Positions 1-32,765 of a DNA stretch of 32,765 nt are shown here, in pieces. The notes beneath the pieces were generated by a model. The model saw nothing but the letters and a program-made list of their open reading frames with translations, searched no databases and was not told the origin of the DNA. The translations under genes and the position numbers were made by a program. Origin of the DNA: Patescibacteria group bacterium (lineage in GTDB: Bacteria > Patescibacteriota > UBA1384 > 2-12-FULL-50-11); the NCBI GenBank assembly GCA_041477655.1, contig JBGOUP010000003.1, forward strand, positions 1 through 32,765, in the 5' to 3' direction. Positions within the stretch are counted from its first letter, which is position 1, and each line of letters begins with the position of its first letter.

Positions 1-2
1 CT

Positions 3-1748
3 CAAGACAAAATAGTTCGGGTCTCACCTTCGGGCGATGACGTCAGGGACGGCTCGTCTTGGGTACTAGCGAAGCGAACACTGGCCGGCGCCGTTTCGAC
101 CGCCAATGGTCCAACCCAAGTCTGGATGAAACAAGGCGATTATTTGCCATCTAGCGCAACCAGCATTGGCAAACCTAAAATCAAAGTCTACGGCGGGTTT
201 GCTGGTGACGAGACCAAACTTGAAGATCGTCACGGCCAAGCCTCTACTATTAATGGCCAGGGAAATATCGGCCTGATTACTGCTAGCCTTGCGGATAACC
301 TAATTCTCGACCGACTTACCCTAACAGGAGCCAAAGCCGCCGATTCCGGAAGCGCCCTTAAGATTAGCAATTCCCAAAACGTAGTCATCAACGGAGTCAG
401 CTTCACCACTTCAACAGTAACTGGCAGTGCCAATGGCGGCTGTTTGTACTTATCTGGAGGGGCGGTCAGTATTACTAATTCGATATTTGATGGCTGTAAA
501 AGCTCGGCATCCGGCGGATCGCTCTATCTCGACAACACCGCCGCTGAAGTTACCAACAACACTTTTACCAATAGCAAAGCCGATGCTGGCGGCGCCCTGG
601 CCGTATCAGCCGGCTCGGGGCATATTACCGGTAACACTTTTACCAATAATCTGGCTACAACTACCATTAGTAACCGAGGAGGTGGGGCGATAATGCTTCA
701 AGGAGTTAAAAATTACCAACTAACCGGCAACTTCATTTCCGCCAATACCGCCTATTCTGGCTCGGCCATTGACTATGCTCTGGCTAGCACCGCCCAACTG
801 ATCAATAACATAATCGTTAACAACGTTGCCCTGACTGATGCTACTATCCTTGTTCATGATACCAACACCAATCTAACCATGCTAAATAATATTATTTCCG
901 ACAATCATGTAAATTATCCCAGCGGTAGTAGTGGCCTTCATCTGATCGGCACGGCTCGACTGGATGTGGATCGTAACAATCAGTACACCTATCAAGAGGG
1001 GGGTTTGGCAGTGATTGCCAGAGATTCGGGAGCCACTATCGGTCTCTTTGAAAGCAATGTTTGGGGAAACGGTTCAGCCAACATCACCTCGCCCGCTTCT
1101 GACTGGGCAATTTTGTCTCTAACCGCCAGCCAGTATGATCCCCAGTATCTTAACCGTACTTTTTTGGATAATCCGTTGTCGTTTCAAAGTCTAAAGACCA
1201 GCCCGGCCGTTAATGGTGGCACAGTTGATCCGTCTGTCCAGACAGACTTCCAGGGCTGTCCACGACCGATTGCCAATATTGACCGGTCAGCTTTCGAATA
1301 TCAAGGGGTTGACCAAAGGGTGGTATTGAATGGTTGGTCGAGTAACGATCAGGCGAAACGACTGTTAAAAGTAATCTACAAAGATACCATCGGGACAATC
1401 TTGAGTCAGGAAAATATCCCCCAAGCGGCAGACGGCACTTATAGATTAGCCGGTTTTCACCCAGCTGGGTCGACTTTTAAGTTGTATGTCAGCGCTCCAG
1501 GATATCTAACTAAAAGGCTTGATATTGCTAATCTGCCAGCCTGTAACTCGACCGGCCTGACAAGTTCAGTCCTGGATGGAGGCGATAGTAACGGCGATAA
1601 CGGGGTTAGCCTTCCCGACCTGAATCATGAGTTTATTAACTTTTTATCAACAACGGACGAAGCTGGCGATATAGATGGTGACGGTGTTGTCGGGCTAGCT
1701 GATATCAACTCTGTATTTATCAACTTTGGTCTTCAAGGAGACAATTAA
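3..1748 (+). CDS. Parallel beta-helix repeat protein with C-terminal dockerin-like (double EF-hand) module; 5'-partial
   Basis: The frame is open from base 3 (QDKIVRVSPSGDDVRDGSSWVLAKRTLAGAV...), so the ATG at 126 is internal. It has GGA(L/I) and FTNN beta-helix motifs, and the C-terminus carries GDSNGDNGVSLPDLN / GDIDGDGVVGLADIN. Confidence 0.8.
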   Translation, partial: QDKIVRVSPSGDDVRDGSSWVLAKRTLAGAVSTANGPTQVWMKQGDYLPSSATSIGKPKIKVYGGFAGDETKLEDRHGQASTINGQGNIGLITASLADNLILDRLTLTGAKAADSGSALKISNSQNVVINGVSFTTSTVTGSANGGCLYLSGGAVSITNSIFDGCKSSASGGSLYLDNTAAEVTNNTFTNSKADAGGALAVSAGSGHITGNTFTNNLATTTISNRGGGAIMLQGVKNYQLTGNFISANTAYSGSAIDYALASTAQLINNIIVNNVALTDATILVHDTNTNLTMLNNIISDNHVNYPSGSSGLHLIGTARLDVDRNNQYTYQEGGLAVIARDSGATIGLFESNVWGNGSANITSPASDWAILSLTASQYDPQYLNRTFLDNPLSFQSLKTSPAVNGGTVDPSVQTDFQGCPRPIANIDRSAFEYQGVDQRVVLNGWSSNDQAKRLLKVIYKDTIGTILSQENIPQAADGTYRLAGFHPAGSTFKLYVSAPGYLTKRLDIANLPACNSTGLTSSVLDGGDSNGDNGVSLPDLNHEFINFLSTTDEAGDIDGDGVVGLADINSVFINFGLQGDN

Positions 1749-1776
1749 TTGACAAATGCCAAATGCCATCTATGCT
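1749..1776 (+). promoter_or_regulatory. sigma70-type promoter
   Basis: TTGACA (1749-1754), 16 bp spacer, TATGCT (1771-1776), upstream of ATG 1789. Confidence 0.6.
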
Positions 1777-1788
1777 AAAAAGTGGAGG

Positions 1789-3738
1789 ATGAAGCTAACA
1801 ACACTTTGGATTAAGAGGCCAACGGTTCGTTTGTTGCTGGTGGTTGTTTTGTTGGTCGTAGTTGGTTTAGCTGTTAATTTTAATAAAGGCAATACTTTCC
1901 AAGCCGTTTCCCCAGCACCACCGCCCGAAAATAATGGCGGCGGTGGGGTGAATGGGCAGTCTGGGACCGTCATCCACGTTGCCCCAACCGGTAAAGATAC
2001 TAATGATGGTTTAACTTGGCCAAATGCCAAACTAACCATTGCCGGAGCCTTGTCCGCTCTGCCGACCGGCAATGGGGAAATATGGGCCAAGGAAGCTACC
2101 TATAGTACTGGCGGTACGGTTGTGTCCCAGTCTAATATCAACTTCTACGGTGGCTTTCAGGGTACGGAAACAACCCTGGCCGAACGTCCAGCTGGCAAAA
2201 GATCAACCTTTAGCGGCGGTAATCAGTTTCAGACGTTCAAGGTAAACGGTGCTAGCAATTTTGTCTTTGATCAACTCGGCTTTATCGATGGCACTGTCAA
2301 CTGGCACGGTGGTGCTCTCTACCTTTATTCGGCTACGAATGTAACGATTAATAACAGCGTCTTTCAGAACAGTACCACTACTGCTACTGGTAACGGCGGT
2401 TGTTTGGCGATTATCAACGGGAGTGCTACTATTACTAACTCAATTATCCGCAACTGTGTCAGCGCGGCGACGGGTGGAGGACTTTATGAATTAGGGGCGG
2501 TAGTGAACGCATCAAATCTGTTAGTCGAGAATAATCGCGCTGTTAAAGGCGGGGGTATTGGATTAAGCAGCGGAGATGGATTGATATCGGGAAGCACAAT
2601 CCGCAACAACGTTGCCACCTCCACAACGACCGAGGGCGGTGGCGGAATTTATATGAATACTGTCCAGCGGCTTCATATTGCCCAGAATGTCATCACCGGC
2701 AACTCCGCCAATTATGGCGCGGCGCTGGACTGCTTTAACTACACTACCAACACGATCAAAAATAATATCATCACGCTAAACGTCGCCGGTAGTGCCGCCA
2801 TCAGCGTACGCGGCTATGGCACCGCCACTAACTTCACCAATAATACGATCAGTGATAATCGGAGTACCGCTGGATTTTCGGCATTGAGCCTGTTTGATAG
2901 CGCTAACGCGATACTTCGTAGCGACTTGTACACATATAATAGTGGGCCAAAGGCGGCCATCGGCCATGATGCCAACAGCAATCTAAATGTCGGATATAGC
3001 GGTGCCTGGGGCAACGTCCATGGCACATGGGATCAGGCCGCCGATACTGACACCTATAAGTGGTCAATGTTGGAAGAAGACCCACTTTACCTTAACCGCA
3101 ATTTCCTCACTGATGTGGCCAGTTATCAGCTAACGCCAGCCAGTCCCGGACGCGATTACGGCCAGAACAATTTAGTGAACGACTTTGCTAATGCTTTCCG
3201 CCCAGTTAACTCCCGAGGCTGGAGCACGACCTACGCCGACAAAGGCGCCTACGAGTACCAAAACATCCAGCAATATCTAACTATGGACGGCTGGCGGGGA
3301 CCAAGTGCCGACGGTAAACAAGATTCGGCTCTGGTTCGATACCAAATCTTTGACGCCAACAACAAATTATTGGTAGACACCCAAGCTTCCCAAGCCAGTA
3401 ATGGTTTCTACCTCTTGCCGCTTAATCAAACCACCCCGCCGACTCTGCCGCTCAAAGTTCTGATCAACCCGGCTGGTTACCTAACCAAAAAAATCACTGT
3501 CACCAGTTTGCCCAATCCCTTGCCTACCCAGTTACCGACCGGGGCAAACTTGACCTTAGACGGCGGCGATGTTGATGGCGACAATACAGTCGGCGCTGTT
3601 GACATAAACCGGATCTTCATCAACTACTCCCTAACTAACGCCAAATTGACTGACGGCGATGTTAATGGTGACGGTGTGGTTGACTTACTCGATCTTAATC
3701 GGATCTTTCTTAACTTCTCCAAGTCTGGGGAGATCTAG
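1789..3738 (+). CDS. Membrane-anchored or secreted parallel beta-helix protein with dockerin-like C-terminus; paralog of the upstream gene
   Basis: N-terminal hydrophobic helix, HVAPTGKDTNDGLTWPNAK motif, GGA(L/I)Y repeats, DKGAYEY, and GDVDGDNTV / GDVNGDGVVDLLD. Start 1789 is preferred over 1756 because 1756 lies inside the promoter. Confidence 0.8.
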   Translation: MKLTTLWIKRPTVRLLLVVVLLVVVGLAVNFNKGNTFQAVSPAPPPENNGGGGVNGQSGTVIHVAPTGKDTNDGLTWPNAKLTIAGALSALPTGNGEIWAKEATYSTGGTVVSQSNINFYGGFQGTETTLAERPAGKRSTFSGGNQFQTFKVNGASNFVFDQLGFIDGTVNWHGGALYLYSATNVTINNSVFQNSTTTATGNGGCLAIINGSATITNSIIRNCVSAATGGGLYELGAVVNASNLLVENNRAVKGGGIGLSSGDGLISGSTIRNNVATSTTTEGGGGIYMNTVQRLHIAQNVITGNSANYGAALDCFNYTTNTIKNNIITLNVAGSAAISVRGYGTATNFTNNTISDNRSTAGFSALSLFDSANAILRSDLYTYNSGPKAAIGHDANSNLNVGYSGAWGNVHGTWDQAADTDTYKWSMLEEDPLYLNRNFLTDVASYQLTPASPGRDYGQNNLVNDFANAFRPVNSRGWSTTYADKGAYEYQNIQQYLTMDGWRGPSADGKQDSALVRYQIFDANNKLLVDTQASQASNGFYLLPLNQTTPPTLPLKVLINPAGYLTKKITVTSLPNPLPTQLPTGANLTLDGGDVDGDNTVGAVDINRIFINYSLTNAKLTDGDVNGDGVVDLLDLNRIFLNFSKSGEI

Positions 3739-3751
3739 CCAAATCGCTCCC

Positions 3752-3829
3752 GATATTAATGGTGACGGGACTGTTGGCATACCTGATCTCAACAGAGTTT
3801 TTGTTAACTGGTTGGCAGTTGGGGAGTAG
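3752..3829 (+). pseudogene. Orphan out-of-frame dockerin-like repeat (gene 3'-end remnant)
   Basis: The +1 frame after the stop at 3738 reads DINGDGTVGIPDLNRVFVNWLAVGE*, clearly similar to the terminal repeats of both upstream genes. Confidence 0.7.
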
Positions 3830-5152
3830 CTAGCTTTTCAGTCTGTCAGCTATTTGTTGAGCCAGCTTTGGCATATTCGTAGGCTTCATACCTTGTGTTG
3901 TGATGGCTGGCGTGCCGATGCGAATACCAGAGGGGTTCATTGGCGAGGCTTGATCATAAGGAATAGCGTTTTTGTTGACAGTTATGCCAGCTTTTTCTAA
4001 ACGGTCTTGAGCCTCCTGACCAGTCAGTTTAAGCGGCCGTAGGTCAACCAGAAATAGATGATTATCGGTGCCGCCGGTAATAATTTCCAACCCATTTTTG
4101 ATTAGTTCATCGGCCAATTTCTTGGCATTTTGCTGAACCATTATCACATATAAGCGATAATGCTCCTGCAAGGCTTCCTCTAAACAAACACCGATGGCGG
4201 CGATGGTATTCATATGCGGTCCGCCCTGAATGCCGGGGAAAATAGCTCGATCAATGAGTTCAGGCAATTGACGGTTAGATTTAGAAATGAGTTCGGATTT
4301 CGCCTCTCGACCATTCGATGGGCTCATGGTCGTCTTGAGCGATGTCGAAAGACGACTTTGCTCGAGGCGACCTGAACGATGTTGAACGGTCGGATTTCGA
4401 TATTCGGATTTTCTTGAAAAGATCAATGCTCCTCGCGGCCCGCGTAGAATTTTATGAGTTGTTGTCATAACCACATCGGCGTTATCTGCCCCGAGCGGGC
4501 TTGTGGTGAGCGAAGTCGAACTTGTCGAAGGGCCAAAAGGTGTTGGATGTAAACCAGCCGCAATCAAGCCAGAAATATGGGAAATATCGGCTAAATGATA
4601 GGCGCCAACTTGATGAGCAATGTCGCTAATTCTTTGAAAATCAATTTCTCGAGAATAGGCCGAGGCACCAGAAATAATTAGTTTGGGCTTATGCTCTTTG
4701 GCCAGACGTTCAATCTCGTCATAGTCCAACAAGAAAGTTTTTGGGTCAACATGATAAGTAACGCGGTTAAATAATTTGCCGGAAATGGTCACTTTGTGAC
4801 CATGAGTCAGATGACCGCCGTGAGAGAGCTCCAGCCCCATGAATTTGTCGCCAGGCTCAAGCAATGCGTAAAAAATGGCTAAATTAGCGATTGAACCAGA
4901 ATAGGCCTGAACGTTAACGGCGTAATCGGTTTGAAAAACTTCTTGAGCCAGTTTTTTGACCTGGTTCTCTAGCTGATCAACAACGGCGTTGCCAGCATAA
5001 TAACGCTTGTCCGGATAACCCTCACTATATTTATTAGTGAAATCCGAAGCCAAAGCATCTTTAACCGCATCAGAAACGTAATTTTCCGAAGCAATTAAAT
5101 TAATCGTTGCTCTTTGCCGTTCTGATTCCTGCTTAATTAAATCTTTGATCAT
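3830..5152 (-). CDS. glyA: Serine hydroxymethyltransferase with two in-frame palindromic insertions
   Basis: Motifs LIASENY, NKYSEGYP, GGHLTHG, TTTHKILRGPRG (PLP lysine), FPGIQGGP, GTDNHL and SGIRIGTPA. Confidence 0.97.
   Translation of the reverse strand: MIKDLIKQESERQRATINLIASENYVSDAVKDALASDFTNKYSEGYPDKRYYAGNAVVDQLENQVKKLAQEVFQTDYAVNVQAYSGSIANLAIFYALLEPGDKFMGLELSHGGHLTHGHKVTISGKLFNRVTYHVDPKTFLLDYDEIERLAKEHKPKLIISGASAYSREIDFQRISDIAHQVGAYHLADISHISGLIAAGLHPTPFGPSTSSTSLTTSPLGADNADVVMTTTHKILRGPRGALIFSRKSEYRNPTVQHRSGRLEQSRLSTSLKTTMSPSNGREAKSELISKSNRQLPELIDRAIFPGIQGGPHMNTIAAIGVCLEEALQEHYRLYVIMVQQNAKKLADELIKNGLEIITGGTDNHLFLVDLRPLKLTGQEAQDRLEKAGITVNKNAIPYDQASPMNPSGIRIGTPAITTQGMKPTNMPKLAQQIADRLKS
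4275..4411. repeat. Nested palindromic and heptamer-repeat insertion inside glyA
   Basis: Direct repeat TCGGATTTCG (4293-4302, 4390-4399). Stems TCGCCTC/GAGGCGA (4300-4370), CGACCAT/ATGGTCG (4308-4332), TCGTCTT/AAGACGA (4330-4355) and CGACC/GGTCG (4368-4392). Confidence 0.8.
4488..4533. repeat. Nested palindromic insertion inside glyA
   Basis: The minus strand reads GCCCTTCGACAA[GTTCGACTTCGCTCACCACAAGCCC]GCTCGGGGC. The outer unit resembles CCCCTCGACTACGCTCGGGGC at 19420. Confidence 0.75.
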
Positions 5153-5212
5153 TCATGTTATTTTACTGGTAAATCAGCTAAAAAACGAGCCAATTGAGGT
5201 AAAATAGCGGTG

Positions 5213-5659
5213 ATGAAGCAAATTGCTTTCAATCGAAAAGCTTGGTTTGATTATTATATTTCCGACAATTTTGAAGCCGGGCTAGTTTTGGAGGGACCAG
5301 AAATCAAGGCCATTCGAGACAACCGGGTTAATATTTCAGGTAGCTACATTAAACCATTCGTCACAACCGATGGCGCAACCGAGCTGTGGTGGGTAGGTAG
5401 TCATTTCAATATTGATGGCGATCAGTCTCGAACCAAAAAACTGCTCATGCATCGCCAAGAGATAAATCGCTTGGCCGGAAAACTTACAGATAAGGGATTC
5501 ACCGTTATTCCGCTGGAACTCTACCTAAAGAATGGCATGGCTAAACTGAAAATCGGCTTGGGCGCAAGCAAGAAGAAGGAAGATAAGCGACAAGTGATTA
5601 AAAAACGCGAAACCGACCGAGAGATTCAGCGGAGATTGAACTCAAAAAAGAAAAGTTAG
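5213..5659 (+). CDS. smpB: SsrA-binding protein
   Basis: Motifs NRKAWFDY, FEAGLVLEGPEIKAIR, RTKKLLMHRQEI and DKRQVIKKRE. TAAAAT lies 7 nt before ATG 5213. Confidence 0.95.
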   Translation: MKQIAFNRKAWFDYYISDNFEAGLVLEGPEIKAIRDNRVNISGSYIKPFVTTDGATELWWVGSHFNIDGDQSRTKKLLMHRQEINRLAGKLTDKGFTVIPLELYLKNGMAKLKIGLGASKKKEDKRQVIKKRETDREIQRRLNSKKKS

Positions 5660-6540
5660 GGACTAGGGGTTGTGGTCGTTGGGCTGGAAGACGTCGTTCC
5701 GGCACTCTTCAGCTGTGTCTGGATGGCAACAATATCAGCTCTGGCTAATTTAAGCGAATCTCTGGCCTTGGTCATCAGTGCCTTGGCCTCATCAAATTTG
5801 GCTGTTTTAGAGTCACCGGCCGGAGTACCAGCGATAGTCTTGTAGATATCCAGCGCCTGGCCAACGGAAGTCTTAGCATCGGCTAAATGTTGATCCAGCG
5901 CAGTCGGGTCAGCTCCATCGGCTTTCCACTTGACCGAATCCTGTTGAACCTTATCAATCAAAACTTGGAGACGGATAGCGGCACAGAAACCAATATTGGC
6001 CGGCGAAAAGTTATTAAATATTTGATTCTTGTCGAACAGTTCTTTGATGATAGTTTTAGCCCCGTCAACAGTGGTGGCGGCATCCAGCCTGGTCTTCTCG
6101 TCTTTGAGATTGGTTTCGATAGTTGTGATATTGGCTAAGTAGGCCGCTTTCATATCGGTTGAGATACCGTCGCAACGCTCGCCAGGCAGTTTTTTAAGCC
6201 GATCAATTACCTGAAGTCGAACGGCAATGAGTTTATCACCTAAGCGTTTCAACTGGGCTAATTTTTTCTGCTCGTTTTCCTGTTTTCTAGCGGCGACTTT
6301 GTCTTGATCGGCCGCGGTCTTAATGGTTTTATAACTCTCCAGTTCCGTTGTTGCATCCTTTAGGCCAGTGGCAAACTGTTTGCTAAATGATTGGATGCTC
6401 ACAGCCGTTGTTTTTGTTGGGGTTGTGCTATCAGTCGAACTCTGGCCGCTTGTCTGAGCCAAAGCTGGCGATCCGTTGACTCCACTCACAAACCAAGCTA
6501 CCAGACCCAATAAAAGAGCCAAACTAAAGATCGGGCGCAT
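5656..6540 (-). CDS. Secreted alpha-helical/coiled-coil hypothetical protein
   Basis: Signal-peptide-like N-terminus (MRPIFSLALLLG...ALAQ), Thr/Ser linkers and a long helical body. The start is uncertain (6540-6567). Confidence 0.75.
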   Translation of the reverse strand: MRPIFSLALLLGLVAWFVSGVNGSPALAQTSGQSSTDSTTPTKTTAVSIQSFSKQFATGLKDATTELESYKTIKTAADQDKVAARKQENEQKKLAQLKRLGDKLIAVRLQVIDRLKKLPGERCDGISTDMKAAYLANITTIETNLKDEKTRLDAATTVDGAKTIIKELFDKNQIFNNFSPANIGFCAAIRLQVLIDKVQQDSVKWKADGADPTALDQHLADAKTSVGQALDIYKTIAGTPAGDSKTAKFDEAKALMTKARDSLKLARADIVAIQTQLKSAGTTSSSPTTTTPSP

Positions 6541-6832
6541 TGTCATTTGTTGAAGAGTTATCCTCACTAATAATGCTTAGCTCTTGATCAAGTTGGGAAA
6601 GCGAGCTGTCAATTTTGGCCTGATCAGACGAATCGGTAGTAGTAACGGCCGGTGTGGTCAGTGTGGTCGGCGTTGTCGTTTGACCGGTCTTATTCTGACC
6701 GTTCTGCAAATATAGCCAGGTGGCCAAACCTGCCACCAAGACAATAATTAATACCGCCACCAGCCAAGGGGCGACTTTTGAAGGCGGCGCTTCCGGTATA
6801 ATTGGTTGCGATTGCTGTGGAACTTGATCCAT
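6524..6832 (-). CDS. Small single-pass membrane protein with Thr-rich linker
   Basis: One TM helix; TTGACA-17-TAATCT promoter ends 7 nt upstream of the ATG. Confidence 0.8.
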   Translation of the reverse strand: MDQVPQQSQPIIPEAPPSKVAPWLVAVLIIVLVAGLATWLYLQNGQNKTGQTTTPTTLTTPAVTTTDSSDQAKIDSSLSQLDQELSIISEDNSSTNDNAPDL

Positions 6833-6839
6833 CTATTCC

Positions 6840-6868
6840 AGATTAGTTTGACAATCAGAGCCTGTCAA
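6840..6868 (-). promoter_or_regulatory. sigma70-type promoter, leaderless configuration
   Basis: TTGACA (6868-6863), 17 bp spacer, TAATCT (6845-6840), then 7 nt to the ATG. Confidence 0.7.
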
Positions 6869-6870
6869 CT

Positions 6871-7782
6871 TTACTCGTTCACGTCCATCGTCAGCATGTT
6901 GGCCATCAGCGCCCACCAATCTGATTGAAACGAATATCCGACACCAGTAGTGTGTGAAGCGAAGGTGTACTGGCCGGATCCATAATCTTCCAGATGAAAG
7001 TTGAGCGGTACTAAACTGTTGTCACGGGCGGCGACCAGGCCAATTAAAACCCTTGAACCTTGGGGAATTTTTCCGTTAGCCAAATCAAACAGACTGGGAT
7101 TGTTAAAGGTGACGGTCAAGCCATAGCTGGTGCCGTTATCGGTCTCCTGCTTGTTACAGATTTTAACGCTCAACTGGTCGGTCTGGTAATCTTTGACCAT
7201 CACTTGAGTTATTATTGCCGCGTTATTACCAAAAAATGCGTCTAGATCAGCTTTTTCTGTTTGTTGGCTGTATTTTTGAATACTAATGTAGATCGTGTCA
7301 GGCAACAGTTCGCCACTCGGTAGCCAAAAGGCCGCGTGCAGGCTGGTTGTTGACTGTATAAACGTATTTTGAGAAACGGCAGCGAAAATCTGATCACTTG
7401 GCTGAACGACGATTGCTCCGTCATAGCCGTAATAACCAGGCTGGCCGTATCCCGACTGCCCACAGCTATCCAAACTTTGGGAATGTTTCTGGGAGCCGTT
7501 GGATTGCTCGCTGGCACTCAATGTTTGTCCGATAATTCCGGAATTAGTGCTTGGTAAAATGTTGGAAACAACTAATTTATCTTGACTATGCTTGGTGATC
7601 GGTGGAACGACGACTTTGATCGACCCCGCCTTAAACTCATTGGGTTTCTCTAGAGATAATTGATTGGCCTGTAACGGCTGCGATTGTCTGACGGCCGCCG
7701 CGAATACGCCCAACCCACCCAGGGCCAACAAAGCCAGAGCAATTACCAGCCACGGGATGAAACTAAGTTTAGTGTCGTGCAT
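6871..7782 (-). CDS. Membrane-anchored hypothetical protein
   Basis: 303-aa ORF with an N-terminal TM helix and GGAGG upstream of the ATG. Confidence 0.75.
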   Translation of the reverse strand: MHDTKLSFIPWLVIALALLALGGLGVFAAAVRQSQPLQANQLSLEKPNEFKAGSIKVVVPPITKHSQDKLVVSNILPSTNSGIIGQTLSASEQSNGSQKHSQSLDSCGQSGYGQPGYYGYDGAIVVQPSDQIFAAVSQNTFIQSTTSLHAAFWLPSGELLPDTIYISIQKYSQQTEKADLDAFFGNNAAIITQVMVKDYQTDQLSVKICNKQETDNGTSYGLTVTFNNPSLFDLANGKIPQGSRVLIGLVAARDNSLVPLNFHLEDYGSGQYTFASHTTGVGYSFQSDWWALMANMLTMDVNE

Positions 7783-7827
7783 CCCCTCCAGGCAAGGCTC
7801 TCAAACCTAGCTGATCCTGTCAAACTG

Positions 7828-8202
7828 TTACTGGATTGCGTCCAGTTTCCAAGTGATGGCGTCGCTGGCCTTAGTTACATAGCTACCGGCGCCAACGTCA
7901 GAAATTTTATCGTTAACATAGAATGCCCAGAAATGCTGACTGTCTGGCGTAACGCTATCAATTGACTGGACAAATTCGCCATAACTGGAGGTTTGAGTTT
8001 GCACTTTGTGGCTGGCTTTTAACAGATCCAGGGCGTTTTGGCCTTCAACTCCTTGATAACTAAAAGCCGGTGACTGACTAGTGCTTGAAGCGGGATTGGT
8101 GGTTTTAACTGGCGGCTTATGGGCCAACAAATAAATACCGAAAACCAAAATAATTACCCCGATAAATGTAGTGGCTGTTAAGCGAAATTTTGTGTTATTC
8201 AT
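7828..8202 (-). CDS. DUF4430 (transcobalamin C-terminal-like) domain membrane protein
   Basis: NALDLL...YGEFVQSIDS...FWAFYVND...VGAGSY pattern plus an N-terminal TM. Start 8202 follows TTGACA-17-CATAAC. Confidence 0.8.
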   Translation of the reverse strand: MNNTKFRLTATTFIGVIILVFGIYLLAHKPPVKTTNPASSTSQSPAFSYQGVEGQNALDLLKASHKVQTQTSSYGEFVQSIDSVTPDSQHFWAFYVNDKISDVGAGSYVTKASDAITWKLDAIQ

Positions 8203-8305
8203 TCTTTGGTTATGGTGATTCTTCACTGACTTGTCAACAGTTGTGTTAAATTCTCCAAATTACAGGTAGAATTTGACCAATGATTGGGTCAAAAATTTCC
8301 GCTAA

Positions 8306-9412
8306 ATGTCGTTAGAGGTGGGTATCGTCGGATTGCCAAACGTTGGTAAATCGTCGCTGTTCAATACCCTGACAAAGGCCGGCGCTCAAGCAAGCAATTT
8401 CCCCTTCACTACTATCGAGCCCAATGTGGGTATTGTAGAAGTGCCAGATGCTCGGCTTAAATTTCTTAGGGAAACCTATCAGAGCGCCAAAACAATCCCC
8501 GCCACCATAAAATTTGTTGATATTGCCGGCCTGGTTAAAGGCGCATCGGCTGGCGAAGGTTTGGGTAATCAATTTTTGAGTCACATTCGTTCGGTTGATG
8601 CCATTGTCGAGGTGGTTCGGGTTTTTGACGACGCCAATGTCATTCATGTGGCTGGCCAAGTCAATCCAGACGAAGATATCTCAACCGTTAATACCGAACT
8701 GTTGTTGGCCGATTTAGAGCAAGCTCAAAAAGCTCTGGAACGTTTAGAGAAAAATAAAAAGCCAAGCAGTACCGATGCTCATTATTACTTATATGCGATA
8801 GGAGAACGCTCCGCGATAATGAAGACTAGTTTGGAAAAAGCCATTGAACTGTTTAACCGGGGTGAGCCGCTACGAACTCAACCAGAGCTAGCAATAGAGC
8901 TCAAGCAATTTCAGTTTTTGACGGCTAAACCCTTGCTCTACGTGGCCAATGTTGGTGAGACGGTAGATCAAGCCAAACTGGAACAAATCAATGCCCACGC
9001 TCAAAAGGAAAATGCCACTGTTATTGCCATATCGGTCAAAGCCGAACTGGAAATCGTTGATCTGCCGGAAGCTGAACAAGCTGAATACAGAAAAGAATTG
9101 AGCTTAATATCCGGGCTGGGTCAAGTTATCCAAGCTAGCTACGCTTTATTGGATTTAATTACCTTTTTTACTGCCGGGCCTAAAGAATCGCGTGCTTGGA
9201 CGATTGCTCGAGGCGCCAAAGCTCCCCAAGCCGCCGGCGTTATCCACACCGATTTTGAGCGTGGCTTTATCCGAGCACAAGTCTTCAACGTTGAAGATCT
9301 GCAAAAATATGGTAGCGAAAAAGCCGTCAAAGAAGCTGGCAAACTTCGTAGCGAAGGCAAAGATTACGTCGTTCAGGATGGGGACGTTGTCGAGTTTTTA
9401 TTTAACGTCTAA
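8306..9412 (+). CDS. ychF: Redox-regulated ATPase YchF
   Basis: Motifs GIVGLPNVGKS, FPFTTIEPN, DIAGLVKGAS, APQAAGVIHTDF and EGKDYVVQDGDV. Confidence 0.97.
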   Translation: MSLEVGIVGLPNVGKSSLFNTLTKAGAQASNFPFTTIEPNVGIVEVPDARLKFLRETYQSAKTIPATIKFVDIAGLVKGASAGEGLGNQFLSHIRSVDAIVEVVRVFDDANVIHVAGQVNPDEDISTVNTELLLADLEQAQKALERLEKNKKPSSTDAHYYLYAIGERSAIMKTSLEKAIELFNRGEPLRTQPELAIELKQFQFLTAKPLLYVANVGETVDQAKLEQINAHAQKENATVIAISVKAELEIVDLPEAEQAEYRKELSLISGLGQVIQASYALLDLITFFTAGPKESRAWTIARGAKAPQAAGVIHTDFERGFIRAQVFNVEDLQKYGSEKAVKEAGKLRSEGKDYVVQDGDVVEFLFNV

Positions 9413-9415
9413 TTC

Positions 9416-9444
9416 TTGATTTCTCCAAAAGTATTAGATATACT
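9416..9444 (+). promoter_or_regulatory. sigma70-type promoter
   Basis: TTGATT (9416-9421), 17 bp spacer, TATACT (9439-9444). Confidence 0.65.
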
Positions 9445-9493
9445 GACTTGGCAGTTGTTATTTAACATTGCCAAATCAACGAAGGAGGAGGAT

Positions 9494-10441
9494 GTGGAAA
9501 ACATTGTCACCAAGCTCTATCGGCAAAAGGCTAAGCTTATGCCGCCTTTATCCAATTCTGCCCAGGCACTTTTGGGCGCTTTCGACTGGCCGGTGACTAT
9601 CGGGCTACTAACTTACTTATTAGCTCGGTTTTGTTGCGGGCTTTGGGATTACCGAACGGATATTTATGGAAATTGGGTGAATTACGAAGTAGACGGTTGG
9701 GAACTAACTTTCGTTGCGACAGCTGGATCTTTAATCACTGTTTTATTCTACTCTTTCTCGGAGTATTATAGTGAACCAAGATGCTTGCCGAAATTGGCAT
9801 TGTCTTGGCTGTTTCATTTAGTCGCCCAAACTGCCCGAAATCTTCATCTAAAACGGATTGATCCCAACGATCCAACCATTATCGTCACAGCGATCGACTA
9901 CTTGCAAGATACCGTTATAGCCAAAAAGCAATCGGTTATTGGGCAGATTGAGAAACAAATTCAGGAAGCTCAAAGTGGCCACAATCTACTGGCTCCAATT
10001 ATTAATGACCTGGACGCCCAACTCAAAGAAGAATCTGTTAATTCGAGCATAGTTGACCTTCGTCGGGCTCGACTCGATCAGGCTAGAAACAATGACCAGG
10101 TTCTGGACAAGCATCTTGGCTTTCTGGCAGAGAAAAAAGAACAAGCTCAATCAGCAGTCAAGCCCTGTTTGGAGTTAGCCAACCAACTCAAAGCCAATTT
10201 TGAAGTGGCAGTCCAGATTGAGGTGATTGGTCGGACAGCCAATCAGGTCGCCCGAGTTCCTAATGAGCAGGAATTGATCGAACGGTCGCTCAACGAACTT
10301 CGCGATTTAGTGCTGTCGGCCACCGACCAGCTACTAGATATTGAGCTACAGGCCAATAGCTCAATCGCCGCTCATATGGAAATGGGCGTTGATCCTAATA
10401 TCAGAGACGAAGAAGGTCAGAAATTAAAACTTCGCCAGTAA
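9494..10441 (+). CDS. Hypothetical membrane protein with C-terminal coiled coil
   Basis: GTG 9494 is preceded by AAGGAGGAGG. There are 2-3 hydrophobic segments followed by a Q/E/L-rich helical region, and the gene has its own promoter and terminator. Confidence 0.75.
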   Translation: MENIVTKLYRQKAKLMPPLSNSAQALLGAFDWPVTIGLLTYLLARFCCGLWDYRTDIYGNWVNYEVDGWELTFVATAGSLITVLFYSFSEYYSEPRCLPKLALSWLFHLVAQTARNLHLKRIDPNDPTIIVTAIDYLQDTVIAKKQSVIGQIEKQIQEAQSGHNLLAPIINDLDAQLKEESVNSSIVDLRRARLDQARNNDQVLDKHLGFLAEKKEQAQSAVKPCLELANQLKANFEVAVQIEVIGRTANQVARVPNEQELIERSLNELRDLVLSATDQLLDIELQANSSIAAHMEMGVDPNIRDEEGQKLKLRQ

Positions 10442-10459
10442 GCTGGACAAAAAAAATCT

Positions 10460-10491
10460 AACCCGCTACCGGAAGGTAACGGGTTCATTTT
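10460..10491. terminator. Intrinsic terminator, probably bidirectional
   Basis: AACCCGCTACC-GGAA-GGTAACGGGTT hairpin with an A-run before and a T-rich tract after, between convergent genes. Confidence 0.7.
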
Positions 10492-10587
10492 ACTCTAAAA
10501 ACTGATTTCGGGCTTAGTCAGGAAATTAAAACAATTCCAGAGTTCTTCATGTGATATATGACATAAAGAATCAGCCAGCCGATTTCT

Positions 10588-11265
10588 TTAGAAATTCAAC
10601 AGATCGTGATGAGCTTTGAGCCACTTTTCCGCTTCTTTATAGCGAGGGCAGTAATCTTCAACTAACCGCCAAAACTTTTTTGAGTGGTTCATGTTGGTCA
10701 GATGAGCTAGCTCATGGTAAATAACATAATCGCTAACAAAATCCGGTGCCATAATTAGCCGCCAATTTAAAGAAATAGTCGAGCGGCTGGAACATGATCC
10801 CCAGCGAGTTCGTTGGGAGCGAATGGTCACATTTTTTAGATCTTTTGCAACCAAGTCCGAGAGCAGTGGCAATCGTTCTTCAAAATGTTTTTTGGCTTCA
10901 ACGCGATACCATTTTTCTAAAACCGTTCTGACAGTTTGATGATCTTCGTTACGTGCGTGAACAATCAGTTCGGTTTTTGTTCGTTCAACTTTTTCTCTGG
11001 CAATCGTGTTAACAGTCAAGCGAAATTGAAATTCATGACCCCGAAAAAACAGCGTTGAGCGGGAATCGGTCAGCTCGTTTAGTTTAGCTAAAACCGTGGA
11101 TCGTTTTTGGCTAATCCATTCCCCATTTTCAGCCACGAAGTTGTTTATTAGCAATTGAGGGGTAAATCGCGGTGCTGTCACCACCACCCTACCGTCAGGG
11201 TAAACCCTGATACGCAAATGCCGTGCCGTAGACAAACGCTTCACCTCCCAAGATGACTCGTCCAC
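10588..11265 (-). CDS. YgjP/DUF45-like (M48-related) zinc metalloprotein
   Basis: Motifs QRTRWGSCS, LNWRL and YVIYHELAHLTNMNHSKKFW (HExxH). Confidence 0.9.
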   Translation of the reverse strand: MDESSWEVKRLSTARHLRIRVYPDGRVVVTAPRFTPQLLINNFVAENGEWISQKRSTVLAKLNELTDSRSTLFFRGHEFQFRLTVNTIAREKVERTKTELIVHARNEDHQTVRTVLEKWYRVEAKKHFEERLPLLSDLVAKDLKNVTIRSQRTRWGSCSSRSTISLNWRLIMAPDFVSDYVIYHELAHLTNMNHSKKFWRLVEDYCPRYKEAEKWLKAHHDLLNF

Positions 11266-11274
11266 TGTTGTGTG

Positions 11275-11490
11275 CTAGTAGAGAGAGTTGGTGGTGCTAC
11301 CGGAACTGGCGTTTTTGTTGTGGTAGTAGTACCAGATACCACCGTAAACCACGATAGCAATAACCAGATAGATCAAGATCCATTTCCACATACTGCCTTT
11401 TTTGCCATAGCCTGATTGGTCAGTGGCAGGCTGGGACTGGGCGGGCATGGCTGGCTTGGTCTGATCTGTATTCTGTTCTTGTTCTTCCAT
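11275..11490 (-). CDS. Small single-pass membrane protein
   Basis: WKWILIYLVIAIVVYGGIWYYY TM segment; TTGACA-17-CAGGCT ends 6 nt upstream. Confidence 0.75.
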   Translation of the reverse strand: MEEQEQNTDQTKPAMPAQSQPATDQSGYGKKGSMWKWILIYLVIAIVVYGGIWYYYHNKNASSGSTTNSLY

Positions 11491-11647
11491 AACCCCAGCC
11501 TGACAAAAGATAAATTAGTTGTCAAATTGTTGCGCGCTCGACCATGAGCTGTGAATACTTGGAAAAGCGAACTGAAGCTTCTACTTTTGCTAAAACTGCT
11601 CGGGCAAAAGTAACGAAGCGAGCGGAACCGGCGATCCCTCTAATCTG

Positions 11648-11721
11648 CGCAGTGGACGGGACTCGAACCCGCGACCCCCGCCGTGACAGGGCGGTGCTCT
11701 AACCAGCTGAGCTACCACTGC
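11648..11721 (-). tRNA. tRNA-Asp(GTC)
   Basis: Reverse complement is a cloverleaf, GCAGTGGTAGCTCAGCTGGTTAGAGC...CTGTCAC...GGTTCGAGTCC...CCACTGCG. No encoded CCA. Confidence 0.95.
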
Positions 11722-11780
11722 AAGGCTCTTGAACCAGGAAGTTCCCCGTCATTGTAACAGATTGGCAGTGGGTATTGAAC

Positions 11781-11862
11781 GGCTGATGGCTGATAACTTA
11801 AAACCGAAAACTAAATTCTAAAAACTGAATACTGATTTCTGAAAACTGATAACTGAATACTG
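11781..11862. repeat. Degenerate heptamer tandem repeat (about 12 copies, consensus AACTGAW)
   Basis: ggctgat ggctgat aacttaa aaccgaa aactaaa ttctaaa aactgaa tactgat ttctgaa aactgat aactgaa tactg. Confidence 0.8.
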
Positions 11863-11863
11863 T

Positions 11864-12886
11864 CTATATCTTGATATATCGGTAAATTTTGTACTTGTTG
11901 GAGGTTTGTTTGAACCAATCTTCATAAGTTTGAGGATTATCGCCGGTTCGTTCGGTCACTTGAATTATATGGTAACCAAACTGCGTTTGGACGGGATCGG
12001 ACACTTTATTGACAGCCAAACTAAAAGACGCATCCTCAAAGGCCGGGGCAATCTGGGCGGCCAACTCGCCCTTTCGCCAGTAGCCGAGATCTCCGCCACT
12101 ATCCTTGGTTTGGGCATCTTGGCTGAATTCCTTAGCCACTTGGCCAAAATCCTTACCGCCATCCAACTGCTTTTTGGCCTGAACGGCCGCGTCTTGAGTT
12201 GAAGTTAAAATATGGCGAACCTTGACCCGGGTCAGGACAACATTCTTAACCTTTTCTTTGAGCACTTGCTCGGCAATAATTTGTTTGAACTGGGTTAGGT
12301 TCATATCGTAGAGTTGCTTAATTTTTTTTTCGATATCAGCCGGCTTGCCCTGTTTGTCAAAAGCTTTATTGAGCTCGTCTTGGCTAACGTTGATACCCCT
12401 GGATTGGGCTTCCAGATAGATGACCTTGTCTTCGATTAATCCCTCCAAGACTCGTGTTCGGAGATCTTTATCGGTGGGAATTTTACTAGAGACATCTTTT
12501 GGCCCTTGAGTGTTGAAAGTCGTTAGGAAATGTAACCGCTCTAAAAACTTATGACCCCAAATAAAGGTGTTATTAACCCGCGCCGCTGGTAAAGGATAAA
12601 GATTGGTTAGATTTCGAGTAAAAGTGGATTCCGAGTGCTTGGAGTAGAGAAGAACCACTCCGCTAACACCAAAAATAAAGTAAAAAGCCAAGATAAAGCT
12701 GGCGATGTCAATAAAGATAGTGGCCGGATTTAAGGCGTGGCGACGGACTAAAGCTCGAACAAATGGGATTCGTAGCTGCAACCATCCCCAAGCGTTCTCA
12801 TAGATATGCACCAGGAGCCGACCAAACCACATCAAGCCATCCCAGATTGATGTTAAAAAAGCCGTAAGTGGGGAAAGTTTGCCCAT
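11864..12886 (-). CDS. Parvulin-type peptidyl-prolyl isomerase (PrsA/SurA-like foldase)
   Basis: Motifs VKVRHIL, FGQVAKEFSQD, GGDLG and PVQTQFGYHII, with a SurA-N-like region and TM anchor. Confidence 0.9.
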   Translation of the reverse strand: MGKLSPLTAFLTSIWDGLMWFGRLLVHIYENAWGWLQLRIPFVRALVRRHALNPATIFIDIASFILAFYFIFGVSGVVLLYSKHSESTFTRNLTNLYPLPAARVNNTFIWGHKFLERLHFLTTFNTQGPKDVSSKIPTDKDLRTRVLEGLIEDKVIYLEAQSRGINVSQDELNKAFDKQGKPADIEKKIKQLYDMNLTQFKQIIAEQVLKEKVKNVVLTRVKVRHILTSTQDAAVQAKKQLDGGKDFGQVAKEFSQDAQTKDSGGDLGYWRKGELAAQIAPAFEDASFSLAVNKVSDPVQTQFGYHIIQVTERTGDNPQTYEDWFKQTSNKYKIYRYIKI

Positions 12887-13425
12887 ATCAGTGTGCCTAG
12901 TACCAGGATAACAGCCAAAGAGACAAAAATGAAATGGGCCAAGACCGATTGGTTAGAACCGCCCTCCTTAATTTTCAGATAGTACCAGAGAGCGTAAAAG
13001 AACAGGAAGGTAATCAAGGCCCGGTTGAAAAAACTAAACGGCCAGAAAACAACTACCGAGCTCACTTCCGTCGTCGCTAAACTTATTAGAAACCAATTGA
13101 CAAGCGTTTGTCGGTTCAGACTTTGTTGGTCAATTAAACCGGCTGTTAGGCCAATGACGTTGATTGAGCCAAATACAATAATGCTTGCCAATAGTGGCGA
13201 TGATAATTTTATGTAACTAAAATTGGCTAGGACAAGACTAAACAAGACGGCGCCGACCAATGGCAGATCAATTTTTTTTAGCCAGACCATAAACACCATC
13301 AATACCCCGGCTACAAGAAGGGCTAGCCTGGCGGCTGGGCTAGGAGTATACGGCCAAATAACTATGAGGCTGGCAATAGGCACTATGGCGAAAAAAATAA
13401 CCGGCCAATGAAGGCGACGAAGCAT
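12853..13425 (-). CDS. Multi-pass membrane protein
   Basis: About 6-7 hydrophobic segments; lies between the LCP and PPIase genes on the same strand. Confidence 0.8.
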   Translation of the reverse strand: MLRRLHWPVIFFAIVPIASLIVIWPYTPSPAARLALLVAGVLMVFMVWLKKIDLPLVGAVLFSLVLANFSYIKLSSPLLASIIVFGSINVIGLTAGLIDQQSLNRQTLVNWFLISLATTEVSSVVVFWPFSFFNRALITFLFFYALWYYLKIKEGGSNQSVLAHFIFVSLAVILVLGTLIWANFPHLRLF

Positions 13426-13429
13426 AGAG

Positions 13430-14794
13430 TTACTTTAAGCGGTAGTCGTTGCCGATGACAAGTACAATGTCTGCCTGATCAACTCGACTGGCAGTCGTGC
13501 CGACGATTGGCGTCAAATTGAAGCGTCGTTTGAGCAGAGCCAGAGTATATGGTTTATCGGTGTTGTAATAATGGAGGGCGCTCTTCTTTTGAAGGGAAGC
13601 AGTAGTGGTGCTGGTAATAGTATAATCATAGGCTTTTAGTTTAGCACTAACGGATTTACCAATGGCCTCACTGCCGCTGGCGTTGACTATAGCAACCTTA
13701 GCCTTTTCCCTGATTAGGTACGGTTCCGGCAGGAAGGAAGCAACGTAGTCTTGTAGGTCGCGATAATCGCTCACACCAAGTTTGGGAAAAATAATATAAC
13801 CAGCGGCCGGATCGTTAGTGGAGCGGAGCGGCGAGTCGGGATTAGTGTCTAATACCTTACCTGAAGTGCCCTCGCTGGTGATTTTCTTAACTATGGCTAG
13901 GATTTGTTTGGAATCGTCGATACTAATGTCGGTTCGAAGGTGGCCACCCAAAATCGAGAAGAGATCAGAGATTTTTTTTGGGTTAGTTAAGACGTTAAGA
14001 CTTAAGACCTTGTCCTTGGCGACTGAAATAATCTGTTGCTGGCGACGGGATCGGTCAAAATCACTGGTAGTTTCTCGACTTCGAGCATATTCCAAAGCCT
14101 TTTTGCCGTTGAACGTTTGTAGGCCAGCTGGAAAATAGACCGGCGCGTAGCCTTTCTCGGCTGCGTCGGGGAAGAATGGGTCGTTCAGGGGTTTATCAAC
14201 GTAAACCTGAATTCCATTGATGGCATTAATAAATTGCTCGAAACCCTGGAAATCAACTCGGGCGTAGAAATGAATAGGAATACCCATAATCCCTGCCACT
14301 GTGGTTTTTAGGGCGTCGGCGCCGGCGTCGCTTTTGGGATCGCAGTTCTTTTTATTGGCCTGGCAGATGCTGTTGGCGGCGTTGTAGACAGCGTTTATCT
14401 TAGCCTTGCCACCCCCAGGCTGATTAACATAAAAATCTCGGGGAAGCGATACCGTTACAACTCGTGAATTAACTGGGTCAATTGAATAAACTTCCAGCGA
14501 ATCGGTTAGACCGGCGGCTTGATCAGCGCCGATCAGTAATACATTAATTCGACCATCGCCCTCTCGTTTAAGCTGATCGGGAGGGATGTCACCAGTGAAT
14601 TTAAAAAACGATGGTTCCTCGCTATTATTCTTGGCCGAGATGTTGTGGAAAGCGGCCAGACCGCTAAAAGTTACCCAAGAAATGACGCCAACAATCAAAA
14701 CCAAAACTCCCCAGAGAAAAAGTCGCCACTTTTTATGTCGCGACTGATTGAGAGCCGACACTTCTTTGCTGGGTTTCTTGCGTCTAAACAACAT
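13430..14794 (-). CDS. LytR-CpsA-Psr (LCP) family protein with LytR C-terminal domain
   Basis: Motifs INVLLIGAD, SLPRDFYV, KINAVY, ALEYARSR, DFDRSRRQQ and IVNASG...DIVLVIGNDY. Probable start is ATG 14794. Confidence 0.92.
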   Translation of the reverse strand: MLFRRKKPSKEVSALNQSRHKKWRLFLWGVLVLIVGVISWVTFSGLAAFHNISAKNNSEEPSFFKFTGDIPPDQLKREGDGRINVLLIGADQAAGLTDSLEVYSIDPVNSRVVTVSLPRDFYVNQPGGGKAKINAVYNAANSICQANKKNCDPKSDAGADALKTTVAGIMGIPIHFYARVDFQGFEQFINAINGIQVYVDKPLNDPFFPDAAEKGYAPVYFPAGLQTFNGKKALEYARSRETTSDFDRSRRQQQIISVAKDKVLSLNVLTNPKKISDLFSILGGHLRTDISIDDSKQILAIVKKITSEGTSGKVLDTNPDSPLRSTNDPAAGYIIFPKLGVSDYRDLQDYVASFLPEPYLIREKAKVAIVNASGSEAIGKSVSAKLKAYDYTITSTTTASLQKKSALHYYNTDKPYTLALLKRRFNLTPIVGTTASRVDQADIVLVIGNDYRLK

Positions 14795-14862
14795 GAGACT
14801 CTGGTTAATGTAACATAATTTATGGCTGTCAGTCACCTAGTTGGTATATTTGGCAAAACATT

Positions 14863-15240
14863 TCAATACTGAACTTTAGCCAAGCTGGTGGTTTGACTCT
14901 CGACATGGATATTTTTAAGGGCTGACGCGAAAGTTTGGTTGGCCATTTCAATAATTGGTAAACCCAAGCACCAATTTAGGATATTGGCCACTGTTACCCC
15001 AATTCTGGTGCCGGTGTAAGATCCGGGTCCGGTCAAAACACCGACGACATCAATGTTTTTGAGCTCCAACTCTTGGGACATTAAGAGCTGGTCAATTAAA
15101 AGTTGAGTGTCTTGGGCTCGACGCTGGGAATAAATAACTGTCGGAACGCCGTTAATAATCAGAGCGACGTTAGTTCGCTCTCGTTCGGTGGTATCAATTA
15201 GCAAAATTGTCTGAAAAGGTGAGACGACGTTTTTTGTCAT
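14863..15240 (-). CDS. tsaB: tRNA t6A biosynthesis protein TsaB (short, N-terminal domain only)
   Basis: Motifs ILLIDT and GPGSYTGTRIGVTVAN; adjacent to tsaE. Confidence 0.88.
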   Translation of the reverse strand: MTKNVVSPFQTILLIDTTERERTNVALIINGVPTVIYSQRRAQDTQLLIDQLLMSQELELKNIDVVGVLTGPGSYTGTRIGVTVANILNWCLGLPIIEMANQTFASALKNIHVESQTTSLAKVQY

Positions 15241-15655
15241 TCAATATATCAATTGTAATGGTTTTAACGTCTTTGGGTAATTTGGCTTGGGCAATTTCCG
15301 GCCATTCAATTATGGTTAGCCTATCTTTATCGGCCAAAGCGTCTTGCCAATCAAAACTAGATAGTTCTTTTTCTGATAGTCGGTAAAAGTCTAGGTGAAC
15401 AACTTTTTTAATCCCCTTGCAGTTAATCGTGTACTGTCGCTCTAGAACAAAAGTTGGGCTGGCGACTCGACCAGTGTAACCCATGGCCAAAACGATAGCT
15501 TTGGTCAGCGTTGTTTTTCCAGCCGCCAGTGGGCCAGACATGGCTATTATGTCGCCACCTTTTAAGTCTTTAACGATTTTTTTCGCCAATTTTGGCAGGT
15601 CAGTTTCTCGTACTTCCACGACTTTAGTATATTGGATCGCATCTTGATAAACCAA
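15194..15655 (-). CDS. tsaE: tRNA t6A biosynthesis ATPase TsaE
   Basis: Motifs GPLAAGKTT, VASPTF, HLDFYRL and IIEWPE. Start uncertain. Confidence 0.93.
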   Translation of the reverse strand: MVYQDAIQYTKVVEVRETDLPKLAKKIVKDLKGGDIIAMSGPLAAGKTTLTKAIVLAMGYTGRVASPTFVLERQYTINCKGIKKVVHLDFYRLSEKELSSFDWQDALADKDRLTIIEWPEIAQAKLPKDVKTITIDILNDKKRRLTFSDNFAN

Positions 15656-15677
15656 TCAGGACAATCAAGATGAGTAG

Positions 15678-16388
15678 ATGAAAGTGTGGATAATTATTGC
15701 GTCGGTTAGCGTAGTGGTTGTGGCTCTAGGATTATTTTTGTGGATGAGGCACGTTAGTTCTCAAAATCTGACTAACAGCCAAACCACCCCAACTCCCAAA
15801 TCGCCTTCAACTCAAGCGCCAAGTAGCCAAACTGCCGCTCCAGCACTAAAACCAGCCGTTTATTACCCGATCACCAATTACCAAACTCGGGCGAGCCGGC
15901 GACTCTATGGTCAGAAAACCACAACGTCCGATAATCAAGGTTTTGTCTGCGGTGGTCGTTTTAACGGCATTCATGACGGTGATGATTTGGAAACAACTGC
16001 CGATGAGGCCAATCAAAAAGTGCCGGTCTTCGCCGTTGCCGATGGTGCGGTTCGCCAAGTCGGTCGTGTTAACGGTTACGGCGGGTTACTGATCATTCAA
16101 TACGACTTGGCTGGCCAGACAATCACCGCCAATTACGGCCACATTAGTCTTAGCCAAACTAAGTTAAAAGTTGGCGATAAAGTTACGGCTGGGCAAGTCG
16201 TAAGTTATCTTGGCGTCGCCTGTTCAACTGAAACCGACGGCGAACGCAAACATCTCCATTTCGCCATTCACCAAGGATCGTCAATTGATGTGGCTGGCTA
16301 TGTCCAGACTCAAGCCCAGCTTGACGGCTGGCTTAACCCCAAAGACCTGCTTAAACAACTTTCCGCCACCGGACCAGTTAACTCTTGA
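15678..16388 (+). CDS. M23 family metallopeptidase, membrane-anchored
   Basis: HDGDD (HxxxD), VFAVADG, YGH and HLHF (HxH), with an N-terminal TM. Confidence 0.9.
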   Translation: MKVWIIIASVSVVVVALGLFLWMRHVSSQNLTNSQTTPTPKSPSTQAPSSQTAAPALKPAVYYPITNYQTRASRRLYGQKTTTSDNQGFVCGGRFNGIHDGDDLETTADEANQKVPVFAVADGAVRQVGRVNGYGGLLIIQYDLAGQTITANYGHISLSQTKLKVGDKVTAGQVVSYLGVACSTETDGERKHLHFAIHQGSSIDVAGYVQTQAQLDGWLNPKDLLKQLSATGPVNS

Positions 16389-16442
16389 TTTTCTAGTCTA
16401 ACTGGATTAGAATGAGCAAAATCAGAGTTTCGGAGGGATATT

Positions 16443-16814
16443 GTGATTATCGTACCTTCATTGCTAGGTACTTTTGGATTAGTGGTTTTATCATTCATTC
16501 TCGGTGGGCGTGGTAAGGAAAAACTCGGCGAATTGTGCCTGGTGTTGGGAATTTGGGCAACAATTATCGGTCTTGCCCTACTGGCCTTGGATAGGCAGTC
16601 GCTGATATTGGGAATTCCCACCGCCGCACTTGGACTAATTATAATTATTGGTCATTTCGGTAGCTGGTGGTTAAAACGCCGCTTGAGGAAAAAGTATCGG
16701 AGCGAAGATTTGACTACGTATGATTTAGCCGTAGGGATATCGTGGATGCTTGGCTTGGCCCTTTTAATCGTGACGGGCATTCTTAGTTTCTTTCCCAGAA
16801 TTGCCGTCTACTAA
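16443..16814 (+). CDS. Small 4-TM membrane protein
   Basis: GGAGG before the GTG, hydrophobic segments, and a downstream terminator. Confidence 0.75.
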   Translation: MIIVPSLLGTFGLVVLSFILGGRGKEKLGELCLVLGIWATIIGLALLALDRQSLILGIPTAALGLIIIIGHFGSWWLKRRLRKKYRSEDLTTYDLAVGISWMLGLALLIVTGILSFFPRIAVY

Positions 16815-16839
16815 ATCGTTCTTTATTTTCCACTAAATT

Positions 16840-16871
16840 GCCGCCGGGTATCGCCCAGCGGCTTTTTCTTT
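16840..16871 (+). terminator. Intrinsic terminator
   Basis: GCCGCCGGG-TATCG-CCCAGCGGC followed by TTTTTCTTT. Confidence 0.75.
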
Positions 16872-16926
16872 ACCTTCAAACCCCCGATCTAAGCTAGTCG
16901 AAAGGTGGAATTGTCGAATTTTAACT

Positions 16927-16962
16927 AAAAGAAAAAGACCATCAGTATCTTATCTGATGGTC
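16927..16962 (-). terminator. Intrinsic terminator
   Basis: GACCATCAG/CTGATGGTC stem with a T-tract on the minus strand, downstream of the gene ending at 16977. Confidence 0.7.
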
Positions 16963-16976
16963 GGGGTTAGAGATTA

Positions 16977-17564
16977 CTACAACTTGCGGCCACATTCATT
17001 GCGGCGATATTCAGCTTCGGCAAGGCTCTGTAACTCGCTTTCCGAAAGGAACGAAAGCCAGAAACACACCTTCCACGCTAATTCTTGTTCTCCCGCGTTA
17101 GCCTGGGGCAAATTGAGTAAGTCATAGACATGATTAATCGGAACTGGACGCGCGTCTTCATCAACACTCCAAACAAATTCTGCAGTCATATAACCCTTTT
17201 CGGAGTCTTGGCGTTTGCCTAGTCTAGCCGAGAAAACCGGTTCACCAAGAAAATGCGGCCGGATCGGCCAGCTACTCAACAATCGCCAGCTTTGTCGGAA
17301 AAGCTCCTCTGCCAGACGAATCTCGGGTTTTTCTTGCCGCTGTGACCAAAGGTTACGGATTTCGTATATCAACGCCACCCATCGAGCAGTATTACGCCGG
17401 TTACGAAAATCTTTCAGCTGACGTTTGGCCATCCCTATCGCAAAACTAATCGCTCTTGGCATCCTTTTTGTCGTTAAGCTAAGCCATAAAATGTGAAGTT
17501 GCAGTGATTTTCCAGCAAACACCTCAACAGAAACGTCGTCGTATGTATCAATTGAAAGTGCCAC
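16977..17564 (-). CDS. Hypothetical protein
   Basis: 195 aa, AAGGAGG SD before the GTG, own terminator. Confidence 0.7.
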   Translation of the reverse strand: MALSIDTYDDVSVEVFAGKSLQLHILWLSLTTKRMPRAISFAIGMAKRQLKDFRNRRNTARWVALIYEIRNLWSQRQEKPEIRLAEELFRQSWRLLSSWPIRPHFLGEPVFSARLGKRQDSEKGYMTAEFVWSVDEDARPVPINHVYDLLNLPQANAGEQELAWKVCFWLSFLSESELQSLAEAEYRRNECGRKL

Positions 17565-17804
17565 AAATTCCCCTCCTTATAGCTTTTAGATATTACTCAA
17601 TAATTGATGAGAAGTCAATAGGCGGGAAATAATGGTGAATTCAAGACCTAACGCACCACCTAAGATAAAATAAGCGGAATCAGAAAGGTGGTGCATTAAA
17701 TTCTTGAATTCATCTAAAACGTCACGGTCTTGATTTTTATATCTAGTAGTGGTATAAATAACCCGCACGCAATTTGCGTAGTACCCATAAATTTTGGTGT
17801 TCAT

Positions 17805-18539
17805 TTGGAAAAACTATTTCTCGTTTTCTTCGTTTGTCTCATCTTTGGTTGTGCTTCACCCGTCAGACAACAACAAACGTCAACTTATTCAACTTCTGGC
17901 GATTCTGCCCATTGGTTTAGAGCCGATGGAACGATCAACTGGGAAGCCGAAAAACAAGAAAAGAAAATCCCAACCGATCATGTCATCTTCCACCACACAT
18001 CTGGTCGGGCTAACCGTAGCCTAGACGAGTTGTCGAATCTAGAGCGTGAGCGTCTTTATGTCCCACGCTTTAATCCTTCTATCCCCGATCCAAACATTCC
18101 CAAAGGAACGCTGGTTCAATCTGGCCACTACCGAAAGATTAACAGCGAAAGAGCTCAAGTATTTTACGCCTACCATTGGTTGATTAGACAGGACGGCAAA
18201 TGCGAACAGTTACTCAATGACGACGAAGTTGGCTGGCATTGTGGCAATTGGGATATGAATAACAGATCCATCGCCATCTGCTTTGACGGCAACTTGGTTG
18301 GCTCAAAACCAACTGACCAACAGTATCGAGCCGCCGCCGCTCTATTAGCTGCCTATATGGCCAAATACAAAATCACCGCGGGGAATGTTATGGGACACGA
18401 CGATGTGGTTGCTACCGACTGTCCAGGAGAGTGGTTCAAAGCTGGGGGTAAAGACAAGCTTATCCAACTAGCTGTCAAACCTGATCAGTGGGTCAAATAC
18501 AAATCAGTTTACGATCAAGTTCTATCAAAGAAGCCTTGA
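17805..18539 (+). CDS. N-acetylmuramoyl-L-alanine amidase (Amidase_2/PGRP-like), probable lipoprotein
   Basis: Motifs VIFHHT, YHWLI, GWHCG, NNRSIAICFDGN and GHDDVVATDCPG. Lipobox IFGC. Upstream promoter TTGATT-17-TATAAA (17730-17758). Confidence 0.9.
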   Translation: MEKLFLVFFVCLIFGCASPVRQQQTSTYSTSGDSAHWFRADGTINWEAEKQEKKIPTDHVIFHHTSGRANRSLDELSNLERERLYVPRFNPSIPDPNIPKGTLVQSGHYRKINSERAQVFYAYHWLIRQDGKCEQLLNDDEVGWHCGNWDMNNRSIAICFDGNLVGSKPTDQQYRAAAALLAAYMAKYKITAGNVMGHDDVVATDCPGEWFKAGGKDKLIQLAVKPDQWVKYKSVYDQVLSKKP

Positions 18540-18553
18540 GCTTCACTCAACTA

Positions 18554-18588
18554 ATGCCCGTAGTATTGTGCTACGGGCATTTTTCTTC
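18554..18588 (+). terminator. Intrinsic terminator
   Basis: ATGCCCGTAG/CTACGGGCAT stem followed by TTTTCTT. Confidence 0.8.
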
Positions 18589-18610
18589 ACCCTCAAGGCT
18601 AATATAATTG

Positions 18611-18682
18611 CTCCCGGGCTTGGATTCGAACCAAGAATCTCCTCCTCCAAAGGGAGGCGTCCAACCGTTAGACGACCCGGGA
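18611..18682 (-). tRNA. tRNA-Gln(TTG)
   Basis: Reverse complement reads TCCCGGGTCGTCTAACGG...CTTTGGA...GGTTCGAATCC...CCCGGGAG. No encoded CCA. Confidence 0.93.
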
Positions 18683-18890
18683 ATGTCGCTATGCGACAGT
18701 CATATTGTACCAACTAACTGGTCGGCTGTCAGGAGTTCTGGGTCAGTAATCGTAGATTTCACTTATCCGGCCAAAAATAGCTCTTTACAGAGCGTCTTTT
18801 CGCTATCTGACTTCGCTCATAGCAGAAACGCTCCCAATTGGGAGCGTTTCTGGAAGCCGATAATCAGCTTTCAGCCTCATCCGACTTAAC

Positions 18891-18914
18891 AAAAAACAGC
18901 TCCTTGCGGAGCTA
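18891..18914 (-). terminator. Terminator of rnpB
   Basis: AGCTCC-GCAA-GGAGCT followed by GTTTTTT on the minus strand. Confidence 0.75.
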
Positions 18915-18920
18915 TCTTCT

Positions 18921-19534
18921 GGAGGTCGGTAAGCCGGGTTCTGTTCCGCCTCCGCCAAATGGCGGATAAGCGGATAACAACCATCAATCTACGCGACGGG
19001 CTAACTAGTTGCCTCTAGAAGAGAGTTGACTCAAATGGTCGAATTGCTTCGATAACGAGTCGCAACCAATTATCCATCCCGTCTTGCACCACGCCGGGTT
19101 TTGCCGCTCGCTACTATTGCTAGAGCGATTGTGGGCTCTTACCCCACTCTTTTCACCATCACCACCGCTGCTCCGCAGCGGAATTACCAATTAACAATTT
19201 CTAATTTTCAAATAATTTCCAATTATTCAATTTCCAAACTTAAAAATTGGGTCATTGATTATTACTTGAGAATTGAGACTTGAAAATTGATACTTCCAAT
19301 GCGAAGCATTGGTTAGGCAGTATTGTCTCTGTGCCACTTTCCCGCGTCTTGCGACGGCCGGCCGTTAGCCGGGGCGCTATCTAAGGTGCCCGGACTTTCC
19401 TCAAACCAACGTCAGTTAACCCCTCGACTACGCTCGGGGCAAGACAGTTTTCAGTTATCAGCAATCAGTTGAAACTGAATACTGAATACCGATCCACTGA
19501 TCTCTGTCCGAAGGATTGCGATTGTCTCGACTTC
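18921..19534 (-). ncRNA. rnpB: RNase P RNA with large insertions
   Basis: The minus strand carries GAGGAAAGTCCGG (19402-19390), GGAAAGTGGCACAGAGAC, GGTGAAAAG and 3' ACAGAACCCGGCTTA. P1 pairing GAAGTCG/CGACCTC. Confidence 0.93.
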
Positions 19535-19540
19535 GCCACA

Positions 19541-19568
19541 ATCTTAGCATTTATTTGGCAGAAGTCAA
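19541..19568 (-). promoter_or_regulatory. rnpB promoter
   Basis: TTGACT, 16 bp spacer, TGcTAAGAT extended -10, about 7 nt before the predicted 5' end. Confidence 0.65.
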
Positions 19569-19631
19569 TGGCTGGAACCATATCTTTGTAGGACTTGACA
19601 ATATTGAAGTAGATAGGCGTATAGTTAAGGC

Positions 19632-19813
19632 AGAGAAAACTAAAAACTTCGCGTCCTATGGCTAAATAGAGGCAATGAATAGCGATTTTGAGCTATGCCA
19701 AGCTGGGTATGCTTGGGAAGCCGCTTGTAAGCGGCTATGGAACGACGAAGTACGGTCGGAAAAACAGTCGGGGTAGTGTGCTTTGCTCTCCTTTCGGCAC
19801 TACCCCACTTTTT
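19632..19813 (+). ncRNA. Putative structured small RNA (unit 1); may encode a 33-aa peptide
   Basis: TTGACA-19-TATAGT promoter, several internal stems, and a terminator hairpin with T-tract. Confidence 0.45.
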
Positions 19814-19884
19814 ATACAAATAAATAATCGGATCCTTTTGATAAAGTCTGAAATATATTTAGGCAAAAGGCGTATAGTGTTAAT

Positions 19885-19949
19885 TGATCGAGTTCACCTT
19901 CCTTCCTTGGGGTCCGCAGACTTTGCTCTCCTACACTGCGGACCCCTTT
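19885..19949 (+). ncRNA. Putative small RNA (unit 2)
   Basis: Same AGGCGTATAGT -10 context as unit 1, a CCTTCCTTCCTT tract, and an 11-bp hairpin with the same CTTTGCTCTCCT loop. Confidence 0.4.
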
Positions 19950-19951
19950 AA

Positions 19952-20557
19952 TTAATTACCAAACGTTAACCGGTGTAGTTTGGTTGGCCCAAATTTACCG
20001 ATGGCTTGTTGATGGTTCTTGGTGCCATAGCCGACATTGTTTTTCCAGTCATACTCCGGCCAGAAATTATGGTAGGTTTTCATCAGTTGATCGCGATAGC
20101 ACTTGGCCACGATTGAAGCGGCCGCTACCGGATAAAAGAGCTGATCTCCTCTAATCGCTTGGATTTGCTTTGTCGAAGTTGGAGCCAGATAGTTGTCGGT
20201 AAGTAATAAGTCGAACTTTATCTTTTTTATCGCCCGTTTATAAGCTAAGTATTGGGCTTTGGCTAAGCCCAATTGGTCAATTTCAAGGTTACTGACTAGA
20301 CCTATAGACACATTGATTGAACCGCCCAGAATCTGCCAACAGAGTTTTCTTCGCCTTTCAAGCGAAAGACGTTTAGAGTCGTCTATTCCTATAATCGGCC
20401 GACTTAAACAAACTGCCGCTACCACTAGCGGGCCAGCCATTGCGCCACGCCCGACTTCATCAACGCCAACTATTTTCCGGTAGCCAAGTTTGGCTAACTG
20501 ATTTTGAAATTTAGGATCAGGCTGATTTTTTGACCAACTCGGCCGATTTAGCGACAT
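19952..20557 (-). CDS. rnhB: Ribonuclease HII
   Basis: Motifs GVDEVGRGAMAGP, DDSKRLS, AAASIVAK, NVGYGT and HRLTF. Probable start is ATG 20557, overlapping the end of uvrA. Confidence 0.95.
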   Translation of the reverse strand: MSLNRPSWSKNQPDPKFQNQLAKLGYRKIVGVDEVGRGAMAGPLVVAAVCLSRPIIGIDDSKRLSLERRRKLCWQILGGSINVSIGLVSNLEIDQLGLAKAQYLAYKRAIKKIKFDLLLTDNYLAPTSTKQIQAIRGDQLFYPVAAASIVAKCYRDQLMKTYHNFWPEYDWKNNVGYGTKNHQQAIGKFGPTKLHRLTFGN

Positions 20558-23393
20558 AATTTCCCCGACGTAAAAACCTAGCCGTGACTGATTTAGGATT
20601 GGCCATAACCGTGTCTGGAGTGCCTTCGGCGACGATCTGACCACCACGGTTGCCCCCATCTGGCCCAAGGTCAATAATCCAGTCGGCGCAACGAATAACA
20701 TCAATGTTGTGCTCAATAATAATAACAGTATTGCCTCGATCAACTAATTGATAGAGAACATTGAGCAACCGTTGGATATCTTCAAAATGAAGACCGGTAG
20801 TTGGCTCATCCAAAATATAGAGAGTTTTGCCGGTTTCCCGACGGGAAAGCTCGGTGGCTAATTTAATTCGTTGGGCCTCGCCGCCCGAAAGAGTCGTCGC
20901 CGGCTGACCGAGCCGCATATAGCCAAGGCCAACAGCGTCCAAGACATTGAGTTTTTCGATGACTTCTCCTTCGGTTTCGTCGGTGAAAAAACCAACCGCT
21001 TCATTAACTGTCATTTCCAGAACGTCACTAATGTCTTTGCTTCGATATTTTATCTCCAAAGTTTCTGGATTATAACGTTTGCCTCGACACTCTGGGCAAC
21101 TAACATAAACGTCGGGCAGAAAGTCCATCTCAATTTTTATCTGACCGTCACCCCGACAGTGCTCGCAACGTCCGCCCCGTAAATTAAAGCTAAAGCGCGA
21201 CGGATCATAGCCACGATTCATTGCTTCCTCGGTTTGAGCAAAGAGTTCGCGAATCGGCCCCAACGCCCCGGTATAAGTGGCCGGATTGGAACGAGGTGTT
21301 CGGCCGATCGGACTTTGGTCAATATTAATAATGTTGTCGACATACTCCGTACCCTGAATCTCTTGATGGGGAGCAGGTTCGGCACTGGCGCCATGAAAGT
21401 GTTTGGACAAGGCGGTGGCTAAAGTGTCTTCAACTAAGGTTGACTTACCTGATCCAGAAACACCAGTTATGCAAATTAGCCGATTTAATGGGAAGCGGGC
21501 AGTGACATCCTTTAAATTATTGCCGGTGGCACCAATTAGGGTTAGGGCTTCGGTGGCATGCTCGTGTCTATGGCCAGGCAGTTTAATGGTCTTGTGTCCG
21601 GCCAAATAGGCGCCGGTTAGGGAATTTGGGTCAGTTATAACTTGTTTGGGTGTACCGTGGGCAATAATTTCACCACCGAGTTCACCGGCGCCAGGACCCA
21701 TGTCGATAATATAATCGGCCGCTAACATAGTGTCGCGGTCGTGTTCAACAACGATAACGGTATTATCGCGATTTTTCAGTTCCTGAATGGTTTTGAGCAA
21801 TTTTTGGTGATCTCGGGGGTGCAAACCAATCGATGGCTCATCAAGGATGTAGATGACGCCAGTTAAACCCGAACCAAGTTGAGTGGCCAGCCGAACCCGC
21901 TGGGCTTCACCACCAGCTAAGGTTGAGGTGGTCCGATCCAGGGTGACGTAACCCAAGCCAACTTCCAGCAGATAAAGCAGTCTTGAACAGACTTCTTTGA
22001 AGATCGGTTTAACAATTCGCTGTTGATCGGCGCTGAATTTATCAACCAAGCCATCAAAAAATTGACCGGCTTCTTCGATGGTCATGGCGGTAACGTCAAT
22101 AATGTTTTTTTTATCAATCAAGATAGACAAGACTTCGATTCGGAGTCGCTGACCTTTACAAGTCTTGCAGACCCGCTCAACCATGTATTTCTCAATCTCA
22201 TTTTTTAGATAATCGGAATCGGTTTCGTGGTAACGCCGCTCCAAATTGGGCAAAATACCTTCAAATCGCTCCTCTTCTTCCGATTTCTCGTTTTCAACTG
22301 GCTCGCCGTAAAGCAGAATTTCCAGGGTCTTTTCGGGTAGCTCGCCAACAGCCGTATCCAGGCTGAACTTGTAACGCTTAGACATATCAGTCAGGACTTT
22401 TTGGTACCAGTTGGAGTGGCTGGTTGTTCGGCTCCAAGGCCTAATTGCCCCTTCAGCCAGAGTTAGTCTAGGATTTGGGATAACTAAATCTTTATCCGCT
22501 ACCATTTGTAAGCCAAGACCCTGGCAAATTTGACAAGCACCTTCAGGGTTATTGAAGGAAAAGAGTCTGGGCTCGATATCGGGGAATTGCCAGCCGCACT
22601 GGCTACAAGCGTAGCGTTGAGAGTAGAATCGCTCGTTGTTACCTTCAAGGTCAGTGCCGATAACTAAACCGTTGCCCAGTTTAAGTGCTCGATCAACCAA
22701 CTTTGACAGATCAACTTTAGCAATCTGCTCGGATTGGTCGTTGGCTACCGGAAAATCAACACGACCGACCACCAAATCCAAATTATGACTCTTATTTTTA
22801 TCAACGCTTAAGGAGATAGCTTCGTCGACGTCCATTTCGGTACCATCAAATCGAACCCGGACTATATTTAGCTTTTTAGCCTGTTTTAGGTGGTATTTAT
22901 GTTCGCCTTTGCGATTTTGAACAATCGGACTAAGTAATTTAACTTGAAGCTGATCGTGGCTGGTAAACTGCTTCAAAATATGACGAGTTATTGTCTCTGG
23001 CTGTTGTTGAGTGATGACGATGCCACATTTTGGGCAATATGGCGTACCAGCGCGAGAGAAAAGCAATCGCAAGAAGTCGTAGATTTCAGTTGCCGTAGCT
23101 ACTGTTGAGCGAGGATTTCTAGCGGCCGTTTTCTGATCAATGGCAATAGCCGGTGCCAAGCCCTCAATCGAATCAAAATCCGGCTTTTCAATATCGCTTA
23201 AGAATTGGCGGACATATGAGGATAAACTCTCAACATATCGACGCTGTCCCTCGGCAAAAATGGTGTCGAAGGCCAGTGACGACTTACCAGAGCCAGACAG
23301 ACCGGTCACCACAGTGACCATGTTTTTGGGAATCTCTAAATTGAGATTTTTCAAATTGTGTGTTCTGGCTCCAACAACGCGTATCGTATCCAT
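20517..23393 (-). CDS. uvrA: Excinuclease ABC subunit A
   Basis: Motifs GARTHNLKN, TGLSGSGKSSLAFDT, zinc fingers, second Walker A GVSGSGKST and LSGGEAQRIKLA. Confidence 0.98.
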   Translation of the reverse strand: MDTIRVVGARTHNLKNLNLEIPKNMVTVVTGLSGSGKSSLAFDTIFAEGQRRYVESLSSYVRQFLSDIEKPDFDSIEGLAPAIAIDQKTAARNPRSTVATATEIYDFLRLLFSRAGTPYCPKCGIVITQQQPETITRHILKQFTSHDQLQVKLLSPIVQNRKGEHKYHLKQAKKLNIVRVRFDGTEMDVDEAISLSVDKNKSHNLDLVVGRVDFPVANDQSEQIAKVDLSKLVDRALKLGNGLVIGTDLEGNNERFYSQRYACSQCGWQFPDIEPRLFSFNNPEGACQICQGLGLQMVADKDLVIPNPRLTLAEGAIRPWSRTTSHSNWYQKVLTDMSKRYKFSLDTAVGELPEKTLEILLYGEPVENEKSEEEERFEGILPNLERRYHETDSDYLKNEIEKYMVERVCKTCKGQRLRIEVLSILIDKKNIIDVTAMTIEEAGQFFDGLVDKFSADQQRIVKPIFKEVCSRLLYLLEVGLGYVTLDRTTSTLAGGEAQRVRLATQLGSGLTGVIYILDEPSIGLHPRDHQKLLKTIQELKNRDNTVIVVEHDRDTMLAADYIIDMGPGAGELGGEIIAHGTPKQVITDPNSLTGAYLAGHKTIKLPGHRHEHATEALTLIGATGNNLKDVTARFPLNRLICITGVSGSGKSTLVEDTLATALSKHFHGASAEPAPHQEIQGTEYVDNIINIDQSPIGRTPRSNPATYTGALGPIRELFAQTEEAMNRGYDPSRFSFNLRGGRCEHCRGDGQIKIEMDFLPDVYVSCPECRGKRYNPETLEIKYRSKDISDVLEMTVNEAVGFFTDETEGEVIEKLNVLDAVGLGYMRLGQPATTLSGGEAQRIKLATELSRRETGKTLYILDEPTTGLHFEDIQRLLNVLYQLVDRGNTVIIIEHNIDVIRCADWIIDLGPDGGNRGGQIVAEGTPDTVMANPKSVTARFLRRGNYVAKSAELVKKSA

Positions 23394-23629
23394 GACTTGC
23401 TTCGTGCCATTTTAGCATACTTTTGAGTGAAAAATCAAGAGGCCACAACTCACCCCTTGCAATTGGTAAATGTTCCGCTACAAAGAACTAATGTTGGCTT
23501 TGACAATTTTTGTTGGCAATGCGTCGCAACAAAAGCATATTCTGTTTGCTAGCAATAATGAAATTCTTCAAAGAAAAAAATATTACGATTATATAAAAAA
23601 ATACTGCAATTATAAAAAGGAGGTGCTAG

Positions 23630-24127
23630 GTGAAAGGAACAATGGCGGGTGAGTCAACTGGTCCGGGGACAACGGTCGGGGTGAATGTTGCCTTAACAGG
23701 AACCCTTAAAGACCAAAACGATATTACCATCTACGGTATGGTTGATGGTGAGGTCATATGCGAAAGGTCGGTGGTTATTGGTGAAACCGCCCAAGTTAAG
23801 GGACCGATCCGTGGTCAAATTATCACCATATCCGGTACTGTTCGAGGCTCGATTGAAGCCTTGGAGAAATTGGAGATTCTAGAAACCGGCAAAGTTCTGG
23901 GTAGTATCACCACTAAGGATTTGGTAATTCATTCCGGAGCCAAGTTCGTTGGTAAAAGCGAGATGAGTATCGAGGAAGGCGATATACCCGAAGAGTCCGA
24001 GCAATCCGAAGAAGACAAAGAAGCTGGCCAAGATGATCAAGTGGCCGAGGAAGAGACCGACCAGGACAACGACGAACAGCCTTCAAACATTACCGAACAA
24101 GAACTACCTCAACCGGACCTTGAGTAG
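23630..24127 (+). CDS. Bactofilin (polymer-forming cytoskeletal protein) with acidic tail
   Basis: TTVG..V.LTG.L...I.IYG.V.G beta-helical pattern and GAKFVG; AGGAGG SD. Confidence 0.88.
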   Translation: MKGTMAGESTGPGTTVGVNVALTGTLKDQNDITIYGMVDGEVICERSVVIGETAQVKGPIRGQIITISGTVRGSIEALEKLEILETGKVLGSITTKDLVIHSGAKFVGKSEMSIEEGDIPEESEQSEEDKEAGQDDQVAEEETDQDNDEQPSNITEQELPQPDLE

Positions 24128-24178
24128 CTGATACTTTATAGTATCGGCGGCTGACAATGAGTTTCTTGATGGGGAAAT

Positions 24179-24904
24179 ATGTATTATTACATCCTTGAAT
24201 CGCCCTCAACTAGAGGGATTCGCCAATCATATCAACGGCTTCGAGATATCCTGACTAATCTTGGAATCGCCGGAGAGATTGTGGCCTCAAGCCCAGCTAG
24301 GCGACCAGAAGAATTGGCTGTAATGGGTCTACAGAAGGGTTACACAACCATAGTTGCTGTTGGCGGGGATGCCCATATTAATCAAATTGCGGCTCGAATT
24401 ATCGGTCAGGCTGTTCTGGGTATTATTCCCATTAACGCCGGCCCCCAAGTGGCCGAGCTGATCGGTACCAACGACATGAAGCCAGCGGCTGAATTCTTGA
24501 AGTTTCGCCGCCTGACAACCGTCAGCACTGTTTTACTTGAACCAGAAACGATCCTTTTTCTTGATGGTGAGATTAACTCGTCGAAATTAGCCAAGATTAG
24601 TTTAGTCATAGATAACCGAGTTAGGGCTTACGCCTATTTTAATAAGGCAACTATTCACCGGAGTCTGGAGCTGTCACTAGAAAGCACCCATCTGACTGAA
24701 CCCAAAAAAATGTTCGGTTTATTTACGGTTAAAACAACCGAAGTTAAGTCCGAAAGCCATTTTCACGGCAAATCAATCCGGATTGTTACTGATCCCGAGC
24801 TACCAATCACCGTGGCCGGCAAAGCAATTGGCATGACACCAGCCCATATACGACTAGTCCCAGAGTCCTTGAAAGTGATCACCAAACGTGGTACTCTTGG
24901 CTAG
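24179..24904 (+). CDS. Diacylglycerol/lipid kinase family-like protein
   Basis: IVAVGGD, LGIIP, and a C-terminal G..IG.TP..I..VP.SL pattern. Confidence 0.8.
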   Translation: MYYYILESPSTRGIRQSYQRLRDILTNLGIAGEIVASSPARRPEELAVMGLQKGYTTIVAVGGDAHINQIAARIIGQAVLGIIPINAGPQVAELIGTNDMKPAAEFLKFRRLTTVSTVLLEPETILFLDGEINSSKLAKISLVIDNRVRAYAYFNKATIHRSLELSLESTHLTEPKKMFGLFTVKTTEVKSESHFHGKSIRIVTDPELPITVAGKAIGMTPAHIRLVPESLKVITKRGTLG

Positions 24905-24969
24905 ATCGATCATGGATTTTTGTTAAAGATAGTCGGGATGTACGTTAACCAAGCACCGTCCTTGGGCTT

Positions 24970-25533
24970 TTGGGATCTTCAGTGAGCAATAAGGAACTTA
25001 GAGTAAACTCGGAAATTACGGCTAGCCAAGTTCACTTGATTTTGAACGACGGTCAATCCCGAGGCACGGTTTCTATTAATGAAGCCCTTCAAGCGGCTCA
25101 CCAAGCCAACCTTGACCTGGTTGAAATTAGCCCCAAAGCCGAACCACCCGTTGTTAGAGTTATTGACTACAATAAGTTTCGCTATGAGCAGGAGAAACGT
25201 TCTCGTCAATCAGCGAAATTGGCTAAAAACCCCCAACTTAAGGAAATTCGCTTAAGCTATGGGATCGGAGCTCACGACTTAGAAACTAAAGCCAGACGGG
25301 CCAAAGAATTTCTTGAGGCAGGCAACTTTGTTAAGGTCTATATTCAGTTGCGGGGCCGCCAGAACATTTTCCCCCAAATTGCTCGAGGAAACCTAGAAAA
25401 CTTCCAGAAAGTACTTGACGCTGATCTCGAGCAAGAAATTAGCCACATCGGTAACAGAGTTTCATTAGTTATTAAAACCAAAAGAAATGTCAAAAAATTG
25501 GAAAACTTAGATGCCCAAGAGAGAAAAACTTAG
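24970..25533 (+). CDS. infC: Translation initiation factor IF-3
   Basis: Motifs LDLVEISPKAEPPV, DYNKFRYE, LKEIRL and LRGRQ. Start codon uncertain (non-ATG). Confidence 0.95.
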   Translation: MGSSVSNKELRVNSEITASQVHLILNDGQSRGTVSINEALQAAHQANLDLVEISPKAEPPVVRVIDYNKFRYEQEKRSRQSAKLAKNPQLKEIRLSYGIGAHDLETKARRAKEFLEAGNFVKVYIQLRGRQNIFPQIARGNLENFQKVLDADLEQEISHIGNRVSLVIKTKRNVKKLENLDAQERKT

Positions 25534-25594
25534 ATGCCCAAGATAAAAGAATTTAATGCCTAAAAGAGAAATACTTAGATGCCCAAGATAAAAA
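25487..25594 (+). repeat. About 23-bp tandem reiteration of the rpmI start region
   Basis: ATGs at 25487, 25511, 25534, 25556 and 25579; ACTTAGATGCCCAAGA occurs three times exactly. Confidence 0.85.
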
Positions 25595-25779
25595 CCCACA
25601 AATCAAGTTATAAACGGATCGTTCGGATAACAGCCAACGGTAAGATCGTGCTCCGAAAAATGTCGGCTCAACACCGATTGAGATTCAAATCCAAAAGAGC
25701 TAAGCAACTCTCAACTCAAACCCAAGTCGCTCCTGCCGGGTTCAAACGGGCTATGAAAAGGCTGGCTGTTTCCGCCTAA
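25579..25779 (+). CDS. rpmI: 50S ribosomal protein L35
   Basis: MPKIKTHKSSYKR...TANGK; located between infC and rplT. Confidence 0.93.
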   Translation: MPKIKTHKSSYKRIVRITANGKIVLRKMSAQHRLRFKSKRAKQLSTQTQVAPAGFKRAMKRLAVSA

Positions 25780-25785
25780 AACACC

Positions 25786-26145
25786 ATGACCAGGATCAAA
25801 CGAGGCATACTTGCCCACAAACGACACAAAAACTTACTAGCCAAAACCAAAGGCTATCGCCATGGCCGTAAAAATCTCTTCCGTTTGGCTAAACAGGCAG
25901 TTTTACAGGCAGGACAGTTTGCCTATCGAGATCGTCGCAATAAAAAACGGTCGGCTCGAAGTCTCTGGATAGTTCAGCTTAACGCCGCCGCCCGATCCTT
26001 TGATCTGCCCTACAAAGACTTTATTTACGGCTTGCACAAAGCCGAGATCACCTTGGATCGAAAAGTATTAGCGGCAATGTCAGTCGAAGCGCCGGAGGAG
26101 TTTGCCAAAGTTGTAATCAAGGTTAAAGAGGCTCTAGCTAAGTAA
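25786..26145 (+). CDS. rplT: 50S ribosomal protein L20
   Basis: Motifs MTRIKRG, AYRDRRNKKR, LWIVQLNAAAR and LDRKVLA. Confidence 0.97.
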   Translation: MTRIKRGILAHKRHKNLLAKTKGYRHGRKNLFRLAKQAVLQAGQFAYRDRRNKKRSARSLWIVQLNAAARSFDLPYKDFIYGLHKAEITLDRKVLAAMSVEAPEEFAKVVIKVKEALAK

Positions 26146-26928
26146 CTACAAGCGTTTAAATTTAGAGCTTGGCCACTTGGTTTTAATTGTTTTCAACCAG
26201 CCTACGATTGGTTTCTGGTTAACTTTAGGCCCGTGGGTTTGCCAAAAAAGACCATAGACACCGATAATTAGGATTAAGTAACTAACCGCTTCAACTTGAG
26301 ATAGACCTTCGCCAAAATCGGATTTGAATGTTTTAAGTACGAGTTGGCCCAGAAACAGACCCTCGAGAGCCAAAAAGAAAGCAATTCCGTCGTTGATCTT
26401 TTTTTTCTGCCAGCTAGCCAGCAAGATTAGATATAAGCCTATTGCCCAAATGGAAGCGAATAGATCAACTGGATAAGCTCCATTAATCGTTAGAAAGGTT
26501 CCAGGTCGTCCAAGCGAGCAACCAGACAAGACGCAACCGACATTTCCCGTACCCCACGCTAGCAGAAATGCTAGAACCCCGATATCTAACCATTTCCAGA
26601 TTGAGTCGCCTAGTCTAGCTACCTGGTAATAGTACATGGCAAAGCCGGCGGCAATGCCCGTCAGAGCCAGTAACCCGCCTTGCCAGAAAAAGAAAATTTG
26701 GGCCAGGCTTTGGAACTGATGTTGATAGGCGAAATAATAGCCGATTCTGGCGCCAATCAGGCCAGCCAGAAGGGTATAGAGGAAGGTGTCGAATATATAA
26801 CTGGTTTGAAGGCCCCGTGATTTGGCTGCCATATAGGCAAAAAGACCAGAAAGAATGGCTCCAAGGGCGATAAACGAACCGAAGGAATAAAGCTTGAATC
26901 TTCCGATCTCAAGTAAAATTGGGTTCAT
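26146..26928 (-). CDS. lgt: Prolipoprotein diacylglyceryl transferase (divergent)
   Basis: Motifs MNPILLEIG...YSFG, GLIGARIGY, WQGGL and GNVGC..GC..GRP. Confidence 0.82.
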   Translation of the reverse strand: MNPILLEIGRFKLYSFGSFIALGAILSGLFAYMAAKSRGLQTSYIFDTFLYTLLAGLIGARIGYYFAYQHQFQSLAQIFFFWQGGLLALTGIAAGFAMYYYQVARLGDSIWKWLDIGVLAFLLAWGTGNVGCVLSGCSLGRPGTFLTINGAYPVDLFASIWAIGLYLILLASWQKKKINDGIAFFLALEGLFLGQLVLKTFKSDFGEGLSQVEAVSYLILIIGVYGLFWQTHGPKVNQKPIVGWLKTIKTKWPSSKFKRL

Positions 26929-26995
26929 CTAAAGATAGCAACAGTTTGCCAGAGGCTTGAGTCAAAGTCAAGCCAGGAGTATGATTTTGCAGATT

Positions 26996-27069
26996 GGGCT
27001 CGTAGCTCAGCTGGTTAGAGCGTTCGGTTCACATCCGAAAGGTCAGCCGTTCAAATCGGCTCGAGCCCA
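26996..27069 (+). tRNA. tRNA-Val(CAC)
   Basis: GGGCTCGTAGCTCAGCTGGTTAGAGC, anticodon arm TTCGG-TTCACAT-CCGAA, GTTCAAATC, CGAGCCCA. No encoded CCA. Confidence 0.93.
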
Positions 27070-27213
27070 CACTTTGAGTTGTTTAGCTCCCTCGGTAAAC
27101 TGATGGGAAGAAGTGACTCGAACTACTCTAGAGCGACGAACGGAATGAGGAGTCGAAAAGCCTGAAATATCCCACTATCTCTCCCACCCACACTTCGCTA
27201 CAATACAAAAACA

Positions 27214-27768
27214 ATGATCAGATTCCGAGGCTTAGTTGAAGTAGTTAAAATCGTCGCCATTGTTTTTATCTCGGCGGTGTTAATCAGGACCTTTGTTTTT
27301 CAACCATTTGTGGTTGAGGGTTCGAGTATGGAGCCGGATTTCCACAACGGTGAGTATCTGTTAGTTGAAAAGGTTTCGTACCGAGTTAATCCACCTAAAC
27401 GTGGGGATGTTGTCGTCTTTCTCTACCCCCGCGATCCATTACTTCGAACAAATTATATTAAACGCATTATCGGTATGCCTGGCGAAACTGTTCATATCGA
27501 GAAAGGCAAGGTTTCGATCAATGACAAATCGCTCGACGAGATCTATCTAAAACCGGGCGATCAAACATTCGTTGATAACGACCCAAATCAGGTTTATGAA
27601 GTTACTTTGAGCTCAAAACAGTTTTTTGTGCTGGGCGATAACCGACAACATTCATCGGACTCTAGAGAGTGGGGCGTGCTTGACGCGAAATATGTAATTG
27701 GCCGCTCTAGCATCGTCATTAACCCCTTGTCGGATTTTCACGCTATCGCCTCCCCCTCGTACCATTAG
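27214..27768 (+). CDS. lepB: Signal peptidase I
   Basis: Motifs VEGSSMEP, RGDVVVF, YIKRIIGMPGE and LGDNRQHSSDSREWG. Confidence 0.96.
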   Translation: MIRFRGLVEVVKIVAIVFISAVLIRTFVFQPFVVEGSSMEPDFHNGEYLLVEKVSYRVNPPKRGDVVVFLYPRDPLLRTNYIKRIIGMPGETVHIEKGKVSINDKSLDEIYLKPGDQTFVDNDPNQVYEVTLSSKQFFVLGDNRQHSSDSREWGVLDAKYVIGRSSIVINPLSDFHAIASPSYH

Positions 27769-28790
27769 CCCAAGTTTTTCTTGATCCAGTCGGTGATTTT
27801 GTCTAAATTTTTTTCTTGCAGGGCAGAGATACTAACTGAATCAAATTTGCCTAAGTGATGGTGAAAGGGTGCTCCTCCGTCAGTCACCAGATCAGCCTTA
27901 TTAAAGACAATTAACAGAGGTTTTTTGCAAGCTTGGGCGTAATAGATTAGATGGAGATCACCTCGGGCCGTACCGGTAGAGGCGTCAACCAAAATTATGA
28001 CGGCACTGGATTGGGCAATAGCGGTTAGGGTTCGTTTGACGCTGAAAGCTTCCGCACCCTGACTGATTTTACCCCGTTTACGGACGCCGGCAGTATCAGC
28101 CAGCAGATACGTTTTGTTATCAATAGTGATTTTGTCGGTAACGATATCGCGGGTGGTTCCGGCAACTGGACTGACAACCGCTCGCTTAGACCGAGTCAGA
28201 GCGTTAAGCAAGGTTGATTTGCCCACATTTGGTCGGCCGACTAAAGTTATTAACGGCTCTATATATTTAGAAATATCATTTTTGGGCAAATCCTGGCAGA
28301 ACTCCTCTAAAAAATCCCCAACCCCTTTGCCAGTAGCAGCCGAGACGGCCTGAAAGGGAAAACCTAGATAAGCCAACTCTTCGGTCTTTTGGCGTTTGTG
28401 GACAGTATCTACTTTGTTAGCAACCAACCAAACATCTTTACCTCGCAATTTATCCAAAAACTGTCGTTCGTTGGGGGATAAGCCAATGCCGGAATCGTAG
28501 AGAAAAATAATTCGATCGGCTTGGGCGGCCGCCTCAAGTGTCTGGTCTAAAATTGCCTTGTAAAGCTCGGAATCACCATCAGTCAATCCGCCGGTATCAA
28601 CCAAATTAAATTGTTTGCCTTGCCAGTCAACTTCGCCGTAAATCCTGTCTCGTGTGGTTGACTCTTCTCTGGCTGTTACCGCTTGCCACGAACCAGTTAA
28701 ACGGTTAAATAGGGTAGACTTCCCGGCATTAGTTGGACCGATTAAGGCGACCAGCGGCAGGTTATCACTAGCATTTGTTTCTTTGATCAT
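27765..28790 (-). CDS. der: Ribosome biogenesis GTPase Der (EngA) lacking the C-terminal KH-like domain
   Basis: Two tandem G-domains: GPTNAGKS/DTGG/NKVD and GRPNVGKS/DTAG/NKAD. Confidence 0.92.
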   Translation of the reverse strand: MIKETNASDNLPLVALIGPTNAGKSTLFNRLTGSWQAVTAREESTTRDRIYGEVDWQGKQFNLVDTGGLTDGDSELYKAILDQTLEAAAQADRIIFLYDSGIGLSPNERQFLDKLRGKDVWLVANKVDTVHKRQKTEELAYLGFPFQAVSAATGKGVGDFLEEFCQDLPKNDISKYIEPLITLVGRPNVGKSTLLNALTRSKRAVVSPVAGTTRDIVTDKITIDNKTYLLADTAGVRKRGKISQGAEAFSVKRTLTAIAQSSAVIILVDASTGTARGDLHLIYYAQACKKPLLIVFNKADLVTDGGAPFHHHLGKFDSVSISALQEKNLDKITDWIKKNLG

Positions 28791-28825
28791 TTTGACTTTT
28801 AACTTTCGAACTCTAAATTAAGCTT

Positions 28826-30592
28826 ATGTTGTACACGGCGGTGATTATTAAGCAAAGGTCCAAAGCCGAAACGCTCACCTACGCGGTTCCAGCCCAAATT
28901 GTACCGTATATAGGGGTAGGCAGTCTAGTCTTAGTGCCGGTGCGTAACAAAATTCTCAAAGGGGTAGTGACTGAATTGCTGTCGCGAGTTTCTGGCGACC
29001 TAAAAACTAAAATCCGACCGATTGATAAATTGGCAAATCGTCAACCAATTATCTCTTCCAAGCAGATTGAAGTAATGAAACGACTGGCTGATCACTATTG
29101 TACGAGTCTGGCGGAGGTGGCATTTCACGCTCTAGGTCCAATTTCTTCAAAAATTCTTCAATCACCGCCATCGATGGCCGGCATGGCACCCTTCAAGCCA
29201 ATCTTTATCCGAGGAACCTGGTCAAGCCGAGTAGGTCAATATCGTCGATTAATCATCCACTCAAGCCAGGAGCGAAAATGGTTGATTATCTTTGCTCAAA
29301 ACTCCTTTGCCCAAGATTTTTACCAACTAATTAAGAGTGACTTAGGTAAGGCAGTTGTTTTGTATAAGTCGGATACGGAAATTAGCAAGCAAAAAGCGGT
29401 CGAGGGCTCTGTCCGCTGTATTGTTACCACCGCTCAAGGCGCATTTTTGCCGCGAAGGAGTGATGATGTAATCATTGTTGATTCACCGACCCAACTTGGC
29501 CATTTTTCCAACCAACGTCCATTTATGAGCACAGCTGGCATTGCCAGAATCCGCGCCCAAAGCGAGAATCTTCGGCTAATGTATGGCGATGTTCTGCCTT
29601 CACTTGAACTGGCCAAAGAAATACTTGGTCGTTCCATAACTTTGGCCAAACAGACATCACAAATTAAACCACTGACCATTATTAGCCGGACTGGTTCGAA
29701 CCAAATCCTCCAGCCAACGATTGTGGCCACAGTTAAAAAAGCCATTGCTCAAAACAAACGAGTCTTGCTCATGGTTCTGGCTAAAGGTTGGGCTTCGGCA
29801 CTGTATTGTTTGGATTGTCAGTCGGTAATTCGTTGCCCGAACTGCCAAAACGTCATGTCGGTTGGCCAAGAAAAATTAATTTGTCAGTATTGCGCTCATC
29901 AAAGCCTGAAACCGACGCATTGCCCAATTTGCCATAAAACCAACCTCAAATCCGTTGGAGAGGGAGCCAGCCAAGTTAAATCGGCCGTTGGCGACGAGAT
30001 CAAGCAGGCAAAAATAGTTGAGATCAGTTCAAATACCGATAATCGCCCCGATGAGGGTGAAATTATCGTGGCAACTGAAAAAATCTTTAGCTTTCCCAGC
30101 TGGCATTTCAATCTGATAATTCTGGCTAGCATTGATCGACTTTTGACTAACTCCCAGTTAAATCAAGTCTGGAAACTCTACGGATATATTCGGGAGCTTC
30201 AGGCTAGATCTGAACAAATTATGGTGCAGACCTATCTACCCGATCACCCCATATGGTCGTGGCTGGCCCACGATAACGATTGGCCGTTCCTCAAATCAGA
30301 ACTCAATACTCGACAACGTCTTAATTTACCGCCATTTGGCTCGATCATCAATCTTCGTGGCCAGTTACGTAGCCAAAGGCAATTAGATCAAGAAAAAAAT
30401 ACAGTTGTCGAACTTATTGGAAAAATTCTGCCAAAGGCTAGTATTGGTGAGTGGAAGCTCTCGATTGCGGAATCTTCATACAATGTTGAAACAGCGATAA
30501 TGCTAACCAGCCAGCCTATCCGCTCCAAACTAAAGGAATTAGCTGTTCAGCTTCCACTGGCTTGGCATTTGGTTGTTGATCAAACTGCCTAA
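28826..30592 (+). CDS. priA: Primosomal protein N' with degenerate helicase motifs
   Basis: N-terminal LTYAVP...GSLVLVP, four CxxC pairs, VQTYLPDHP and R..LNLPPF. Confidence 0.85.
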   Translation: MLYTAVIIKQRSKAETLTYAVPAQIVPYIGVGSLVLVPVRNKILKGVVTELLSRVSGDLKTKIRPIDKLANRQPIISSKQIEVMKRLADHYCTSLAEVAFHALGPISSKILQSPPSMAGMAPFKPIFIRGTWSSRVGQYRRLIIHSSQERKWLIIFAQNSFAQDFYQLIKSDLGKAVVLYKSDTEISKQKAVEGSVRCIVTTAQGAFLPRRSDDVIIVDSPTQLGHFSNQRPFMSTAGIARIRAQSENLRLMYGDVLPSLELAKEILGRSITLAKQTSQIKPLTIISRTGSNQILQPTIVATVKKAIAQNKRVLLMVLAKGWASALYCLDCQSVIRCPNCQNVMSVGQEKLICQYCAHQSLKPTHCPICHKTNLKSVGEGASQVKSAVGDEIKQAKIVEISSNTDNRPDEGEIIVATEKIFSFPSWHFNLIILASIDRLLTNSQLNQVWKLYGYIRELQARSEQIMVQTYLPDHPIWSWLAHDNDWPFLKSELNTRQRLNLPPFGSIINLRGQLRSQRQLDQEKNTVVELIGKILPKASIGEWKLSIAESSYNVETAIMLTSQPIRSKLKELAVQLPLAWHLVVDQTA

Positions 30593-30636
30593 AAGCCTTA
30601 CATTTTCACTTATAGACCTCTATAATTGAGCCACTT

Positions 30637-31989
30637 ATGCAGGTTAGAACTATTTACGATCCGATACTTAGAACCAAGTGCCAGAAAGTGGCCGCTTTTG
30701 ACGAGTCACTCAAAAAGGAAACCGATCAAATGGTTGAAACCATGCACAAAGCCAAGGGTATTGGCCTAGCCGCTAATCAAGTTGGCATTAACAAACAGCT
30801 GATTGTTTTGGAATTTACCCCAGCTGAAGATGATGATCAGCCCTCCATTCCACTTACGCAATTGTGCAACCCAGTAATTACCAAGTTTAGTCAGGAGAAA
30901 GAAACCCATATTGAGGGTTGCCTTTCAATTCCGGGGCTTGAACTTGAAGTAGCTAGAAGTTCCGGCGTAACCGTAACCGCTCAAGACTTGACCGGCAAAA
31001 ACCTAACCATCAGAGCTAAAGGTCTATTGGCCCGCATTCTCCAGCATGAAATAGACCATATCAACGGCCACCTGTTTACCGATCGAGCCAAAGACGGCAA
31101 AAGTCTAGCCAATTATCGTTTTGCCAAAATTATTTTCTTTGGCAGTGATGAATTCAGCCAAGTTGTTTTTCAATGCTTGATTGACGCTGGCTTAACTGTT
31201 CCGGCCATTATTACCGAGAGCGATAAACCAGCCGGTCGAGGCAAGAAAGAAACCGAGCCGATTATGAAAAAAATTGCCCTCGACCAATCTGTTGCCGTGT
31301 TTCAACCCGAAACCAAGGCCGATATGATTGATATCGTTAAACAAATCAAACCAGATTTAATTATTTTGGCTTCCTACGGCCGGATTTTGCCGGCTGAAGT
31401 TTTAGCCATACCGACTTTTGGCGCTCTTAATATTCACCCATCACTTTTGCCTAAATATCGGGGCGCCACGCCGATTCAATCAGCTTTACTCGATGACCAG
31501 AAAGAAACGGGTGTGACGATTATGGTAATGGATGAGAATTTGGACACCGGCGCCATCGTCAACCACCAGACTACGCCCATCAAAGATAACGACAATTATT
31601 TAAGCCTACGTGCCAAACTAGCCGAATTGGCCGCCAAATCATTGCTAACAACGCTACCGGAGTATTTGTCTGGCCAAGCAACCTTAGGCCATCAGTCAAC
31701 TGAAAACGTCAGTCTGACCAAGAAACTGACCAAAGAAGCCGGACAGATTGACTGGTCAAACTCGCCAGAACAAATTGACAGACAAATCCGAGCCCTCAAC
31801 CCTTGGCCGGGTACATATACTCAATTGGGTGACCGCCAACTCAAAATTCTTGAGGCCAAAGTTATTAAGGGCAAACTGGCACCAACCATCGTTCAATTAG
31901 AAGGTAAAAAACCAACTAATTGGCCGGATTTCGTTCGGGGCTATTCAGGGGAGTTGAAAAAGTCTGACTGGTTCGCTACAATTGCCTAG
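30637..31989 (+). CDS. Fused peptide deformylase / methionyl-tRNA formyltransferase (Def-Fmt)
   Basis: Def motifs GIGLAANQVG, EGCLS and QHEIDHING, followed in the same ORF by Fmt motifs FFGSDEF, NIHPSLLPKYRGATP, LDTG and IRALNPWPG. Confidence 0.93.
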   Translation: MQVRTIYDPILRTKCQKVAAFDESLKKETDQMVETMHKAKGIGLAANQVGINKQLIVLEFTPAEDDDQPSIPLTQLCNPVITKFSQEKETHIEGCLSIPGLELEVARSSGVTVTAQDLTGKNLTIRAKGLLARILQHEIDHINGHLFTDRAKDGKSLANYRFAKIIFFGSDEFSQVVFQCLIDAGLTVPAIITESDKPAGRGKKETEPIMKKIALDQSVAVFQPETKADMIDIVKQIKPDLIILASYGRILPAEVLAIPTFGALNIHPSLLPKYRGATPIQSALLDDQKETGVTIMVMDENLDTGAIVNHQTTPIKDNDNYLSLRAKLAELAAKSLLTTLPEYLSGQATLGHQSTENVSLTKKLTKEAGQIDWSNSPEQIDRQIRALNPWPGTYTQLGDRQLKILEAKVIKGKLAPTIVQLEGKKPTNWPDFVRGYSGELKKSDWFATIA

Positions 31990-31991
31990 AT

Positions 31992-32453
31992 ATGTTAGTT
32001 ATTCGCTTGCGTCGAATCGGCAAAAAGAACAAACCCAGCTATCGCGTTGTCGTGGCTGAAAACTCTATGCCCCTTGACGGCAAGTTCGTTCAGGACCTCG
32101 GTTTCTACAATCCTCATACTAAAAACGTCAAAATCGAAGAAACGGCCGCCAAAACTTGGATGGACAAGGGCGCTCAACCCTCAAACACTGTTGCTAAGCT
32201 TCTTGAAGGTCTTAAAGTCAAACATAAGTCTGTTGTTGTGGTCAAACGCAACAAAAAACCTAAGGCAGAGGTAGAAAAAATTGCCAAAAAAGCCACAGCT
32301 ACTCTGACTCCAATTGAAGAAGTAGCAACAGAAGAAACCACCGAAGCACCAACCGAGATTGCTGAAGCCCCCACTCCCGAGCCAACTCCAGAAACCCCTG
32401 CCAAAGAAGCCACGCCCGAAGCTTCCGAGACTCCGGAAACGACTGAAGCCTAA
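31992..32453 (+). CDS. rpsP: 30S ribosomal protein S16 with long acidic E/T/P-rich tail
   Basis: Motifs MLVIRLRRIGKK, YRVVVA, LGFYNP and GAQPSNTV. Confidence 0.95.
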   Translation: MLVIRLRRIGKKNKPSYRVVVAENSMPLDGKFVQDLGFYNPHTKNVKIEETAAKTWMDKGAQPSNTVAKLLEGLKVKHKSVVVVKRNKKPKAEVEKIAKKATATLTPIEEVATEETTEAPTEIAEAPTPEPTPETPAKEATPEASETPETTEA

Positions 32454-32505
32454 CAACTCTCCCGAACTCGGAAAAATCTAGGTATTATAAGTCATAAGGA
32501 GGGAC

Positions 32506-32765
32506 GTGGTTTACGGCTACATAGTTTGGTGGTACGGAGCGGGCTACCTGCGCAGTTGGCAGATTGCTTTGGCTAGTTTGTATCGTACCTCGGACGTTTT
32601 TTCGTTGGAAATGCTAGTCAAAACCTGGGCGGCGCCCTGGAAAAACGATGTGGTCGTGGCCGGTAATATCGCTCTAAGTGATCAGTTCAAAATTTGGCAG
32701 CAAAACTTTGCTAGTCGGTTTGTTGGTTTCATGATCCGGACAATTATGATTTTAGCCGCTCTGGC
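32506..32765 (+). CDS. Membrane hypothetical protein, 3'-partial
   Basis: AAGGAGG then GTG; open to the window end as MVYGYIVWWYGAG...KTWAAPWK...SRFVGFMIRT. Confidence 0.7.
   Translation, partial: MVYGYIVWWYGAGYLRSWQIALASLYRTSDVFSLEMLVKTWAAPWKNDVVVAGNIALSDQFKIWQQNFASRFVGFMIRTIMILAAL

Follow-up and report, generated by a model that had tools for sequence, protein, structure and literature searches.

The window, a stretch of 32,765 nt, carries on its minus strand the gene glyA, which encodes serine hydroxymethyltransferase (SHMT) and is the sole full-length match, and the single copy found, in this genome (G000). Judging by the names attached to the nearest GlyA matches, the genome belongs to an ultra-small bacterium of the Patescibacteria. 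GlyA matches the Pfam SHMT family with an E value of 1.4e-140, the match being split into two stretches, and a PDB SHMT with an E value of 5e-117; the Pfam search returned only SHMT and related PLP folds, with no intein domain. GlyA retains every alignment column that shows no variation among 48 homologues, the lysine of the TTTHK motif (K234) being one of them, and the AlphaFold2 model has a mean pLDDT of 86.9 and a confident SHMT core. Values below 50 are found only at residues 215-220 and 256-277, and these low-confidence loops lie at two in-frame insertions, here called insert A and insert B. Residues 256-277 have no secondary structure in the model. The features of the locus, and the copies of insert B on other contigs, are as follows.

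3830..5152, minus strand: glyA (serine hydroxymethyltransferase), an ORF of 440 aa including the two inserts
4484..4531, minus strand: insert A, second in-frame insertion of 48 nt, 16 codons (PSTSSTSLTTSPLGAD), missing in 28/28 relatives and in the PDB SHMTs
4508-4519, plus strand: module loop GAGCGAAGTCGA within insert A, from the repeat scan
4274..4411, minus strand: insert B, in-frame mosaic repeat insertion of 138 nt, 46 codons (KSEYRN...ISKSN), codon-level boundaries
4390..4411, minus strand: 5' AT-rich heptamer-type block AAATCCGAATATCGAAATCCGA (mRNA sense), an exact 22-nt match to intergenic C22:5182-5203 (E 5e-5)
4292-4300, 4389-4397 and 4403-4411: TTCGGATTT-type units, from the repeat scan
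4293..4302 and 4390-4399, no strand assigned: exact 10-nt direct repeat TCGGATTTCG around an 87-nt GC-rich core (4303-4389)
4369..4391, minus strand: H1, decayed hairpin module GACC-GTTCAACATCGTTCA-GGTC with a 4-bp stem, found by eye
4300..4370, minus strand: H4, outer hairpin with the 7-bp stem TCGCCTC/GAGGCGA (4300-4306 / 4364-4370), from the nested-hairpin scan
4329..4356, plus strand: H2, hairpin module GTCGTCTT-GAGCGATGTCGA-AAGACGAC with an 8-bp stem, from the inverted-repeat scan
4308..4332, minus strand: H3, hairpin module CGACCAT-GAGCCCATCGA-ATGGTCG with a 7-bp stem and a 4-nt overlap with H2, from the hairpin scans
4274..4292, minus strand: 3' AT-rich tail ACTCATTTCTAAATCTAAC (mRNA sense), read from the sequence
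Contig C27, 1507-1627: copy of insert B, 90% identical over 121 nt, starting directly after a stop codon
Contig C32, 166-232: sequence match to insert B
Contig C40, 6096-6163: sequence match to insert B

An extra peptide of about 45 amino acids at 4275-4411 had been proposed in the first-pass annotation, and the alignments bear this out with 46 codons at 4274-4411; the low boundary could instead lie at 4265, depending on the alignment of LPEL, and the number of extra residues between IFSRK and LPELIDRAIFPG is 46-49. In the aligned GlyA of 28/28 full-length relatives these two flanks are directly joined and insert B is absent, and in the solved SHMTs of the PDB the flanks likewise adjoin without it. 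The relatives have only about seven residues at this site, in agreement with the expectation that few residues are normal there in an SHMT. Among the best 120 matches of 5.8 billion proteins, insert B is missing from at least 118 of the 119 non-conspecific proteins, and its only carrier is the conspecific fragment P0041.

Both inserts have lengths that are multiples of three and are free of stop codons. Only one of the six frames through the 138 nt of insert B is stop-free, and it is the frame in use, as would be anticipated from the earlier argument that such insertions are retained when the frame is preserved. Taken alone, an open frame of this kind is a 1-in-6 coincidence. Other inserts are present in GlyA of other lineages, at site B in four and at site A in five of the 119 non-conspecific proteins among the same best 120 matches; those at site B are different from insert B and of unrelated sequence, and one of the inserts at this site, that of P0115, opens with the same RKS..RNP. 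This recurrence suggests that sites A and B are permissive, recurrently used loops.

Insert B is a mosaic in which AT-rich heptamer-type units (AAATCCGAA) surround a GC-rich composite of four small hairpins, arranged as H1 followed by H4, which encloses H2 and H3. The hairpins share one design, a stem with the conserved loop GAGC-N3-4-TCGA, and the H4 loop (GAGCAAAG..TCGA) is interrupted by H2 and H3. The four nested or overlapping hairpins within heptamer-type repeats, and the 10-bp direct repeat around the core, had all been recognized in the first-pass annotation and were recovered here, the repeat as exact copies of TCGGATTTCG. The RNA fold of positions 4260-4425 of the minus strand has a free energy of -46.7 kcal/mol (z = -3.36), and none of 200 shuffled sequences was as stable. 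A 9-nt repeat, GAACTCATT, has one copy in the tail (4286-4294) and the other within the gene at 4253-4261. The ends of insert B at 4274 and 4411 carry no terminal inverted repeats. A role as terminator or promoter was rejected, there being no terminator-like site inside the insert.

Copies of the insert B DNA are present in the same genome on C27 (E 2e-42), C32 (E 3e-21) and C40 (E 1e-13), all of them intergenic, and four copies of the core were counted in the genome. The genome contains 34 occurrences of AAATCCGAA, where about 5.7 are expected, and there are 22 hairpin modules against 0, 0 and 1 in shuffled genomes; when only strict loop motifs were considered, 17 of 31 were adjoined by a stem of 4 bp or more, whereas the expected number is 0.12. 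The genome scan for these motifs therefore confirmed the dispersed hairpin family that had been suspected. The intergenic copy on C27 has the whole arrangement, that is, heptamers, H1, H4 with H2 and H3, and heptamers again, and has the same TCGGATTTCG flanks. The composites on C27 and C40 lie inside a larger AT-rich inverted repeat, whereas glyA has heptamers of the left-arm type only, indicating that insert B is a fragment of such a structure. In addition to glyA, other genes of this genome carry in-frame inserts that were checked against relatives, namely DnaK (10 aa) and LepA (15 aa and about 30 aa).

The layers of the mosaic differ in their divergence from the C27 copy, with no differences in 78 nt against 7 in 22 nt (P ~1e-5). 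The divergent layer is H1, in which 7/22 positions differ, including a compensatory stem change, and which has counterparts at the homologous position in C27 (GGCC...GGCC) and in genome G007. The H2 module is also found in C27, C32 and C40, and its exact pattern gave one match across the genome contigs searched, a near-identical lone hairpin after a gene in a Bacteroidota MAG. Uninterrupted counterparts of H4 were found in G007 (L040:1505-1528), in LepA on C35 and on C19. Since G007 has H4 and H1 with no H2 or H3, its H4 loop being uninterrupted, the nesting is real; the repeat on either side of the G007 copy is another one, GAAATTTGAAATT, of 13 nt. An independent nested case was detected at L109:1739-1786 in a Bacteroidetes MAG, with the module at the same loop position, G|TCGA. 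The claim that the hairpin family inserts repeatedly into itself was thus upheld as regards nesting, by G007 and the Bacteroidetes MAG; repeated insertion in place within glyA was not, given the composite on C27.

Taken together, these data favor, with a probability of about 0.72, insert B being a translated and tolerated insertion resembling the Rickettsia palindromic elements (RPEs). Direct observation covers the insertion itself, the repeat character of its DNA, the nested hairpins, the open reading frame and the recovery of the insert from several assemblies; from the sequence we infer that it is translated and harmless and that the enzyme is active. According to this reading, the genome's own selfish repeat DNA would have lodged in glyA and would be transcribed and translated with it as a hydrophilic, disordered surface loop of 46 residues tolerated by the enzyme. 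Between genes, the AT-rich heptamer-type units (AAATCCGAA and its variants) usually make up the arms of long hairpins, and the GC-rich modules, with a stem of 4-8 bp and the GAGC-N3-4-TCGA loop, stack and nest. Presumably only arrivals that are in frame, stop-free and in permissive loops survive selection. A 46-residue loop beside the helix with the conserved FPGxQGGP motif could nevertheless impair the enzyme.

As to the route of arrival, the occurrence of the whole arrangement in an intergenic region of C27 indicates that glyA may have received a fragment already assembled elsewhere, and we slightly prefer copying from a C27-like intergenic composite over stepwise insertion in place. Copying might have proceeded via template switching or recombination at short stretches of homology, as the ancestral K-P-E codons (AAA CCN GAA) resemble the repeat unit AAATCCGAA, and by either route the H4(H2,H3) unit would have been exchanged or inserted later. 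Direct repeats are in any case supplied by the tandem-heptamer context of the core, so the 10-bp repeat does not have to reflect a target-site duplication. Two further arguments were dropped because the frame is equally preserved with other unit boundaries (66 or 69 nt): a model of GAACTCATT as a 9-bp target-site duplication, and the calculation that 41 + 97 nt implies a composite that arrived whole. In the stepwise route, too, the frame would be preserved if the H4 unit measured 66 or 69 nt.

A second, tentative explanation is that the 22-28-nt module is itself a minimal mobile element found across bacteria, which would integrate preferentially at G|TCGA of loops of its own kind, thereby producing Russian-doll composites, and would also enter coding DNA, moved by a putative hairpin- or single-strand-specific enzyme; in that case the glyA insert would show self-nesting caught in progress. 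The uninterrupted host hairpin in G007 and the Bacteroidetes nested case at the same loop position are consistent with this proposal, and so are the distribution of the modules, which were found in at least 120 stretches across bacterial phyla against 0 for a reversed control, and their expansion in only some lineages among the relatives, with 31 and 45 copies against background. Searches for earlier descriptions, which also fit this proposal, gave no match: Rfam searches of eight module-bearing loci of other phyla returned only a tRNA and a chance miRNA match, the literature search of main texts found no paper with the module strings or short peptide motifs tried, and its top-ranked matches included no paper tying MITEs or palindromic elements to Patescibacteria or CPR. 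The neighbors of modules in other phyla, scanned for 97 of 185 nearby ORFs (those of 100-400 aa among the nearest 150), are mostly ordinary genes, so that no clear module-associated enzyme emerged; they also include two small GIY-YIG genes and one gene for a 23S-rRNA-IVS protein. We consider this explanation doubtful.

It is improbable that the loop has been put to use under positive selection, either as a flexible appendage of basic character that occupies the site of the RNA-binding flap of eukaryotic SHMT or through mRNA hairpins that regulate glyA. The peptide is indeed basic, with 9 K/R against 4 D/E, independent lineages have inserts at the same site, and the flap of human SHMT1, in what appears to be the same region, binds RNA (bioRxiv 10.1101/2023.03.17.532973). 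However, the unrelated insert sequences of the other lineages and the pLDDT below 50 argue against such a use, the recurrence is explained equally well if a permissive loop coincides with a target sequence that resembles the repeat, and the 78 nt that are 100% identical to the intergenic C27 copy leave no time for adaptation.

The possibility that glyA is a dying gene, inactivated by both inserts, with an open frame that is coincidental or recent, appears more remote still. Patescibacteria have a reduced metabolism, a GlyA match is lacking in 8/40 of the relatives searched, and this one enzyme has received two inserts, one of them just 11 residues before the catalytic lysine, all of which would suit such a decay. 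Against it stand the stop-free length of both inserts in multiples of three, the conservation of every invariant column and the confident model of the core, as well as the genes of other lineages that have inserts at the same two sites and are otherwise intact. Moreover, a second strain retains both inserts, and its changes are concentrated only in insert A, where four SNPs were located (4489, 4496, 4499 and 4520).

Removal at the RNA level had been allowed for in the first-pass annotation, and some yeast mitochondrial genes contain mobile GC-rich hairpins that the ribosome bypasses. The insert might be left untranslated, being cut from the mRNA (in the manner of an intron or by RNase processing with re-joining) or hopped over by the ribosome, and both its stable fold and the direct repeats bordering the core could be cited in support. 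Yet all 46 codons are open in the sole open frame of six, as expected under selection for read-through and needless if the segment is removed; hopping between the 10-nt repeats, whose starts are separated by 97 nt and so not by whole codons, would shift the frame; and the Rfam search of positions 3700-5300, at E values up to 1, gave no match to any family, intron or ribozyme. We know of no re-ligation of mRNA after hairpin excision in bacteria, and consider this alternative very unlikely.

Sequence data support the presence of the insert, since contigs of four runs bridge its junctions (X1 4067-4342, X3 4340-4549, X4 4371-4521 and X2 4301-4671), two of them with no differences, although one of these runs could come from the very sample that yielded the window. 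No single Logan contig covers the whole of insert B; the 1710-nt contig of P0041 spans and encodes both inserts. The X2 and X3 Logan contigs pass at 4301 from sequence flanking the C32 copy to the copy in glyA, indicating that the repeat of insert B confuses assemblers. The least likely explanation, that a repeat copy was mis-threaded into glyA by the assembler, could appeal to these joins and to the breaks that repeats cause elsewhere in the assembly, where the IS200-like gene lies at contig ends, but is countered by the separate contigs that cross both junctions, by the independent 1710-nt contig, by an insert placed exactly in frame and by the absence of any empty-site contig among the run contigs.

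With the preferred reading of a translated, tolerated insertion, an essential one-carbon enzyme in a genome of 0.75 Mb would contain 62 repeat-derived extra residues at two loops, with all of its conserved residues kept. As the same two loops are hit repeatedly in other Patescibacteria, selfish hairpin repeats may regularly give rise to differences in protein length within this extensive and poorly studied radiation. Such inserts inflate or split alignments, break assemblies and may pass for lineage-specific domains. The conserved-loop module itself, present in many phyla without an Rfam entry and without a paper found in our literature search, merits a dedicated study.

Several known systems were compared with the insert. 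An intron, an intein or a known structured RNA does not fit the results of the Rfam and Pfam searches given above. The GC-rich hairpin clusters of fungal mitochondria, including the bypassed 'byp' elements, invade coding sequence and each other, and bypassed elements ('byp', phage T4 gene 60) have a frame break or stops and matched take-off and landing codons. The glyA insert resembles them as an assembly of small GC-rich hairpins that have invaded coding sequence and each other; it is open in frame, and the 97-nt spacing of its repeats restores no frame, which sets it apart from a programmed translational bypass element.

Similarly to REP/REPIN, BOX, ERIC and MITE sequences, the modules are short imperfect palindromes present in many copies, clustered and modular, and a gene for a Y1 (IS200/RAYT-type) transposase is present in this genome. 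REPs lie outside genes and are associated with a RAYT gene that is present once and has REPs on either side, whereas here modules are inside genes and the Y1 gene occurs in at least three copies at contig ends with IS200-type end hairpins (CCACGGAC-GTYA-GTCCGTGG), so that a REP/RAYT system was rejected. The end hairpins and right-end sequence of this IS200-like element are unlike the modules, and its transposase is a lead only as their mobilizer. It is the only transposase found, no TnpB/IS605 accessory gene (PF07282) was detected in G000, and neither terminal inverted repeats nor a parent IS was found for the modules. As regards MITEs, the core has a 10-nt direct repeat around it, in a tandem-heptamer context, and the Y1 ends are unrelated.

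The flap of eukaryotic SHMT is a 13-aa beta-hairpin, residues 273-285 of human SHMT1 (bioRxiv 10.1101/2023.03.17.532973). Like insert B, it is a lineage-specific segment between the GxIFxRK strand and the xIDxAVFPGxQGGP helix on a dimeric SHMT scaffold, and the two positions appear equivalent from alignment ranges rather than from a residue-level alignment. The flap, however, is conserved, structured, functional and of protein origin, whereas insert B is repeat DNA of this species only and predicted to be disordered.

The closest parallel is with the RPEs, which are dispersed palindromic repeats of a reduced genome, found both between genes and in frame in unrelated housekeeping genes (Ogata et al. 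2000, 2002, as reviewed in PMC10969869). Each insertion lengthens the protein and leaves the ORF intact, presumably at a position that the fold can accommodate. The RPEs comprise ten families, and each element is a single unit of roughly 100-150 bp. The glyA insert is likewise multi-copy, hairpin-forming and in frame in a conserved gene with an empty site in 28/28 relatives. It differs in belonging to another phylum, in its presumably unrelated sequence and in being a mosaic of nested and stacked 22-28-nt modules and AT-rich heptamers, with one conserved loop on varying stems and a module that extends across many bacterial phyla. We therefore regard it as an analogue of RPE-1 to RPE-10 and do not claim it as a member, and it suggests that repeat-derived protein length variation is not peculiar to Rickettsia.

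The window is one entire contig (C11) of a 748-kb source genome in 48 contigs (93.9% complete), and carries the only glyA found in that genome; the source names of the nearest GlyA proteins place it in Patescibacteria/CPR. For comparison, 28 full-length GlyA were aligned, one from every relative for which a locus was stored and the ORF was complete (partial L038 and matches without a locus were dropped). Two segments were present in the source-genome protein alone:

glyA, 3830-5152, minus strand: 440-aa ORF encoding SHMT; Pfam SHMT match at 1.4e-140, split into two stretches
insert A, 4484-4531, minus strand: 48 nt, 16 residues PSTSSTSLTTSPLGAD, between PFG and NADVV
insert B, 4274-4411, minus strand: 138 nt, 46-49 residues, between IFSRK and LPELIDRAIFPG

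The low end of insert B may instead be 4265 if LPEL is paired differently with the PEL of relatives. Gaps at both sites recur in solved SHMTs, and insert B, which the first-pass annotation had read as a palindromic insertion into GlyA, is absent from all 28 relatives as well as from the solved structures. Among the best 120 GlyA matches out of 5.8 billion proteins, whose modal length is 378-382 aa, both inserts were matched only by P0041, a 245-aa fragment from a separate 1710-nt contig with one residue different.

Read in mRNA sense, insert B is built from the following parts, H1 to H4 being its four hairpin modules:

4411-4390: 5' AT-rich block AAATCCGAATATCGAAATCCGA, identical at 22/22 nt to intergenic C22:5182-5203
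4391-4369: H1, GACC-loop-GGTC
4370-4364 / 4306-4300: stem of H4, TCGCCTC / GAGGCGA
4356-4329: H2, 8-bp stem, within the H4 loop
4332-4308: H3, 7-bp stem, within the H4 loop
4302-4293: second copy of the 10-nt direct repeat CGAAATCCGA
4292-4274: AT-rich tail

The earlier description of nested or overlapping hairpins amid repeats of the TTCGGATTT type, the core being bracketed by a 10-bp direct repeat, was correct, and the RNA fold over the entire region reaches -46.7 kcal/mol (z = -3.36). Tandem heptamers yield direct repeats of this sort unaided, as in an array on contig C23, so CGAAATCCGA is not to be read as a target-site duplication.

The first-pass annotation had made the insertion depend on support by reads, and Logan contigs from four sediment runs of four studies, one run possibly being the window's own source, cross its junctions:

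X1, 4067-4342: 0 differences, spans the 4274 junction
X2, 4301-4671: spans the 4411 junction
X3, 4340-4549: spans the 4411 junction
X4, 4371-4521: 0 differences, spans the 4411 junction

None of the Logan contigs of these runs skips the insert. Four SNPs in X1-X3 (4489, 4496, 4499 and 4520) all fall within insert A. In X2 and X3 a single contig leaves the sequence flanking the C32 repeat copy and continues at 4301 in that of glyA; these joins are concrete chimeric paths through hairpin repeats in short-read assemblies, indicating that the repeat confuses assemblers. The glyA insert junctions are not produced by such confusion. Elsewhere in the window, an upstream 660-aa ORF (1756-3738, plus strand) terminates in dockerin-like GDVNGDG..LNRIF repeats, and a further such repeat, DINGDGTVGIPDLNRVF, lies in another frame at 3659-3829, suggesting that near 3730 the frame shifts or the sequence is in error.

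A genome scan revealed that the motifs of insert B are indeed dispersed, with other copies of its core at C27:1507-1627 (beginning directly after a stop codon), C32:166-232 and C40:6096-6163, none of them within a long ORF. A larger AT-rich inverted repeat of heptamer-type units encloses the GC-rich composite at two of these loci, C27 and C40. Only units of the left-arm type occur in glyA, which therefore carries a fragment of a C27/C40-like element. All GC-rich hairpins are built alike: a short stem leads into the loop GAGC-N3-4-TCGA (or its complement), which is closed by the return stem. When 5 bp or more of stem were required and no more than one loop mismatch was allowed, 22 such modules were detected in the source genome, against 0, 0 and 1 in three shuffles. 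Of the 31 exact loop motifs, 17 are directly accompanied by a stem of 4 bp or more (0.12 expected). Insert A, 11 residues ahead of the catalytic lysine, resembles a module within a module, with the 5-nt repeat CTTGT on either side.

Loop motif counts are patchy over 41 related genomes, reaching 31 in the source genome and 45 in G007, while many are at background (G001, 5 versus 7 for the control). One stem variant occurs in at least 120 stretches of the species-level genome collection (reversed pattern, 0), the matches listed including cultured isolates, some of them Bacteroidota, and spanning Bacteroidota, Clostridia, Chloroflexota, Cyanobacteria, Planctomycetota, Gammaproteobacteria, Acidobacteriota, CPR and others. 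Among these matches (L061-L140) the cross-phylum form is gtcACCCT-GAGCG[N]AGTCGA-AGGGTg/c, often a few tens of bases past a stop codon and sometimes clustered, and small GIY-YIG genes directly precede it twice. No Rfam family matched the module in the glyA region or in loci from other phyla, and no paper was found containing the sequence strings looked for in the literature.

The Russian-doll proposal, in which the element inserts into itself, held in part. In G007 (L040:1505-1551) H4 has an unbroken loop and is followed by H1, the pair being flanked by a 13-nt direct repeat different from that of glyA; unbroken H4-like hairpins with the loop GAGCAAAGTCGA occur in lepA and on C19 of the source genome; and in a Bacteroidetes MAG (L109:1739-1786) a second module breaks the host loop just before TCGA, as in the glyA composite. 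The surrounding cluster (L109:1700-1830) has GTTATT-GAGCTTGTCGA-AATAAG inside the loop of CACCCT-GAGCGGCG..TCGA-AGGGTG. The nesting is thus partly real, and modules apparently insert into loops of their own kind. That it took place within glyA itself does not follow: C27 has the same part order, and glyA could have received, by copying, a fragment that was already assembled. The glyA and C27 copies show 0 differences across the 78 nt of H4(H2,H3) plus CGAAATCCGAA but 7 in the 22 nt of H1 (all 7 in one part, P = 1.2e-5), and therefore the layers differ in history, by later insertion or gene conversion. A stepwise origin is also possible, since the frame is likewise preserved if the H4 unit is taken as 66 or 69 nt long. 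We consider this cross-phylum module and its apparent self-loop insertion the most interesting thread.

It is possible that insert B has acquired a function, although the 78 nt in which it is 100% identical to the intergenic C27 copy speak for a recent arrival. Removal from the RNA, as the first-pass annotation had also envisaged, or bypass by the ribosome is unlikely, given that the frame is open (of the six frames in the 138 nt, that in use alone is stop-free), that no RNA family matched, and that the 97-nt repeat spacing would break the frame upon bypass. The predicted peptide is of hydrophilic character, its 46 residues including 10 S, 4 T, 9 K/R and 4 D/E. AlphaFold2 with a 48-row alignment gave a mean pLDDT of 86.9 and pTM of 0.87, with 316 residues at 90 or above; only the stretches 215-220 and 256-277, within the two inserts, fall below 50. 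A pseudogene is likewise unlikely, as all invariant columns of 48 homologues, PLP lysine included, are retained and a second strain keeps both inserts.

Site B tolerates added length. Different inserts occur there in 4 of 119 non-conspecific proteins (P0096, P0114, P0115 and P0116) and at site A in 5 of 119 (P0004, P0005, P0033, P0063 and P0066); that of P0115 starts FSRKSQIRNPK, versus FSRKSEYRNPT here. The more distant relatives L035 and L036 are naturally slightly extended at site B. A preprint describes a flap of 13 residues in eukaryotic SHMTs (bioRxiv 10.1101/2023.03.17.532973). Judging by alignment ranges and the human sequence, this flap is presumably placed in the same region. Of the five nearest relatives with DNA read, two have at this spot the ancestral codons AAA CCN GAA, matching the repeat unit AAATCCGAA at 8 of 9 positions.

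In-frame repeat insertion appears to be a general habit of this genome. Compared with relatives, DnaK (C42:401-2398) has a 10-residue module insert, PSTSSGPGAA, and LepA (C35:8008-9843) a 15-residue insert of two modules. A second LepA insert of about 30 residues (residues 65-95), of the AT-rich type, occupies a site filled in G004 and G007, of other genera, and empty in G001, G010 and G017. GGCGAC stands at both flanks of the 15-residue insert; modules also lie in frame in ValRS (valS, C16:217-246), a PEP-utilising enzyme (C37:~4650) and two further long ORFs (C43:~15200 and C10:~25327). As a mover of modules, an IS200-like Y1 transposase (PF01797; at least three copies, all at contig ends: C27:38893-39167, C19:1-320, C20:1-320 and C32:1-135) is a lead at most, because its subterminal hairpins, CCACGGAC-GTYA-GTCCGTGG, differ from the modules. 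On C32 the composite copy lies about 30 nt beyond the right end of the IS. TnpB was not found in the genome, and active-looking IS copies are unexpected at 0.75 Mb.

Overall, the best-supported reading is that insert B is a predicted translated, tolerated insertion comparable to the Rickettsia palindromic elements treated in a review (PMC10969869). Frame-breaking arrivals in glyA would be removed by selection, which would account for the open frame. Insert B would accordingly be a protein-coding palindromic repeat, a known kind that it resembles in being coding, whereas it differs, here in Patescibacteria, in being modular and nested.

Follow-up and report, generated by a model that had tools for sequence, protein, structure and literature searches.

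A hairpin-forming 24-nt repeat copied dozens of times into the genome of a CPR bacterium, even in frame within essential genes

A hairpin-forming repeat of 24 nt has been copied dozens of times into the 748-kb genome of an ultrasmall CPR/Berkelbacteria-type bacterium (a MAG), even in frame within essential genes. The repeat was followed from one window of this genome, namely the whole 32,765-nt stretch of DNA that was analysed. A preliminary description of the window had proposed a dispersed mini-hairpin family whose core is conserved and whose stems vary, and the genome-wide analysis recovered just such a family, non-coding and with co-varying stems. Five of the six sites listed in that description are copies, with cores as placed. 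The sixth (27131-27156), given as an interrupted copy, lacks a stem on its flanks, its fold does not surpass that of shuffled sequences (z +0.87), and it was therefore rejected as a copy.

The module is composed of a 4-nt stem, a 12-nt loop, a second 4-nt stem and a 4-nt tail. A 4-nt pyrimidine arm precedes the conserved loop TCGAC-NNN-GCTC, which is followed by the complementary 4-nt purine arm; a 21-nt variant exists too. Stems differ from copy to copy, and among the 20 strict copies of the genome 17 are Watson-Crick throughout, while all 20 contain only Watson-Crick or T.G pairs. The stem changes are compensated transitions, with T.G intermediates. Tails in these 20 copies are TAAA (6), CGAC (5), CAGG (3), CAAG (2) and four others found once each. 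In a cross-phylum set, the free loop letters are biased to T-N-C (T in 98/134 at the first position, C in 89/134 at the third) and the tail to Y-R-A. Modules are also nested in the loops of other modules, as on contig C17, where one 24-nt unit lies within the loop of another. As ssDNA, the minimal 24-nt unit alone is not predicted to form a stable hairpin (z about -0.3 to -0.6 versus shuffles), and no Rfam family matched the module at E values up to 1. The unit spans eight codons and its constant part is free of stops in any frame. Its peptide reading is P-S-T-x-L-G or L-D-x-A-R-G, or antisense, at least two frames and both orientations being used.

In the window alone the core is not significant: 4 cores were counted where 1.54 would be expected, and a count of 4 was reached in 7 of 100 shuffles. 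Enrichment, for which the preliminary description had proposed a test against shuffled sequence, was found only at the level of the genome, which contains 98 cores where an order-1 Markov model predicts 37 and an order-3 model 51. Of these 98 cores, 24 are directly flanked by a perfect stem of 4 bp or longer, versus 0/64 for a swapped-core and 0/59 for a reversed-core control. The pattern YYYY-TCGAC-NNN-GCTC-RRRR (YYYYTCGACNNNGCTCRRRR) gave 20 matches in the genome and its backwards version none. Moreover, TCGA...GCTC was the commonest loop-end pair (16, next 8) among 6891 perfect genomic hairpins (stem of at least 5 bp, loop of 7-16 nt). These genome-level results show that the repeat family is real. 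A short degenerate motif chosen post hoc, with stems seen by eye, might be a product of chance or composition, and the count in the window and the rejected sixth site would fit such an artefact. However, the genome-level controls, the relatives, the biased loop and tail letters and the viral contigs (64 module stretches versus 4 for the reversed control) leave it a negligible probability; the genome, relative and viral controls refute it.

Table 1. Features of the window discussed in the text (positions counted from the first letter of the window; SHMT, serine hydroxymethyltransferase).
Feature	Position	Strand	Basis and remarks
glyA, SHMT, 440 aa	3830..5152	-	Pfam SHMT, E 1.4e-140, matched in two stretches
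SHMT insertion 2, about 129 nt / 43 aa	4274..4402		Composite of nested modules
Outer 24-nt module CCTC TCGAC ... TTT GCTC GAGG CGAC	4303..4371	+	Sequence reading (our own parse)
Inner hairpin A, 7-bp stem CGACCAT/ATGGTCG, loop TCGATGGGCTC (N3 variant)	4308..4332	+	Sequence and fold; core 4315-4325 (+), arms 4308-4314 / 4326-4332; ssDNA fold -5.8 kcal/mol, z -3.1
Inner hairpin B, 8-bp stem GTCGTCTT/AAGACGAC, loop TCGACATCGCTC	4329..4356	-	Sequence and fold; core 4337-4348 (-), arms 4329-4336 / 4349-4356; ssDNA fold -5.6 kcal/mol, z -1.9
SHMT insertion 1, 48 nt / 16 aa (PSTSSTSLTTSPLGAD)	4484..4531	-	Two nested 24-nt modules
Decayed intergenic copy, 5-bp stem GCTAT/ATAGC, loop C-TGACTTCGCTC	18802..18823	+	Between tRNA-Gln and the RNase P RNA gene; off-consensus core 18808-18818, arms 18802-18806 / 18819-18823
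RNase P RNA (bacterial class A), 514 nt	18914..19427	-	Rfam RF00010, 135 bits
Canonical 24-nt module CCCC TCGAC TAC GCTC GGGG CAAG	19420..19443	+	Core TCGACTACGCTC at 19424-19435; 4-bp stem, arms 19420-19423 / 19436-19439
Degenerate heptamer run (CAGTTAT / TGAATAC)	19445..19489	+	Tandem repeat finder; directly after the module
Decayed copy, 6-bp stem GATTGT/ACAATC, loop C-TCGACTTCGCC	19520..19543	+	ssDNA fold z -1.8; missed by the preliminary description

The glyA gene, the only SHMT gene found in the assembly, contains two in-frame repeat insertions (Table 1), which PDB alignment places at residues 208-223 and 251-293. Both are absent in 18/18 aligned relatives, and residues 255-290 lie outside the match of every relative. 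In an AlphaFold model (pTM 0.78), pLDDT drops below 50 at residues 210-221 and 253-291, within the two insertions, and in four further short segments. Insertion 1 ends 10 residues before the PLP-lysine motif TTTHK. Its inner module (AAGT TCGAC TTC GCTC ACCA CAAG), with a decayed stem, is placed after the TCGAC of the outer one, and its core TCGACTTCGCTC, at 4508-4519 on the minus strand, has an abutting stem of just 2 bp. In insertion 2, the outer module is split (4303-4311 and 4357-4371) by two inner hairpins. This second insertion belongs to a dispersed repeat of ~70-120 nt, for which blastn with window positions 4292-4412 detected C27:1507-1627 (90%), C32:166-232 (91%) and C40:6096-6163 (82%), the last situated between long ORFs.

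Modules were also found at or in RNase P RNA genes, as the preliminary description had suggested for this structured RNA. The copy that it had assigned to the ribozyme lies on the other strand from the RNase P RNA gene and overlaps only the first 8 nt of that gene (5' strand of P1). The association with heptamer repeats was confirmed at 19445-19489 and at a cyanobacterial locus (L153, see below). The module-plus-heptamer stretch recurs elsewhere according to blastn, 19417-19495 corresponding to C37:4644-4718 and 19431-19469 to C17:24095-24133. The intergenic site at 18802-18823 folds no better than shuffles (z -0.2), so that it is taken as a copy from its sequence likeness only. Separately, P12 of the RNase P RNA has an AT-rich insert of about 150 nt that comes from a different repeat family, with blastn matches of 19179-19297 on C38, C10, C21, C17 and C15.

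Besides the two SHMT sites, in-frame modules are present in DnaK, LepA and ValRS, and at least nine copies lie in frame within seven conserved genes of the genome. The DnaK insertion (30 nt) and the LepA insertion (about 45 nt), which are not clean multiples of 24, are each absent in 13/13 orthologues, and the ValRS insertion is absent in 12/12 orthologues of a first set. Two PpsA copies are located within hypervariable linkers, and an insertion cannot therefore be called there.

ValRS provided a filled and an empty version of one site. The gene on C16 and a second ValRS on C41 share 86% nucleotide identity over 1324 bases and differ by exactly 48 nt at GGCTGG|CCCGAT; the extra stretch consists of one 24-nt unit nested in another, and no flank is duplicated at the junction. 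Instead of alleles, C16 and C41 may represent paralogues or two populations binned together. At the same site, genome G013 has one 24-nt unit and genome G015 one unit in the opposite orientation; in total, three genomes have a filled site and 11 sequences lack any unit there. G013 and G015 belong to one genus together with G002 and G010, where the site is empty, and the empty sites other than C41 are orthologues from other genera. At L153, a 24-nt unit interrupts a CAATTAC heptamer and leaves the heptamer phase undisturbed. No target-site duplication was seen at the L153 and ValRS junctions, and the few mapped junctions share no common target motif. The mobile-type insertion proposed earlier is thus borne out by absence from orthologues, by the filled/empty ValRS pair and by one site filled in both orientations. 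Filled and empty sites were obtained for ValRS (C16/C41, G013, G015), but none among near-identical strains: in contigs of four metagenome runs holding the organism, no joint skipped either SHMT insertion, a search of metagenome contigs brought up no close relative, and neither a transposition event nor an empty allele from a near-identical strain was seen.

Orientation relative to the coding strand is sense for 10/11 copies in the 748-kb genome, versus 9 sense and 16 antisense in G007, G013 and G015, so the bias is not consistent across these genomes. Replication-strand bias is absent (10 vs 7 on G007:C2). ORFs of at least 120 aa hold 25/44 copies in three relatives.

We consider that the sites are probably copies of a very small non-autonomous insertion module. 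New copies are added precisely, without target-site duplication, and often land within the loop of an existing copy, giving rise to nested mosaics of 48-130 nt; heptamer repeats and a few recurrently struck sites in genes receive them too. Coding insertions would survive as loops of 8 or 16 residues because of the eight-codon length and stop-free core, and those in SHMT, DnaK, LepA and ValRS are probably unstructured surface loops. At the edges of RNase P RNA, insertions may persist as extra sequence. The module would then be selfish DNA, copied in trans by an activity encoded outside the window, and its recognition feature may be the conserved loop combined with a stem in which only compensated transitions occur.

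The window contains no transposase, in agreement with the preliminary description, which had suggested mobilisation in trans, for example by a RAYT/HUH or GIY-YIG-type enzyme. The module could be a REP/REPIN-type element, moved by a RAYT or another Y1 HUH transposase acting on an ssDNA hairpin, and several observations are compatible with this. IS200/IS605 HUH enzymes insert without target duplication, which is the pattern seen here; the genome encodes a Y1 transposase; and the modules of a Novosphingobium isolate form inverted pairs about 80 nt apart, as in REPINs. The hairpin with its 4-nt tail also resembles the tagged REPs depicted in sections of PMC3733652. However, the sole Y1 transposase of the genome, a multicopy IS200-type gene at contig ends, has end hairpins of its own (CCACGGAC-GTYA-GTCCGTGG), unrelated to the module. 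Among 61 related genomes, 18 have both Y1 and the hairpin, 14 the hairpin only, 10 Y1 only and 19 neither, a weak association (odds ratio about 2.4, chi-square about 2.9, calculated by hand) between kin that are not independent. Indeed, G013, G015 and G040 contain 12-13 copies and no Y1 match, whereas G055 and G027 have 8 and 7 Y1 matches and no hairpin. In four copy-rich genomes, a module is found within 1.5 kb of just 1/18 Y1 loci. The missing replication-strand bias, the lack of a conserved GTAG or CGTC tag and the unconserved stems also speak against such an enzyme, which we regard as an unlikely agent. Since Y1 genes neither track the hairpin nor are flanked by the module, the RAYT/IS200 route is not supported.

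Module matches were detected in 32/61 genomes of the class, with 0-20 per genome, while control matches total 3. In one genus, the four genomes contain 13, 13, 0 and 0 copies. Such a patchy spread is typical of mobile DNA. A contig scan across bacteria identified at least 124 module loci in at least 15 phyla (phyla by record titles). Compared to the reversed control, counts were 21/0 in a cyanobacterial MAG, 24/0 in the Novosphingobium isolate, 37/0 in a Flavivirga isolate and 6/0 in a Berkelbacteria genome that is complete. No copy was detected on plasmid pNPUN01 of N. punctiforme. The cyanobacterial MAG contains tandem [24+7]-nt arrays with a period of 31 and modules within CAATTAC heptamers. 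In other phyla, some copies extend to long stems followed by T runs, terminator-like (e.g. L053), and in the 748-kb genome two copies directly follow tRNA genes (C6:3189, C9:6815).

Compensated stems combined with a conserved loop are what selection on a structure, perhaps at the RNA level, produces. The module might accordingly be a functional cis-element (a protein- or RNA-binding hairpin, a terminator or an mRNA-stabilising stem-loop), the insertions being a by-product of recombination between copies. Loop conservation across phyla, the T.G intermediates, L053 and the two tRNA-adjacent copies would agree with this. We judge it improbable, given that in-frame copies in SHMT, DnaK, LepA and ValRS are unexpected for a regulator, that both orientations occur at one site, that modules nest in themselves, that genomes of one family differ in copy number between 0 and 20 and those of a single genus between 0 and 13, and that Rfam gave no match.

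Another reading concerns the way of copying, which might involve an intermediate of RNA or cDNA, or template switching in replication or repair, with no dedicated transposase. Precise insertion without duplication, tolerated T.G (G.U-like) stem pairs, insertion into existing loops and slippage-prone heptamer arrays, the tandem [24+7]-nt arrays and the failure to find a linked transposase are all in line with it. It would, however, leave the identity of the loop across phyla unexplained, and we give it a low probability. Returning to the insertion module, it is conceivable, though we hold this tentatively, that most bacterial phyla and their viruses have one 24-nt hairpin cassette in common, which may be the smallest class of mobile DNA and is moved by a widespread non-RAYT/IS200 activity with a preference for hairpin loops and a few palindromic sites. 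If so, its length of exactly eight stop-free codons would make it a widely available supply of small inserted loops for essential proteins and structured RNAs, also in genome-reduced CPR bacteria.

By description, the closest known kind appears to be the small dispersed repeats (SDR) of cyanobacteria. SDR units reportedly measure 21-27 nt, a range into which the 24-nt module falls, and are said to interrupt tandem heptamer arrays as well as other repeats. The module likewise has no coding capacity and encodes no protein, inserts precisely at a defined spot, nests, and is associated with heptamers (19420-19443 abutting 19445-19489, L153 in CAATTAC, the 31-nt period array); neither has been assigned a mobilising activity. 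Passages of PMC13756078 give SDR5 a length of 21 nt, and passages of PMC4390886 describe it as inserted between nt 3 and 4 of HIP1. According to a section of PMC5861425, no SDR-like repeat was found outside Nostocaceae, whereas the module occurs in CPR, is multicopy across at least 15 phyla and also in contigs of viruses, and lies in frame within essential genes.

MITEs and palindromes derived from IS200/IS605 are, like the module, non-autonomous, hairpin-forming and multicopy. The module differs from them in having neither the terminal inverted repeats of a parent IS nor target-site duplication, and in being about a tenth of the size; the ends of the resident IS200-type element are different as well.

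REPs and Rickettsia palindromic elements (RPE) are more distant than SDRs. Like the module, REPs are short, palindromic and multicopy, and their stems show compensatory changes and G.T pairs; they are often arranged as inverted pairs, and occurrences within genes are reported (PMC3733652, PMC3116915). The term REP-like, used in the preliminary description, is apt as an analogy only, the defining features of a conserved tag and stem and a flanked RAYT gene being absent. In REPs the tag (GTAG or CGTC) is conserved, stems are specific to the family and most loops measure 2-5 nt; in the module, the 12-nt loop is conserved and stems and tails vary. Nor does the module flank a RAYT gene, track Y1 or lie mostly outside genes. 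RPEs, in passages of PMC10969869, are palindromic repeats found in frame in unrelated housekeeping genes, to whose products they add peptide segments, in which they resemble the modules of housekeeping ORFs (SHMT at two sites, DnaK, LepA, ValRS). They differ in their length of about 100-150 bp, their restriction to Rickettsia and their conserved peptide, the module being 24 nt long, read in two or more frames and in either orientation, and hosted by CPR and many other lineages.

The clearest definition of the repeat comes from the comparison of two ValRS versions in the assembly, on contigs C16 and C41. They share 86% nucleotide identity over 1324 bases and differ by exactly 48 nt, present in C16 between GGCTGG and CCCGAT. 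These 48 nt consist of one 24-nt unit within the loop of another, and no duplication of the flanks is seen. The preliminary description had proposed a search for empty and filled alleles, and C16 (filled) and C41 (empty) form a filled/empty pair. All-against-all blastn of the assembly for further allelic pairs gave this one as the sole useful case. C16 and C41 represent either two related populations in one bin or paralogues.

The same ValRS position, at the LGWP codons, was compared across relatives. Eleven sequences are empty. G013 carries a single unit in sense orientation, G000 (the genome studied here) the nested double unit, also in sense, and G015 one unit that is inverted, so that the tail comes first. 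G013 and G015 belong to the same genus as the empty G002 and G010. To account for this pattern of occupancy, the same position (within 2 nt) must have been hit independently at least twice; among our data, the pattern speaks most strongly for a mobile module with some preference of target.

The unit is laid out as YYYY, TCGAC-NNN-GCTC, RRRR and a 4-nt tail, giving 24 nt. The pattern YYYYTCGACNNNGCTCRRRR has 20 strict matches in the genome, versus none when reversed. In all 20 copies the stem is formed by Watson-Crick or T.G pairs, 17 being Watson-Crick throughout. Their tails are TAAA (6), CGAC (5), CAGG (3), CAAG (2) and four others found once each. The nesting of one unit in another seen in ValRS recurs in SHMT insertion 1 (48 nt) and at a site on C17. 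The composite of about 129 nt that forms SHMT insertion 2 was found again on C27, C32 and C40; in our parse of its sequence, it would be a split outer unit containing two inner hairpins.

As single-stranded DNA, the minimal unit alone does not form a stable hairpin (z about -0.3), and it is the covariation of the two arms that speaks for a structure. Copies with arms of 7-8 bp do form stable hairpins (z -1.9 and -3.1). No Rfam family matched the hairpins of 11 loci at E values up to 1. Two other models of the stem were considered. Copying of the stem from the target flank was suggested by one hairpin (A), whose 5' arm re-uses the loop of the outer unit. It was ruled out on two grounds: the initial 4 bp are pyrimidine/purine in every case, and the DnaK and ValRS insertions contain both arms. 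The other model, in which a T is bulged and CGA/TCG forms an inner helix, fits the CCCC/GGGG variant only and is thus not general.

The preliminary description had placed a hairpin family at six window positions, with a short stem closing most cores. Five of the cores were confirmed as placed; four have complementary abutting arms of 4-8 bp and the one at 4508 only 2 bp. The sixth, described as an interrupted copy, did not stand up to analysis: it is armless and folds no better than shuffled sequences. Enrichment over chance was borne out for the genome and not for the window alone, where the core count of 4 versus 1.54 expected is not significant (7 of 100 shuffles reach 4). Genome-wide, 98 cores were counted, versus 37 or 51 expected from order-1 or order-3 Markov models, respectively. 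Of these 98 cores, 24 are directly flanked by a perfect stem of 4 bp or more, versus 0/64 and 0/59 for two control cores. Moreover, the loop class of the module is the commonest among the 6891 perfect hairpins of the genome. The initial observation was, overall, essentially right.

The assembly (748 kb, 48 contigs, about 94% complete) includes the window as contig C11. Housekeeping genes of the window include those for SHMT, SmpB, YchF, TsaE, UvrA, IF3, L20 and a Def-Fmt fusion, a set typical of an ultrasmall CPR/Patescibacteria bacterium. Its RNA genes encode three tRNAs and an RNase P RNA of class A (514 nt). Gene content and genome size ruled out a cyanobacterial origin, which heptamer repeats in the RNase P RNA had suggested, and locus L154 of the cross-phylum scan points to CPR of the Berkelbacteria type. 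No transposase was found among the window genes, in agreement with the preliminary description. Several contig ends of the assembly overlap one another at 83-98% identity. Another dispersed repeat is formed by 10-mers of the TATATGACAT / ATATGACATA type, which occur 19-21 times in the genome versus less than one expected. The C1 contig that carries a group I intron lacks rRNA, and hairpin modules lie within 150 nt downstream.

Positions of features in the window (C11) and on other contigs of the same assembly.
Contig	Position	Feature	Remark
C11	4274-4402	SHMT insertion 2	gene on minus strand
C11	4484-4531	SHMT insertion 1	gene on minus strand
C11	4489-4520	segment of SHMT insertion 1 that differs in metagenome contigs	
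C11	11790-11862	CTGAAAA-like heptamer array	about 10 copies, adjoining tRNA-Asp
C11	19179-19297	large AT-rich insert, RNase P RNA (P12)	
C11	19520-19543	decayed module copy	additional to the six of the preliminary description
C11	25502-25588	23-nt tandem repeat	3.8 copies, from infC end into spacer before rplT
C11	27131-27156	armless "interrupted copy"	
C11	30637-31989	Def-Fmt fusion, single ORF	450 aa; peptide deformylase and methionyl-tRNA formyltransferase domains
C11	32325-32765	contig end overlapping C4	94.8% identity
C1	510-713	group I intron	Rfam, 84.7 bits; just upstream of the tRNA-like 3' end
C1	about 730-757	tRNA-like 3' end	
C16	1-1771	ValRS version, filled	about 86% nucleotide identity to C41
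C41	1-2200	ValRS version, empty	
C19	1-330	Y1 transposase	
C20	1-330	Y1 transposase	
C27	38790-39167	Y1 transposase	

Several units lie in protein-coding genes. SHMT (440 aa, the sole copy found in the assembly) exceeds a solved SHMT structure by 16 residues at one site and about 43 at another, and all of the relatives that were aligned (18/18) lack both insertions. Every relative that gave a match shows a break in it around residues 255-290. The TTTHK motif, which holds the PLP-lysine in SHMT, lies 10 residues downstream of the end of insertion 1. In an AlphaFold model from a 12-sequence alignment (mean pLDDT 73.6, pTM 0.78), residues 210-221 and 253-291, within the two insertions, are predicted with pLDDT below 50, as are four further short segments. 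These low values are partly expected, because the alignment contained no homologues for the inserted residues. Extra residues without counterpart in relatives were also found in DnaK (10 residues, 13/13 relatives), LepA (about 15, 13/13) and ValRS (16, 12/12 of a first set). Further copies lie in the genes for PrmC and a pilin-like ORF, and two in PpsA, in hypervariable linkers where insertion cannot be called. In G013 and G015, five loci (L318, L322-L324, L329) contain a module with a decayed inverted partner, a doublet of about 48 nt that is antisense in several ORFs; the resulting peptides are near-identical, of the type LPQGQGDPE(R/Q)SRGA.

One copy had been assigned to a ribozyme. Its overlap with the RNase P RNA is limited to the 8 nt at the start of the Rfam match (5' strand of P1), which locates it at the edge of the gene and outside the catalytic core. 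Within the RNase P RNA gene of G015, a pair of modules abuts the conserved ACAGAACCCGGCUUAC segment. The insert in P12 of the window RNase P RNA belongs to another repeat family, AT-rich, of about 75-150 nt with GAAAATTG-like units, and matches C38, C10, C21, C17 and C15. A 75-nt version of this repeat is found in the ValRS of C16 and is missing from C41. A similar AT-rich insert occupies residues 65-94 of LepA (C35) and is common to the relatives G004 and G007.

Strict matches to the module were found in 32 of 61 genomes of the class, with 0-20 per genome and a patchy distribution within genera; the reversed pattern gave 3 matches in total over the same genomes. A cross-phylum scan with CCCCTCGACNNNGCTCGGGG, using one genome per species, gave at least 124 loci in at least 15 phyla by record titles, isolates included; a complete Berkelbacteria genome (locus L154) is among the matches listed. 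Among these listed matches, the first free loop position is T in 98 of 134, the third is C in 89 of 134, and the tail is biased towards Y-R-A. Chance matches would lack such bias. Whole-genome counts, with the reversed control after the slash, were 21/0 in a cyanobacterial MAG, 24/0 in a Novosphingobium isolate, 37/0 in a Flavivirga isolate and 6/0 in a Berkelbacteria genome. Units of the cyanobacterial MAG are embedded in CAATTAC heptamers and form a 31-nt (24+7) array. In viral contigs, 64 stretches match the pattern and 4 match the control; a single contig of 35 kb carries as many as 7 copies. The cyanobacterial locus L153 gave short partial blastn matches alone, in six cyanobacterial plasmids, and the pattern search of pNPUN01 gave none.

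The preliminary description had suggested mobilisation in trans, for example by a RAYT/HUH enzyme. The genome encodes an IS200/IS605-type Y1 transposase of about 140 aa; its element interrupts the assembly at three contig ends, which implies at least two copies. The end hairpins of this resident element, CCACGGAC-GTYA-GTCCGTGG, are unrelated to the module. Over the 61 genomes, co-occurrence of hairpin and Y1 genes was weak (both in 18, hairpin only in 14, Y1 only in 10, neither in 19), and Y1 matches were absent from three genomes with 12-13 module copies. As for copies flanking a transposase gene, in four copy-rich genomes a module lay within 1.5 kb of only one of 18 Y1 loci. These results argue against movement of the module by the RAYT route, which we consider unlikely. 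We think it rather probable that the module is selfish DNA mobilised in trans, which would be recognised through its loop. A role as a functional cis-element appears improbable to us, and so does RNA- or replication-templated copying of the module. No general coding-strand (sense) bias was observed, relatives included. On the 629-kb contig C2 of G007, which has a clear skew switch, no replication-strand bias was detected (10 vs 7).

Very small mobile repeats, the small dispersed repeats (SDR) of Nostoc, were reportedly described once, in heterocystous cyanobacteria, by Elhai in 2008. According to passages of citing papers, SDR5 measures 21 nt (PMC13756078) and is inserted precisely within HIP1 (PMC4390886), and SDRs are said to be confined to Nostocaceae (PMC5861425). 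SDRs are the nearest described kind to the module, a likeness drawn from these citing papers. The module is of the same size class, yet occurs in a CPR bacterium, its relatives, many other phyla and viral contigs. REP/REPIN and RPE are analogies only: the module lacks defining properties of each. Searches of the literature (openly available main texts) yielded no account of this loop-conserved family or of such protein insertions in CPR, and string searches for the core and peptide motifs returned nothing relevant. The module belongs to a known but barely studied kind of repeat, to which our data add the exact length of the unit (24 nt), its nesting within itself, a filled/empty pair, one site occupied in both orientations and negative tests of the obvious transposase. 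Exact junctions and a repeatedly hit gene site offer a handle on how elements move that are far too small for transposase-binding ends of their own. Possible assay systems are the ValRS LGWP site and the culturable copy-rich isolates (Novosphingobium, Flavivirga). The finding also bears on annotation and on the evolution of proteins: cassettes of eight residues occur in DnaK, LepA, ValRS and close to the active-site lysine of SHMT in an organism whose genome is minimal, and such insertions can be mistaken for lineage-specific protein features.

Four sediment metagenomes contain the organism at low depth (roughly 3-5x), and over positions 3600-19700 none of their contigs carries a joint that skips an insertion. 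A search of metagenome contigs for SHMT gave a best match of 75% identity and no near strain. The only contigs over SHMT insertion 1, from three metagenome runs, show 4 differences from the window over 32 nt and none over the next 152 nt. By our reading, these would be three synonymous changes and one Ala-to-Thr replacement. Conversion between copies of the repeat, or else a local hot spot, may account for the cluster.

Follow-up and report, generated by a model that had tools for sequence, protein, structure and literature searches.

Organization of the rnpB–rnhB intergenic region

The window, the whole stretch of 32,765 nucleotides that was analysed from a Patescibacteria group bacterium, contains a 525-nt intergenic gap between rnpB and rnhB, inside which lie two tandem units on the + strand. 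An earlier, sequence-only reading had described these units as sibling regulatory RNAs divergent from rnpB, and the promoters, hairpins, loops and C/U tract that it listed were all found at the positions it gave. Rfam places rnpB on the − strand, and the units are therefore divergent from it, as proposed. The features of the region are as follows.

18914–19427, − strand: rnpB (RNase P RNA, class A), Rfam RF00010, 135.1 bits
19541–19568, − strand: rnpB promoter, TTGACT-16-TAAGAT with TG, from a promoter scan
19595–19625, + strand: unit 1 promoter, TTGACA (19595–19600), 19 nt, TATAGT (19620–19625), by sequence inspection
19632–19813, + strand: predicted unit 1 transcript of about 181 nt, ends placed from the −10 element and the T run
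19693–19740, + strand: 48-nt two-hairpin motif (CCAAGC/GCTTGG and GCCGCT/AGCGGC) within unit 1
19745–19750, + strand: ACGAAG, a purine-rich motif common to 5 of 10 unit bodies
19770–19806, + strand: unit 1 terminator hairpin, 10 bp with the 17-nt loop GCTTTGCTCTCCTTTCG (19780–19796), by folding and sequence inspection
19848–19878, + strand: unit 2 promoter-like region, CTGAAA (19848–19853), 19 nt, TATAGT (19873–19878), by sequence inspection
19885–19950, + strand: predicted unit 2 transcript of about 65 nt, with predicted ends
19897–19908, + strand: C/U tract CCTTCCTTCCTT, single-stranded, immediately 5′ to the hairpin of unit 2
19909–19946, + strand: unit 2 hairpin, 11 bp with the 16-nt loop ACTTTGCTCTCCTACA (19920–19935), by folding and sequence inspection
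19952–20557, − strand: rnhB (RNase HII), Pfam PF01351, 5e-29

The rnpB gene contains an AT-rich hairpin insertion (fold z of −5.0), and its promoter, the −35 element of which is kept as AAGTCAA in relatives, stands back to back with that of unit 1. At the other end of the gap, rnhB is convergent with the units, its stop codon and the unit 2 hairpin being 5 nt apart. Part of window positions 17000–23000 was present in 17 sediment metagenome DNA runs, and the contigs of four DNA runs yielded strain variants together with fragments of other organisms. A search of the metagenome contigs for RnhB returned 46 loci with a best identity of 44%; given that all were more distant than the genomes of the family, they were left out of the comparison.

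Promoters and predicted transcripts

Both promoter regions contain the 11-nt block AGGCGTATAGT (19615–19625 in unit 1 and 19868–19878 in unit 2), which occurs twice in the whole 748-kb genome, each time in one of the units, and the exact 10-mer GGCGTATAGT is likewise confined to the two units genome-wide. One metagenome contig carries the variant C19871T within the unit 2 block. Among relatives, the stretch TAGGCGTATAGTTAA of the unit 1 promoter is identical in genome G005, CTTGACA is kept in five genomes, and the sequence before the −10 element reads AGGCG, AGGCA or AGGTA in G004, G009 and G012 and CGGCG in G008. The distance from TTGACA to the −10 element, 19 nt in unit 1, is irregular (8, 8, 17, 18 and 18 nt in relatives), which counts against the interpretation favoured below, as do the poor −35 element (CTGAAA) and weak T tail of unit 2. 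The 19-bp spacer, suggested earlier as a sign of activator dependence, is thus not conserved and gives no ground for that suggestion.

The predicted unit 1 RNA folds with −60.6 kcal/mol (z of −2.74) into a multibranch structure plus terminator, and the unit 2 fold has a z of −4.40. The 48-nt two-hairpin motif of unit 1 recurs in one other genus, at loci unrelated to this one, and can also be read as TTGGGA-17-TATGGA, with a possible internal start near 19750. It was not accepted as a proven RNA structure, given a single compensatory pair and a score that did not exceed the shuffle control. The recurrence of ACGAAG in half of the unit bodies contrasts with 300 shuffles in which no 6-mer reached five.

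Terminal hairpins with a common loop

The arms of the unit 1 hairpin, GGGGTAGTGT (19770–19779) and GCACTACCCC (19797–19806), are followed by ACTTTTT with T5 at 19809–19813, so that this unit shows the G+C-rich stem and T run of an intrinsic terminator. The unit 2 hairpin, with the arms GGGGTCCGCAG (19909–19919) and CTGCGGACCCC (19936–19946), has a comparable stem but only TTTAATT behind it. Every inner position differs between the two stems while pairing is kept, and both loops contain the 12-nt sequence CTTTGCTCTCCT (19781–19792 and 19921–19932). With one mismatch allowed, this 12-mer matches the window twice, compared with 0.16 matches expected. The sequence-only reading had raised the prospect of further loop hairpins in the genome, and none was found beyond these two: the 748,184 bases hold two exact copies of the 12-mer and three one-mismatch copies, all three outside hairpin loops. 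A scan of the same genome (G000) for CTCC in large hairpin loops gave 74 matches, and three others that were inspected (C8, C12 and C7) all lay in ORFs. A strain variant alters the unit 2 loop at 19933 and 19935 and leaves the 12-mer intact.

A simple terminator and promoter scan listed neither hairpin and neither unit promoter, because its rules require loops of 3–8 nt and spacers of 16–18 nt. Scored with hairpin models, unit 1 reached 49.2 bits on the + strand compared with 15.4 on the − strand, and unit 2 reached 43.5 (model R2) compared with 14.8.

Occurrence and covariation in relatives

Among the 19 family genomes, all of which have rnhB, rnpB adjoins it in the same orientation in 14 of the 18 relatives according to Rfam, and the 5′ part of rnpB was recognised by eye in two more. 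A promoter-plus-terminator unit in the same orientation is present at the locus in nine relatives (G004, G005, G007, G008, G009, G012, G013, G015 and G016); seven have a gap of only 49–100 nt and no unit, and the remaining two could not be judged. An exposed C/U-rich CUCC motif was found in six of the nine syntenic units, as the loops AGCTTGCTCTCCTTTCAC in G007, GCTTTGTACTCCTTTCA in G008, ACTGTCCTCTCCA in G004, TCTGTCCTCTCCG in G009 and GGGACTCCTTCCCC as part of the loop in G012, and in G005 as single-stranded TTCTCCTCTCCA, the counterpart of the unit 2 C/U tract, in place of a loop. Its absence from G013, G015 and G016 counts against the favoured interpretation. Outside the family, a hairpin in G104 (locus L131) has 16 nt, GTGTGCTTTGCTCTCC, in common with unit 1.

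In an alignment of five hairpins (A6), 98% of cells pair, compared with 33–49% when the partners are slid; nine of ten stem pairs have changed on both sides, and the covariation score was reached in none of 500 shuffles, the alignment consisting of only five related sequences that were fitted to the model, which is a point against our reading. In these hairpins the loops have a pairwise identity of 75%, compared with 42.5% for the stems. Stems thus covary with the loop kept both within the window and across six genera, which bears out the earlier suggestion of selection on the loop. At least five T residues follow the hairpin on the + strand in 9 of 11 cases, the exceptions being unit 2 (TTT) and G005 (TTTT), and an A run stands on the other side in only two.

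Outside the hairpins there is little to align. A MAFFT alignment of the nine units gave 35% mean column identity and no usable body structure, MAFFT mis-registered the 3′ arms, and the unit bodies could not be aligned even inside one genus, a further point against our reading. BLAST of the G009 and G004 units against three and five congeners, respectively, gave chance-level matches only (E of at least 0.046) and did not recover even the unit that occupies this locus in G012; the bodies are therefore untraceable by sequence. Sequence and model searches located no unit elsewhere in the 7 of 16 judgeable relatives that lack one at the locus, so that the RNA is either dispensable or evolving too fast to trace. 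Whole-genome searches with models R1 and R3 recovered only their own training sequences (0–1 candidates passed a first look), and over the family model R2 contributed nothing more than the terminator of a small ORF in G002, weak at 23.8 bits, and the in-ORF match C8 of G000. The pattern CTTTGCTCTCC occurred at 89 places in 60 of 162 genomes of the class; of the 30 loci retrieved, only L134 of G000 itself holds the hairpins, loop context was seen in none of the 29 others on inspection, and G104 was the only relative that showed such context. The small ORFs that adjoin rnpB in G005 and G007 had no Pfam match.

The description of the two units as siblings holds for their common promoter block and loop. 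They are unequal in other respects: unit 1 has orthologues, and unit 2 is a short local copy that was seen in no genome other than the one studied.

Complementarity to Shine-Dalgarno regions

The 3′ end of the 16S rRNA of this genome is GGATCACCTCCTTTCTAG, and the unit 1 loop contains CTCCTTTC. Loop and tail have 8 nt in common, CUCCUUUC, so that the loop is anti-SD-like, as had been noted, and therefore complementary to a Shine-Dalgarno (SD) sequence plus spacer (GAAAGGAGAGCAAAG). Within the class, the pattern TTGYWCTCCTTTC was found at 32 places, compared with 18 for the reversed control. Thirty were inspected: three are hairpins (in G000, G007 and G008) and 11 complement an SD-spacer-ATG arrangement, which makes the loop antisense to the kind of strong ribosome-binding site that is typical of these organisms.

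Duplex scans, both genome-wide and at start sites, revealed no outstanding target; generic SD-led genes appeared at about −17 to −21 kcal/mol, and the best extended match falls in a coding region, at codons 9–14. The expectation of complementary targets thus yielded no convincing example at a start site. The sequence-only reading had also assumed many leaderless genes, an assumption that was not supported; what could be seen was weak SD use, with an SD 4-mer at any early start in no more than 231 of the 632 long ORFs. The genome yielded neither an Hfq nor a CsrA domain.

Proposed function

From sequence, the two units have the appearance of genuine non-coding RNA genes under selection, and we put as much belief as doubt in the proposal that they act as Hfq-independent base-pairing small RNAs that mask ribosome-binding sites in the manner of RsaE, RNAIII and RepG. 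They would represent two tandem + strand genes, each with its own promoter and terminal hairpin. Unit 1 would be the local member of a small RNA gene that roughly half of the family carries at this position, in divergent orientation to rnpB, and unit 2 a short local sibling in which nothing but the promoter block and the loop may have been retained. The predicted functional element is the exposed C/U-rich stretch CUUUGCUCUCCU, in some cases extended by UUC, which a terminator-hairpin loop of unusual size, 13–18 nt, would keep open; unit 2 and the G005 unit may add to this the single-stranded C/U tract just 5′ of their hairpins. Given that the loop copies the mRNA-docking tail of the ribosome, the units probably silence some genes at the level of translation by occupying the ribosome-binding sites: the loop would pair with SD-led mRNAs in this region and deny access to the 30S subunit, and would do so without Hfq.

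Comparison with known RNAs

At gathering scores, Rfam 15 found only rnpB and three tRNAs in the window, and with E values up to 10 the sole match in 19430–19990 was Bacilli-1 on the − strand, at 20.3 bits where 55.6 are needed. The units thus fit no known Rfam family, in agreement with the earlier reading. Their architecture is that of the C-rich or C/U-rich anti-SD small RNAs, with a conserved unpaired motif between variable helices and CUCC exposed in both window units; conserved promoter-like blocks and + strand T runs are present, and each unit may be a non-coding transcription unit of its own.

PMC2790875 describes an unpaired UCCC motif in RsaE that pairs with SD regions and prevents initiation complexes from forming, and RsaE/RoxS and other RNAs with this motif are short, stable, Hfq-independent and end in an intrinsic terminator. 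The RsaE/RoxS and RNAIII loops of Staphylococcus aureus, as described there, resemble those of the units in that a C-rich motif stays unpaired and conserved while helix sequences vary and structure is kept (PMC2790875). Compared with RsaE/RoxS, the motif of the units is C/U-rich, CUCUCC(UUUC) rather than UCCC or CCCC, reaches 12–15 nt that mirror the 16S tail and the SD spacer, has a predicted function, and belongs to a CPR phylum; no sequence or Rfam relation connects the two, and the RsaE/RoxS family proper was set aside as no Rfam match of any kind was obtained. RepG of Helicobacter pylori likewise carries a C/U-rich seed in a terminator hairpin loop, and its terminator stem-loop alone suffices for repression (PMC8295292). 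The RepG target is a G-repeat in one mRNA leader, unlike the SD-like sequence predicted here, and RepG is unrelated to the units in sequence and has no tandem sibling.

Adjacent paralogous small RNAs that have a seed and promoter logic in common and otherwise differ include OmrA/OmrB, PrrF1/PrrF2 and the pneumococcal csRNAs, the last with anti-SD stretches. Unlike these, the units share only the 11-nt promoter block and the 12-nt loop, differ threefold in length, and have orthologues only for the long member.

Several other classes were considered and rejected. Neither RF00169 nor RF01854 was found in the genome, nor an SRP_SPB or SRP54 domain of the partner Ffh, and an SRP (4.5S) RNA was rejected; as a separate observation, the whole SRP system appears to be missing from this bacterial class. 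A 6S RNA (RF00013), a long hairpin with a central bubble, was rejected as the genome gave no match and unit 1 folds into a multibranch structure plus terminator. A CsrB/RsmZ-type sponge on the − strand, a class with several GGA loops, was rejected on the basis of the missing CsrA domain, the presence of just two loops and a T-run polarity that favours the + strand.

Alternative explanations

One alternative, which we consider unlikely, is that the loop mimics the 16S tail and titrates a protein that binds the tail or pyrimidines, such as S1, S21, an rRNA 3′-end maturation nuclease or an initiation factor. The 8 nt in common with the 16S tail of the same genome, the nearly all-pyrimidine loop kept open at 13–18 nt, the tandem repetition as in sponge RNAs and the lack of a specific mRNA target that stands out would all suit such a decoy. 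However, no candidate binding protein was identified, and known decoy RNAs usually offer many sites, compared with one or two here. The G004 and G009 loops (CUGUCCUCUCC), moreover, retain the CUCC core without the UUUC part of the tail, and SD pairing therefore fits better than tail mimicry. A related idea, which we likewise consider unlikely, is that the 16S 3′ tail is duplicated as a free element, presented on a hairpin beside rnpB, which supplies the anti-SD sequence in trans. In a lineage with a minority of SD-led genes it would act as a global governor and not on individual mRNAs or small groups of them, either by rivalling ribosomes for all SD-led genes or by titrating a factor involved with the 16S tail. 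The long and short units would be dosage forms under one shared promoter element.

It appears rather improbable that the hairpins are transcription punctuation only, separating rnhB read-through from divergent transcription of the rnpB promoter, with + strand transcripts as by-products and the likeness of the loops due to recent local duplication or gene conversion. The hairpins do lie 5–30 nt from the rnhB stop codon, with a G+C-rich stem and T run at the end of a convergent gene as in plain Rho-independent terminators; those of unit 1 and G004 are also flanked by a T run on the opposite strand, three of the nine syntenic terminators lack the C/U motif, and seven relatives lack the unit. Those seven, however, have no hairpin of any kind between rnhB and the rnpB promoter, so that rnhB needs none. 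Loops of 13–18 nt are atypical of plain terminators, for which the scan rule is 3–8 nt, and the loop sequence here is kept across genera on changed stems. After a duplication, similar stems and a diverging loop would be expected, the reverse of what is observed, and near-identical loops stand on unrelated stems in three genera and in another family.

A function on the − strand is very unlikely. Under this explanation, read-through from rnhB into rnpB would display GGAG-containing, SD-like loops that bind the anti-SD tail or a CsrA-like protein, or that guide processing of the rnpB precursor. The stems are palindromic and the hairpins would therefore also fold on that strand, where the models match at about 15–18 bits, and rnhB and rnpB are co-oriented neighbours in most relatives. 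Against this, rnpB has a conserved promoter of its own downstream of the hairpins, the T runs follow 9 of 11 hairpins on the + strand and 2 of 11 on the − strand, the SD-like loop sequence is not followed by a start codon, no CsrA domain was found in the genome, and conserved promoter blocks precede the units on the + strand.

The suggestion that the units are type I antitoxins, or small protein-coding genes, can be dismissed as highly improbable, since the chance ORFs in its favour (33 amino acids on the + strand, 19675–19776, and 59 on the − strand, 19640–19819) include no toxin-like partner: the 59-residue protein, the sole antisense ORF, is basic rather than hydrophobic, starts with TTG without an SD sequence and is not conserved in relatives, the 33-residue ORF has an SD-like GAGG at a distance of only 2 nt from the start codon and terminates within the stem of the terminator, unit 2 lacks any ATG, and no ORF is common to the unit bodies of relatives.

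Implications

The CPR/Patescibacteria are uncultured and, to our knowledge, lack the usual RNA chaperones, and a full-text literature search returned no paper describing a regulatory small RNA of these ultra-small bacteria. The candidate small RNA family would be new, and its mechanism, if confirmed, of a known type. The locus beside rnpB, with its covarying stems and a loop kept across genera, offers a concrete entry to post-transcriptional control in CPR. Given that the seed copies the anti-SD tail and that a minority of genes seem to use SD sequences, base pairing with ribosome-binding sites leads to a testable prediction, namely that the SD-led subset of genes would constitute the regulon, and this prediction can be tested without culturing the organism, in vitro and with E. 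coli reporters.

Organization of the two units

The G000 genome, of which the window is contig C11, contains 748,184 bases in 48 contigs, is 94% complete and has a G+C content of 46%, its size being typical of an ultra-small CPR bacterium. Both predicted sRNA units lie in the 525 nt that separate rnhB from rnpB.

Features at and around the two units
20517–23393, minus strand: uvrA
19952–20557, minus strand: rnhB (Pfam RNase_HII, 5e-29)
19885–19950, plus strand: unit 2 (predicted, ~65 nt), with hairpin 2 at 19909–19946
19632–19813, plus strand: unit 1 (predicted, ~181 nt), with hairpin 1 at 19770–19806
19568–19541, minus strand: rnpB promoter, TTGACT-16-TAAGAT (promoter scan)
18914–19427, minus strand: rnpB (Rfam, 135 bits)
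minus strand of the window: tRNA-Gln

The 3′ end of uvrA overlaps rnhB by 41 nt on the same strand (20517–20557), and rnhB starts at the ATG at 20557–20555, with GGGGAAATT just 5′ of it.

All elements named in the sequence-only reading were found in place on checking: two promoter hexamer pairs with 19-nt spacers and a common AGGCGTATAGT, two GGGGT.../...ACCCC hairpins whose loops both contain CTTTGCTCTCCT, and the CCTTCCTTCCTT of unit 2. With up to one mismatch allowed, the loop 12-mer matched the window twice (0.16 expected); the whole genome holds two exact copies and three one-mismatch copies, the latter all outside hairpins, and the exact 10-mer GGCGTATAGT occurs genome-wide only at both units. 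Both units folded better than their shuffles (z of −2.74 for unit 1 and −4.40 for unit 2). The two stems are alike only at the outer GGGGT/ACCCC, and all inner pairs differ on both sides, so that a common 12-nt loop is combined with differing inner pairs, the opposite of the outcome expected from a drifting duplication. Two strain variants were seen, each in one low-depth contig: C19871T, inside the promoter block, and a change of 19933 and 19935, towards the 3′ side of the unit 2 loop, which leaves the 12-mer unchanged.

The rnpB promoter, kept as AAGTCAA in relatives, stands back to back with that of unit 1. The promoter block is conserved up to and including the −10 element, with TAGGCGTATAGTTAA identical in G005 and the forms AGGCATACGAT in G009, AGGCGCATCGT in G012, AGGTATATACT in G004 and CGGCGTAAATT in G008. 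CTTGACA is conserved, and its distance to the −10 element is 8 nt in G004 and G005, 17 nt in G012, 18 nt in G008 and G009, and 19 nt in the window. The 19-bp spacer, previously taken as a possible sign of activator dependence, is therefore not a family feature and is uninformative.

The rnpB promoter lies ~105 nt upstream of the 5′ end of the Rfam match (<10 nt in relatives), and the extra leader (19428–19540, minus strand) is of low complexity, with CAGTT/ACTGA-type repeats. The gene itself spans 514 nt against the 367 positions of the Rfam model; an AT-rich stretch of ~110 nt (within 19185–19325, minus strand) forms a single long hairpin (z of −5.0). At the same rnpB site, G005 and G007 carry SD-led ORFs of 77–87 amino acids with no Pfam family, and their rnpB is uncalled by Rfam.

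Conservation of the terminator hairpins

A covariance model built from unit 1 and the relative G008 recovered G007, unit 2 and G012. In the five-sequence alignment, standard pairs filled 98% of cells, compared with 33–49% with slid partners; both sides had changed in 9 of 10 pairs, and the covariation score was reached by 0 of 500 shuffles. The sequences being related and their alignment model-fitted, we take this result as supportive rather than as a formal test. Pairwise identity was 75% in loop columns versus 42.5% in stem columns, and the suggestion that the loop is kept while the stems change was thus borne out among relatives.

The rebuilt model, R2, scored hairpins 1 and 2 at 49.2 and 43.5 bits on the plus strand and at 15.4 and 14.8 bits on the minus strand. 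At least five T residues follow the hairpin on the plus strand in 9 of 11 cases, and just 2 of 11 have an A run ahead of them, which marks the hairpins as terminators of predicted plus-strand transcripts. Their loops measure 13–18 nt, well above the 3–8 nt allowed by a generic terminator scan.

The gene rnhB was present in 19 of 19 family genomes, and Rfam placed rnpB directly downstream in 14 of 18 relatives; its 5′ part was recognisable by eye, without an Rfam call, in two more, G005 and G007. We compared the gaps of the 18 relatives in the plus-strand orientation of the window, taking as a unit a promoter-like block plus, next to the rnhB stop, a strong hairpin with a T run after it. Nine relatives (G004, G005, G007, G008, G009, G012, G013, G015 and G016) have such a unit, built and oriented as in the window. 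Seven (G001, G002, G003, G006, G010, G011 and G018) have a gap of just 49–100 nt, including 12 nt of rnhB, and thus space for the rnpB promoter alone. The other two fall outside this classification: G014 has a different context, and the G017 locus is at a contig end. A C/U-rich CUCC motif is exposed in six of the nine syntenic units; the terminators of G013, G015 and G016 are without it.

Sequences exposing the CUCC motif in relatives (genus in brackets)
G007 (g8), terminator loop: AGCTTGCTCTCCTTTCAC
G008 (g9), terminator loop: GCTTTGTACTCCTTTCA
G004 (g5), terminator loop: ACTGTCCTCTCCA
G009 (g2), terminator loop: TCTGTCCTCTCCG
G012 (g2), terminator loop: GGGACTCCTTCCCC
G005 (g6), single strand 5′ of the terminator: TTCTCCTCTCCA

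The placement in G005 is similar to that of the CCTTCCTTCCTT tract in unit 2. These syntenic units of the same build indicate that unit 1 has positional orthologues in six other genera. No second unit was found in any relative, each locus giving one plus-strand R2 match, and unit 2 appears to be local to G000 among the genomes searched.

Outside its training set, R2 gave its best plus-strand scores to the syntenic G009 and G004 hairpins, at 18.0 and 14.1 bits. Across 151 class genomes, matches with E ≤ 0.1 were confined to G000 (twice), G007, G008, G012 and G104, a member of another family of the class (29.7 bits). The G104 hairpin (locus L131, 1499–1540), GGGGGTGTG-CTTTGCTCTCCGGCCT-CACACACCCCC with CTTTGCTCTCCGGCCT as the loop, has 16 consecutive nucleotides in common with unit 1. 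Situated 60 nt upstream of a divergent nucleotidyltransferase gene, it precedes a second hairpin and has no T run. Because the first filter was loose and R2 misses the G004/G009 type, these searches argue only weakly for absence from other genomes. In three sediment runs, contigs of another organism contained a region like the unit 1 terminator (60 nt, 8 differences, 1 gap); they diverge at 19754 and 19813 and have a different, purine-rich upstream sequence with AACGAAAGAGAGAAC.

Unit bodies and a 48-nt motif

Five of the 10 unit bodies contain ACGAAG, a count that no 6-mer attained in 300 shuffles; the rest of the bodies could not be aligned, not even within one genus. Unit 1 contains a 48-nt motif (19693–19740) with two hairpins, CCAAGC/GCTTGG and GCCGCT/AGCGGC. 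Copies 80–94% identical lie at unrelated loci in four of six g5 genomes, in tandem in G018. Among 162 class genomes, seven copies were found in five genomes (the window and loci L007, L008, L009, L011 and L012), all in genera g1 and g5 and none outside them. Mean column identity is 82%; the lone compensatory pair belongs to the window copy. An alternative reading is a putative TTGGGA-17-TATAGT promoter with palindromes, and the motif may be an RNA module, a DNA operator-promoter or a small mobile piece.

The loop as an antisense of ribosome-binding sites

The 16S gene of G000 ends in ...GGATCACCTCCTTTCTAG. Since CTCCTTTC is present in the unit 1, G007 and G008 loops, these copy 8 nt of the anti-SD tail; the loop of unit 1 is anti-SD-like, as had been proposed. 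Its complement is GAAAGGAGAGCAAAG. TTGYWCTCCTTTC had 32 matches in the class; among the 30 inspected, 3 are these hairpins and 11 are the complement of SD-spacer-ATG with CAT directly upstream, so that the loop is the antisense of a typical strong RBS, extending to the start codon. Rough counts made without a gene caller placed an SD 4-mer ahead of the longest-ORF start in 134 of 632 long ORFs of G000 and ahead of any early start in 231 of 632, against a background of 5.4% for each internal in-frame start. The GGAG peak is at −12 to −8. SD use in G000 thus looks weak, and these counts do not establish the many leaderless genes assumed earlier.

The best-supported reading is that of Hfq-independent antisense sRNAs, whose loop would pair with the SD regions of mRNAs and so stop 30S binding without Hfq; a search of G000 for Hfq and CsrA domains found neither. 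For both units we infer transcription, transcript ends, pairing and targets. Among published analogues, the unpaired UCCC motifs of RsaE and the loops of RNAIII bind SD sequences and prevent initiation complex formation (PMC2790875); such contact of an unpaired C-rich motif with the SD is predicted likewise for the unit loops. RepG has as its seed the C/U-rich loop of its own terminator hairpin (PMC8295292), the arrangement proposed for the units. No target stood out in duplex scans of the G000 genome and of 2,587 candidate starts: predicted duplexes with generic AAGGAGG-led starts had energies of −17 to −19 kcal/mol, and the best extended loop match, GTAGGAGAGCTAAAC on contig C25, covers codons 9–14 of a membrane-protein ORF.

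A loop acting as a decoy for a hypothetical partner protein, or as a 16S-tail mimic, would also agree with both the 16S-tail identity and the missing specific target. That the hairpins are terminators and nothing more is contradicted by conservation of the loop despite changing stems and by relatives with no hairpin in the rnhB-rnpB gap. A minus-strand role, with GGAG loops within an rnhB-rnpB transcript, is contradicted by the polarity of the T runs, the separate rnpB promoter, the promoter blocks on the plus strand and the lack of CsrA. The units hold no conserved or plausible ORF; the earlier antitoxin proposal was not upheld, and a small-protein reading was rejected on this ground.

SRP RNA and 6S RNA were tried as identities of the units because neither was found elsewhere in G000, and neither fits. 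Searches of G000 for SRP_SPB, SRP54 and small and large SRP RNA found none, the SRP proteins thus also being absent. Among class genomes, SRP RNA (RF00169) was detected in none of 151 and a full-length SRP54-type GTPase domain (Ffh/FtsY) in 1 of 162, on a short contig of G118, the rest giving only P-loop stretches; the best tblastn match of the G118 Ffh-like ORF in G000 had an E value of 0.49. The entire class seems to lack the signal recognition particle system, an absence for which our literature search found no paper; if true, this loss would be more surprising than the sRNA finding.

A full-text literature search of main articles turned up no publication dealing with sRNAs of these bacteria or with this element. 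Comparative evidence supports the interpretation of the units as sRNAs, with expression and function predicted; they are a new RNA family of a mechanistic kind that is already known.
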